A stretch of DNA of 64,000 bases from Raillietiella orientalis (GCA_036172245.1 JAYWIR010000012.1:558001-622000); one strand, 5' to 3'. Counted from the first letter of the stretch, positions 1 through 64,000 are shown. Notes: generated by a model from the letters alone, not told the origin. Translations and numbers: made by a program.

Positions 1-174
1 CGCGGGGACGATAACCTCTCCTCGTCTCGCGGCGAGCTGGACACGAGCGAGCTCTGTCCCGAGGAGCCGTGTCGATGGGTCGCGAGCCGAACTGCGCGCG
101 GAGCGCCCGAGTGGTCGCAGACGGACTCGAGGGTACCTCCGGAAGGGTTGGGAAGAACTCAAAATTCTGCTCAC

Positions 175-268
175 CGAATGTCTCGTTCCAGTGGAGAGAG
201 ATGACGAAGAGGGGTGCGATCAGGAAGAACTGCATCTCGGTTGCCAGGTACCAGGATTGGGGCATGCA
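175..268 (-). CDS. NRF-6-like exon 9 (CMPQSWYLATEMQFFLIAPLFV...)
   Basis: Acceptor GTGTTTCAG, donor G|GTGAGC; WYL..[DE]MQ motif of acyltransferase-3 proteins. Confidence 0.9.
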
Positions 269-3200
269 CTGAAACACCAAGGAAAAAAAATTATCTGGGG
301 GTGAAACACGGCGCGAGACGGCATTGAGGTTCCCACGGCGCTGCTGCGAGGTTCGAAGGCTTTCGCAAGGGAAGGGGCACCGCTACGTGGAAACGGCGTC
401 CCATTCTCAACGACCCAGGAACTCCCGGAGTCATGGATAAGGAGCGTGAAACCGAGAACACCGAAAAGGGAAGGGAGCGAGGCGAAGGACGCCTGCTGTC
501 GGATTGCCTCTTCTTGTCCCGGGTCTCCCGTCTCACCTCCGCGTCATCTCTGCCCGTTGGGAGGGATGCGGCGGAGACGGGAAAGCTATGGGATGAAGGA
601 ATGACCGACGTCCGACAAGGCTTTCGTCCGTCTCGGGGGCCAGTGGAAGAGGCGGTCAGCCATCGCCGCGCGCTTGGCATGAACAGAGAGTGGGTCCCTG
701 CCTTCGACAGGAGCTTCCTGTCCCGGCTTCTTGCAGGGCTGCGGCCAGAGCCGAAGCGAATGAGACGAATAAGAAAGCTGGAAGGGAAGCAGTAAAACAG
801 GAAGGAACCCTAAAGGGGAGAGGGAATCGATAAGCTATTTAAGGCTGTCTACGAGGCTGTCAACTCTTCAAGTTAGAATGAATCCAGGAAGACTGTGGAC
901 GAAGGAGTCCGTTCCTTTTACAGTTGCCTGGGAACCCCCAAGGGAATACTAGCCCTTGTTCCTGGAGGAGTTCACTCCTAGTTTCTTTACCGAAGGAAAC
1001 TCATAAAGGATCCGCTCCAGGGATTTCTTCTCTGGAGGGACCCCCTGAGGGAATAATGGCTTCCGAATAAGGGCTTCCGAATTCCTCTGGAGGGCGTTCC
1101 CCGAAGGGAGTAATGTGCTTCTTGCACTCTGCAGAGTCAACCCCCGAGGGGAGATGTCGACCATCTCCACAGGAACCCGACGGCTTCCTTTTCGCAGCTG
1201 GAGGAAAACTCGGAAGGGATCCTTGATGTCCTAGAAGTGGACCCTCGAGGGTCCGCTCAACAAGGGCATCCGGTTTTCTTCTTTCAACATCAGTGCCGCA
1301 CCCGAATAGGCCAACCAGTGCCATCTGCCGGGGGGACTCGAAACCCATGACGCAACCCCTGTTCTCGGAGTCGACCCTTCCCTCTGCGGTGAGGATTCGA
1401 ACCCGCGATTCCCGGCGCTACGCGCGGAAAGACCGCAGCTACGAGGCCGTCAGCGCGGGTCGTCTGTTCCTGACGTCACCCCCATGTGGTTTAACCGGGA
1501 AGCTCCCTTCCGCTCTTTTCGCGCCAACCGAGTTCCAACCCGATTGGCAACCTCAAGTCCCTGCTCTCTGCAGTCCCCATCCATGCAGTCGCGGGATTTC
1601 TGACGGAAATCTTCCCAAGAGAAAGCGGGTGACGGATGAGCCATCGAGAGTTCACCAAAAGAAGAACGACATGGGAATGCTCAAGGAAGCTCTACAGGAC
1701 TGATGATGAACCATCCAAAGTTGACGCCGTCCCGCAGATGCAGCGGGCTGAGAGGAGGCGTTTCGGACAGTAAGCACGTCGGTCCATAGCGTACCATGAA
1801 GTTGGTCGCTCCCGAAAGCCTCCCCCTCCAGAGCTTCAGAAGCGCGCTGCTCTTCACTGGGTTCTCTCTCCAGGGGAGGAAACGAGGAGCGAATTCTTTC
1901 CTGGTTCCCTTTGGAGAAGAAATGGGAAGTGTCTCTCCCCTCCAGAGGGAGGTGGAACTATGATGGGAACTCTCTCCAGAGGGACCCCCGGTCCCTCAAA
2001 AAAGGACGAGGAAGACGTTCACCCATCCCAAGAGCAAGAAGAGCGGACTGCTTCTTCCGTAGCCTTCCTGGGTTCGTGGGGGGGTCCCTACGGGGTCGGC
2101 CCATAACTCGAAGAGCTAGGCCCACCCTCAAGTGACGTGGACGGTACGAAAGAGAGGTTTGTAAGCCTCCCCTAAGGAGAACACGGTTCTTTAGCATCCA
2201 GCGAACCAAAGCACACACTGGGGTGACGTCACAAGAGTCCCCGGTTCGAGTGTACCAAAGCGGAGAAGAATGAAAAGCCGGCAGGGATAGCAGATAAGGG
2301 GGAGGGGGTGGGAGGTGCAAGATCCGTCGGCAAGGGCGTTTGCTTGAGTGCCACCGTGATCCACTCCTCCTGCAGGAGCAGGGTAGTGCGACTTGGTGCG
2401 TGAATACTTCGGCCGTCTTCCTTGGTCAGTGCTCGCGTCGCTCCCCGCAGAGCGGAGGACCCCACGCCGCTGGCTTTTCCCTGCTTTCCGACTTCTTCGG
2501 TCGCGGTGCTGCGTTTCAGCGAGCGGCCTGCCAACGCGCGAAAAGTCTAGCAGGCAGTCCGATCGCCACCCGCCCTTGGGAACTTTCGGGTTTCGTTTTA
2601 CCTTCAGCGGGTTGTCCTCCTTTCTCACAAAATTTTGAACGTACAGAAGCAGGATCCACCAGCTTTTCCTGCAAGGTTGCCTGTGGTCGCTGGACGCCTT
2701 GCTCTTCCACAAGGGTCCGCTGCCGAGGTGGATGTACACGGTGGCTAAGAACGCGACGTTGGCCGCCAGAAGAGGAGTCAACCTGGCGATGGACTAAACA
2801 GTTTTCCTGCGATCGGCCTGACCACACAAACCTGAGGTATCGGCAAAGGAAGGCGAACAGGATGGCCCGGAACGTGGCAGAAGACTTCTTCTTCCCCTTC
2901 GCCGCTTCGGCGCGTTCCTTACGCAGGTAATCCAGCACATAGAGGGTGAGCTGGAAGGCGTTCGCGAACAGCAGAGTGTCCATCCCGAGGTAGAAGTTCA
3001 TGAGGAACTGCATCTCGTAGCGTTGGGTGAGCTGGAAGAGGCGGCTGCTCAGGAGAGCTCTTCCCGGAACGCTTCCGGAGGGTCAGCGGCGAGCAGGGAG
3101 ACCAGAGTCACTACTCGGTTCCCCTGCTCGCTCACGAACGCGACCATCCCGAGCAAGGATGGGCGTGCTTTCCGCACCCGACTTCCGGCACCATCTCTGC

Positions 3201-6200
3201 GAATCGCCGAGGGACTGCGCCGATCCTTCCGACTAAATGAAACGCTTCCACTCTCGTCAGTGCTCTCTGCCGGCTGCGTGATGCAGCACCAGAAACGAAA
3301 CAAGCAGCCGCTGCAGAGTCGCGACTTGAATTTTCGAACGCTCCCAAATAATGAACACGAATACATATGTCTGATTATAAATAATAAGCATGTACACTGT
3401 TTTTTTTTCTTAATGACTGTCCGCAACTTTGACGGGCGCCAATTCGATCACGCCCTTTCCCTGGAACCGCAGAGCCACGGTGGCAGGTTGATGGATTTTG
3501 TGTACCGCCCTACATGACAGTGGGTCCGTCCCAGCTTCTATGGAAAGTATCACGTGGCAAACGTTGGATGAGTGGGGAGTCCCCCGGGAAATCGACCGTG
3601 CTGTTGCCCTTCTCTGAGGTCTCGCTGACGGGCGGTTCACCTCGGTTTGGGACCGAGGACGTCTCTCCGCGATCGGTCTCCAAGAGACAAGATAATGGGA
3701 GATGTGGAGAAGGCTCCTCGTTCTGGGAAGGCTTTGTGACATCTACAAGGTGTCACGGCATGTGCTACGACCGTGATGTGACGTCTGCAAGAGGTGTCAC
3801 ATGCTCGTCGTGACTTGATGCGACGATGCACTGTAACCTTTCAGGCCACGCGATGCATCCATGAAACCCATCCGAGCAGTTGGAGAGGTTAGTGAATCCG
3901 CAGGCGATTTCCTCCTCATAAACTGCAAAGAAATCCAAATGCAAGGCATAACAAATACAAATGCAAGCTGGAATAACTCCATAGTAGAAAACGAACTGGT
4001 CAGAGCATCCGCCTTGACAACTATGCTTTTCTATAAATACAACACACACACACACATACAAGAACTGCAGAAATGAACGAAAAGTTCTATCTGCTCCCAT
4101 CTTCAACTCTTTGAGTGCTATGGACTCACATATCCTCCCAGCAAATGCCTTTATCTTGTACACGCGACATCAGCTAACACTATTTATGCATGAGATGGAC
4201 TCATCCGCTTACGTTGTTATAATTAGTTTCCTTAGCAACGGCAGTAAACAAAATTCTATTTATATATCGGCTAATGATTCTCGTTTTTTCTCGGTGTCGT
4301 ATACAGAATTTATTATACTGTTTTTCATCTTTGTGATACCTTAAAAATGTGAATGAATTATCGAGTTATTCGAATTATAGTGATAATTTTTGAACGAATA
4401 ATATATGTTTGGTAAAAATTGAAATATTTTGTTTAATGTGGCGTAAATAAACAATTACAATAGTAACTTTAATCAGTACTTTCTGTAGTCAGTTGGTACC
4501 TCGATGGAGCACGCGGTACGCGGAAAAGCGTTCCGTCCACAGAGGTCGCCACTGCGACTCGCGTGCCCTCAGCACAGAACGTTTCAATCTGATGAGCTCC
4601 GCACCCAAAGGATTCATCTGCAGAATCTCCTGTCCATTTGTAATGCGTGAAAATAACTTATGCTTCGCAGGCAATACAGTAAAACACGTCTTGGCGCATA
4701 TGCTATACATGGATGAGGGATGGAAAGTCCATTACCCATAATGACGACGCAATTTTATTTAAACACGATCGGGAAGGACTTTCTAGGGTCAAAGGGAGAC
4801 ATTATCCACGTCGTGTGAAGTGCGTTCCTCCTCGGCCCGACATGTTGAGAACGCCGCGGGGACTCAAAGCGCTGAATCCTACCGAATACACATACAATAC
4901 TCAATTTTCGTACAGAAGATCCCCTGGAAACGTGAATCCGCCTGCAAGCAACCTCATCCCCGAAGTAGGTCTTTCGGCAATACCCTTCGATTTCGATGAC
5001 GCAAGACGGACCCGCTCATCTGTGTTCGTGTTTTTTCACAGAGATGGTGGACATCGACGAACGGATTCAACGAACCGCCAAACAGTTGCCGAAAGCAGAC
5101 ACCAAAGCTACGTGGGATACCCACATGCCTTCTTACTTTCTTCTTCTCTTGCGGTCCGACTAGGATCTCTCAGGAAGATTTCTTACCAGATGATCCTCTG
5201 TTGCAAACGCACCTCCACGGTGAAAATGGGGACTTCAGCAGTTCGATATGGGGCCAGCGAATCACCAAATGAGCCTCTGTCCACGGGGCCACGGAGTAGC
5301 TGCTCGCCTGTCACGAGTCTTTCCGCGAGTCACCACCTCTTCGCGCTGCAGACAAACGAGTCGATTCCAAAATGAGGCTCGTGCTTCCCATGTCCCCCAG
5401 GAACGCCTATCACAGTGGTGGTGATGCCACTGTGTTGATCTGGGAAGCAATGGCAGTGAACGGAGAGCGCACTTCTCGAAGAATCCTCGAGTCATCAATA
5501 GTTAATGATTCATGGGGGGTCTGCTAACCATGAGCAGGACGGTCTTTCGCTCTGGTGTTGGTACTGGGGTCTTCGTAGTAAGCTCTGAGCACGCCGTATA
5601 AAAACGCACGTGGTTGTGACGTTAGCAACGTCGTGAAGTCACGAGTCTTCCGTTCCTCCACCTCGCCGCCTCACCGGCGCTGCTTGGATCTGTCAAGGAT
5701 GACGCAATCCTGTCTTCACCGTGCTTTCCGATTTCAGGGTCGATTGTGCTTCGTCCGAGACTGTGGGAACCAGGTTACCTTTCCTCCGAATATTCGTCGA
5801 GGTCATCGCTGACTCCGCCGCACCTCTTCCGGGATTCCCTTAGGGAAAGCCACGGTTCCCTGCCCCGGAGCGCGTCCATATGTTCCCGTGGGTTGCCGAA
5901 GATCGTCCCGACACGGAGGGCACGTTCCCTCCCCCCCCCCCGGTTGCCTCGTTCGTTCGACTTCCAGAGGCCTCTCTGCACTTCGGTTCGATCCCTCTTG
6001 CTCCTCGCCGCCCTCTTGGGCCTCCTGGAGTTTCGGGAAACTGTGAGGCAGCCCGAGAGAGACTCGCCCAGGCGCGCCAAGGACGTGCATGCCGCATGTG
6101 CGACCCTTGCATTTAAGGGAGCGGCGGTACTCACTGAGCCATTCCCTCGCCTGAGGCTCCTGCGACCTCAGAAACGTCCCGCATCGTAGTAGGCTGCAGG

Positions 6201-9200
6201 TCCCTCCTCTCTTCGCGCCGACACGCGGGGGCATCGGAAAAAAAGTCTTCTTCGCGGGTTTCAACAGGTCATTCCGTCGCTGGCCCTCTCAGAATGCGGG
6301 CGGCGGTTCCCCCCCCCGGTTCGGAAGCCTCAAGCATTCTCGGTGACCTCAGCTTTCCAGAGTCTGCACCGCTGTCCACCTGCGGGCTGGGTCATTCCGC
6401 TGCCCTCGGCGAGTGCACTCTTGCTCGATGTAGAACACCTGAGACTTCCAGCCCTGTCCTTCCGCTCCGGATACCTCTTCCCTTCTTTCCCGATTCCTGG
6501 GGAAGAGGGGGAGGGACGGTTCGAAATCGCTTCCCGGGGAGGGAGGAAGGGTACCCGCTCTTCCCTCGAGGTCCCCTTGGCGCATCCTCAGCTGGAAGAA
6601 GTTCCTGTGCATTGGGCGCAGCACCACGTGCGCCCGCGTAGCCGGCCGGTTGCGTCATTCCCTCGCCCTTATCGACGGAGGCGGCGGCTTCGTTATCACC
6701 GGGGGCAATGCGCCGCAAAGTCCTCGCGCCCCGACCGCAAGCGTCTTCTGCGCTCGCGGCAGATGCCGCGCAGGCTCACGCCGAGACCCCGGGGGAGGCC
6801 AACCAGAGGGATGGGGGAAATCCTGTGGAGTCCCCCCGGATTCGGCTTCGGTGGGAAGGATCACGTGGCAAATGTTGGGGCACTCCCCATCCAACGGGAT
6901 GGGCCGACCATCATCCCATAGCACAGCACGCAGAATCCGTGCGTCGCGAGGAAGCGTTTCCCGGGCAGCCCACCGCAACTCTGCGCTCCCAGGGAAACGG
7001 AACCGATCAAATCCCGATCACGAAACAGCAAACTTACGTGCTTATTATTTATATTAATGCAAGAAATTTGCGTATTTATACAATAAACATACAAGTTGAG
7101 AATACACATGTAAACCGATACACATATTTATACTCATATATATGTTTATGCATAATGTACGTATTTATTAATACAGTAATTATACATATTTATATGAATT
7201 AATAATTATACTGGTGCTTACTATTCATATTAATATACATTTTTATATTGATACAATAAATATATATATTTACATAACAAATATACAATATTAATATACA
7301 CATTTATGTATAGATTAATATATGCTATGAAGCTTAGAAAAAAATGCAAGCTTATTATGTATATTAGTATATGTATTTATCTATAGATTAGCATGCAAAT
7401 TTATTGTAAAATATTATTGATATGGTCAATAACATGTAGCAATACATTATTAACATGCACGTTTAAAGATCGCAAAATAGAGATGTGCTTATTATGTATT
7501 TATATGTATCATCACATGTTGACTGAACATACAAATATCGACTTGCAAAAACTGAATGAAAAAATGATGGTGGCAGCTGGAGAGAGTGGGGCGGGGTGGG
7601 GGTGGGGGAAGTAGGGGAGCACGCAGATGGAAAGAACTGAGGGAACGAAATAAGGGCGCGAAGCGGCCCAGCGGCGGCCTCGCTCGTTCGCTCCACGCGC
7701 CACGTCCGCACTGGACGGACGCGCCCGCCACCAGTCGGGGCGACCACCCCCAAAACACCCCCCCTCCAGCGAAGAACCGGAAGCGGACGGAGCGGAAGAG
7801 GCCGCCAGAACGCCGCTCGCAGGTCGCCTCCCCCCCCCGTGAGCGAAACCTTCAGTGGCATCCCTGCCGGCAGCGCAGCTCCGGTGGCCAGGCATGAGGC
7901 GTGGAAGACGAGCGTCGCCCGCTGCGGACTTTTGAAAGGGAAAACAGGGATAGGTGACGGGCGAGGGATGCACCCATAAATTCGATATTTACATGTTCGT
8001 TTAATGAATTTTTGTTATGTATATAAAAGTATAAGAACATACATAATAAACACATATGTTCATGGATTTTTAATACATATAGTAAGAGCATATTAATACA
8101 TGTTGTCACTTGCATCAATAATATGTTAATAAATACTGATTAATGTACATGTTAAAATGAATTTATTTGCTAATCTATACAGAAATGAGCGCATTACTGT
8201 ACATAATAAGCATATGCACATATTTTTTAATACTGTTTATAATACATATTAATGTATACGAAAAATACATATATTAATATGCACGATACATACATACATC
8301 AGCACATGATGAACACATTTTATTTTTTTTAATGATCTTTCGAAGTTTCGGCGTTCGTCATTTTGAAGCAAACCGTTTGGAGCGCTGGGGTTGCCATGGG
8401 CATCCCGCAGCTCGGAAACCTGGCTCCCTGCCCTCGACGCTGTGGGCAGGGTGCCAGGGGCGCTCCCAATCTCGGGGGAAACAGTCCAGCGCAACAGTCG
8501 GCGGAGCGAGCGTATCCTAGCAACGAGGTGGGCTTGCATCCTGCGCTGAAGGAGAGCCTCCCTCGCTTCCCGAGTGCTGATTGGCTCTCTTCCTCCCGAC
8601 GCAACTTCGCACGGCGGGGACCGCGCCCACCGCATATGTGCGAGTTCGCGGGCTGAGGTGGCGCCTGGGTCGTCAAGAGCCGTCCGCAACTCCGTGGTCG
8701 GAGCCCCTCGGGGAGTTCGACCGTTCCGCATTCGGCCTGGGTACCCGCGGCGGATCCTCCCCCCAGCCATCCCGGTCTTCGAGACGCTTCGTCCTTCCTC
8801 CCGGTAGGGAGGAAGGGGATGAGCCGGGTTCCAGGCGCTGCCGCCGCAGTGGGCCGCTGACGGACGCTCGCATCGGGAGGCGGGAGTCTGTCAGCGGGCG
8901 CCTTCCCAAGCGGTTGCGCTGGAGCGTTCCAGGGACTGAACTCGCGTTTCAGATAGGACGGTGCCAAGGAAGAAATTGCCGCGGAAACAAGTTCCTCCTC
9001 CTCACCTTCCTCCTCTCGTTCTCCCCCTCCATCATCCTTCCTCTCCCCTCCCATTCCTCCTCCTCCTCTTCTCCCTCCTCCTTTTCCTCCTCTTCCTCTT
9101 CTTTCCCATTCCTTCTCTTCCCTTCCCCCTCCTCCCCCTTCCTCCTCTTCCTCTCCCCTTTCCTCCCCATTCCTCCTCCTCCTTCTCTCCAGCCCAAACC

Positions 9201-12200
9201 ATGCCTTCTTCGCGGGAGAGGGCTCACTCGCCGTTGCTGCGTCCGACCGTTGCAAGAGAACAAAAGACAAAAGACGCTGTCTTCCTCAGCTGGAAAGGAC
9301 CTACCTTTAGAGCATCCTGTAGATTGACAAAATAAGGGCCTAACGCAGAGGTCAGTGTCTGTCCTAGAACTATCCACGCCAGACTCATGAATCTGAAAGA
9401 CAAAGAGGATGTGAACTGGAGTGGTTGCTTAGAGACGGTTTTGGTTTCTCCTGTTCTTCGACCGGTTTTTCTTTTTTTGGCTCTCAACGGGTGCTGAAGA
9501 ACCGTTAACTCCCTTATGGCTTCCCGCCACCGAAGGGTACGTGCCACTCTTCAGATCGTAGGGTGTGACCCCAGAGAAGACCACCCTATGAATCCAGGAA
9601 GGCTCCGGGGCAGGAGAGTTTGTTCCCCTCTTAATCCTGGGAGAAAAATCCCAAAGGAACCCCTCATCGTGGTTGTCTCCGAAGGCATCCTCGGAGGGAC
9701 CTCTCCCTCTCTCTCCGGAGCGACCTCCTGGTTTGTGAGGGCCGCTCCTCGTTTCCTCCTCTGAAGAGAGCGCCGAAGGGAGCAGCGCGCTTCTGACTCT
9801 CTGGAGAGGCGACCCCCGAGGAGGAGTATCAACCAGCCTCATGGGTACGAGATGGAGGGTCCCCTTGGAAGGAAGAGACAGCCCCATTTTCAGAACCGGG
9901 GGCAACTCCGGAGGGAACCGGCTCCTCGGTTTCTGGAAGGTTCCCGGAGGGCCAGTTCCCAATCCCGGCCAGTCAGCCGGCTTCCGTCAGTGCCGCACCA
10001 GAAGCCAACCGATGCCAACCAGCGTCATCTTGCGTGGGAGGATCGGACTTTTCACCACGCCGCACCCTTCCCGTTCTCGACATCGACCCTTCCCCGGGCG
10101 GGATTCGAACCAGCTACTCCCGGTGCCACGAGTGGAGAGACGGCAGCCGCACGGCCTCCAACGCGGGCCTCGACCAGCTGCAGCTGACGGACGCATCTAA
10201 AGGTCGAAAAAAGGAGTGGCAAAGCTGCTGCCACTAGTCCAAGTCATCTCTGGGAACGTGGAGGGCTGCTGGATGAGGCGCATCTTCACCTTCTCGTTCC
10301 CTTGGGATGCATTTTCTGCGGGCCGCTTGGTCAGCATCTCGGGGAAGGGCACGGGTCCTCCAACAACGAGTCCACCCGTGGCCCCCCTTCGCAGGCGGAC
10401 AAGTTCCAAGCACCACAGATGCTCCTCAAAAAGCGAAATCTAACAAATCCACGTTTTCCTCCTTGCCTCTTTCGAGATGTCTCGGCAACCCGCCTTGGTC
10501 CTCCGGGGCGATGCTTGACCGCTCACGCAAGGAAGAAAAAGTTCAAGGGGACCACTCTATTCTATCGCTTCCAGATGCTCGAAGGAATTCGCGGAAAAGC
10601 GAAACGAGAGGGAAGAGAGAAAAAAATGTTCAAGAGCATCCACGGTCCACTCTTTCGGATGCGCGCGATCGTCTCACTAGGAACCTGCGAATTCTTGCAC
10701 GGCGGACTCACGCTCTGGGGTAAAGCAGTCACCGGCGCGGTCGCCAGGGAGTCGCGGAGACTCCGGAGAAGATAGTGGCGGGTTGCTGCAGCCTCGATGA
10801 CTTGCAGACCGTTCGCCTTCTCTTCGACTCTTCTGCATGGCCTTTCTGCGGTTTCATGCACAAAGAGAACCGACTGGTGGACATCGGCCAACGCTAAGAC
10901 ATCTCAGAATTCGTCCCACCTGGAACCAAGCCTACAAGCCTCCCTTCTCCCCCTCTTTTCTTTCTTTTCCTCCTCCCTTCCTTCTCTTCCCTTCAGACCA
11001 GGTTCGCAGTCTCACGATCAGCGAAGTCGGCGCCCCGGAGGGGCGGAATGCCGATGCGCGGTCCCTACCTGATTCCGCTAATGCAGCATACTTCGTTCTT
11101 CTCCCGGGCGTCCAGGAACAGCCTTCTGTAGCTGGAGCGCAGCGAGAAGGCTCCCAAAACCTCTGCGGCACGCACGCGTTCCTGGTGGGAAGCTTCGAAA
11201 GCCTCCTTCCGGCTATCGCCGTCCGCGGGGGCGAAGAAGTCGAGTAGGGTGCTGACCAGCACGATGGCGACCAGGAGGCAGAACACAACTCTGGAATTCG
11301 GCTGCGATAGGGTGCGAGGTCGGGAAGGGGGAGAAGAAGGGGTGTGAGAGGATGGGCGTCGGGACCTACCCTGGCCGTCTGGTGCGCGTGCCGATTTGGG
11401 TCCAGCGGCAGTGTCGCTGGAAGGAGATGCGCGAAGTGTGAGAAAGCTGGCGCGACACGAAACGTTTGAGGCCCACGAAGTTCCCCCCGGGCAGCGAGCG
11501 CCCCTGGAGGGGAAAGGGCAAGGGGCGTCAGCAGGTGGCGCGGCTCTCAACGGAGAAGGTGCGTGGGTCTGAGCGCCGTAGCATCGCCGCTGCGAGTCGC
11601 TGAGGGGGTCTCAGAGCTCCCGGGAGGCGGCGGCGACCCGGGCGCATTGCCTGCTGGTAGCCCAGGGCGACACCCTGCTCAGACTTCTCGGGAGTACCTT
11701 GTCAACCGGACCATGGATTATGTGCGCGACGAGGTGCCTCAGGAATGGTGCAGTGACCTCTGGCGCGCCAGCTGGCAAGATCTCATGGAGCGGGGCCTCT
11801 GGCCGCTGGCGACGTCGGACAGCAGCGGCGGCTCGCAGCTGCGCTTCCGGCGGACGCGACTAAAGGGGCACGATTGGGACGCACCAGACGTCCTCAGCGA
11901 GAACGGAACAAGCACCGAGAGAGGGCGTGGTCTCTAAGATCTCTCCGGTGGGGTCGAAAGAAAGCTAACGGGGGCAGAGGTCAAGAGTGAAGCGGCCGGA
12001 GACCCGTCCGAGGGATGGAAGGGACTTCCACGGGGTCGGCGAGGCAGCTTCACCGGAACGCGCGAGTCTTTTCCCGGCTGGGCGGAGGGAAGGGAAAGGC
12101 TAGGCCAGGCCTGGAGAAGGATGGGATGAGGGTGGTAAGCGGGAGGAGGGCGGGGTTGGTTGGATGCTGAGGAGGAGCAGAAGGAGCAGGAAAGGGAGAA

Positions 12201-15200
12201 GGAAGGAAAGGACTGTGGAATTGGCGATGGCGATGATGATGACAATGATGGTGAGAATATGGACAGGAATCAGGAAGAGGAAGATCGAGGAAGGAGACGA
12301 AGGAGAATATGAAGATGAAGGAAGGCGACAGATATAAAGATGGAGCTGAAAATGAAAGGAGACGGAGATGGGAATGAAGATGCAGATGAAGGGGGAAAAA
12401 GAAAAGATGAGAATGAAAGAGACGAGAATGAAGATGAAGGAGGAGACGAAAATGAAAGCGGCGACAGCAACGGCGATGAAGAGGAGGAGGAGAAAGTGAA
12501 AAGGGTCAAGAAGGTGAAGATGAAGATGAAAAAGACGGAGGGGATAAAGGAATACGACGGAGATAAAGATGGAGCTCAAGATGTAAGAAGGAGATGGAGA
12601 TTAGAATAAAGATGCAGATGAAGGAGGCGGAGGTGAAGGAGACGAAGATGTGGATGGAGGAGATGGAGGGGAAGATGGAGCTGAAGATGAAAGAGGGAAA
12701 CAGAGGTTGAAGATGCAGATGAAGGAGACAAAAGAGAAGATGAAGACGAAGGGAGGAGACGGAAATGAAAGTGGCGACTACGACGGCGGTTTTGATGATG
12801 AGGAGTAGGAGGAGGAGAAGCGGAAGGGGTGAAGAAGGTGAAGATGGAGGTGAAGACAGTCAGGGAAAGGGTCGGAACAGAGACAAGTGGGGTCATGGAA
12901 GTCCGCCTGTGCCTGGAGTTTCAAGTGCGGGGAAAAGGTGGAGCTGGTCAGCTGCCCGGACCTCCCGGAGTGGCATCAGGAGTGGGGACACCACCTCTGG
13001 TTGCCTTCAGGGTGTGTGGGTCGTTCCTCGGCGACCAGAAAGAGTAGGGACGGGGAAGCGAATTCTTGAGGGAAGATCGACCGCGATGGAATCCGCTGCT
13101 GCCGCCCACGCCCTTGCGAACGTTCCTCCCTGCCTCCTTTGGGCTCCCGCTCTGCCTGTCTAGTATGGGTGGTTGGGTCAGGAAGACCTCGGGGAGAGAG
13201 GAAGAAGCAGCAGCAGCCGCTAACACGGCGTCCGCACTCCAGGGAAAGGGAAGTCGCCGCGGGGCATGGAGGGAGCGGGTGAGAGAGGCAGGAGGGCCGG
13301 GGCTCTCCCCTGCTCTTGCCCCTTCCTTCGCGCGTTTTGAGACTGCCGGCGGCAGCGTCCTTGGTGTCCCCTTGGAAGGAGCGGTTCTTCCTGTAGACTC
13401 TCCTTCCCCAGGAGGAAAGGTCGAGCCAGAGGCGCCGCGATGGCATCTCGGGTCACAGGGGGGGAGGTAGGGAGGGAGACGGGGGCAGATGGGATACTCA
13501 CGAGACGGCAATGTCGTACGCGTCCGGAGGGGAGTCATCGCGGAGGGTGGAGCACAAGTGGCTGTCCAGGTCGATCGTGACGTTGGTGCCTTCCAGCGCC
13601 GTCCGCATGGAGCGCTGGAAAAAGGGGGAGATGAGGCTGGCTCAGAGCGCTTCCTCGAGGGCAGGAAGGGAGACCGACCGCGCATCCTAGCCCTTGTTGG
13701 GAGCTCTCACCTGGAGGTCATCGGCACTGCAGGAGGATGGTTGGCAGACGGCGCGGCGCGGGGTCACGAGGCTCAGCGAGGACTCCGGAAGTATCGAGGC
13801 GAAGGTCGAGCCCTTTTGGGAGAGCTCCGAGCTGGAAAGAGGAGAAGCAGATGTTGCAAAGGGAAGTCAAAGTGTCGAAGGGGGAGCACCCCACCAACCC
13901 TCCAGAACACCCCGCGCGTGAAAGACGGTGGAGCGTCTCCTGAGGCTCGAGTGAGGATAGGTGTCTTCGGAAATGAGACCGGGGATTTGGGGTGCTCCAC
14001 CCTCGGGGTGGAACGGATGCCGGAAGGCCTAGGGGACGCAGTGGGGTGGAGGTGCGAGAGGAGGAGGAAGTGAGGAGGAAGAATGGAGAAGAGGAGGAAA
14101 GGAGGAGGAGCAGCAAGGGAGGAAGAGGAGGAAGGATGGAAGAGGAGGAGGAAGGGAACGAGAGGATGGCACTTGCTGCTTGGGGGAATTCGGGGGATTG
14201 CCCTTGAGACCTTCCGTAAAAGGGAAAGGCATAGCGGGGCCACTATTGTCCCCAGCCTCCTTCAGGACCTCTCCGTTCCTCCCTCGTGTGGTCCCTCTGT
14301 GTGGGGTAGTCGGAAGGGCAGGGAGGACGCCCCAGGCGCCCCTCTGCAAGGGAGAAGAGACTGGCTGCGGAATCCTGTCACCCCGAAGCAACGCTTCCCG
14401 AAGGGATCTCCACGCCTTACAGAGCGACTGCTGCAGCGAGGGAGAGGATCGCTGGATTCTGTCCATCCAGCCCACCGTGAGGTCTCCCCCTCCCACTCGA
14501 GGTGGTTCAGCGCCCTCCTCCTGAGAGAAAGCGAGCACGGACGCGTCCCTGCCCGAGCATGCTTGTAGGGCAGGCGCGGACGCGACTTTTGCTTTCCGGC
14601 ACTTTCACTTTCCGTAACCTTTGCTCCAGCGAAGGTCCCGAGGTGAGCGCCGAGTCGCAACAAGGAGGCCCATGAGATCCCACGCCCCATCTCGGAAGCT
14701 CCGGGACTGCGCGCCGGTTGCCCAGATGACGAACTCACGATGGAACGAGCAAAATGCAGGAACCTCCTTCCTAACCCGTTCAGGCTGACGCCCGCGAAGC
14801 AGTACTGGCCCCGGATTCTTCCTCCACGAACGCTCTTTCCGTCCACCATCAAGCACTCGTGGTAACTGCCCCAGGAAGCGAGATTCCCTCTCAGGAGTCC
14901 ATCTTGGATTTTCCCTGTTGCATCCATCACTGCAAGAGAGGACGGAAAGCCACGTTAGGGGCGCTGCGCGCCCACACGTCAAGAGACTCCTGTTTGCTCC
15001 TGGAGAGCGAAGCAGGCGGGAGAGCTGGGAGCTCCGCCCGCCCGCGGTCCTCGAGGCGCGGACCACCAGACCGAGGGTCGCGGCATGCCAAGACGCAAAG
15101 CTCAGCTTGCAAATCGGTCCGCGGCGTGTCGCTCTTGGAGGTGCCGACCGAAGGCCCAAACGCCCGAATCGCGAAAGATCATGAAATATAAACACATTTG

Positions 15201-18200
15201 GTTTTGTAATATATATTCATACATATATTCACATATAGATTAATATATATATCAAATGAATATATTAATATAAAATGGGAAACATATATATATACATATA
15301 TATATTGTAATCTTATATTCGTATAATGATACTCTGATACGTGTTATTAATTATACTAACGCTATGCATGCCAATAAATCGACATAAATAAATAAATATG
15401 TATGCTCAAATGAATCGGCAATGAATCTCCATAATCTTTATAATATACATCAATATATATGTGCATATTTCTCAGCATACATAATATGAATATAATTAAT
15501 AATGTGATTATTATACACAACACATTATTAATTATATTCATATTATGTATGCTGAGAAATATTAATAGATTGAATGTTAAAATAAATTTTCACATTATTC
15601 CATACTTAATGTACGTTTTCACATTAATATATATAACAAACATATGTACGTATGTTTCACAATCGTTATAATATACATCAATCTACATATAAGTATCTAT
15701 ATTAGTATGTATAATTAACACATCATTAATTATATTCATGCTATGTATATTGATGAATATCAGTAAACATATATTTAAAACAATATTACTATTAATAATG
15801 CTTATATTAGTTAATATTAATAAATTTTTCTGTAAAAGTTTCTGCACTATTCTGTATATAAATATGCATATTAATGTATATCATAAGCACATATATTCAT
15901 TTTCACCATGTTCCATACATATACAAATAATATACTCATTGCTAATTATAATATTATGTGAATAAGTATTAAAAAATATGAATGTTTAAATAAATTTGCA
16001 TATTAACCTATATATAAAAACATATTGGTATACATAGCAACCACATATATGCATTTTTTATAGCCTTTTTAATAAATATCAATCCATGTAGTAGTACACC
16101 TATCTATCTATACATTAAGATGTATATTAGGCGTAATAATATGTATTTTTATAATCTTTAATAATCCAAATGTTAATCTAAACATAAATGCAAATATTTG
16201 TATAATAAACATATTATTAGATGCATTAATAATGTTTATGTTAATAAATATGCACATGAGAATAAATGTGCACATAAATCTATATATGAATAGGAATACA
16301 CATAAGAAGCAAGCAAATCTATTTTTTGATGATCTCTATGATATGTACTAATTTGAATAACAAGCACATTATTAATGATGTTAGTAATGTTTACACTAAT
16401 GATCATTAATAAAATATGCATGTAAGTCTGTACATTGATGTGTACATGGATATATGCGTACATGCACATAATAAACATGCCTGTTTCTTTTTGCAATCTG
16501 TGATAAACAGCAAATACACGTATTTACTGCATATTAATGACATACAGTAAGCCCTGTATTTGGATATTTCGAGATGGTCCGCGTTGGGCCGGTGGTCAGC
16601 GGTTGGTGTTCCGGCGAAGGGCCGCGTGGCTGCCGCCTTTCCATGAAATACGTCTCGCACGGCCCACTCGCACCCCGGGTGGGCCAGCCCCGGGTGGAGT
16701 GAACACCGCCCCAGCCCGCAACCGCCTTGGTCCCGATGGGAGGGGCGCCCATGGCTACGCTTTTCGTCTTGCCATTCAGCCCGCACAAGAAACGAGAGTT
16801 CGTCCCGACGCGCCTGCTTCCGCGAGATGCCCGTGAAGGGATTCGTGCTGCCTTAAGGGTTCCTTCCAGGCGGCTGACGTCACCGTGCGCACGACCAGGG
16901 CAAGACCGCCTAGGGCAGACGAGGCGATCCGACTGCCGGACGCTGGCAACTTCTGCACACCAGCCGGCGACTGGGGGGTTGGTCCCTTGTCGAGATGGCT
17001 CACCCGGGAGTTTCCACGGAAACGAACGAGTGGGTGCCGCTCTTCGAACGGGAGCGCGGACGTCAGACCTGGCCGACGCCGCGTGGACGGATGCGACCTC
17101 TCTAAAGACGAATTCTGCTGAAAGGAGGAATCTGCTCTTCACCCAGATGCCGAAGAGAGGAAAGGAAAAGTAAAATAAAATCCAATGCTCTTTCGAATCG
17201 ACCACGATCCACCTGGAGGTCACAAAAAGAGAAGCAGTCGGCGTTCCCGGCTGCTTTCCGTCTGTGGTCCATCCAAGTCGGGAACGCCCAAATCCCCAAA
17301 GATGGTGAGAAATAATATGTTTCCAATATACGTTGATATACAGATTAATGCATATTATGATATTAATATCTATATTAATATATAATAAGCATACAAATAT
17401 TTATATGTACATTTGTATGTATTTGTATTTAGATCAATATACAAGTCTATGGAGACATATACATTTATTGATATTTAGGAACATACACATCATTAATATA
17501 ATAAACCATATTAATACATTGTTGATATGCTATGAATTATGTATGCTATGAATGTCATAAAAAATAATTATGTATGCTTGTTTTACATACATATATATAT
17601 AATATGCATATATATATCTATATTTGTGTAGATTTGTCTTTACAGCAACATTTATTGCAACATACATATTTATTAATATTCATACAGTACATATTTATTA
17701 ATGTTCAATAAAATACATATTATTAGTATAATTAATAACATATATCAATATATTATTAATATGCACACCAAATATAATAAAAATAGGGGTCTTTGTTTAT
17801 TATATGCATTAATATATGTATTCATTCATTGATTATGCATACGAAAAATATGAAAGATTATATGCACTAATATACAGATTCATGTAGAAATTTTATTTGA
17901 ACACACGTATTTATTAATATTTATTTATAAATGGATCAATATATATTATAAAATTACAAAAATAATGCACTATAAAAAAGGAATTATAAAAATGGAATGA
18001 CTATATATTCTTAAGTACATGAATATAAATATTTATGCGTACGTTAATATACATATTTTTGATATATCTATTTATTAATATTAATATTGTTTGGGCACAT
18101 ATATTTATTGATCTCTGGAAACATACATATTATAAATGTTATTAACAATATGCATTAATGCATTATGAATGTATATTAAATATTGTTTAAAATGAATATA

Positions 18201-19870
18201 TGCGTTTATTATGTATATATTTCTTCATTTTTGTTATTTACCAACATCTTTTTCTATTTTTTAATTCCATATTTACATATTCATTTAATGTATATTTAGC
18301 ATATGCATAAATACATTTATTAAACATATGCATGTTTTAGTCTTTCATGTATTTTTACATTATATATAAATGCACTTCATTAATTTTATCCACAACATGT
18401 ATGTCAATGGATGGCGATAAATACGTATGTGAAAATGATATCAACATTAAGAATATAACTGTGAATAAATAATAATCTATGAGATATAGTAATCTATATG
18501 CATGTATTTATATACGTATAAAGGCTAGAAGTATTTATATATATATATAATACATGTTTATACTAAATATTAATCTACATATAAATACATGCATTAACAT
18601 ACATGATAAACGCATGTCTGTATTTTTTTATGAACTCTCGGCATTTTGATCGTTGGGGATTTTGGTCGGCGCCGGCAGCGGACACACCCCTCAGTGGAAG
18701 ACCCCGCAAGTGTAGCATGCAGCAGCGTCCGAGGTCACTGCGCCCCAACTCTGCCGATCTGTGACCTCGCATCCCGGAGGAACCTCGGACGGTGGTGCGC
18801 GCGTGCGGCGGCCCGGGAAGGGAGGGTGGACCACTCCGGCGTTGCCTCGGCAACGCGCGGATCGGTGATCCCGGATTGGCCTCGCCGCCACGAGTCGGAC
18901 TGGGGAGGAAAAGGCCCCAGTCGGACGAGGCGGGGCGGGTTTCCCTCCCTCCTCCCGGAGGGAATTTCCGTCTTCCACCAGGTGGTGCGGACGCTGGCTG
19001 CGCTCGCAGGAAGTCGGCGCACTCACGTGGATCTTCCGACACGCCCGATTTCCAAGTCGAGGTTTCCATCGGGAGTCGCGGGCAACGCGGCGGACAGCCC
19101 CAAAGCGTGAAGAAGCGTCAATCGACTCAGCTCCATCGAGATCCTGTTTCTTGCTCCTCGTGGAAAGCAAGCAACAAGCAATTTCCGGTTCCTCAATCCC
19201 TCTACGATTGCTATCCCTCATTATCCCTCTGGGACTTTATCCATCTTTGTTTAAGTGCTGACGCTTGTGAGATGCTCCCACGTTCCATTTCGAGCACCCC
19301 GAAACAAACCGCGGGCAGTTGCTGTGAATTCAAATGAAAAAAAAAAAAAAAGGAAAAGCTTCCGCAGATTTTCCCAACCAAAAACGGTGAGAGACGTAAA
19401 ATACGGTGCTACCACGTGGCACAGCGAAATATAAAAAGAAAATTCTTACTTTGAAGGGCCCATCTCTCTTTCCGTTTTAGATTGACAACGTACTCTATCG
19501 TATCATTGTAGCAGGAAGGATTTTCTTGCTTGGTTAGAATTCCTGGAACCAGCAGCCTCAGTATTTTGCACGGCAAGCTTGTGCCAAGCGAGCATATCAA
19601 TCGTATGATCCGCTCTACCTCCTCTTCGGGTGAAAGTTCCACCCGAAGAATAGCGCCACCAAGGGAGTCCTCGGAGGGGTAGTCGTGAGCCTCGGACAGG
19701 GTGCCGTTGAAAAGTGGACCGGTACCATCCGAGAGGAAGCTGATCAGCTCGCGCTCTGCCGCGCTGGCTCCAAACCATTCCTGGAGGCTCCCGGACACTT
19801 TATCGCTTGCCAGGAAGAACATGACGTAAAAGATGATTCCCGAAGAACTCGCGTTGGTCCGAAACCTCAT
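175..19870 (-). CDS. nrf-6: NRF-6-like (nose resistant to fluoxetine 6 / O-acyltransferase-like) multi-exon gene, NRF + acyltransferase-3 domains; 3' part lies beyond window start
   Basis: Spliced exons give family motifs in order: C..D.......L.....WALQMMDATGK...GN...GSYHECL, GQYC, CQPSSCS, CISGIR-FMSLAWIVLG, MDTLLF, RYLRLTP, GSGPLW, C...WW..LLYVQNF, CMPQSWYLATEMQFF. Boundaries are GT-AG and phases match at all junctions except exon 2/3. Symbol indicates family, not proven orthology. Confidence 0.92.
580..795 (+). pseudogene. Decayed non-LTR (RTE-like) reverse transcriptase fragment in intron 8
   Basis: VRQGFRPSRG...AFDRSFLSRLL...KRMRRIRKL resembles Q.GFR..R / KAFD.V / K.IR.I. Confidence 0.4.
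870..1460 (-). mobile_element. tRNA-derived SINE family copy 1
   Basis: B box GGTTCGAATCC (1393-1403, minus strand); body shares blocks with copies at 9.5-10.2, 21.3-21.7, 24.3-24.7, 25.7-26.1 and 56.9-57.6 kb. Confidence 0.7.
1800..2210 (+). mobile_element. SINE family copy 2 (3' part only, inverted relative to copy 1)
   Basis: CAGAAGCGCGCTGCTC...GAGGAAACGAGGAGCG and ACGGTTCTT.AGCA match the reverse complement of 9480-9810. Confidence 0.65.
2602..2782 (-). CDS. NRF-6-like exon 8 (RLTPLLAA...GSGPLW...CRKSWWILLLYVQNF...)
   Basis: Follows a 49-nt intron (2783-2831); completes RYLRLTP; donor AAG|GTAAAA. Confidence 0.9.
2832..3031 (-). CDS. NRF-6-like exon 7 (LTQRYEMQFLMNFYLGMDTLLF...FLCRYL)
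   Basis: Acceptor CCTCTTCCAG, donor AG|GTTTGT; phase consistent. Confidence 0.87.
4500..5150 (+). pseudogene. Decayed R4/Dong-like non-LTR RT fragment
   Basis: FQSDEL, AHMLYMDE (cf. HLLYMDD), YTY and D.RRTR.......GGHR..DS..R motifs, split across frames. Confidence 0.4.
5800..6700 (+). pseudogene. Decayed RTE-like non-LTR RT fragment
   Basis: LRESHGSLP (cf. Q.GF), FDFQRPL (cf. DF.KAFD), LTEPF...LR.Q (cf. F....GVRQG) and ILGDLSFPE (cf. DL.FADD) occur in the expected order. Confidence 0.35.
7000..8360. repeat. AT-rich bipartite element A (AT arm 7040-7560, GC core 7560-7975, AT arm 7975-8335)
   Basis: Sharp composition boundaries; outer ends resemble the reverse complements of the ends of element B. 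Confidence 0.55.
8990..9190. repeat. Polypyrimidine (CCT/CTT-rich) low-complexity tract
   Basis: About 200 nt almost entirely C/T on the + strand. Confidence 0.9.
9305..9392 (-). CDS. NRF-6-like exon 6 (FMSLAWIVLGQTLTSALGPYFVNLQDALK)
   Basis: Acceptor CTCTTTGTCTTTCAG, donor AAG|GTAGGT; completes the R of GIR; matches the acyltransferase-3 TM1 pattern S..WV.LG. Confidence 0.87.
9480..10180 (-). mobile_element. tRNA-derived SINE family copy 3 (most complete, about 0.7 kb)
   Basis: B box at 10101-10111; block CCAACCAGCGTCATCTTGCG shared with other copies. Confidence 0.75.
11069..11290 (-). CDS. NRF-6-like exon 5 (TM helix VVFCLLVAIVLVSTLLD ... AFSLRSSYRRLF ... CISGIR)
   Basis: Acceptor TTCCAG|A, donor AG|GTAGGG; family motifs AFS....L and C..GIR. 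Confidence 0.88.
11690..11870 (+). pseudogene. Antisense NRF-domain fragment inside intron 4 of the NRF-6-like gene
   Basis: CSDLWRASWQDLMERGLWPLATSDSSGGSQLRFRRTRL aligns without gaps to host CYNDTIEYVVNLKRKERWALQMMDATGKIQDGLLRGNL (C, L, W, L, D, G, Q, R, L at identical offsets). Confidence 0.55.
12090..12890. repeat. Purine-rich GAA/GAG/GAT low-complexity tract with an internal degenerate duplication
   Basis: AGATGGAGCTGAA.ATGAAAG...GAAGATGCAGATGAAGG occurs near 12338 and again near 12673. Confidence 0.85.
13502..13614 (-). CDS. NRF-6-like exon 4 (RSMRTALEGTNVTIDLDSHLCSTLRDDSPPDAYDIAV)
   Basis: Acceptor CCCCCTTTTTCCAG, donor TC|GTGAGT; phase 0 in and phase 2 out match both neighbours. Confidence 0.85.
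13711..13831 (-). CDS. NRF-6-like exon 3 (...VTPRRAVCQPSSCSADDLQ)
   Basis: Acceptor CTTCTCCTCTTTCCAG, donor CAG|GTGAGA; carries the NRF-domain CxPSSCS motif. Confidence 0.82.
14050..14165. repeat. GGA/GAG purine tract
   Basis: Degenerate (GGA)n run. Confidence 0.85.
14739..14929 (-). CDS. NRF-6-like exon 2 (NRF domain: MDATGKIQDGLLRGNLASWGSYHECL...GQYCF)
   Basis: Acceptor CTCTCTTGCAG|TG. Donor uncertain: strong ATC|GTGAGT at 14739 (phase 0) or GG|GTTAGG at 14776 (phase 2, which matches exon 3). Confidence 0.85.
15150..18660. repeat. AT-rich bipartite element B (AT arm 15180-16560, GC core 16560-17310, AT arm 17310-18635) in intron 1
   Basis: Same architecture and similar end motifs as 7000-8360; arms are built from degenerate TATTAATA/ATACATAT words. 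Confidence 0.55.
19450..19870 (-). CDS. NRF-6-like exon 1 (hydrophobic signal-like N-terminus to ...SCYNDTIEYVVNLKRKERWALQ)
   Basis: ATG at 19870; ends CAA A|GTAAGA (phase 1); joins TG of exon 2 to give WALQMMDATGK. Confidence 0.85.
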
Positions 19871-20799
19871 TTTCTCAAATCCTGCACACTGCCGCTGGTC
19901 CTTTTGGTTCCCGTTGGACGCTTGTCACCACCCACCCGTATCGCAGTCCTCATGGAAAGTGGCTCAAAACCGAGCTTATCGCATTCTTTTATCGTCTCTT
20001 ATCAGTTGGAGGAGTTTGGTTCGCAGCTTCCAATGAGCTCCTCAGACAACCAACCCTCTCCACTTCATCTGTAAGTGCACCTCTGCCCCATTTCCATGTG
20101 CTGGGATCAGATAAAATTCAACCTCCCTGAATTGCTGAAAATTTGTCCACCGACGCTGCGTGTGGTGCAGCCCGTGGAAGGCCTGCGAATGGACTCTTCC
20201 TCAGTGTGTGCTTCCCTCGGGATCAAAAGCGCGATGGGCTGAACTGAAGCGCAGACGGACATCTACACGCTATGGTGTCCACACATGGGTGCCTCTGTCT
20301 TCAAATGTACACATGCACTGTGGGGTGCATTCGGATCACTTCCAAGCGCGAGAAATATTCCGGTTGGCTTCAAAAACCCGAACAGTGAAAGCTACCATCT
20401 TGAAAAATAAATGGATGTGTTTATTGTGTGTGTTATATTGATATACGACGCGCGCATCTCAAAAGTAAGGGCCGATATAAAGAACAAATGAGAGAAACAA
20501 AAGTGATGTATTGGTGGTTCCAAACACGTGCACTTTCACGTCATTCTTCTACGTAGTCACCATTTTCTTCCAAACACTTTTGATACCGTGGAAGAAGCTT
20601 TTTGTAAGCCTCTGCATGAAATTCCGCCGCCTGGGAGTTCAGCCAGTTCAGCAGCATTGCAACTCCTCCCTTTCCCCTTTTCCCTTCTTGAGGTGCAGGA
20701 AGGAAGACGTAGTAGTCACTGGGCGCGAGGTCAGGGCTCTAAGGTGGGTGATGGGAAAAGTTCCCGTTTGAACTTACGAATTGTCTGGAATGTGTGGAC

Positions 20800-23150
20800 A
20801 GCAATGTGTGCTTACACCCTTTTGGTGGACTCAATGGAGCCCGGAACAACCATCAATACGCTGTGAACTCCATTGAGACCAAGAATTGATCCCAATGGAA
20901 CTGCAAAGAGCATTTCGTCCGAGTGCATCAAAGTACTCACCTCAGCGAACCGTCCTTCTTGTGCTGGATGCCTTGCTGAGAGCACACGGGGCATCTTTGA
21001 ATTCCCTCAAAAAGCTTAACGGATCCTGATTTCCAAATGCCTGCCACTGATCCTTTCTCTTCCTCCAATGTGAGCGCGTGGCCACTCTTGCTAGCTCTTA
21101 CAGTCTCACATACGATTCTTTCACGAGACCGGGCCAAAAGATTGAAGACCAGGTGCATCAGCTTGCAGGAAGGCTGCCATAAAGCGAGCACAGAAAATCT
21201 CTTTGGCATAGATTCGCAACACTTCTTTGGTTTAAAGTTTTGTTGGTTTTCTTAGGCATATCTTGTATACCTATGGAATAGGCCTGCTTTGTCACTCTTA
21301 CACGTTGCTCAGATGCTGAGTCTGACAGCATGGGATCTCCAGAGAGAACCGCTTTTTATACTCTAGAGAGGCAACCCCTGAGGGGAGTATCAATCATCTA
21401 CACTCTGGTTCGTACCCCTCCATGTTGTTAATACCAAACGGAACGCCATGGAGTGTCCTCGGGGGAAACTGGACCCTTGATTCTTGGACGGACCTCGGAG
21501 AGTCAACTTCCGCTCTCGAACAGCCATCGTGGGCATCTAGCTTAGGCCAGTGTGGCACCCGAAACCTGCAGGCCGACCAGCGTCATCCTGCGTTGGGACT
21601 CAAACCCATGACGCACACATTTCTCGGCGTCGACTCTTTCCCGGGTGGGATTTGAACCCGCGACGTTCTGTGCCACTCTGGAGACCGCAGCCAGCGTCCG
21701 CCAAAGAGAGAAAACCTCTTTCGAATGGCTGCTTCGCAGATGCCTTTCGTTCCCTCAGTTTTCTTTGATTTCCCTTCAGTGTCTGTCTGAAGGACCTCTT
21801 GCAAAAGAAAAAGCAATATCCATACTAAAAGAGCTGGTTGAACACACCTGCCCAGAAGCAGGTCAGTGCGGGGACTCAGGTCAGCAGCATATACAAATGA
21901 TACTCATCGGCCACTATTACCCTCTTACATCGTAGGACACCATCGTAGGGTTCTTCAAAGAAATAACTTTAGGACGTGGTTGCTAAGGAGACTTCCAGTC
22001 GCAAATTGTAGGCGAAAATGAAAATTTTGTTTTCCCTCCAACATTAGAAGGCTGAGTTGGTTCCAAGGAGACAGCGCGAAATCCGAGTACTCTGTTCTCT
22101 GTGGCAGCTGTCTTTCTTCAGGAATGCAGGACGAAGAGAAAGCAGGAGACGATCGACACCCGAGAAATTCCCGAAGGTTTATCTCGCGGGAACCAAGCCA
22201 TCACTTGGAGCCAGTGCTGCTGGACGGAGAACGAAGTGGAGGGATGACTATCTTGCATGATCAACGCATGATCTCTCCGGAAAGTGAGGCTGCAGATCAA
22301 GCATGCTCTGCATTGATTCCCGTCTGAAAGCATGCGGCTTGCGAGCAGGATTTTCCCAGTTTCGAACTGCTTGCCCGGAACTTGCACGGCATCATGGATG
22401 AAGCTTTCCCGCGTGGTCTTTCCTGACGTTTCCCAAGGAACGAAATGGTACTGGGGCAAGTCCCATATCTATTCAAGGGTGCACCTCCGAACTCCACGAA
22501 CCTTTTTCACGCGATGCTGGTACTGTCAGCAAGATAGAAAAAACAAATCAAAAATCATTGTCTGAGAATTGGAAGTGACCATTTCTCTGAATGATGTTTA
22601 ATGTTTTTTGTGCATGCGACTGATGACAACGTGGAATGACATGCGTAAAGGTCAATGCTTTGTATAGTGTTCTTCTCTGGATAGCGACTTACGGCACAGA
22701 ATAAAAAGCGAGGTGCACTTGCAAGTACACTTTCATTCGAGTCTTTCGGTGACTTTGACACACTGTCCTTCCGCCTTCTCTTTGTACTCCATGCGGTGCT
22801 TCTGGTCGGCGTGAGTGAATCGGAAAACTCGACTCGGTCTCCCAGATCCTGTAAGTGAGACGGCACTGTGCATGCAAGTTCGCTCGCAACAGCCCCTTTC
22901 TGGGAACCTCAAGACGTAATGGAGTGTTGCAGTGTGTCAGTTGGCAACGGTCGGAAGGAGCGTAGAGATGAGTGCATGCTGCCCGCAACAGTCGAGACAC
23001 GCAAAATTGGTGAACGCCATCGTTTCCTTTCGGTTGCCATCGTTTTCGAAAATTCTGATTCGAAACTGAGGTCGTACCCGCGGGCAACGCTGATTCGAGC
23101 GTAGTACGATCAGAAAAATCTCTCATCAAGTTTAACGCTTCCTCTGCTTA
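20800..23150 (-). pseudogene. Heavily decayed R4/Dong-like non-LTR element, interrupted by a SINE
   Basis: WQPKGNDGVHQF (cf. WKAPG.DGIH.F), an R.F.G...SP segment near 22.2 kb and AVPLGSILG (cf. VPIVIG.LG) near 20.9 kb. Confidence 0.3.
21330..21705 (-). mobile_element. tRNA-derived SINE family copy 4
   Basis: B box GGTTCAAATCC (21648-21658); ACCAGCGTCATCCTGCG block. Confidence 0.7.
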
Positions 23151-24249
23151 CCTGAGCTTCCCCTCACATTGCTCTGCATCAACCAGTCTTGTTGCTTCTT
23201 CGTTGGACTCGGACTTTGACTTCGTTCTTTCGTTTCCGTTTCATTTTCAGCGAAACCAACCTTTGTATTCGGACATTCTTCCGCTTTCCCTTTCAGAAAG
23301 TCGGTGCAGCGAAAAGAAGATTCAACGCTCTCCCGAGGGAATGGGAAGATGAGTAGATCGGTTGCAGACGGTCGTCTACTGCAGGGAAATGCGTGCAAGC
23401 AACGGGTTGGCTGTCGGACTTGCCCCCGAACCGAATCCGAACTTTTCCCTGCTCGCAACTTCCAGAAGTCGCTCCGGATGCTCCCCGCTGCAGAAAGCAG
23501 TTTTCCCCACGCTACGGTCCTCCATTAGATCTCATTCCTTTTTCGAACAGATTCCCAATTTGTGATACTTCGGTTCCAGTAAACCGGATGCAAGGCAGCC
23601 GGCTCGGACGGCACGTGCCTCTCACAGGGGGCATACTATTGGAACGGCGGCAGGCCTGCAGGATTCTGCGCCCTTGGCCTTGAATTTTGCTGCATAAGTA
23701 ACTTCATGGCGGACTGGCGGGAGAAAGAGAGGCTGAATCTTCCCGTAACCCTCTGCTGCGGGTCCCGTGCGACGATCAACAACACGAGCTTCCAACCCAC
23801 AGAATCCGTCCTGCAAGATGGAGGGGCCTGCGAGATGAGGGTGTTTCCCAGACCTGCGTCTGTCTGGCAGATTCGGTAGCTATGTGCACCAATCACTGTC
23901 ACTCCTTTAACAGAAACTGCGACCCACGATTTGCTTTAGTCGTTTTCTTTTGCTGCTCACGGAGCATCCGACTGGACGCTGGCACGAGGCATCCGTGACC
24001 TCCTCCGGCGTGTCCAACCGGGTTCCCCGTGCGCAGCAAGAGAGAATGGAAGCAATGCGTCTTGGTTTCCTGGAAAGGGAAGAGGGGGAGAGGGAGGACT
24101 GGATGTTTCTGTGAGATCCCTGGGGAGCTGATGTCCCGAACCGTTTCCATCGTCCGATCTCTTGTGCGCGCCTCACCGCCAGCTCTCCTTCCTCATCTTC
24201 CTTGCATTGGTACTGTCGCCAAAGCTCCCGCTCTAGAAACGCAATGCTT

Positions 24250-24715
24250 GGGAAAAGATTTTTCTCCTCCGAAGAAAACCCGGAAAGGATTCGCTAGTAG
24301 GAATTTCTTCTCTGGAGGGATCCCGCGAGGGGACCTCTCCCGTTTACTCCTCTGAAGAGAACCTTGAAGGGACGCTTCCGAAATTCAGAAGGGCGCTGCT
24401 TCACCGAAGGAATCGGCTCTCTTCTTTGCATCAGTACGACGCAGAGAGATCCCCCACACTGGGAAGTCCGCGCTTTTGCCCAACCGGAGAGGGAACTCCC
24501 TACTCCTCGATTCCTGGAACGATCCGGAGTTCGACTCCCATTGTCCCGGTCCTCATCGGAGGCATCTGGTTTGAACTCCTACCTGCGCCGCACTCAGGTG
24601 AATAGAGACCAACCAGCGTCATCCTGCGGGAGGAACTCGACCCATCAACTCAGGGTGCCGCATGCGGAAACCGCGGCCACACGGCCACCAACGCGGCCAA
24701 CCCGCGGAGGGTGTC
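24250..24715 (-). mobile_element. SINE family copy 5 (internal deletion over the B box)
   Basis: CCAACCAGCGTCATCCTGCGGGAGGAACTC block and CTCTGAAGAGA/GGGCGC modules shared with other copies. Confidence 0.65.
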
Positions 24716-25664
24716 ACAGCAGCTCAAAGAAGCCACTGTGGACACGTGCCATGGAGACTTTCTCACGGACGGGCAGCACGGTAGAGCTGTGTGTCGCGTG
24801 GATTCCCCTAAATCCACGGTGGGGATTCCGTTCCGGACAAAGAAAGAGATGCATCACCGTGATCTCGTGCGGACACCAGAGATTCTCTTGTGATGCACGG
24901 CGTGGTGACTCTGCAGAAGTCAGCGGAGTCTTCCGAATGAGCTCGGTGCCTTCATCTTTGGCGTAGCCAGTCCCAGAAGCTGGTGTGCCGTCGTCACAGA
25001 CGTCAGATCGTTTTCCATCTTGCCTTCCCGGAAGCGCGTGAAGTCGATTCCCGGCTCGAGAAGGCCGGAACAGAGGTGCAGAACCTAGAAGGAAGTGGAG
25101 CAAGGAAACGCCTTCGGGAAGAACACATCCAGCTGCCCCGTCAAGGCGTCTCTGCGTGAGGCTAGGCGCGGAATGGAAAGGATGACCTTTGGTAGATGTC
25201 GGAACCGAAGAAGATGCAATTCATCCCCTAAGAGGGATGCGCCGTGGAGAGGCTTAACCACAAGAAGCGTTTCGCCCGTGAAGATGGAAAGCGGCGGCAG
25301 GGATTGGAAGGGTGGCGCAGTTTGGCACCACCGACAGTACACTCCATGGTACGAAGTCTGCGAAGATCCAGAGATTCTCTCTTCTTGCCTTTCCAACTAA
25401 CTCTTTCCACGCAGCTTCCTGAAAGAGCTTTGACATTAGAGGAGGTCGAAGGCGAACTCTCTCGAAACTCAATTTTTGCGCACGGTGATTGAAACCGTGG
25501 GACAGGAGGAGAAGGAGGAGGAGGGTTGAAAGCAATCCAAAGTCGGAATCCAAAATTTCCAGCAAGGGAAGGCGGAAGCGTGAAAAGAACGACTGCAGTG
25601 CGCACCTCAACTTCCGGTCCGGAGATTCAACGCAGCAACTACGCTGAAGTTTCTTACTTGCAGG

Positions 25665-26060
25665 CAGCACCCGGAGTGGCTCAGTCGGCGGCCGTATGGC
25701 CTCGGTCTCTGCGCGCATGGCGTCAAGAGTTGCGGTTTCGAATCCCCACGTCAAAGATCGGCGCCAGAGAAATACGCGTATCGTGGAAAGACGACGCTGG
25801 GTGGCCCATTCGGGTGCTGCACTGGTGGAAGCCGGATGACCCTGTTGAGTGGCCGGGATCGGAAGTCGACCCTCCGTGGTCCTTTCAAGACACCAACGAG
25901 TCCTTCGGGGTTCCCTTCATGTGAAAATGTCGCCGTCTTCCCTTCGGAAGGATCCTCCATCGAGTGCCATATCGACCTCCTCGGAGGGTTGAGAAGAGCT
26001 CTGCTCCCTTCGGAGAGCGCCTTTCGGAGAAATTCATGAGCCCCTTGAGGGAAGAACGGC
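25665..26060 (+). mobile_element. tRNA-derived SINE family copy 6
   Basis: A box TGGCTCAGTCGG (25677-25688), B-box-like GGTTTCGAATCC (25734-25745), then GACGCTGG and TGGCCGGGAT blocks. Confidence 0.75.
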
Positions 26061-26099
26061 CTCTTCGTCCCGAATGAAACGTTTGGAAGCCAACAGGAG

Positions 26100-26700
26100 A
26101 ACCGTACGGCAACGTGAGAATGTCGAAGCTGAAGTCCACCCTCACATCCCTGAGGAGCTGCTTGCAGCAGCCGTTCTGAAGATGAGCTATCGAAAGCCGT
26201 GCAGCGGCAACGGGGGTGCATTAGAGAGGCGACGGTGTTTCCGGACTCATAGGGCAGACACACAGGAGCGCCAGGATGTATTCCATGGCATCCGACCGCT
26301 GCCTCATCTCGGCCGGATCCCTCTTGCGGGCCGAAACGCCATGCACTCCTTCGTGCGGGTGGACGTTTCTCGAGAGAGCGCGCAGCGTGCCCGCTGGCCA
26401 CACGGGGAGCGTGAAGAAGACGAGTTCGTATCTGCGCGCGCGTGGAATTTCTTGTGCACTCGTGGGTATGGTTGCCTCCCTCTCGGAGTCGTGCTAGTCG
26501 GGGCGCCAGCGTCCTCTTCGCGCTTCCTGCCAGGTGCCCGTGGGCCTTTCGAACTTCCGGCGTCAACGACGCCGCACGATCCACAGCAGTTTGATCACTC
26601 GTGCAGTTGCGCGGAAGATTCGGTCCAACCGGCCATCGCTGGTGCGGAGCTTCCATCGTTGGCACGGTCACCTGGGATTCACGGTGCCCTCCATCGGTCG
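26100..26700 (+). pseudogene. Decayed non-LTR RT N-terminal fragment
   Basis: IPEELLAAAVLKMSYRKPCSGNGG resembles I..EE...A...M...KA.G.DG. Confidence 0.3.
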
Positions 26701-27726
26701 CGTGCGAAGAAGAGTCCTTCGACCAGTTCGTGAGTCCATGCGGCGTTGAGTTTTCTTCACTCTGCAGTTGGTCGCCGTTGGTGCTCTCTCCAGAAGTCGA
26801 ACTTTTGGAGCCCACGAAGACAAGTTGTTTGCCCATTAACCTCCGCGACTTGCGAGTTTCACTGCCGAGAGCATCCCGCTGATGAGAGGAGCACCGACGC
26901 TGGCCAGAGGGTGACCGCTATTCTGAAATCGATCAACCTTTTCCAAGACAAGGGATGTTTCGTCAAGCGAAGACGATTTTTCAACCCTTGAAAGAAAAAG
27001 CTCTCGACGACAGGTTTTGCCCTTGTTAAGGATGGTTTGGAAACTCACCAGGACACAGCCTCGCCACGGTTGCTGGCACCTCCACCCCGAAGGGTGTTTG
27101 CTTCCTCCCAGGGGTTGAATTCTCTGTTCTTCCCGCCAGAAGAGAATTTCGACGGAGATTGGCCGCTTTCGAGGACGGGGTAGACTGAAGACTTCCGTGC
27201 TGGTGCTGGTCTCAAGAGCACCGTTTCCGGAGTTTCCAAGATTCGCACTAAGGAAGGTCGCTCTTGTCAGCAGCGTTTCTGGAATCGTGGGAGCTGAAGC
27301 GCCATGAAGGGGGTGGAACGAAGCCTCACAGTCGGTAAGCAGCAGCCAACCACTTCAACGGCGTCGGCACTGGCTCTAGGAACGCATTCGCATCTGCAGA
27401 AATCCTCTCTCTTCCACAGGCACCGAAATCCTGGAGTGCACCGGGACAGTTCGCGAAACATGCGAAGCAGGAACGAGGAGGAAACGGCACGAAAAGCGCC
27501 CAGGAGGGGAATCCTGGCCATGCTCCAGTCTCCTACACTATTCCAGTCCTGCTACATCCGACGCAGAACGTTCACTGATGGCGCTGAGCAAATTGAGGAG
27601 CAGCGAAACGTCTGCACCGCCCGCTTGTCGTCGACGCCACGTCGAGACTTCCAGCGACTCTCGTTAGCGGGAGAGAACTCATACAGGAACGCGTGGCTTA
27701 CAGGGAGCGTGGAAGGAAAGACAGGC

Positions 27727-27845
27727 GTTCACGGCCATGACACGCTGAAAGCACCGCCTCTCATTCGATCGGCGAAGTTAAACAACGTCGGGTCCGGTTA
27801 GTACTTGGATGGGCGACCGCGTGGGAACCCCGGGTGCTATGGATG
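27727..27845 (+). rRNA. 5S rRNA-like sequence (solitary; variant gene, pseudogene or SINE3 head)
   Basis: GTTCACGGCCATGACACGCTGAAAGCACCGCCTCTCATTCGATCGGCGAAGTTAAACAACGTCGGGTCCGGTTAGTACTTGGATGGGCGACCGCGTGGGAACCCCGGGTGCTATGGAT is colinear with animal 5S rRNA over about 119 nt, including the internal control region; TTTT at 27853-27856. Confidence 0.88.
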
Positions 27846-28459
27846 GGTTCTCTTTTGGGTGTGGGGAGCGTCCTGGTCTCTCCAGAGAGTGAGGAAGGTT
27901 CCTGAAATGCACCTCCAAACTCTCGCTTCTTGTTGCTGCCGTCCGGCTCGTGTTTGCGCTTGCGTCCAGGTCTTTCGATGCCCGCCATCCGCGCGTTCCC
28001 TTCAGGCACCTTTGACTGCCTGAACTTCTTCAGGCAGCCTTCCGTGGCTGCCACTATTCGGACGAGGTCTTCGCCTCCCAAGATCGTGCTGGATGCCTCT
28101 TGAGGTCGGCCTCGTGTTCATGTTGCCTGGAGACGCCCAACTAATCGGCGCAGTCGAGAGCCGAAGCCTTGGTTTCTAAAGGACGCGCGCCCCCACAACC
28201 CTTCGACTATCCACAATCAGTTGATTCGCAATTATCGGTCTGGGGAGTTGCGAATGCCACTCAATTCGCAACTCCCCAAACCGGAAATGGAGTTTGACCC
28301 TGCACAGGAGATGCCGGTGCAGAAGTCGCTACCAGAAAGAGAAGCTTTGAAGAGAGGCAGCTGGTGGCGCATACATGGCGGCGAACCGTCTCCTTTGGGA
28401 GTGGTCACTGATCGGCGACGCGCGAGGGAGATGAACTACCGGCTGGAGCTCCCCAACCG

Positions 28460-29450
28460 TTAAAATTCGTGGGCTGAGGAGCATGCGTCCCTTGGGAATG
28501 CTTTCATTGTGTCCACGGCCATACCGTGGAGCTTTGCCCGCGTTTCCAGGCAACCTGCAAACCTCTCGAGATTGAACTTTTTCAGTTCTTCCTCTATAAA
28601 GGCGGATGGAGCATTGAATGGAGGGCCTCCCCTGTTTGAGGAACACTCGAGTTTCTGTGGAGAAGTGGAGAGGTCGCGTGGAGCTACTGAAAAACCTCTG
28701 CGAGAATTATTGTCCAGCGGTTCCTCCGGCACTTCAAGAGGAAGAGGGAACCGTTGATGATGCACGAACATCTTTCGCGCTGGCTCTTTCCCGGTATCTT
28801 GCCAGCCACAGCATGCATCCTTGCCTGCTTCCCTCGCTCTGCACTCCCTCTGGCACATCAGCGGGTCGCTCGAGGACGAGAAGAAGCGCGCAGTCGCAGA
28901 ATCTCTGCCCCCTTCGACCTGGCTGTGTTCCAGCAGACGCACCGGATCTCCCCGCAGAAAGCAGAGGACATCGAGAGAGGTGAGGGTAAAGCTGAGTTGG
29001 ATGGCTGGCACCGCCAACTCTGCTCACTGCGTGACCTTGGAGCCGACCGTGCAGTGGACTGTGAGCGTATCGATGAGGATGGTCTAGTAGAGGGTGGCCT
29101 CTTCTTCCGTCCAACTCCGTCGACCTCCTCGATACTTATGCGCACATGCCAAGAGAATTTCCTTGCTACGGCGGCTGGATGCAGTTTTTCTGCGACCTCG
29201 GTCGGCGCAGGTGGCTGAACTCCGCGAGCGCCGGATTTGCTCACCGTTGAGGGCGACTTCGACACTGTTGTGCCCTGGGCTGCATTCCAGGGAATGCTCC
29301 CTGAAGATCTTCATCTCTTTAGACATCTGTTGCCACGACCATTAAAAGTGGTGATGCAGGACGGGGTGAAGTGGTCGACTCTGGTCACCATACCTCTCGC
29401 TGCAGCTCTGTTTGCCCTGCAAGAAGACAGTAGCTTAGCGGCGAGGTGGT
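28460..29450 (-). pseudogene. Possible decayed Gypsy-type integrase remnant
   Basis: W..MSKEM.IF....LEC, KLHP.....SW.V.I, SSNRGGPPFNA (cf. SDNGPPF) and GMAVDTMK appear in integrase order, across frames. Confidence 0.3.
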
Positions 29451-29539
29451 AGTTTTCTTGCACTATCGCGGGAAGCACAAAACTCCTTGATGGCTGAAAG
29501 ACGCGCGAGCTGGTGAACGCTGCCACACAGCGTGCAGTG

Positions 29540-30861
29540 GTGACGGGACTCCTTCAGTGGGGAGAACTTTTGAAGGGGAAGGATGCTCCGTGCTGGAAGC
29601 GCGCGCGAGAGCCCGCCGCCGTGAGCGATTGAGCCGCCCGGTGCGCCGACGCGCGCTTCAAGGACCTCGAGTGAGTCGCGGCGGGGTCGCGGAAACGGGA
29701 ATTCTCCTCTATGAGGGGAAGGGAGTCCTTGCGGAGCTCGCGTTGCGGCTGCGGCGGCCGAGATGCTCGTGCGGAAGAGCGCCGCTCTCTCCCGATCGCG
29801 CTCGCGAGCGGTGAGGCGCGCACCTTTTCCCCAATCGCCGGCGAACTTTTGAGTGTTAACCCTGAAGAATCTGTGATCTCTCTCTGTTGTGTAGACAGTT
29901 CGTTGTTCCCTCTTGCCTGGAAGCAGGACGTACTGCTCTTCATCCACTGGGGTTTTCAGTGTAACGAGCGACGGCATCGACTCTCCGGGGGGGCTTGCAT
30001 CTCCGAACTGTGCGGGTCGACGGAGTCCATCCGCACCTGCTTTTGGAATGCGATGCCCTCCAAGAACTGTGGCAGAGGCTGACAGCAGCAGTCCTGCACC
30101 GGGAGGACACCGTCCGAGACGTGTTGCGGCGGTTCTTCGCTCCGAGGGGCCTCTCAACGGGTGCTAAATTGGCAACCATGGGTTTCATCCGTGTCAGTGT
30201 TTTCATATGGGATCGTCACACCGATGATGAGGACACGCTGTCCATCGGAAGCCATCAGGTCTGAGGAGAGGACACTGTTAATTTCGCGATCTGAACGCTC
30301 GATTGCCAGCAGTGAGCATTTATTACGAGTGTTCGCCTCAAGGATGCTCAACTCCGCATTGTGTCTGTCCACTATCTCGTGTCCAGATGCCTCTTGCAAT
30401 GGCAAAGTGCATGCATGTCTCCTTTGGATATGGGTGGTGTTGCCCCACCCTGGGAGTTTAATATTGCCGTTCAGTGTCACCTGAAAGAGAAAGCCAAGGA
30501 GATCACCGGCATCCATCGCCGGTTAATGGACTGTTTGAAGCAGCGGACCCGGTGATCCTTGTCCGCTCACCCCTTTATTTTATTCAATTTTTCTAATCCC
30601 CCGTCCCCGTTCGCTCGTTACTGTTTTGGTGCTTTCTTTCTTTTTATCCCGGTGAATATGGAGCGACGCCAAAGATCCCTGCCCTTCTCACCCACCTTGT
30701 TTTTTGTTGTCCCCTTGTCCCTCACCCGTTCCGAGCTTTCCGTTTTCTCGGCCTGCGTGCCGGTGGATCCTCCCCTACTCTTCTTGTAGTCGTCGGCTGG
30801 GAACAAAAGTTCCCAAGTTGTTTATTCTCAATAAACGCCCCAGCGTGACCGGGTGAAAAAA
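29540..30861 (+). mobile_element. Tx1-like LINE family A, 5'-truncated 3' fragment
   Basis: FPLAWKQDVLLFIHWGFQC and HLLLEC; 3' UTR hairpins; AATAAA(30830)CGCCCCAGCGTGACCGGGTGAAAAAA. Confidence 0.8.
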
Positions 30862-31596
30862 TTCAACGCTGCGATGTCGTTAGCGCGTTGGCGAAATTCA
30901 TCACCGTTCATTCAATGTGGAGGAGGCCGAATCCTTTAAAGGATTCTCTCTATGGCCACTTAGGGCACTCTACGACTCGGATTACGGTGCCGAGCCGTCG
31001 GTTACTGCCTGCGCAGCTGCAAGTGAACGGCAGGGTCATTCACATGTGGTTCGCAAGCAGACCGCGCGCGTGCCTGCAATGCGGCAAAGAGGGGTGTCGA
31101 CCATGGAAATGTCCCTCCCCGAAATGCCGCTATTGCAAGGAAGCTGTGTACGGACTGAGGAAGTTGCAAAAAAAAAAAAAGGAACTACTTTTTGTGCCGC
31201 GATCTCTTTGGCGCGGCACAAAAAATACCCCTGCCCAAAATACGGACAGAAGCACAGTGAAAAAGCGGAGGGGAATGCAGAAGAACTCCAGGCGTCCTAG
31301 CCCGCGAAGCCCTGAGTGCCCGATCTCTCGGCAGGGAAGCCGCAGGAGAACGTGCGCGGGAACTCCGCGCGTCCCGCGGGACCGCGGTCGGGCTCGTTGA
31401 AACCAGACCGACCGGCGGTCACAGCGAAAGTGAGACAAAGTAATCGCGCTAGCGCGAAATCCGCTTCTCCCTCGCCTCCAGCAGCTAGTAAGCTAAAAAA
31501 GAAAAAAAAAAAACCAAGACAAAAGAGCGGGAAGTCCTCCGATCCAGCTTCGAAAGCAGGAAAGCGCACCGGCGTATAGGCATCCCGAGCCTCAAC
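30862..31596 (+). pseudogene. Tx1-like family A ORF1 fragment (zinc knuckles)
   Basis: VHSMWRRPNP...LPAQL...F....ACLQCGKEGCRPWKCP..KCRYCK is homologous to ORF1 at 38673. Confidence 0.8.
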
Positions 31597-34500
31597 AGTT
31601 ATCCCCAATCCGACTCGCGGTGGGGTGAATTTATTTCGCAACTGTCAGTTGTGCAGTACCACAGTGTAATACCCGCTTTCAATCTCACAAGCGCTTTTAA
31701 GTCTCGCTGACTGTCACTTACTTGTCACGTTCAGATTGTGGGAATGGGGTCACTGGGTTCTAGTGGGGATTCCACTCACTTGACAATGTTCTTCAGCCCT
31801 TTGCAGGATGTAACGGTGAGTCAAAGTAGGGATGCGTCCACAACGCCTGATTCCGATTTTCTTTTTTTATAGTCCTTTCAGAATGTCCGATGTCCACGCA
31901 TTCTTCATTCGCGTCCGCATTTTTGCCCTTCTCATCACGATGTTCCTGACGAAAAGTACGATGAAAGTGCTGAGCATTGGGTTGCATCGGGAAACGTCGG
32001 TGTCTTCTTCGAACATCCCCGCCAGGATCTCCATATTCTTCATCCTCTGTAGACCGGCCACTTGCTTCAGATTGACCTAGTCGCGGCGCAGATTCGTGCA
32101 GGTGAGTACGTGGAGTTGGGTTTCCCTGACTCCACAGACCTTGTGGATCTCGTCCTGACTGTCGCCTGACCCGTGCTTCGCCCTCGTGCCGCTCAGGATG
32201 CCTCTGTGAGAAAACATCAGGAGGTCATCTTGAGGGTCGAGTGGAAAATCGCTCGTCCTGACCGTGGTTCCAACCGCAATCAGGTTCACCCATAGTGGCT
32301 GGCGGCCACAGACAGAGCATCGCCCTCATCTGGATTCTTCTTCATTGCTTCTCAGGTGTTTCCTCTGGTGATCAGGCGCCAGCATTCGGATTCCTGATTT
32401 GTCCAGAGCTCTCGATATTTGTGGGTAAATCTTCCCATCATCTTGGTGAGACGGAACAGTTGCATTTTCTGGAGGTCGCCACTGTTGCGAACTGATCGCA
32501 GTCCTTGATGGTCATCCTTGGCCTGTGGAACATTCACTTTCTGGTGTCCCGAGGGACGCGTAGGAAGCATGGGATGATCTTCACCAGTTCGCCTCTTTAC
32601 TTCTAGGCACTATTTTGAGATGTTGGGTGTTCACCAGTGCCTGCTTGCGCTTCCAAGTCGGATCGATGCTTCCCCACTGTCCTTTGCCTATTAGGGCAGA
32701 CACCAGGCCTCTCGAATTGTTGAGCAGCTGCAAGTAGGCTCTGTGCGCCGCATAAGGCCATTCGTCCCATTTGGTGGCAAGATCCAGGATTTGTCGCACG
32801 TCCTGCAGATCCATGGATTGCTCGAGCGATTTCATCCCGGTCCCGCCCTTGTCTCGCGGTCGGCACAATAGTTTTAGCCTGACCCGCGGCTTGAACTCTT
32901 TCCAAAGTATTTTTCGCTGCAGTTGTTCCACCTCCTTGCTCGCCCGCTCCGAAGAGCACCTTGGGAAGGAGGACTCCGTTCCACACGGTTTGCCCTCTGC
33001 TTCAGACAAAAGTCGAGTCGGACGTATTTTACAGCCTTTTCTCTCCTTTTCCCTAGGATTCTTTCCACACATGTTGCGAAGCCGAGGCACGCCAATGTGG
33101 ATTCCCAGGTACTTGATTTCGTCCACTCGGAATCCTGTCTCCGTTAAGGCGGAGAGGTCCAGGATTCCGATGGACAATATCTGGGATTTCTGGGCGTTGA
33201 TCTTCAAGCCCAGACCTCTTTCCATGGACTTGACGACACCTAGGAACGCATGCTGATCCTTTTCGTCCTTCAGGAAGAAGAGGAGATCGTTCGCATACGC
33301 CAGGTGCGTCAGTCTGTCGTCGTCTAGTCTTAGTCCTCGCACACTGCCGCCACAGTGCACCAGCGACGAAACCCCTCCATGTACACCACGAACAGCATCG
33401 GACTAAGGGCATCTTCTTGGCGGATTCCCCTCTTCATCCGGATCACTGCCGTGTCTTGCCCGTTGATCCTGCAGTACTGTCCTTCGAGATTCTTCTCCAC
33501 GTAGTCGCCAAAGTATTCCGGGTAGCCCAGTTTCCTCAAAATCTTCAGCAGCATCCCATGGTCCACGGTATCGAACGCCTTCATATCCGTGCAACCCAGA
33601 ACCAGGTTGTCGCCGATGTAGCGACTGTAACCTATGGTGGCCTGGGCACACTTCACGTTGTCAGACATGCTGCGTCCAGCAGCGCGCAAGTCTGCTTTGG
33701 AGAGATGGCGGATGAGAGCTTCTTGCTCAAGCTATTGGCCCAGATCTTGGCCAACCACTTTGCGTCCGTGTCCAAGATGGAGATAAGCCGCCATTGGGTG
33801 ACCTTGGTCAGGTCTCCGGTCTTTGGCAGCAGTCTTATCCCGCTTTCGTATTACGACTCGGGAGCCTCCGTTCTTGAATGTGAAGCGTCAGCTCGTGAAA
33901 CAACCGCAGGCACGCAGGTACCACTGATAGTACGAGATGGGCACGCAATCAGGGCCTGCAGCCACATCCTTGCGGAGTTCTTCGAGTGCCTGCTTCACTT
34001 CTTCCATGGGGATTTCCTCTTCCAAGGTGTCCTGCTGTTGGCGGGTAAGTCGCTTTTGTAAGTATCGAAGGAAAACCTCCTGCTCACTCCTTGACAGATC
34101 TCGATGTCGAAAGTGGGAGGTGGAATGCTGATGGAATGCCTCCGCTATTTCTTCCGACGTCTGTCTTAGCTGGTCTCTGCGCTGGATGCTGAACACATCC
34201 GACGCCAGAATCTTCTCTTTCTGGACTCCTACTACCCCTTTGACGTTTTGGAAGACGTAGCGGCTCTCGCACGAATTCCAGAACCTGAAGCGGGAGCGAT
34301 CTTGGATGTTTTGCTCTCGGTACGCTTCCTGCCTCATCTTCCTGTACCGAAATTTCTCGTTGCAAATTACGTGAATGGTGTGCTTCAACTTGTCTGAGTC
34401 CTCGAGCCTGCGGCTGGTGGTATCCCGCAGAATTCCTGGTGACAAGAAAGCTTTTCGAACCAGGCAAGCATGCAAATGAGCGCTGCCCTGGTGCGTCCCT

Positions 34501-37240
34501 GCTCCCGTAGGTTCACGGTTTTCAGGGTGAACCGCAGCAGCTAGTGGTCTGAGAGCAGAATCTGCGCGTCTCGGAATCCCGGCATGCTGTTGTCGATGTC
34601 CTGACTGTAGAGCGCGCGGACGATCGGCTTGTGGTTCGTTGTTGGCCACAGCAATCCGAACTCGTCGAAAAGCTGCCGACACGTCAACTTTACAGCGGTA
34701 TTCCTGGACTGGGTCGTGATGCCGGGTATATTCAGATCTCTCACGACGACGACGATGTCCTTTAGTGCAAACATGCTGTGCGAGAGATCCCGCACAGCCT
34801 CTGCGCACCGATGCTTTTCCAGGTGGGGTCCGTACACGTTCACCAGGAATAGGTGAACTGTGTCGGGCCAGGACATCCGAACTCCGACGATGCGGCAGGG
34901 CCACGGAGAAAAGGATTTCAGGACGGTGTGCGCGATCCTGTTCTTGATGAGGATCGCTACGCCCTTGGTCTGCCTCTCTCCCGGACTCAGGAACAGCTGG
35001 CATCTAGTCGCCGTTCGAGTTTGCAGCAGATCTGGTCGCCCGTCTCGTGAGTTTCTTGCAGGCAGATGATGTCATCACGCTCGATAAAGCGCATGATCCT
35101 TCGCTTCTCCTGGTTAAAGATCTCATTCATGTTCCAGGAGGAGATCTTGATGCTCCTGGCGGAAGACAGGAAAGATGCCATGGGGAATTATTTCTTGCTT
35201 CTCGTCTTTTTCTGCTTGGAAGACGACGTGGGCTTCCTCGAAGCAGGAGTGTCCTCCCCCGTCTCGCTCGCCGACTCCACGTAATCCGTGGTGTCTTCGA
35301 ACTTTGCCGCAGGGGCAAGTATCCTGAACTGGAGCTGAAGCTCTAGTTGCTTTAGCGTCAGGAGGCCAAGGCCGCCGTCCCGACACGAAGCGCACAAGTC
35401 CTTAAACCGGGACTTCCTTTTGCTCCAAAGGGCGATCGTTGTCCAGATCGGAGTCCAGAAAAGGTATGCTAGTCCGTCGCAGGCCCTGTTAGAGAGAATC
35501 AGGGACTCCTCAACTTCTGATTCCCATTTGTCACAGCACTGAGTTCAAGCCGCGCGGAAGCCTCGGTATTGCCAGAGAGAAACGAGACGAAGAACATCTT
35601 GTTGGTCAAACCTCCAAAAGAACACAGCGACAGCAACCGACAAGCGGGATGGGAGTTGCCCTGCAATATACTGCAGGAGTGGAGGAACTCCTCGACGGCT
35701 TCAAGACGAGCGAGTTGGTGGACGGCGTCACTCCTTGTTCCGGGCGAAGAAACTCCTCCGGTGGTAAACGGCCTGCTCGATGGGCCCTGCAAAGAACTCG
35801 CGGTCCCTCCCCTGTGCATGGATACCTCTGTGTTTCCTTTTCCTTGGAAACAGGATGTTCTGCTGTTTCTTCGCTGGAGAATCCAGTGCGACCAGCGCAG
35901 ACACCTGGTTTCCGGGTTATTTGCTTTTCCGAGCTGTTCAGGGAGAGGTACGATCGACTCATTTCCGCACCTCCTGTTGGGCTGCAGTGCCCTGAAGGAC
36001 ATCTGGTAAAGACTCGCCCCTGTGATTCGTCACCTAGAAGGTCCCCCAGCCTCGGATTTGCTTAGGCATTTTCTTCATGCAAGGCAAGCTGACAAGAGGC
36101 GCCGTGATTTGACACCCGGGTGCGCCGGGGCGTTCATGATTCTTACAGGGATCGACGAAGCTAAAAGTTCCACCGATTCTAATTATTACACTCAAAAAAA
36201 AAAAAATGAGGCCGGCGAGGTCCATCACGTCCTACAAGAGGAAGGAGCATGGAATAAACCTACTTTTGTTGCGTTGGGGAAGGCATCTCCTTGTTGGCAT
36301 CTTCCATCTGTTTTTCTCCACGAGGGTAAATCGCACGCAACCTTTTCTTTTCTTTTCTGTTATATTTCTTTTTTTGTTCCTGCGCGCTCTAGAAAGGTCT
36401 GCTGGGTCTGAGCGGGCAGAAGAATTCAGTGTGCCGCATCTGTGGTCCACAATATCGGGTCACCTCCTCTTCAGGTGCCACGATTTGAGACAGTGCGTGC
36501 AGAGCTTTGGGCTCCTCGCATACCAGAGGTCGACGGGTTTACCACCGACTTCCAGTCTGTGAAGAAGCCCTTCCCCTTCGAGGACGGCCATGCGCGCTCC
36601 GGATTGACGGCTGATCATCCACTGGAAGTCGGGGTAGATGCTGGACTTTGACGATCCACGCACTGTGGACAGTGCGTGGATCGTCCTGTACTGCTAAAGT
36701 GAGAGAATTACCGCTTCTTTTGTCATCCTCACCGTAACTCCGGTGAGGTGCACGACCTTGTTGCGGTCCTCCGTCACTGGAAAGAGCTTGCGCCTTCCGA
36801 TTGTGATCGGTGAGTGATGTCTTTGGGCAAGGATCGCTTCCTTGCAAGCCGCCCTCACTGTCTGCCCACCGCTCAGAATGGAGAGGGCGACGAGCTCCTC
36901 GTGTTTTACTTGCAGCTTGTGCAACTCCACCGCGAAGGAACGCTCTACTGTGAGATTCCTACCTTGTTCCTCAGGCACTGGTTGTAGCTCGAGAAGAGGT
37001 AGACCCTGGCCTCTACCGCGGCCGCAGTCGAGGGTGCCACAGCAACAGCACTCCACAGAGTCCTCCTGGGGGACGTCGATTCTTCCAAGGAAGGGACGGA
37101 GTCCACTTCCACCGTCCAGGGTGCTGGGGCTTTCACTCCTGCTCCCTGGGCTTCACCGGTTGGGCCACTTGGCATTCCAGCCATCGGGCCGCCGTCAAAA
37201 ACAACCACACACCAAACTAAACAGCAAACTCGCGGAGCGC
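31597..37240 (-). mobile_element. Tx1/L1-like LINE family B, near full length but decayed, interrupted by a family A fragment
   Basis: ORF1 remnant with CTHCLKSWH..R; ORF2 from 35181: SWNMN, CLQETH, NVYGP, SDH, AAGPD, DMKAFDTVDH, GIRQEDALSPMLF, AYAND, YLGI, CGVRETQLHV; 3' AATAAA (31630-31635) followed by a CCCCA..TGGGG hairpin. Confidence 0.85.
35500..36205 (+). mobile_element. Tx1-like family A ORF2 C-terminal fragment inserted in family B ORF1
   Basis: SVFPFPWKQDVLLFLRW..QC and FPHLLLGCSAL. Confidence 0.8.
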
Positions 37241-37630
37241 GCCGATGCACCTCCGACCGGCAGGCGCCGTAATCACCGCGAGATGCTGCATCCGTGCCAT
37301 CGTCACAGCCCACTCCGTGGAGTCTCGTTCGCAGCGAATGGAGGCCATTGCGAATGGCAGCTGCCTTGACGAGGACGGCTGCGAGGTGGCCTCATCTGCC
37401 AGAAGATGTCTCCAGGGAGATCGCTACCATCTACAGCCGCTTTTAGGAAGAAAGGAACGATTAAAACCAAAGACCCTCCCGTTTCGGACTTTCCTAAAAG
37501 CCGACCTGCGTGCTGGTGGTCATCCCCAGTGAACTTCTTGGCTCTTTTGCACCTTCACTCAGGTATTCTTGGCTTATAGTTCATCTATTTCCTTTAAATA
37601 AATGCTTCAGAGTGACCAGGTACAAACAAA
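37240..37630 (+). mobile_element. Tx1-like family A extreme 3' fragment
   Basis: CCIRAI..AH and WPHLP; CCGAC-CTGCGT-GCTGG hairpin; AATAAA at about 37598. Confidence 0.7.
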
Positions 37631-38199
37631 CAAACAGGATCTTCAAAGTAACGTGAGCAGATTCCTGAAGTGCATTTCCAACGGAAACATCCACCAGCCC
37701 TGACTGCCGTAGCAGGAATCGGCGCGCAAGAATATCGATCAGGATCAGTAGCGTCCGATTACCGACCAGAGAAAAAACCGGCGGCAGTCAGTGGAAGTCA
37801 GCGCAATTCCCGTTGCCACCCGACGCCGAGTATCCTATTCCTGTCGTTGATAGAAAGGATCAGGGCATCATTCTGAAGCATCAAGGTATCCATGACAGGA
37901 GGAGGAAGCAGGTGATGTGACTCTCGAAATACAAGAACCCCATCCATTGGTTTCCAGCGTGGACAAATTGCTCAGTCACTAACTAAAAGTACAGTTCATG
38001 AAGAACCAACACAAGACAGACCTGAAGCGAGTAGCCACCCTGGAGAAGAACAGTCTGTCCCGCTTATTTTGGAAAACAACCGGAGGAGGGCAAAACGCAT
38101 GATGAGTCTCAGGACGGCATGGTCCAATAGCATCCACCGGAACTTACTTAGCATCCACAAGCCACACAAGGAGGTAGAATTATTCGTGTTCTCTAAAAG

Positions 38200-38340
38200 A
38201 GGATTTGACAAGAGCAAACACATGAATGTGTGCGACTCAACGTTGGATCTCGAAAGGAACCGACATTGTGGCATTTCAAGAGCCATGGTTCATTTCTCTC
38301 TCATTTTCAGTCATAAACTTTGATATGAACTACGTCCGAA
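38200..38340 (+). pseudogene. APE endonuclease fragment of another LINE clade
   Basis: DIVAFQEPW motif (cf. DI..IQEPW). Confidence 0.35.
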
Positions 38341-38629
38341 TTTCCAAGACCTCAGCAACCGCTTTCGAACCCTCTGGACTCGGCTTGCCACTCTCTCAGA
38401 GCACAACTTTCGAAGATGCCGGACGAACGGCAACAATCCCAGAGAACAGAACTTGCAAAAGAAGACGGCACTCACCCGCATCCCGATTGGGACGACAGCT
38501 ACCCGTGATATCCGCGCGCTGCAGACATCATCCCGACCACGAGCACCAATTGCAGCTATGAAGTCAAATCGCACCCAGCAAGCAATCCACCTTTCTTCGC
38601 AAACTCACTGCGAGAAACGGGACAACAGG

Positions 38630-40852
38630 TATCAATGGAGATGCACCAGGAGATAGCCTCCAATCAGCGTACTTGGAACCAAGTGTCAAGCAGATTGTGA
38701 CCAGTCTCACAACAGCACATCCGGAGAAAGCAGAGGTGCCGCCGTTGCCAAGGCAGCGGCAGCTAACGGAGCGCTCCCGGATGAGGCAGAGCTGCGGGCA
38801 TACGCTCCCGGAAGAGGCAGAGCTGCGGGCATACGTAACCCAAGGATACAAGCCCGCGCTCTCCTACAAGGTAAGTGCCTTGTATACGGATGGGACGGGA
38901 GACCGGCTCTGGGGCGAGCTGGAACGCGTCGGGGTCCGCGAGGACGACCTCCTGGCGTTAATGCCTGTGAGCGCGCTTGGGCATTGGGAGGTGAACTGCA
39001 AGGATGCAGCCCTCATCCAACGCCTGCTCCAAACGCCCCTGAAAATCAGGGGTAAGGAGGTCGTCCCCTCGGCCCTGGACCAGTCGTTCGTGGTCCAACT
39101 CTCGGCCATTCGGCCGGGAATCGCCGACCGCGACCTGATCGTTGCATTGGAGGCGTTCGCCACCGTGCACGCATTGTGGAGGCGCGTGAACCCCGTCAAG
39201 AAGGTTCCGCTCCTCTCTTGCGGACTCGACACGGCGAGCGTCACCATGGACAACCGGAGGCCGCTGCCTTCGCAGATCAACCTTGGCGACGCCGTCGTTA
39301 TTCTTCGGTTTGCCGGACAAACCCCGGCTTGCGGCAACTGCGGCAAAGAAGGCCACCGTCCGCGGAAGTGCCCCACACGCATTTGCCACTACTGCAAGGT
39401 GCTCGGCCACTCTCTCAACGAGTGCGCCGAGCTGAAACGTAAAAGGCGGGCGAAGAACGTGCCCGCAACATCCCGTCCGCGCCGAATCCATCCGCCGTCG
39501 GGGAAGAAATCCGGCGCGAACGAGGATTCGCAGCTGAGTAGACCAAAGTCCGATTGCGCGAGCGTGTCTGGGAGCAAAGCTCCCCAAAAGTCCGCGCAAA
39601 AGGGCAAAAGGCTTCTCCAAGCTGCCCAAAGCAAGCCCCGAGCGACCCAGCCCGCCGAAAACATCGGGCGAAACTCCTCCGTCCGTTCCCGCTCCGGAAC
39701 GAGATAGTGGTGGCACGCTCGAGAAGACCACCGGAGAGCTCAAAAAGGGGTCGCGCGCCCCTCCGCCCGCGAAAGGCAAGCCGTCCAAGGCGAGCCGATC
39801 GGCGGAAAAGGCTGCAAAGCCTCGCGCGACTTAAAAGAATCCCACCGCTCTGCCCGCACCTTCCGGTAAGGAGGTGCAAGAGGCAGTTGTGGCGAGTGAA
39901 AAACTGGCCACCATCGCCGAACAGGAGGCCTTGGAGCGGATGCAGAGGACCCTGCAGACCCTCGCGCCCTGCCGAGGCAAACCAGACAACGGCGAGGCTG
40001 GCTCGACTTTCATTGGGGAGAAGAAGAAGGAGAGGAAACCACGCGATCCTTCCCACTTCCCCATCATCAAGGAAGGTGAGGGGAAGAGGCAGCCCCGCGC
40101 GCCAAGGAAGGCGCACGAAAAAGCCTCCGCTGCCGTTGCGCGCGCCGTCGCTGTCACCCGCGGCGGGAGGGTAGCTGCCGACGCCGCGACCCCGCAAGGG
40201 GGATCGGCGCCGAAGGCACCCTCTACGAGTCCTGGACCAGATCCGAGCTGCCAGCCAAAGAGACGGCAGGCAAAACGCCTGCCGCGCGCGCGGAATTCGG
40301 ACTCCGAGGTGGAGTCCGAGGGCAGTGCAAAGGCTCGCCAAGCCCCGGCTAAACCCATGGCTGCGAGCAAGCCGAAACTTGCCAGGCAAGAGCCTGATGC
40401 CGGGAACGGTTCCCGATGCTCCTCGGAGCCCGAGGCAATGGTCCTAGACTCCACCGAGCCAGCCGCGTGCTGCACGGCGGAGACAGGGTGCGCTTCCGCT
40501 CCCCAATCCGCCGTGCTCCCGGCTGATGCCTCGCCGGACAGTGCGAGGAACGTACCTCCATGTCTGCAGCCGTAATGCGAGGGGTCGCATCTTCTCGTCG
40601 CGTCCGTGTGGCGTGTTGGAACGTCAACGGGCTGCAGGACAACGAGAAGAGGTGATTGGTAGCTAGAGTCTTGCGCAACTTCGATCTGGCCATTGTGCAG
40701 GAGATTCACGCTCTCTCCGAACAGCAAGCAGCCGATCTAGCAGGTCGCGCAAGTGGGACGCTCCATTGGAGGTCAGGCTTCCAGAATACTGCGGAGTAGC
40801 ATTCCTTGTCCGGGGCAGGGTGGCGGGGGTGATGCGGAACGTTTGTTTCGAC
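38630..40852 (+). mobile_element. Tx1-like family A 5' half (ORF1 + start of endonuclease), truncated by an inverted insertion
   Basis: 40360-40852 closely matches 43410-43900; sequence breaks at GTTTCGACG|TTTTCACCCGG. Confidence 0.85.
38673..39707 (+). CDS. Tx1-like ORF1 (gag-like; RRM-like region plus two CCHC knuckles), frameshifted into a low-complexity tail ending at 40575
   Basis: CGNCGKEGHRPRKC and CHYCKVLGHSLNEC; upstream WEVN...L...L.I.G; followed by an ORF2 start with WNVNGL. Confidence 0.88.
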   Translation: MEPSVKQIVTSLTTAHPEKAEVPPLPRQRQLTERSRMRQSCGHTLPEEAELRAYVTQGYKPALSYKVSALYTDGTGDRLWGELERVGVREDDLLALMPVSALGHWEVNCKDAALIQRLLQTPLKIRGKEVVPSALDQSFVVQLSAIRPGIADRDLIVALEAFATVHALWRRVNPVKKVPLLSCGLDTASVTMDNRRPLPSQINLGDAVVILRFAGQTPACGNCGKEGHRPRKCPTRICHYCKVLGHSLNECAELKRKRRAKNVPATSRPRRIHPPSGKKSGANEDSQLSRPKSDCASVSGSKAPQKSAQKGKRLLQAAQSKPRATQPAENIGRNSSVRSRSGTR

Positions 40853-41440
40853 GTTTTCACCCGGTCAAGCCGGGGTGTTTATTAAAAAACTTTCGGTATT
40901 TGCGGTACAAGACCCCGCTGCGGCCAATAGCACTAGGGAGCTGCCGGGTGGTCGGTGAGCAGACCGACTTGACACTCCATGTCAGTGGAGGGGGATGGGA
41001 AAAACAAAAAGAAAAATAAAGGAAAATTGGGAAACAAAAAACCATAGTTCTTTGGAAGGCCGGGAAGGGATCACTGTCCGCTGCGTGGAGTTTCCATCCT
41101 TTTCAGGATGCCGACGAGGTCCTTCTGCAGACTTCTCAGGTGGGACCATCGAGCTGCTATTCGCAGAAAGCGAGCTGCATACTCCATGACATCCCTTCCG
41201 TTAACATCTTCTGCTTCGTCGGCTCCACTCCAAGCCGCCACAATACCGCGGATGCAGCTGAGCGCTGCTACGACAGCGGCTGGCTGCAGGGCGTCCCGCA
41301 CGAAGAAAAGCCGAAAAACGTCTCTGGGAGGGCTACCTTCCACGATCCCTAGGGTCGTACCGAAACGTTCCCAAATGGGCCGGAGGGCAACACAGTCAAC
41401 TAAGAGGTGCGGGGCGGAGACCACCCCACTGACCACGGCG
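40853..41440 (-). mobile_element. Tx1-like family A 3' fragment, inverted
   Basis: PHLLVDCVALRPIW and WSHL; 3' UTR hairpins; AATAAACACCCCGGCTTGACCGGGTGAAAA. Confidence 0.85.
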
Positions 41441-42349
41441 CTGCCCTTCCTGAGAAGGGCGCTTCATAACAGCCGGAAACCGAGGTGGCAAGTCACCTGC
41501 CGGATAGCGGGCAAGGAGAAGGAGTCAAGTGGGTGGACCATGAGGGAACTGGCTGACGCCGCGACCCCAAGCGTCCTCTCCCGAGGAATCCAGAGATATG
41601 GCGAGCTGCTGTGCATCCCGCTTGATGACCTAAAGTGGCCCCCGTTATTTAGAGACGCATCCACCCTCCCCCTCAAGTGGCAGGAAACGGCGCTGCTGTT
41701 GTTGCACTGAGGTCTTCCCTGCAACGCGCGCCGCCACCACTGGACGTTGGGGAAACGTGGGACAGAACTGTGCAGTGTGCGGGGAGAAGGAATCCCTCCC
41801 CCACCTGTTAGTGGACTGCGCTGCCCTCCGGCCCTTGTGGGAATGTTTTGCTACTACCCTCCGGATACCGATCGGCAGTACCCCCAGAGACATTGTGAGA
41901 CTTCTCTTCGTGCGAGACGCCCTGCCACCAGCCTCAACCCTGGCAGCGCTTTGCTGCCTCCGAGGGATTGTGGCCGCGTGGAGCGCAGCCAACAGAGGAA
42001 GCAGCGATAGGGACCCCATCGTACACGCGGGTCGCTACCTGCGAATCGCGATCGGCTGGTCCCATCTGGGAGCTATGACGAGAAACCTCGAGGGCATCCT
42101 GGAAAGGATGGTCTCTTCCTCCAGCGGGCTGTGATCCCTTCCCGGCCCTCCAAATAGTTCCTTTTTTTTTGTTTGTTTCATTTATTTTTCTTTTTGTTTT
42201 ATCCCCTATCCCCTCCGCCGCCGAGGAGAGTCAAGCCGGTCTGCGAACCGGCTTCCTGGCAGGTCCCATGAACTATTGGCCGTAGCGGAGCCTAGTACCG
42301 CAAATGTAAAGTGTTTATTAATAAACGCCTCGGCGTGATCGGGTGAGAA
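41440..42349 (+). mobile_element. Tx1-like family A 3' fragment
   Basis: DAATP, CAVCGEKESLPHLLVDC; AATAAACGCCTCGGCGTGATCGGGTGAGAA. Confidence 0.85.
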
Positions 42350-43250
42350 CTTCCCCGCGTCCTCAGGAGAAAGAAAGCCTCGACGAGCCTTTTACGACCG
42401 GTGAAATCATCACCGCGATTAAAAGGCTCAATAGGCGTAAGGCGCCAGGGGAGGACGGCCTGCCTGCGGAGTTCTTTCAGTGCTTCGCCGCAGAGCTGAC
42501 CCCCCTGGTGCTTAGGTTGACGCAGCTGATCCGAGACGAAGGCGATGTTCCCTCCTCGTTTCGGTCAGCCAGGGTGAGGCTCCTTCCTTAGGGAGGAGAC
42601 CTCAGGAAATTAAGCAACTAGCGTCCGATCACGATTGTGAACACGGACGCCAAGCTGTTGACTGGACCGTGGGCTGCGCGGCTGGGACAGGTAGCGAACA
42701 GCTTCGTCAGCCCGTAACAGACGTACACTGTTCCCGGGCGAAGCATGGAAGCGAACCTGTTCTTCGCCAGCATATGGTTCCATCTGCAACGCGAAGAAAA
42801 GAAGGAAAGACGGAATGTCGTCAACCCTGATTTGGGGGCGCCAGCGCAGCAAGTAAGGGACGACCGGGGAGGGAAGGGGGCTCTAGCGATCGCAGTCGAT
42901 CTGCACAAAGCGTTCGATTGCGTGGACCAGGAACTCCTTCTGGAGCTCCTGGATCACATGGGCTTCCCCGACGCCTTAACGGCCTACCTGCGCGCCTGCT
43001 TGCGCAATGCGATCATCAATTTGTTTTTCAGAGGACAGCACGTGTTCGGCGTGCCGGTAAGGCGCGGCATCCGGCAGGGCGACAGCCTGAGTCCCCTGCT
43101 CTTTAGCACCTATTTCGAATTGGTGCTGAGAGCATACAGGGTGACATTGGCTGCCCTGCCAAGCTCGTGCCCCGGTACGCCGGCCTTGTAGGCGTATGCT
43201 GACGATCTTCTGCTCCAGCAACGTGGACTACTCCTGCCTCCGTCGAGGCA
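42350..43250 (+). pseudogene. Tx1-like RT-domain fragment with in-frame stops
   Basis: KAPGEDGLPAEF, DLHKAFDCV, GIRQGDSLSPLLF, YADDL. Confidence 0.9.
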
Positions 43251-43607
43251 GGTACGCTGGTCAGCCCTGTGGAGACCGTTCCAAACCCACGGAAACTTCT
43301 GTGGGCTTCATTTACCCCCATTGCCTCCGTGCTGCCCTCCCTGAAGAACGCTAGGAACAGCCAACAGGAGGCATCGTGGGAAGTGTCCTGCCTCATCAGA
43401 GGCCAGGGCTGCGTGTAAGCCGAAACTTGCCAGACAAGAGCCTGATGCCGGGAACGGTTCCCGATGCTCCTCGGAGCCCGAGGCAATGGTCCTCGACTCC
43501 ACCGAGCCAGCCGCGAGCGGCGCGGCGGAGACAGGAAGCGCTTGCGCTCCCCCATCCGCCGTGCTCCCGGCTGATGCCTCGCCGGACGGGGCGAGGAACG
43601 CACCTCC

Positions 43608-46424
43608 ATGTCCGTAGCAGCAATGCGCGGTCTCGCTTCTTCCCGTCGCGTCCGAGTGGCCTGTTGGAACGTCAACGGGCTGCAGGACAACGAGAAGAGG
43701 CGATTGGTTGCCAACGTCTTGCGCGACTTCGATCTGGCCCTGCTGCAGGAGATTCACGCACTCTCCGAGCAGCAAGCGGCCGATCTGCAAGTTCGCGCAG
43801 GCGGGACGCTCCATTGGAGGTCAGGCTCCCAGAATACCTGCGGAGTCGCATTCCTTGTCCGGGGCAGGGTAGCGGGAGCTGTGCGGAGCGTTTGTTTCGA
43901 CGAGGAAGGTCGTGTGGGCCAACTTGTTCTCAAGTGGTCCGAATCGATCAACCTTGTCGTCACGAACGTGTACGCGCCGAGCGGCTCCGCGCGTCACACC
44001 GAGAAACTGGAGTTTTTCGAGAGACTGCGCGACCGCTGGCTCAGCAACTCCGGCCCCGACGTGGCTCACCTCGTAGCCGGGGACTTTAACGTCCACGCGC
44101 TATCGGAGGAGTCTCACCGTCGCCGGGAGAAGCGGCTGGTGAACGAGGTGTGCGCGTCCGTGCACGCTTCGAATTTGCTGGCCGACGATCCCGGGATGAG
44201 TGCTTTGCCGGACCATGTGTTCCTCGATGATCACCTGCATTGTCGGGTGGGTCGAAGAGGTCCCGTGCCGTCCGAGCTTTCCGACTACTACAGGCTGGAG
44301 TTTGAGCTACTCCCGCCTGGCAAGGGCCCTCCGACGCACGTCTGGAGGTTGCCGGCCGACTGGTTGAGAAATCCGGTGGCTGCGGAGCACCTCCGCCAGC
44401 ATCTCCGGACCTTGGCCGTTCGAGAGCTCGTGGACTGGGACGATCTGAAAAGATCGGTCCGCGAGTTCTGCAGCCGGTTCCCCTTGCGCCTGCTTCCCCG
44501 TGGCTTCGGGGAAGGCGTGGCCAACAGCAGAGAGTTTCTGCAGGCCCGCCAATTCTCCCGATGCCCGGACGTCCGGTACCTTGCGGAGTACAAGGCCAAG
44601 GCCGAGCGCCAGGTCTGGCAGTCAGGAGCGGCTTGTCTGCTCGACGACCAGGGCCTGGAGTGCTCGGGCGCGGCCGAAGTTCGCCGCCTCCTAAAGTGCT
44701 ACTACTCCTCGTTGTATGCTAGGGAGCCGACGGAACGCAGGCTCTCCGAGCTGCTTCTGCCGGCGGATTCCCCTGCGGTCGACGAGGAGGAACGCTCCAC
44801 TCTTGACTTGCCCTTCACGGCGGGAGAAGTGTCTTCCGCCATAGCGGGCCTCAAGAAGCGCAAGGCGCCAGGTGAGGATGGTCTGCCTGCGGAGTTCTTC
44901 CAGTGCTTCGCGGCGGAACTCATCCCCCTGGTGCTGAGGCTTTCTGGGCTGATGCGAGAGACGGGCAATGTCCCGGCCTCGATTCGCTCAGCAAGGGTGC
45001 GTCTCTTGCCGAAAGGCGGAGACATGCGCCATTTAAGCAACTGGCGTCCGATCACCTTGGTGAATGCGGACGTCAAGTTGTTCTCCAGGCTCTGGGTCGC
45101 GCGCCTAGGTAGGATCGCTGGATCCGTGGTAAGTCCGGAGCAGTCTTACGCTGTTCCCGGGCGGTCCATTGAGGCGAACCTGTTCTTCGCGCGCACGTGG
45201 CTCGAGCTGCAACGTTGCGTGGCGCACGACAGCCAGCGATCAGCAGCTGCGGCTGCCTCCGCTAGGCGAAGGTGCATTCGGCCTGAGGAAGCGCCGGGTG
45301 CCTTGGCGGTCGCGATCGATCTCCACAAGGCGTTCGACTGCGTGAATCAGGATCTCCTTCTAGAGCTCCTGGAACGCCTCGGTCTCCCGGTGCACCTCGT
45401 GGCCTATTTGCGCGCTTGCTGGCGCCACGCGCTCATTTCCATCTCTTTCAGCGGCTGCCACGTGTACGGCGTGCCGGTGCGGCGGGGCATCAGGCAGGAC
45501 GACAGCTTAAGCCCGTTGCTCTTCAGCATCTTCTTTGAGTTGGTGCTGAGGGCGTACAGGCTGACGCTGGCCAACCTGCCGAGCTCTTGTCCAGGAACGC
45601 CGTCCATGGCGGCCTATGCTGACGATCTGCTTCTCCTTTTACTCATGACCACCCCGGCGTCCAGTCTCGAGGATTTCTTCGAACTGATTCGCCGGGGAGC
45701 GGGCACGAGCGTAAACCGGAGCAAGAGCGTGGTCGTTCCTATTGGTGCGGCGTGGGAGGGGCAGTCCGACTGGATCCGCCTGGGGATCCCGACCGCTTCG
45801 TCCATCCAATATCTGGGCGTTCCGCTGGGGAACATCAGCCCAGTGGAAGTGTGGTCTGACTGCCTACGGAAGGCTACGAGTGCTCTGAGCCCGTTCCACC
45901 ATGGCAGGTTCGTCCTGCCGGAGCGGGCCGCGATATGGAACACCTTCATTGCCCCCCTCTTGCGCCCCCTGCTTTTTGTTTGCCCGTCCCCCTACTCGGC
46001 CAAGCTCCAGGCGCACAGCCTGTTGAGGAACGCTCTGTGGGGACCTGCGAGGTCCAGGATCCGCCTCAAAGACTTGGCGGCTCCGCGTCGGGATGCTGGC
46101 TTCGGCATCCTGACGCTGGAGAGAATCGAGCTGCAGGTGCAGCTTCGAATGTTGGCTCTGTGCGCCAACCATTGGTCCACTCCGTGGTGTGCTCCCGCAC
46201 GCCTGCTACAGCGGCGCTGCACAGGCAGCGATGGCCTCCTGTCGCTCCGGCCACATACGGAGCGCGCCACGAGAAGCTTCGGTTTCCCCTGGAAACCGCT
46301 ATACCGGCTCCTGGTAGCCCACGCTTGGATCTCCTGCCACCCAACGAACTTTGTCGCCTGGCGGCAGGAACCGTTGCATTTCTGGGCAAAGCAGCAGGAT
46401 GTTTCCCTCTTGGAACTCCGTTGA
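43608..46424 (+). CDS. Non-LTR retrotransposon ORF2: APE endonuclease + reverse transcriptase (L1/Tx1 clade), probably inactive
   Basis: 938-aa ORF: WNVNGL, LQEIH, NVYAPS, GDFNV, SDY (normally SDH), KAPGEDG, WRPITLVNAD, DLHKAFDCV, GIRQDDSLSPLLF (QG in sister copies), YADD, YLGVPL. Confidence 0.93.
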   Translation: MSVAAMRGLASSRRVRVACWNVNGLQDNEKRRLVANVLRDFDLALLQEIHALSEQQAADLQVRAGGTLHWRSGSQNTCGVAFLVRGRVAGAVRSVCFDEEGRVGQLVLKWSESINLVVTNVYAPSGSARHTEKLEFFERLRDRWLSNSGPDVAHLVAGDFNVHALSEESHRRREKRLVNEVCASVHASNLLADDPGMSALPDHVFLDDHLHCRVGRRGPVPSELSDYYRLEFELLPPGKGPPTHVWRLPADWLRNPVAAEHLRQHLRTLAVRELVDWDDLKRSVREFCSRFPLRLLPRGFGEGVANSREFLQARQFSRCPDVRYLAEYKAKAERQVWQSGAACLLDDQGLECSGAAEVRRLLKCYYSSLYAREPTERRLSELLLPADSPAVDEEERSTLDLPFTAGEVSSAIAGLKKRKAPGEDGLPAEFFQCFAAELIPLVLRLSGLMRETGNVPASIRSARVRLLPKGGDMRHLSNWRPITLVNADVKLFSRLWVARLGRIAGSVVSPEQSYAVPGRSIEANLFFARTWLELQRCVAHDSQRSAAAAASARRRCIRPEEAPGALAVAIDLHKAFDCVNQDLLLELLERLGLPVHLVAYLRACWRHALISISFSGCHVYGVPVRRGIRQDDSLSPLLFSIFFELVLRAYRLTLANLPSSCPGTPSMAAYADDLLLLLLMTTPASSLEDFFELIRRGAGTSVNRSKSVVVPIGAAWEGQSDWIRLGIPTASSIQYLGVPLGNISPVEVWSDCLRKATSALSPFHHGRFVLPERAAIWNTFIAPLLRPLLFVCPSPYSAKLQAHSLLRNALWGPARSRIRLKDLAAPRRDAGFGILTLERIELQVQLRMLALCANHWSTPWCAPARLLQRRCTGSDGLLSLRPHTERATRSFGFPWKPLYRLLVAHAWISCHPTNFVAWRQEPLHFWAKQQDVSLLELR

Positions 46425-47185
46425 GCCAACCTCTCCCCGTACTGCACGGTGGATGAGGTGTGCAACAGCCAGGAGAAGTAGACTCGCCTGGCCGTCACGC
46501 CCCTCGCCGACGCGCTGTCAGCCCTCAGGGCAAGAGATGACAGCTGCCTACCGGTAGGGTGGGAGGTCGCCTGCACCATCGCAGGAACAACACGACCTAT
46601 TGGCGGCTGGAGGACTTGCGAGCTGGCAGACGCCGCCACGCCTCGCAACAACGCGAAGGGACTCCTTCGGTGGAGCGAACTTTTGAGTGTGCCTCCGAAG
46701 AACTTGTGGTCCCTCCCTCTTGTTTGAACACTTCCGTGTTCCCTCTAAACTGGAAACAGGACGTCATCATGCTGGTGCATTGGGGTTTTCACTCCAACCA
46801 GCGGACGAACCGTGTTTCCGGGGGAGTTGTCTCCCCAAGCTGTAAGCGGTGCGGGGAAGTGGAAACGCTCCCGCACCTGCTCCTGGACTGCGGTTCCCTC
46901 CAAGGACTGTGGCGGAGGCTGGCCTCAGCTCTCCTGCACCAGGGGGACACCGCGAGAGACTTGATGCGCCGCTTCTTCACGCCAGGCGGCCTGTCTTTCG
47001 GTGCTGTCGTTGCAACCGTGTGTTGCACGCGCGCCATCGACAAGGCCCACCGAGAGTTGGAGAAGCTGGCCATCCTTCGTCAGCCCACCGGACTAGCCAG
47101 CGCAAGCATGTCGTCGGCTGCCGAGTGGGCCCACCTACCAGAGAGCGTGAGGAGAGAGATCGCCGGCATCCATAGCCAGTTCTGA
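46425..47185 (+). pseudogene. ORF2 C-terminus with zinc finger, disrupted by stops (46422, 46479) and a frameshift near 46695
   Basis: CKRCGEVETLPHLLLDC; sister copy at 58.6-59.7 kb has TGC and TGG at the two stop positions. Confidence 0.88.
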
Positions 47186-47412
47186 AGGAAAGGAACGTCC
47201 CAAACCAAAAACCCCTGTCCCCTACCCTCCCCAAATCTTTATTTCTATTTTTTATATGTGTATTTGTGGTCCCCTCCCTCCCGTTCCGGACTTTCGGCAT
47301 ACCGACCTGCGTGTCGGGGATCCCACCCCCTTCGTCTCTTGTTTTTCCCTTTGTCCAGGAACTCTGTTCCCGGATAGTTTTTAATAAACGCCCCGGCGCA
47401 CCCGGGTGATAA

Positions 47413-48278
47413 TCAGTGGCAGGAAGAAACTCTTGAAGGCGTGGACATTCAGAAGTTTTGTTGGACGCTGCAACCCCGAGTGTCCCGCCTAAAAAACTTG
47501 TGCGCTGGGACGAGCTACTCGGAATGCCTCCAGAGTTGAAATGACCGTCAACGCATTGGGGCAACGGCAGGCGACCCTTTGGATTGGCAGGCGACGGCGA
47601 TGCTAGTGCTGGACTGGGGACTCCTTTGCAGAGCACCCCTCTCCCACTGGACATCGGAAGTATAGATGCCGATTGTCCAGGGTGCGGGGAACGGAAAACC
47701 TTCCCCCACCTTCTCATCTAGTGTGTTGCTCTCCGCACCATGTGTGATCGACTCTCGTTGATTCTGAACACTACGGTGGCCGACCCAAAAGACATTTTCC
47801 GTCGCCTCCTGATTCGGGACGCCCTGCCAGGAGCCGCGTATGTTGCAGTTCTCTGCTGCATACATGGAATCCTCGAGAAGTGGACTGCGTCGACGAGAGA
47901 ACACAATAGCTGGAATGCCATTCACTGGGTAGTCATCTCCATGGAGAAGGCTTCCCGTTGATGCCGTCTAAGGACATCATGACCTGCACTGTTTGCATCC
48001 AAAAGCGTATGCAGAGGACTCCTCGCGGTGGCGTGTGATCCCTTCCCTTCCCTCCCCTAAAACATTGCCCCTCCAAGTCTTTTTGTTTTTTGTGTGTCTT
48101 TTTTTCTGGTTTTCCCGCCCCTTCGCCTGCGAAGAGGTCCTGACCGGCCGGTAAGAACAAGTGTTCCTTGACAGGCAGAACCACGTGTTCTGCATGAAAA
48201 AACTTAAAAAACTGACTTTATTATGAAATTTTATATTAAATTTTAATAAAAAATGTTCCAGCAAATCCGGGTGAAAAA
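47413..48278 (+). mobile_element. Tx1-like family A 3' fragment (older)
   Basis: DAATP, CPGCGERKTFPHLLI, RDALP; AATAAA...TCCGGGTGAAAAA end. Confidence 0.78.
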
Positions 48279-48849
48279 CCTCGGCGCAACCCAATCAATG
48301 CTCAACATTACCGACAATGAAAGACATTAAGTAGAGGATGATGGCCTCATGCAGACTCTTCTTAGGCTAAGAGAACAGCCGCTCAAGCGTTCGAACTAGG
48401 ACTGTCACATGCTGACATCTGCGAGAACTCTTGGCTTCCTGTTTCCTGCAATCTCCTCCGGGCGACAGCAAGCCAACGTCGTTCTAGCGAGGCTACACAC
48501 TATTGCATTAAAAAGTTCGATCCCAGTTTTTAATGCAGTAATGCTTTGTAATGCTTTGAATAGGAAGAAAGCGAGCAGAGCCCCTGATAGAAAGTCTGGA
48601 TACGATTACAGGGATACCGAAGTTTTTGAATATCGCCAAGGCAAATTGTCAGAAGTAAAATGGCGCACAACAACGGGTTTTGCAGCTTCCAAATCGAATT
48701 TCAGGAGCCAAATTTTGCTACTAACTTGCTTTTGCATCGGAGATCTGCTTCTGCTCATCTCCAGGCAGCAAAGGATGAAACGTCAATGATTATTGCTATG
48801 GAGGTTTGTTCTCTCATTCGACGCAGGCAATGACGAAAGCGCATTGGTA

Positions 48850-50400
48850 AGTTTAAGGTGGAAAAATGCAAAAGCCAGAAGCCGAAGAGCCCTCGCACTC
48901 CCTTCCACACACCTGAAATCATCCTCGAGTAAATGGATAGGGTTCGACTACCTAACGGCATTTACAGAACGATTTTCATTCAGAGTTCGTAGCCCGCTAC
49001 TAAAGACGGCACAGGGCAAAGTTCAGGTATCTGGATCAGTAGTCATATTATCCACCTTTCTGTCATTTCCAAAAGCTCTCGTAGCCTCTTCAGAATTCGG
49101 GGTCATGCAGGCGACCCCTCCGAAGCATTACACTTTGAAGTGACGTCATCCCGTTCCACATTAAATCGTCCACACTGCCACTGGAAGAGCCTCCCTACTC
49201 GCTTCCCGACTTCCAGCACGTTTCCAGAGGTATCTCCGTTCAGATTGGCTTCCCTTTTGACACAGTTGGGTGATTTTCCGTTGACTCCTTTCAACTCTCT
49301 GACGCCGAAGACCTGCTCAATCGCGCAAATAGAATGTCGCAAAGTTCTCCGAGAGTGACGGAAAACAAACTCCTTTTCTGAATCCGGTCTTTAAGACTGG
49401 GCAGTAGCATTGCTAGAGGAATCCAGAGCCTGCTTCTCAAGAGTGCAAGACCTCTGCAAACACGCAAACTGCTTTACTGCAAGGCAGACGATCGCATCTC
49501 GCTTCAAGAAGATTTCTTCCGTACCCACTGTGACGTCATGGAAGACGCGCGCGCGTAGCAAACCAAACTCGAGACTCGGAGTGCTCCTCCATCGCGCGCC
49601 GCCAGCCTTAAAAGAAAGAAAGTCCTTCCACGTGCAGCCATAATCACTGCCTCTTTTCGATCGTATCGCGGTCCGGTGCAAGGGACGGTCAGCCCAACCC
49701 TTCTTCGATTCGACCCTCGGCCTTTTTCAGTATACGAGGATCGAACAGCGCTTGCAGCGCAACTGCGCTTCCCAATCGAAAAGTGCAACGCCGTTATTTT
49801 CTGGAGAAAGCCGTTGCAAGAGAACACGGAAGACATGTTTTCCTGTCTGCATCGAATTCTTCGGCATTCACCCGCTCGAAGAGGTGGACACACTGATCTC
49901 GGTTTTCGAACAACGGCTTTTCCAACTTTCAGACAACACCTTTTCCGAGAGTTTGGAGGAACGCCGCACTCAAGTGGAACGTGGGCAGTACTCGCAGGCA
50001 TGACTTTGGTTCCTCGGAGCATGGGCAGAGAGGTGCGATCACTCATTGGCAACGCAGCATCCGCAACACTTGACGCACGTCGTCTCAGATGTGCGGAATC
50101 GCTCTCTGTGGTTCGGAGTGTGCGCCAGGAGGCATGAAACTTTGTGAGAGCGGGCGCTTAGCGAAGGTTTGCGGTTGCAGCTCCAAGTAATGCTGGTTCA
50201 CATGATGCAACACAGGATGCTGTGGCTACCGTTCAAAATCGTGAGGAACTTTCCATGCCTGAAATGAGATGGCTTTCCGAGTTCCAACTGCTCTTCTCGA
50301 ATGCACGCCAAGTCACCGCGCTTCCTTCTCAGGTCAAGGCGATCTGGGTTGCCAAGGTTTGCTTGTACGGACCGTCGTTTAGACCAGCCCGCAAGTTACT
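48850..50400 (+). pseudogene. Decayed CR1/Jockey-like LINE RT
   Basis: LKSSSSKWIGFD, LSVISK, DDRISLQEDF and LRFPIEKCNAVIFWRK...TDLGF......FRQHL. Confidence 0.4.
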
Positions 50401-51057
50401 CAAGTGCGAGCTCGTTCCTTCCTTGCATCCGCCTGTTGTCCGCCGTGGCATGCGTCCACATGCGACACCAGCCATCTCTTTCTCTTGTAGTCGGCTGCAT
50501 CACGTGCTTCTTCGTTACTTTCTCGAGTTTCTCGATGGACGGTCGCGGATGCCATCGTCGGTTGTCGGTTGCGTCGCGTTCGTTAGTCGTGTCCTGAGGA
50601 CATCCGGCTTCGTCGAGCGGGAAGCACCCGCGCAGATGCCCGCTTTCGAAACCCTTCTTGTAGCTTAACAAATTCTGCTGGCGATTCCCATCACTTGGAT
50701 GCATTCGATTGCCATGGTGGCCTCATCCCTACTGGCTCTTTGCGCGCGTTTGCTGGGCGAACACGCTCGAGTTTGTGCGTGCGATCAGTCAACTGGCAAT
50801 TTCCGTTCTGCCCGAAGAAAGGCTGGCTGTCGAGCGGACGATGACGCTGACGTCACCTGGAAGCTGCTCCTCCCTGCGAAACCATTTCCGCGGAAAGTGA
50901 GGCCACAGTCTTCCTAGTTGACTTTTTCATAGCCATGGGCCGAGCCTTTGGTTTGTTTTCTGGGACGCGCCTTGCATTCTTTTTGAGGCACTGACTCATT
51001 TGTGCTGCTCAGTTTACCGATGGTGTGAAAGGGTTGTTGAATTCATTTTCTTTTCAG

Positions 51058-51690
51058 GTTGCTGCTATGTTGATGTGCTCGACTCCAAGTGCTACTAATG
51101 CTGCTGTTGACATGACTGCTGTCAGGAAAGACTACACTTCAAATGTTCTTGGCTTTAATAATGCAGAGGAACTTTGCTCTTTTTATTTTGGAAACTACTT
51201 AGAAAGCTGTCGAATAGAATGGAGCAACAGAGGGTCTATCAATCACGGCGGTACTTGCTATGTGGATATCTTGGTAAGCTGATGGACCCAGGATACGAAA
51301 TGTCATATGAATTCCAGTTAGAAAAGCCTCCAGCTTTTGAGAAGATTGAGTTTTATTTTACCGGACTTCCAGGTATCTGCTCGATCTTGTATCCACAGGC
51401 TCCTACACGAAGGTATGTATGTCCCTTTCACATTCTAACTAATTATAAAGAATTCTCTGTTCTTAAAGAAAAAGAATTTTCTAAAAGCTCTTTTTCGTGG
51501 ATTCATATATACAGACTTCAGGTTGAACGAATAAATGGCAATTCTTTATGTTCAAACGGATATATGTGTGAATGGCAATCTTTTGCTCTTGCTCACAACC
51601 GATCCAGAGAATGTGCACGTGTAGGGTTGCCAGTGACTACCGGAAGCACTGAGTTTAACGTTTTGCATGCCACACATTTTGGATAAAGTT
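51058..51690 (+). pseudogene. Decayed SprT-like (Spartan-type) zinc metalloprotease
   Basis: ELCSFYFGNYLESCRIEWSNR.....GTC, then in frame C.M.SS*KSLQLLR and LLHEGMY, then after a frameshift ILTN...VERING. Confidence 0.45.
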
Positions 51691-52399
51691 CTAGAAAAGT
51701 GTAATAGTTTTCCCTCGTTTATTCCAAACATTGGTAATTCTAAATGTGCAAGATCACATTCTGAAACACATTTGGTGATATGGAACCTGCGGTCGCACGT
51801 TTAAACATGCCCTCGCATTATTTAGAGAGCGATTTTTCATGGTTCATTCCATTGCTGGATTTCCTTTAGAATACTTCCTAGCCGAAATGTTGAATAAGTA
51901 CCGTGTCAACTAAAATGTACTTGGCTACGTGATGTTCCCTTTACAATGTCATGGAACGGTGCACTTGGCTGAGGATTGTCTCCGTTTATTGATTGCTGAG
52001 AATAAAACGTATTTGCATCTCATATGAAACATTTTAGAGTCGAATTACAGCTGAACAAACGACGACATCATAGGATTCCTCCTTCTTCGGCGTTAAAGAC
52101 TTCGTGAAGGAAACTGGAAGGAAACTGAAGATGAAGAAGAAGAATGAAGGAAACTTCCACTAGGCCAACTGAAAACTTTCCTCCTTCAGCTTCATGGCAG
52201 ATGTGCAGCGGCAAGGAGGTTGACGGTCAGGCAAACCGCTATGTGAAATCCTTCAGGGCATTCTTCCAGTAGAATATTTTAATTAAAGTCAGAGTCGTTC
52301 TTGGAGAACTCCCATGGCTGCAATTCGGGTATTCAACTCCTGCTGCCGCTATTCATCCCAGTTCATTATGATGTAGAAGATCCCGCGGTAATGCTTCAA

Positions 52400-52898
52400 C
52401 AGTGAGGCCAGTTAGCTCATCGGAAAGCTCAATACCTACATCCTGCCTCGACGGAGCAAGGAAAGGGAAAGGAAGTCCTTCCCTGCGGGTGCAAACGCCA
52501 AAGGATGAGGCACACAGGCACACACCAGATAGACTCCACGATTTGACAAAAAGTGCCAGCATTCGGAACATTACTTGGGGCTCGATCTTCTCCAGCGTCA
52601 TACTTGAGCATCCTGAAGCGGCGCCACAAAGTCTTTCCTCCGCATCCGGAATTTCACAGGCCTCTACAAGGTTTCACTTGCCAGTCGCTGCGCTCAGAGC
52701 TTGCTCCACCCTTCTCGCAAAAGCACAAACCCAAGGCCCGGAGGTGGCAAGCGGCGGAAGACGAGAGGGCATGGAAGTGGTCTTACGCGACACCTTCAAG
52801 GAGGGTTGTAGCCTAGAGAGCCATCCCAGCTGGCAAAGGCAGGAGGCTATGGACCATCTGCCTGCACCCACCGTGTCCATGCCCCAACCGCCAAAAGC
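52400..52898 (-). mobile_element. Tx1-like family A ORF2 internal fragment
   Basis: TLEKIEPQVMFRMLAL matches TLERIELQVQLRMLAL of the long ORF2. Confidence 0.65.
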
Positions 52899-55217
52899 TT
52901 TTCACTTAGTTGCCCCTGGAGTTTATTTCAATAAAAAATAAAGCTACAAAAAACAGGAAGCACGCTTCCTTGTCTCGTAAATAAAAAAAGAACAAAGAGA
53001 AGTTCAGCTGTAGAAGACTTGCTGACTCCCAAGACAAAGAAGAAATTGCCCGAGCATTGAGGGAGTGAGGGAACGAACAAATAAATATTTGGTGGGAGGG
53101 AAGGGAAAACTGGAATTGCTACCCATCTTCTAAATTCTCCGCGCGATGCTGCTGATCTCTCTGATGACTTCTTGTTTCAGATAAGGCCACCTGCATGCTT
53201 TCCTTAGGTTGATCCTAGCGATGCAGGCAGCCTCTCTTCGCCGTCCGTGCGACTCCAACGGGTATCAGGCCATGAGAATGCCGCGGACGCGACACAAAGT
53301 CGGGATGACGACGGCAGATGAGAGCCCGTCTCGGCTGAAGAGATGACTCAGCAGATCAACGAGCGCATTTCCAGGTGGAGAAGAGTCGGTGCACAGAAGA
53401 CGGATGACGTCGCAGTTCATCAGCAGCCATATGGGGAAGTGATTATCTTCCTCATATGGCACTCCCCAGACACACTTCCTCTAGTCATGTGGTGCATGCG
53501 CTTGTTGCAGAAAACACCGCAATGCAAGCACAGCACCGCGACGTATTGCCACTGGAGAGGAAGTACAGAGGTGTTCAAACACATGGAAAAAACGGAGTTC
53601 TTCCGGGAACACACTGAAAGTTTTGGACCACCGGCTAATTCCCTTCGCCTGCATGCAATGCGTAGCCGCTTCGGCCAGCACTGTCGTGAAGCACCCTGCT
53701 AGAAGTTTTTCCACTCGCGCTGTGCTGCAGGAGTGCTGATGCTCCCACCTAGCCGGTAGGCAACTGCCATTGCTTTCCCATAGGGAAGACAGCGCTGCGT
53801 CCAAAGGTGCCGCGGATGTACGCGTTTACTTGGTTGGCGCGTCGAAGATTCTCTGCAGGGACATCCTGCCAAACTGCTGAATCGGAACGAGATCTTCCGG
53901 GACAAGGCTGGTGAGAGAACCCATGTGTCCAAAGACTTCTGCTGCCAGGCATTCAGGTTCTCAGGGAGGCAGGAGATCCACTAGTCGGATTCCAGAAGGC
54001 TGGAGAGCCGCTTCATAGGAAACTCCAAGAGCTTCATACCTTTTTGGTTGCCAAAAAGCAGAAATAGAAAAGCAGAAACAGATAGTCCTTCACAACCAGA
54101 TCTCACCGCAAAATGTGACGCGCGGGGAGACATCACTGCTGGTTTCATGCACTTTCCATCAGGGCGAGTCTTCAAAAATTGAGCTGCGGATGTAGCCTCT
54201 CCAACATAAAGATGCCAGGTCCGGCATCCCTCCGAGGCGCAGCAATTTCCTTGAGGCGGAAGCGGAACGTCCCAAAGGACCTTCCTCTAAAGTCCGTCGG
54301 CCTGTTGTCTCGCCTCAGCGGAAGGGGAACATTCAAAAACAAGCGGTCGGAGGAGGAGGCGACAAGAGTTCCAGATCAAGGCCGGCTACGGCAGGTAGAA
54401 CCTGCCTTCCAGAAACGGTCAAGAGCCCTCTGTGCTTCTTAAAAGTAGCAAGACTACGTTTTTACAGAGCAGAAGTCGCCAACTGGTACGCCAAGGCACT
54501 TGAAGTACCTGCCTGTAGGGATTTCAAGGAGGATGCAGTCCGGCTGCCCCCCCAACAACTCTCTAGCCGGTGCGACCGTGGACTTCGTTCTGTTGACGCT
54601 CAAGTCAACACCCCGGAGTATCAGCTCGAAGAATCCCTAGAGCTTCGTCACCGGGGTGGATCTGGAAACAGGAGAAGCAGATCGTCAGCATAGGCCGCCA
54701 CGGACAGCGTGCGCAAGCAGGACGTCGGCAGATTGACCACTGTGTTTGTGCCTGCTCAGCACAAACTCAAAGTAGGCGCCGAACAAGATGGGACTCAGGC
54801 TGTCACCTTGCCTAATTCCTCGGCACACCGGCAGGCCGAAAGCGTGGTGACCGCTAAAACCGATGTTTATTCGTGCGTCGTGCCATGGCGACCGAAAGTA
54901 CTGCAGCAAGCAGAGTGGAAGTCCGAGGAGCTCAAGAAGTTCCCGAAGGAGCTCCTGGCTCACGCATTCGAATGGTTTCTGCTGGTCCAGCCACAGCACG
55001 TCTTTGTAAAAGTTTGTTTTTTTAATAGACGCCCCGGCGAAATCCGGTTGAAAATCGAACGGTTTTTGCAAGTCGACCAAGATCGAGAGCACCAGGTTCC
55101 TCCTCCTGTCTGCGAGTACTGTTCCCCGAGCCCTTCCAGGATATCTTTTCTCTCGAAGAACAGGTTCGACTCCATGCTTTTGCGCAGAACAGCACAGATC
55201 TGCTCCGGGCTGATGAT
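52899..55217 (-). mobile_element. Tx1-like family A copy (RT to 3' end), decayed
   Basis: SPEQ, DLQKPF, GIRQGDSLSPILF, YADD, LPLQWQYVAV, LLMNC; degenerate AATAAA-hairpin end near 52900-52927. Confidence 0.82.
54983..55054 (+). mobile_element. 72-bp Tx1 3'-terminus-only insertion with 15-bp TSD
   Basis: Flanked by TCGAATGGTTTCTGC (54968-54982) and TCGAACGGTTTTTGC (55055-55069); ends AATAGACGCCCCGGCGAAATCCGGTTGAAAA. Confidence 0.85.
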
Positions 55218-56810
55218 TATCACCGTTATACCAAGGTATTTATTACAAGAGTAATAAAAGTACATGTTGCTGTAGAACTGTTGGTTTCACTGCGCACAAT
55301 AAATTTGCCGAGGATCGGTACGCAGACCGGCAAAGTCCGCTTCGGCAGCGTGGGGGAAAGGAAACAAAAACAAAAAGTAAACAAACAAAATGGGGGAGGG
55401 GACAATCGAGGAAGCGATCACGGTACGTTGTCAGGCGTCTCCGGCAGGTTCAGGATGCTGGCAAGTTCTGTCCGGATAGTGCCCAGGTGGGTCCATCTCT
55501 AGGCGGTCCTCAGGAAGATTCGCGCCCAGTGGATGGCACCTCTTCCATTTCAGACTCTTATTCCCGCGTTCCAGGATGTCACAATTCGGTACACGGAGCA
55601 GAGAACTGCTATGGACGCGGCTGGCGGCTGAGCAACGAGGCGTTTCCAAATGTCCCTGGGGCCACCTCCCGGAATATTCAGTATAGTCGACAGACGATCC
55701 CCAAAAGGTCCAACAGCAGGTGCGGGAGGGTCTCCTTCCCGCATCTGTCACACTTAACGTCTACTCTTCCCCGAGTCCAGTGGTGAAGGCGCGCTTTGCA
55801 TAGAATTCCCCCATGCAATACCAGTAACGCCGACTCCTGCCTCTTGAGGAGGAGAGTTGCACTTTTCCAGCATTCTGGGGGCAAATTCATCTCCTCCGGA
55901 GGAATGCCGAGCAGCTCTCCTCAGCGTACAAGTCCATGGGGTGGGACACTCAGGGTCGCAGCGTCCATAACTTTCCGAGTTGCCCACGCCCCAAAAAGTT
56001 TTGTTTTTGCTGCTTTACAGCAAGTCACTTCTCACCTTGCCGGGATTACACTGTCCCTTGCGTCCCTCGGGGAGAGCAAGGAGAGTAGACGAGGCCCACC
56101 GCATCTTCTTCGGGTTGCGAACGACCTCCTCCAAGGAATTGCGAGTATTGAGGCCTCGCTGTAGGCAGGCGTTCCCCGCCTCTCTCGCAGCATGGATCTT
56201 TCCCCAGGCGAAGACTGACTCCTGAAGGCAGGCAGTGCATCTCGCGAACTGGCAGGAGATCGAGGTATTCTTCAAGGCAACCATCTGGCGGAGTTCGTTT
56301 CCGCAACGCCTCAGCAATCTCTAGCGAGCGACGAGGAGGCGTGAGTTCCTCGCAGCCGGCTGCGCTCTTCGCCAGTAGCCGTGCTGGTGTGCATCAGGAC
56401 GTTGTCCATAGTTTCGCCGCAAAGGCGAGTCTCCTAAATTGGGGCCGACGTTGCATCCTCTTCAGCGTAAGGAGGCCCAGTTCGCCATCTCTACCTTTTG
56501 GAGACGGTCGGACCACGCTTCTGCTGGCAGAAGTCCCCCAACGGAACGCCAAGGTACTTCAAGTGCCCGCCCGTTGGGATCCCCAAGCGCATACAGTCCG
56601 GTCCACGCCGCACCAACTGCAACGATGAACGACGTTTCCCTGTTCACCTCAAGTCCGGTCCCGCGACTGAGCAGCTCGAAGAAGCGCTCGAGGGCAGACG
56701 CCGGGGGGGACCCTGGGAGCAGGAGCAGAAGATTGTCTGAATAAGCCGACACGGCAGGCGTGCCGGAACACGAGCTCAGCAGGGTTACCCTGCCAAGCTC
56801 GTGTCCCTTG
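55218..56810 (-). mobile_element. Tx1-like family A copy (RT motif C to 3' end), with internal deletion
   Basis: AYSDNLLLLL, CDRCGKETLPHLLLD; CGGT-CTGCGT-ACCG hairpin; AATAAATACCTTGGTATAACGGTGATAA. Confidence 0.82.
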
Positions 56811-56929
56811 TTAGATATGTCTTCCTTCCAGCTTTTTTTTTCTTTTTCGGGTTTTCCTTTTTTTGATCCGCCAAGTACCTCAGGAACCGTCGCGTCCCTG
56901 GAAGCTCACGCAGCTCTTTGACGCTGTTC

Positions 56930-57600
56930 CACGCCACCCGAAGCGCGTGTAACTCTTTAGATTGGGGGTACTACGGAAGGGAATCACTCTATAATTCTAG
57001 GAAGGATTCCAGAGAAGGGAGTCCGTTCCTATCACACCTGGGGAGGGATCCCCGAAGGGCACCTTCGCCCTAGTTGTGTCCAAAGGGAATCCCGAAGGGA
57101 AGTCTCCTCCCTTGTTCTCTCCGTAGGACCTCGGAACGGGACCGCTCCTAGTTCCCCTCTCTGAAGAGAATCCCGGAGGGGCACTTCCCAATTTTCTTAG
57201 AAGGGCGCTTCCGAAAGAAGCGGCGCGCTTCTTTGCACTCTGGAGAGGCATCATCAATCTACCGGTTCCATGGTACGAGACGAAGAGTCCATCCACGAGG
57301 GGAGAGGGACAGCTTTTTTGCACAACCAGAGGGAACTACTTGATTCTGTTTCCTGGAAGGACCCCGGAGGGTCGACTCCCAATCCCGGCCACTCATCGGG
57401 GGCATTGGGTTTGAACCGCTACCAGTGCCGCAGATGCAGAAAGAATGAATGCAGGCCAATCAGCGTCATCTTGTGGGAGGAACTCAAACCGACGACGCAC
57501 CCCCATCTCTCGGCATCGATTCTTCCGAGCCTGCGAACCCGCGACGCTTGGTGGTGCCACGAGCAGAGACCGCAACTTCGTGGCCTCCGACGCGAGGAAC
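56930..57600 (-). mobile_element. SINE family copy 7
   Basis: CAGCGTCATCTTGTGGGAGGAACTC and CCCAATCCCGGCCA blocks; many CCCGAAGGG modules; degenerate B box. Confidence 0.7.
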
Positions 57601-58395
57601 AAAACTTAATGATCCATTAACTTCTGTTGGCAACCCTGACTGCGAAGATAACTCGCAACTTCTCATTTCGTTGTACCACCACGTGAGGGCATCATTCATT
57701 TCTGGAATCTCCCCATTCACAACACAGAGAAGAGTTTACAAGTCTCAGATCACCGTATGTCGCACTTCATGGCAACTTTCTCAAGAGGTTGCATTCCATC
57801 CCGGAATACGCCCACATTGAATCAAGAGTACAAAGAATTTCCAGCAAACCGAATGTGCATACCGAGTTAAGAGAGCAGGAATACTCAGCGATGCTCTGCG
57901 TCTAACTTCGTGGCATTCATTGCGTCCCAATTACTTTGCTAGCAAATAATTGCAACCATACGCAGTAGCAGGGCACGTTCACTCTTGGACGGTTGCTCGA
58001 CGATTTCCCATATAATGAGCAATCACACAGGACTTAGCATGCCAGTTGTTTCAAAGAGCAGTGCCTCACGTCCTTTCGGGTTTTAAAGCTATCCAGTGTC
58101 CAACTTGGGACTCCCCGAAGCGCCAAGACCGGTGGGGGGTAAGCGAAAGCGTTGACTTCCTTGCGGTCACACGGAACAAGAACGAGAACTGAAACACGTG
58201 TCCGGAGGTTTGTGGTTTCAGCATACGCATGAAATGTCCACGAGGAACTCACTGGTGAAAGTCACTTTCATGGGGAAACCTGAACGGTTCCGAAACTGCA
58301 AATTGCACATCGCCCTCACCACATGCGCATTTCCATAAGCCGCCCGCGAGTGCGAACTTGGCAGCCATGTTTGAAATGCTGCTTCTTAGGCTGTT

Positions 58396-59742
58396 TCTCA
58401 ACCGGGCGCGCCGGAGCGTTTATCGCTAAACTATCCAGGAACAGAGTTCCCGGACAAAGGACACAGAAGAAACGAAGGGGGGGGATCCCCGACAGGCAGG
58501 TCGGTAAACCGAAAGTCCGGAACGGGAGGGAGGGGACCACAAATACACATATAAAAAATAGAAATAAAGATTTGGGGAGGGTAGGGGACAGGGGTCTTTG
58601 GTTTGGGACGTTCCTTTCCTTCAGAACTGGCTATGGATGCCGGCGATCTCTCTCCTCACGCTCTCTGGTAGGTGGGCCCACTCGGCAGCCGACGACATGC
58701 TTGCGCTGGCTAGTCCGGTGGGCTGACGAAGGATGGCCAGCTTCTCCAACTCTCGGTGGGCCTTGTCGATGGCTCGAGTGCAACAGACCGTTGCGACCAC
58801 CGTACCTAAGGACAGGCCGACTGGCGTGAAGAAGCGGCGCATCAAGTCTCTCGCGGTGTCCCCCTGGTGCAGGAGAGCTGAGGCCAGCCTCCGTCACAGT
58901 CCTTGGAGGACACCGCAGTCCAAGAGCAGGTGCGGGGGCGTTTCCTCTTCCCCGCACCGTTTACAGTTCGGCGAGACAACAACTCCCCCGGAAACACGGT
59001 TCGTCCGCTGGTTGGAGTGAAAACCCCAATGCACCAGCATGATGACGTCCTGCTTCCACGAAAGGGGGAACACGGAAGTGTTCAAACAAGAGGGAGGGAC
59101 CACAAGTTCTTCGGAGGCACACTCAAAAGTTCGCTCCACCGAAGGAGTCCCTTCGCGTTGTTGCGAGGCGTGGCGGCGTCTGCCAGCTCGCTAGTCCTCC
59201 AGCCGCCAATAGGTCGTGTTGTTCCTGCGATGGTGCAGGCGACCTCCCACCCTACCGGTAGGCAGCTGTCATCTCTTGCCCTGAGGGCTGACAGCGCGTC
59301 GGCGAGGGGCGTGACGGCCAGGCGGGTCCACTTCTCCTGGCTGTTGCACACCTCATCCACCGTGCAGTACGGGGAGAGGTGAGCGCAACGGAGTTCCAAG
59401 ATGGAAACATCCTGCTGCTTTGCCCAGACATGCAACGGTTCCTGCCGCCAGGCGACAAAGTTCGTTGGGTGGCAGGAGATCCATGCGTGGGCTACCAGAG
59501 CCGGTATAGCGGTTTCCAGGGGAAACCGAAGCTTCTCGTGGCGCGCTCCGTATGTGGCCGGAGCGACAGAAGGCCATCGCTGCCTGTGCAGCGCCGCTGT
59601 AGCAGGCGTGCGGGAGCACACCACAGAGTGGACCAATGGTTGGCGCACAGAGCCAACATTCGAAGCTGCACCTGCAGCTCGATGCTCTCCAGCGTCAGGA
59701 TGCCCAAGCCGGCATCCCGACGCGGAGCTGCCAAGTCTTAGG
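58396..59742 (-). mobile_element. Tx1-like family A young 5'-truncated copy with 11-bp TSD
   Basis: Near-identical reverse complement of about 46070-47410; CTTAGGCTGTT at 58385-58395 and 59743-59753. Confidence 0.92.
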
Positions 59743-59769
59743 CTTAGGCTGTTGGTTTCCAAGTGAGCA

Positions 59770-59860
59770 TTTTGTCGGCACTCGGCGGCGCCGGGGAGTT
59801 TGTTGTAAAAGTAGAAAAAGGAAAAATGCATTCGCAAATAGTCAGGAAAAAACAACAACG
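59770..59860 (-). mobile_element. Tx1-like 3'-terminal stub
   Basis: Minus strand reads T-rich tract, then AACAAACTCCCCGGCGCCGCCGAGTG. Confidence 0.5.
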
Positions 59861-60199
59861 AGAAATGAACCAAAATGGGATTTCAAGCCCCACTGTCGCT
59901 GAACTGAGGTCTCGATTTCGCTAAAGCAAAGCAGCGTACTCGTACGAGTTGCCACTGCTGATGAGACGTTACCATGAGGAACAACGTCTGTCGCTAAAGG
60001 GATGCAGTTTTCCCAGAGACTGGTGCGGGGGAAAAATTGAGACTTCATCCTGGAGCAGAGGACTTTGAGCACGTAAGTATAGGCGCAGGCTATCAATCTG
60101 TGAGAAGCAGAAGAAAATACGAACCACGTTTTCTCTGAATAGACCGTATGCAGTTCCATATTTCGAAGAGGGATGAGCATTCTAAAGTACTTTGTCTAC

Positions 60200-62400
60200 C
60201 TTTGAATGTGAGTTTGATTCCAAAACGAATGCACGTTCTTCATTCTCATTACCATTCCATTCATCTTCATCACTATATCTTCCTCAATCTTTGATATCTA
60301 TATAACTATCATCCGTCTTCAATCTCCCCATTTTCAAGCTCATTTGCCATTGCCTTCCTCACTATCTTTAATTTTCCTTCTAATCTTGGGATGAAAACAT
60401 ACTGGATCCGTTTCAGGAATATTTCAAGACAAGCCAATGCTACATGATTGGTTTCGTCCCAACCTTTAACCTTGTCTTTTTCAAATTACTAACCATTTAA
60501 TTACATAATTATGAACAACTGCTTTGATTCTCATCGAATTTCTAAAACATGTTACTCAACGTAAGAGTAAAAATTTTACTCCTCCGGATTTTAGGATTAA
60601 CCATTTCTAATTCAAGTTATCACCCACTCAGCCTACAGCTAAACTTCATATACAACTCAAAAATATTGGATTCTATCAAATGAAAACTATTCATCCTGAA
60701 TAAGAAACCGTAAATATGCTATAAAGTATTTTTCTTCAGACATATGCATAACACTCCTCTTCCTAATTATATTAATTACCACAACACAGCACATATTGCC
60801 TCTATCCTTGATGAACTCCCTTACTTGGCCAATCTGCATCACCAATCTGTTTACGATTAATGCCCTCAAGATCTTCAACCCCGCAATCACTACTGTTACA
60901 CTTCTTGAACCTCTCTCCATGAACCATACTCACAATCTCTATGCAGCATTCGCTGAACCACAATGGACAATGAAGATCTTTCAACTTCCTGTACTTCAAT
61001 TCCGCCTCTCACCATCACCAAAAAATTCAAAATGATCAGCGAGACCCCATAGCCAAATTCCATCTCAGGGCTTCCGTCCACTTCTCTTGACCAATCATAC
61101 TAACTTTCCATACCCATACAAGACCGTAGGATGGGAACCGACACTTCAGTCCCACTCCACACTGAATGTCAAATGGTTCCTCCCTTGAAAAGGAAACCCC
61201 TACGATCCCCATCGCCCTGACATTGGCAACTATCCTTAAAAACATGCACTCTGCTCCCGTTCATACAGTGCATTTCGCAAATTTTGACTCCCTCCATACC
61301 CATGAATCACCAGTCCTGCATTCGAGAATAGCAGCGGCTTGAATACATTATGAAGCAAGAAATGAGATCATTGCCTTCTTGCCCGGTCCTGGACCTGTTG
61401 ACCTTATACCACGAATTGCCTCAAAATTGAATAAACAATAAGTTTCTTTACAAAGACTCCCATCCTTCCCATAATTCCTGAATATACCATCGTTAACACA
61501 CCATAATACACCATAAAACGATATCAACCATCCTAACCTCATGAAACCGAGTCAGCAAACGCACCCTTTGCAGTAAACAAAGTCGGTGGAAGAACCAGTG
61601 GAGATTCCGGCGTAAGTCCTGCCGCCGGTGCCGGCAATCAACCACGAAACGTCGACTGTGCCCTCTCAGCCACTCTCATTCGTGCAACCCAAAAGCACCG
61701 ACCGTCGATCCTTGGAAAGTTGTAGCTCCAAGGATTCTCCAATCCAACTTTCATTCCTGAAATTCCATGCCCAACGCAAGCACTCGACTCGCACAATTAT
61801 GCCACCGAAATCAGGGCCACGACTTTTCTAAAAAATTACCAAGCGATAAAAAATAATCCCCAGTCGCCCTAATTCCAAAGTGATGCTGGCAATCATTTCA
61901 CTCGCAATCTGTAAAGCCGTCTTCCCTACAAATCAAAACACCAAAAATAGGAAACGCTTCTTTCTTCGCTCCACATACCTTCAACCACAAACGTGACTAA
62001 CAGACACTAGCAGAACACAACCCACTCCGTAAGGTGAACTAGCCATGTTTCCACCGTCACCTCCAGCATAATCATAGGGACTAATCAATAATTCACCTTA
62101 TTACTATCCATCACTTCGCAATCCCCCTTTACCTAACAGCTTGAAACCATCCATCACAGACTGTGCTACTTCGATCCTCAGCTTCTCTTCTCCCGCCATG
62201 ACACTTCCCAAAATTTCGTCCTCAGAGAAAGCCACGAAGGCCGTACTCAACAACCGTCTCAAAATCCCTTTGCATCATCCCGCAGCACATTTCGCAATCT
62301 TTGCCAACTGAAAAATCTTCCAGCCTCCCAATCCTTTCGTGCTAAGAGGGTTCATCGCCATTTAAAGATGGAAACCAATCGGGCTTACGCAGATCTGAAC
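60200..62400 (-). pseudogene. Heavily decayed RTE-like LINE RT
   Basis: NDGIF, LFNFEAI (cf. FIDF.KA), EPFDIQCGVG....PS (cf. F.I..GV.QG..LSP), GINRK and F.AYL in RT order. Confidence 0.35.
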
Positions 62401-63541
62401 TCAAATCACCTAGGATTCTGAGTCCGGCCAAAGATCCCCTACATCTCACGGGTGCTGAATTCAACGCCGAGGTCTCAAACTTCCACATCAACTGGAACTC
62501 TCCGTGAAGACCACGCTGTTATCCCTTGGCTCACACTCTCTTTGCTCCGAGGTCTTCACTGCTTTTCAACGGATCCCTTAACCACGGAGATTCCTTCTTC
62601 ATCTTGCTCCCCGGAAAGCATCATCTCAAAATCCTATCTTACCTCAGTTCCTTGAGGCAGCGCTGTCTGCCCTCAGGACGAGAAATGACAGCAGCCAACT
62701 GGCGGGGTAGGAGTTGTCTGGCCAAACTACACAAATCGAGAAACTCCTTGGAGGTTGCAAGACGAGGGTGAATGCTGCCACTCTTCGTTTCCGGGCGAAG
62801 AGGACTCCTTCGGTGGAGTGAGCTCCCCGAAGAATTCGTGGTTCCTACTCTGTGCGCCAATATCACCGTGTTCCCGCTCCGCTGGAAAACACAGGATGTC
62901 CTCCTGTTTCTAAACTGGGAATTCCAGTGCAGCCAGCCTAGGCACCTGCTTTCCGGGGGAGCTGCCTCCCCGAACTGTCTAAGGTATGAGGCGATGGAAT
63001 CGTTCCCGCACCTCCTGCTGGACTGCAGTGCCCTGGAAGGCATCTGGAATAGACCAGCTTCGGCGCTCCAAGGTCACCAGCAAGGACTTACTGCGTCTTT
63101 TCTTCCCGCAAGGAGGGATGGGGGCGGGCACTGTGATCGCAACTATCTGTTGGATCCGCGCCAGCGTCGCAACCCGCTCCGTGGTGGAGTCTGGTTCGCA
63201 GAGAAGGGGGGCCACCAGCATGGCAGCCGCCTATACGAGGACGGCTAAAAGGTGGCCTCAACTGCCAGAAGTCATTAGAGAGGTTGCCACCTTACGCAGC
63301 CGCTTCTAGGAAGAAAGGAACGAATAAAGCCACAGACTCCTTCCATCTTTTGTATTTATTTGTAGTTCTCTCCCTCCGTTCCTTACTTACATAGAAGCTG
63401 AACTGCGTGCCAATGATCATGCTCAATGAAATCCTGTTTTTTTTTCTCTTATGGCATCTCTTGTATTTAGAGGACACTGTCATCTTTTGACTTGTGGTTT
63501 TCTTCGTTGTAAATAAACGTCCTGGCGTCGCCGGGTAAAAA
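62400..63541 (+). mobile_element. Tx1-like family A 3' fragment
   Basis: GLLRWSEL, FPLRWKTQDVLLF, FPHLLLDC, WPQLP; AATAAACGTCCTGGCGTCGCCGGGTAAAAA. Confidence 0.85.
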
Positions 63542-64000
63542 CCTGAGTTCCTCTAACCTTCAAAAGACACCTGGTTCTAAAGGATCTTCCCGTGTCCCCT
63601 AAGCCACTACATGTTTCTTACTATTGAATAAAGTCTAAAATGCCTCGCCCAACACAGCCTCTCTTCCACTTCACCAACTTAATAGCTAATTCTTACGTTA
63701 CCTGCGGGCATTGAAAATACCACGGCCGTTTATTAGCACGCCTCGCCTCGTGCCACGCATAAGACGTTTCGAAGAAACATTCCAAATGAATGTTTGCCAG
63801 ATTCCTCGTCACGTGATCACCTCACACAAGCTCCAGTCCATTTATGTTTGGAACCCTCCTCAAATTGTCCTGCTTATCTTTGAACCAGCAGTTGCCATTT
63901 GGCGGTCGCTCACCAGCCGTTCGTCCTCTGCTTTGAGACCGGATAGTGTCCAAGGTGATAACGGGATCATTCGAAAGGATTCAAGAGCCACCTGCCAAAA

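Follow-up and report, generated by a model that had tools for sequence, protein, structure and literature searches.

How L1 elements choose their template is debated. Poly(A) is held to suffice for mammalian L1, whereas in most other LINE clades a 3′ stem-loop is read; signals of this structured type have been described in L2, R1, and R2 LINEs and in some plant and algal L1 lineages. The window analyzed here, a 64-kb (64,000-nucleotide) stretch of DNA, contains several diverged LINE 3′ ends, and the question that it raises is whether a hairpin with a CTGC-type hexaloop in their 3′ untranslated regions (H1) might serve as a signal of this kind. The sample consists of eight copies of H1 from this single window, which the tree divides into roughly five lineages (A to E). 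A terminal hairpin located 3′ of AATAAA is referred to as H3. The coordinates of all features are compiled in Table 1.

Table 1. Hairpins, terminal boxes, and reading frames of the LINE elements, with positions counted from the first nucleotide of the window
Feature	Lineage (copy)	Position	Strand	Description
H1	D	30748-30763	+	TCGGC-CTGCGT-GCCGG
H1	C (C1)	37501-37516	+	CCGAC-CTGCGT-GCTGG; one G.U pair, one A.C mismatch
H1	B (B1)	40951-40968	-	GTCGGT-CTGCTC-ACCGAC; 6-bp stem, loop CTGCTC
H1	B (B2)	42233-42254	+	AAGCCGGT-CTGCGA-ACCGGCTT; 8-bp stem; -12.5 kcal/mol
H1	A (A1)	47302-47317	+	CCGAC-CTGCGT-GTCGG; 3′ UTR of best-preserved element
H1	E	55316-55329	-	CGGT-CTGCGT-ACCG; 4-bp stem
H1	A (A2)	58489-58504	-	CCGAC-CTGCCT-GTCGG; near-duplicate of A1
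H1 remnant	C (C2)	63398-63413	+	Loop CTGCGT kept at 63403-63408; 2 of 5 stem pairs left
AATAAA + H3	A (A1)	47383-47408	+	CGCCC..GGGTG, or CCCGG-N5-CCGGG; then short A-rich tail
AATAAA + H3		30830-30855, 37597-37622, 42320-42345, 63512-63537	+	Same box
AATAAA + H3		40858-40883, 58399-58424	-	Same box
AATAAA + H3	F	48248-48273	+	Same box
AATAAA + H3	E	55219-55244	-	Same box
Terminal box	G	52902-52927	-	Degenerate
Terminal box		36113-36138	-	No H1 upstream; probably very short or rearranged 3′ fragment
Terminal box		55024-55049	+	No H1; similar case
Terminal box		59779-59804	-	No H1; similar case
ORF2	A (A1)	43575-46421	+	Apurinic-type endonuclease and reverse transcriptase; Exo_endo_phos (PF03372), RVT_1 (PF00078)
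ORF2, C-terminal part	A (A1)	46541-47182	+	After frame break; C-x2-C..H-x4-C motif
ORF1-like frame		38562-39704	+	CCHC zinc knuckle (zf-CCHC, E 1.1e-4)
ORF2, N-terminal fragment		40527-40852		Downstream of ORF1-like frame; 84% identical to A1

The elements belong to the L1 superfamily (L1/Tx1 group), as indicated by the endonuclease, the reverse transcriptase, the C-terminal Cys/His motif, and the closest similarity to L1 ORF2p. The best solved-structure match of the A1 ORF2 was human LINE-1 ORF2p (4.5e-42), with R2 proteins at about 1e-15, and many of the database relatives carry PF13966. The nearest database proteins were unnamed and about 27% identical, and the protein atlas returned only generic endonuclease/reverse-transcriptase clusters. 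The 3′ UTR of A1, counted from the ORF2 stop codon, is ~225 nt long. Zinc-knuckle ORF1 variants are called consistent with Tx1 in one report (PMC5203782), and this ORF1 type is also recorded in other L1-clade elements (PMC3956500). No sign of site-specific insertion, a Tx1 feature, was found: three 8-mers that match by chance were all that the ten 3′ flanks had in common. Several copies lie head to tail behind the tail of another copy.

All eight H1 sites listed in the preliminary description were verified in the window and read as claimed; the A.C mismatch and the G.U pair in C1 had gone unmentioned there. The sites mark the sense-strand 3′ ends of eight diverged L1-superfamily LINEs, among which A1 and A2 are 94% identical. 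The reported placement upstream of AATAAA held, and the distance from loop to AATAAA, previously given as about 70 to 100 nt, is 75 to 109 nt (coordinate subtraction, eight copies, AATAAA downstream of H1 in all). The tail starts at least 26 nt further 3′ beyond this interval; H1 is not tail adjacent.

Hairpins with a CTGCNN loop and a stem of at least 4 bp are not rare, with 24 in the window compared to 12.4 ± 3.4 in Markov shuffles. What sets H1 apart is therefore its homologous position and pattern of change rather than the motif itself. A covariance model, which the preliminary description had suggested, was built from the same eight copies and run on the window with filters off. It recovered the eight LINE ends (27.5 to 32.7 bits), while no other site scored above 12.3 bits; the three H1-less terminal boxes in the window look like short fragments.

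The compensatory stem changes proposed earlier were borne out. Across the eight copies, 35 of 40 cells of the 5-bp stem were paired, and four of the five pairs had changed on both sides, giving seven such double-change cells. The covariation score was reached by none of 500 column shuffles, and controls in which the stem was slid along the alignment showed only 17.5 to 52.5% pairing. In a tree-aware simulation of ten independent, variability-matched sites on the tree of the copies, at least seven double-change cells arose in ≤0.9% of runs, and jointly with at least 35 paired cells in ≤0.2%; for settings with at least 490 conditioned runs, these values were ≤0.32% and ≤0.2%, respectively. An unbiased scan of the last ~550 nt yielded 3,615 candidate 5-bp helices, four of which had at least 85% pairing, and H1 ranked first with the most double changes of these four. 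Read from alignment and tree, three compensatory events appear to be separate: the closing pair would have changed from C-G to U-A between clades A/C/D and B/E, a G-C pair may have become the A-U of lineage A by way of the A.C found in lineage C, and a C-G pair seems to have become U-A within lineage B.

Loop constancy was likewise confirmed. CTGC is invariant in all eight copies, over a tree whose branches sum to 3.09 substitutions per site. Only 28 of 770 alignment columns are invariant, and no invariant run reaches three letters apart from CTGC in the H1 loop and ATAAA in the poly(A) signal. Mean pairwise identity peaks at H1 (0.49 to 0.58) and at the terminal box (0.55 to 0.69), with most of the other UTR at roughly 0.2 to 0.4, and RNAalifold, applied to a plain MAFFT alignment of nine UTR ends, predicted H1 and H3 only. 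The CNNNGN pattern ascribed to the loop stands for six of the eight copies, in which the alignment places a C at residue 1 and a G at residue 5 that could pair as in a pseudo-triloop; the G is missing from A2 (CUGCCU) and B1 (CUGCUC). H1 is the minimum-energy fold in five of eight 30-mers. Thermodynamic stability was dropped as evidence, as the folding z-scores were unremarkable (+0.96 to -0.83 in six copies, -1.6 in B1) save for B2 (-2.9).

The preliminary description had stated that the otherwise divergent UTRs keep one hairpin. H1 is indeed kept in eight 3′ ends, but H3 is kept in more lineages, and the LINE 3′ ends of lineages F (at 48248) and G (at 52927) have no H1. AATAAA with H3 is the best-conserved block of the UTR, at least as well conserved as H1 and across more lineages. 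H3 adjoins the tail directly, a positional feature of stringent LINEs, without covariation beyond shuffles. In two comparisons, 314 and 421 out of 500 shuffles paired equally well, so that the H3 structure is only putative. A (TGTAA)n-like tail repeat was absent from these LINE ends. Two further hairpins were considered and set aside. A hairpin that would sequester AATAAA (TTTATT..AATAAA, 7 to 8 bp in D, E, G, and B2) is not clearly enriched, because 12 of the 83 AATAAA sites in the window have one. A GGAAC/GTTCC hairpin (H2) 13 to 45 nt before AATAAA, present in A1 and D and resembled by hairpins in F and G, varies in position and is weak also since 6-bp hairpins are expected by chance.

On the basis of these patterns, H1 could well be a selected cis-acting RNA stem-loop whose loop is recognized by the element's own protein, most likely ORF2p, a reading that we hold tentatively and short of calling it probable. 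The stem of 5 to 8 bp, free to change in sequence while pairing, would form a helical platform for a hexaloop with a fixed CUGC at its first four positions, and a protein recognition site is the most likely mechanism for such an arrangement. Binding by ORF2p would direct copying to the element's own transcript (“stringent” template choice) and would thereby affect retrotransposition. H1 may act jointly with the terminal box, AAUAAA-CRCCC..GGGUG-(A)n, which would define where the transcript ends and probably also where reverse transcription starts.

Recognition by ORF2p, or its reverse transcriptase, is suggested by analogy with LINEs of other clades. A 3′ stem-loop is recognized by the ORF2 protein in UnaL2 (eel, L2 clade; PMC1636434), in ZfL2 (zebrafish, L2 clade; PMC4176376), whose ORF2p binds its own stem-loop, and in SART1 (silkworm, R1 clade; PMC5135761), whose stem-loop sits in the center of the UTR, an exception to 3′-terminal placement. 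All three resemble H1 in being 3′ UTR hairpins with a variable paired stem and conserved loop letters, and SART1 also in its central position. In contrast, the present elements belong to the L1 superfamily, H1 lies ~100 to 135 nt from the element's end, its 5- to 8-bp stem has no bulge or internal loop, there is no tail repeat, and no SINE or other non-autonomous partner with H1 was seen in the window. Among L1-clade elements, the monocot LINE1-1_ZM group and L1-1_CR of Chlamydomonas were described as stringent, with compensatory stem changes (Ohshima 2012; PMC3472496). They share with H1 a conserved 3′ hairpin with a compensatory stem and conserved loop letters. However, their hairpin occupies the last ~45 to 50 nt, has a UCU loop, and is common to SINEs, whereas the present hairpin has a CUGCGU loop, lies inside the UTR, and comes from a host that looks like an animal, judging from an NRF domain. 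PMC5135761 also describes an L1 with a position-specific 3′ UTR stem-loop, proposed as an ORF2p handle, with an 8- to 10-bp bulged stem in the last 50 bp; the basis given there is positional conservation among close copies, while that for H1 is covariation across diverged lineages. H1 is thus probably a further instance of an already known type of signal, the LINE 3′ stem-loop. A likeness to the hepatitis B virus epsilon (CUGUGC) and IRE (CAGUGN) hexaloops is one of loop pattern only, as RNA and host are unrelated. These are pseudo-triloops in which residues 1 and 5 pair and residue 6 is bulged, and that of epsilon is part of a site bound by reverse transcriptase (PMC1636360).

H1 might instead be selected for binding ORF1p during packaging, or a host factor in 3′-end processing, export, stability, or translation, with the reverse transcriptase reading H3, which we consider possible but rather doubtful. 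H3 directly precedes the tail, as the stem-loop of UnaL2-type LINEs does (PMC5135761), it belongs to the UTR block with the highest conservation, and it is present in the H1-less lineage F and in short 3′ fragments; the neighboring ORF1-like frame encodes a CCHC zinc knuckle, a nucleic-acid-binding motif. The distance of H1 from the element's end and the copies without an intact H1 (absent from F and G, stem lost in C2) were also counted against H1 as a handle for stringent recognition. However, covariation above shuffles was found for H1 and not for H3, and position alone is no bar to H1 as a handle.

It is unlikely, in our assessment, that H1 has no function and that shared descent of a GC-rich palindrome, together with chance, CpG decay, and wobble, mimics compensation. 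Such an origin would fit a hairpin picked by eye in only about five lineages, the CTGCNN hairpins expected by chance (about 12 per window), and the finding that shuffled 30-mers fold as well as real ones. CpG decay in CCGG stems would preserve pairing in three of four double-decay outcomes, and such decay alone could yield an apparent double change like that of C2 at pair 9/22. The two main double changes, as read from the alignment, nevertheless lie outside CpG sites, and the simulation, the first rank of H1 in the unbiased scan, and the invariance of the loop over the whole tree also argue against this explanation. A role in the other strand or as DNA seems quite improbable; this would cover first-strand cDNA, antisense transcripts, and a palindromic site in DNA. 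Pairing is no poorer in the antisense than in the sense strand (37 versus 35 of 40 cells), and 33 of 40 cells are Watson-Crick pairs that form in either strand. Yet the loop is asymmetric and its orientation relative to ORF2 constant, covarying arms of free sequence would fit poorly with a sequence-specific double-stranded DNA site, and we know of no antisense-strand or DNA hairpin role for LINE cDNA. The sense RNA is presumably the strand that folds.

H1 offers a clear example of a 3′ UTR hairpin whose stem covaries while its loop is fixed, in a lineage of the L1 superfamily that belongs to an animal and has very short A tails. As an RNA signal for template choice, H1 would support the view, argued until now from plants and algae, that stringent recognition is ancestral in the L1 group, and would offer a compact, well-defined RNA on which binding and retrotransposition could be assayed; with eight copies in one window, it is for now a good lead rather than a result. 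It is conceivable, if somewhat unlikely, that template choice in this animal L1-superfamily LINE relies on a two-part structured 3′ signal, with an internal CUGCGU pseudo-triloop hairpin resembling epsilon and a terminal hairpin before the very short A tail. In that case, stringent recognition would also be old in the animal L1 group, and mammalian L1 would have lost it later and come to use poly(A) only, in the way that has been proposed for plants.

Relatives of these signals were also sought outside the window. The Rfam search suggested in the preliminary description found no relevant family: the only gathering-score match in the window was 5S rRNA, and scanning the UTRs of A1 and B2 by E value gave nothing relevant. 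Exact-pattern scans for the terminal box had no match in metagenome, viral, or prokaryote genome contigs. An ORF2-guided scan of metagenome contigs yielded 72 loci, all 20 to 29% identical over long matches, with no H1 match in them at E values up to 1. By eye, no conserved kissing partner of the loop (ACGCAG) was apparent among its matches. One DNA run (X1) contained 0.14 of the sampled words, and no RNA run was listed with them. The X1 contigs over positions 30000 to 48500 were mostly diverged, with 387 of 598 pieces less than 90% alike, and gave no linked variants at H1. A depth spike of X1 at 36170 to 36786, considered as a possible high-copy SINE, sits on a low-complexity A/G-rich run.

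Between 29.4 and 63.5 kb, the tblastn map reveals a nest of LINE copies on both strands that are diverged, mostly 5' truncated and frame broken. Among solved structures, the top match for ORF2 of A1, the best-preserved copy, was human LINE-1 ORF2p (4.5e-42; R2 proteins, about 1e-15), and a C-x2-C..H-x4-C motif is present near its C terminus. The closest proteins in the large database shared only about 27% identity with it, and PF13966 is present in many. The A1 ORF2 domains, the structure match, the Cys/His motif and these database relatives place the elements in the L1 superfamily. An ORF1-type frame with a CCHC zinc knuckle also occurs in the nest; this ORF1 type is described as consistent with Tx1 (PMC5203782) and has also been reported from other L1-clade elements (PMC3956500). 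No common target sequence was found among ten LINE 3' flanks. Several copies are arranged head to tail: a 5'-truncated copy begins at 42364, at most about 20 nt from the terminal box of B2, a copy of lineage F is placed after A1, and A2, at its truncated 5' end, follows a separate terminal box at a distance of about 40 nt. These positions suggest insertion into the A-rich tails of older copies.

All eight sites at which the preliminary description placed a 3' untranslated region (UTR) hairpin with a CTGCNN loop (H1; copies A1, A2, B1, B2, C1, C2, D and E) read as it stated. The loop lies 75 to 109 nt upstream of AATAAA, in the LINE sense strand in every copy. The stem of C1 contains one G.U pair and one A.C mismatch, while C2 retains the loop and two of five stem pairs. 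When a covariance model of the eight copies was searched unfiltered, it recovered all of them (27.5 to 32.7 bits). As nothing else exceeded 12.3 bits, the window holds no further H1 copies. Two of the copies, A1 and A2, are nearly the same (94% identity). With H1 masked, the last ~550 nt give a tree of topology ((A1,A2),(C1,C2)), D, (E,(B1,B2)) with a total length of 3.09 substitutions per site, so that the eight copies represent about five lineages.

CTGCNN-loop hairpins are frequent in the window (24, versus 12.4 ± 3.4 in shuffles), and shuffled 30-mers fold about as stably as real H1, with the exceptions of B2 (z = -2.9) and B1 (z = -1.6). The case for H1 therefore rests on comparative evidence. 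Its 5-bp stem is paired in 35 of 40 cells, and both-side changes affect four of the five pairs (7 cells). In 500 column shuffles, the covariation score was never reached and the paired fraction was reached twice; sliding the 3' arm by 1 to 3 columns reduced pairing to 17.5 to 52.5%. Because column shuffles ignore relatedness, ten independent sites were also simulated on the H1-masked tree from a perfect-stem root, and runs with the observed variation were kept. At least 7 double-change cells arose in at most 0.9% of kept runs across all 15 settings (at most 0.32% in settings with at least 490 kept runs), and in combination with at least 35 paired cells in at most 0.2% of runs.

As a look-elsewhere control, all 3,615 candidate 5-bp helices with loops of 3 to 12 columns were scored in the 770-column alignment. 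Only four reached 85% pairing: H1 (35/40 cells, 7 double-change cells), a helix in the ORF2-coding region and two registers of H3, the terminal hairpin after AATAAA. Consensus folding of nine UTR ends (plain MAFFT alignment, RNAalifold) predicted H1 and H3 and no other helices. Of the 770 columns, only 28 are invariant, and just CTGC (loop letters 1 to 4) and, in the poly(A) signal, ATAAA form uninterrupted invariant stretches of at least three letters. Read on the tree, the alignment points to three independent compensatory events: C-G to U-A at the loop-closing pair (clades A/C/D versus B/E), G-C to A.C in lineage C and then A-U in lineage A, and C-G to U-A between B1 and B2. A fourth, in C2, was left uncounted because CpG decay alone can yield such a change in a CCGG stem. 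The observation is thus confirmed and is stronger than the preliminary description could show. The ORF2-coding helix, second best in the scan (34/40 cells, 6 double-change cells), lies in the C-terminal coding part and may be explained by codon constraints, as conserved Ala..Cys-Cys codons overlap it.

H1 is not, however, the one hairpin that the UTRs keep, as had been proposed: it is retained, but so is a terminal box comprising AATAAA and H3 (AATAAA-CRCCCCGGCG..CCGGGTG), to which a short A-rich tail (about 4 to 7 letters) is attached. A degenerate box pattern gave 11 matches (0.29 expected). The box is present in all eight H1 copies (in a shorter form in E), in lineage F and in three short fragments, and is degenerate in lineage G. 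The box can fold as H3 in two registers, with 74% and 83% of cells paired; no covariation beyond shuffles was found in either, because the sequence is so constant. Mean between-lineage identity peaks in a box just upstream of H1 (0.52), in H1 (0.49 to 0.58) and in AATAAA plus H3 (0.55 to 0.69), and is about 0.2 to 0.4 over most of the remaining UTR. The order is stop codon, pyrimidine-rich tract, conserved box and H1, variable stretch, T-rich stretch and AATAAA, H3, and short tail. The T/C tract, some 80 to 100 nt long and situated between the ORF2 stop and H1, occurs in every lineage and is conserved in composition but not in sequence. Downstream of GGGTG, tails are very short or mixed with bases other than A, in contrast to mammalian L1, where poly(A) is long.

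Recognition of a 3' stem-loop by the ORF2 protein is established for UnaL2 (PMC1636434), ZfL2 (PMC4176376) and SART1, in which the essential stem-loop is reported to be central in the UTR (PMC5135761). In the L1 clade, a monocot lineage and a Chlamydomonas element have conserved 3' hairpins with compensatory changes and SINE partners, and a case was made that stringent recognition is ancestral (Ohshima 2012, PMC3472496). For human L1, a 3' UTR stem-loop has been proposed (PMC5135761). H1 thus joins an already known kind of element, the LINE 3' stem-loops. In a limited search of open-access text, a covarying hairpin in the 3' UTR of a non-mammalian animal Tx1- or L1-type LINE was not found described, which is not proof of absence. 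The likeness to the CUGUGC loop of HBV epsilon, a motif shared with the IRE, was correctly stated (PMC1636360); with C1 and G5 in six of eight H1 copies, it is an analogy only.

A stem kept paired while its sequence is free to change, capped by loop letters that never vary, marks a hairpin that a protein reads. We tentatively favor, with slightly less than even confidence, H1 as a cis-acting element in the RNA that the LINE's own machinery, ORF2p most likely, would use as a handle, in concert with the terminal box. This box would define where the RNA ends and probably also where reverse transcription begins. The earlier interpretation of H1 as an ORF2p recognition element appears plausible and is partly supported. 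Against it, the 3' ends of lineages F and G lack H1, H1 is internal (about 100 to 135 nt from the 3' end), and it was seen in LINEs only, with no non-LINE carrier within the 64-kb window.

A hairpin under selection could instead serve ORF1p or a host factor, with H3 as the reverse transcriptase site, which we regard as rather unlikely. Pairing is as good in antisense (37/40 cells) as in sense (35/40), which also counts against the ORF2p interpretation and singles out neither as the folding strand; action of H1 in the opposite strand or as DNA seems very improbable. Beside the simulations and the helix scan, a hairpin without function, common as the motif is, appears improbable.

Two further UTR hairpins were seen. 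AATAAA pairs over 7 to 8 bp with an upstream TTTATT, with stems extending in differing directions, but this is not clearly enriched (12 of 83 AATAAA sites in the window). A hairpin between H1 and AATAAA varies in position and is absent in B, C and E; the A2 version was excluded by the scan, which allowed no more than one G.U pair. For run X1, word depth reaches 1220 in bin 36170-36786, and a repeat family was rejected as its source; the spike lies instead on a low-complexity A/G-rich run. Outside the nest, an uninterrupted 5S rRNA gene precedes the first LINE copy by about 1.6 kb. An NRF-domain frame, which resembles part of a host gene (a fragment or an exon), points to an animal host.

Positions of features in the window
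Feature	Positions	Strand	Details
NRF-domain frame	14265-14954	-	nose resistant to fluoxetine, N-terminal domain, E 1.1e-10
5S rRNA gene, complete	27727-27845	+	Rfam RF00001, 87.3 bits, model 1-120 of 120
A/G-rich run	36342-36379		loose ends on this run
ORF1-type frame	38562-39704	+	upstream of ORF2 fragment of same LINE family
A1 ORF2 frame	43575-46421, continuing 46541-47182	+	Exo_endo_phos, RVT_1
H1, A1	47302-47317	+
H1, B2	42233-42254	+
H1, D	30748-30763	+
ORF2-coding helix, A1	47012-47026	+	GCAAC-N5-GTTGC (lineage A)
ORF2-coding helix, B2	41943-41957	+	GCAGC-N5-GCTGC (lineage B)
Pyrimidine-rich tract, A1	47186-47290	+
Pyrimidine-rich tract, B2	42110-42210	+
Interval from B2 terminal box to next copy	42345-42364	+
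Terminal box, separate	59779-59804
Interval at A2 5' end	59739-59779	-
Interval where lineage F follows A1	47408-47576	+
Tail	47409-47415	+	ATAATCA
Tail	30856-30861	+	AAAAAA
Tail, C1	37621-37636	+	(CAAA)3
TTTATT/AATAAA hairpin, D	30819-30837	+
TTTATT/AATAAA hairpin, E	55239-55258	-
TTTATT/AATAAA hairpin, G	52922-52942	-
TTTATT/AATAAA hairpin, B2	42311-42328	+
H1-to-AATAAA hairpin, A1	47358-47370	+	GGAAC/GTTCC
H1-to-AATAAA hairpin, D	30798-30815	+	GGAAC/GTTCC
H1-to-AATAAA hairpin, F	48175-48193	+	AGAAC/GTTCT
H1-to-AATAAA hairpin, G	52955-52970	-	GGAAG/CTTCC
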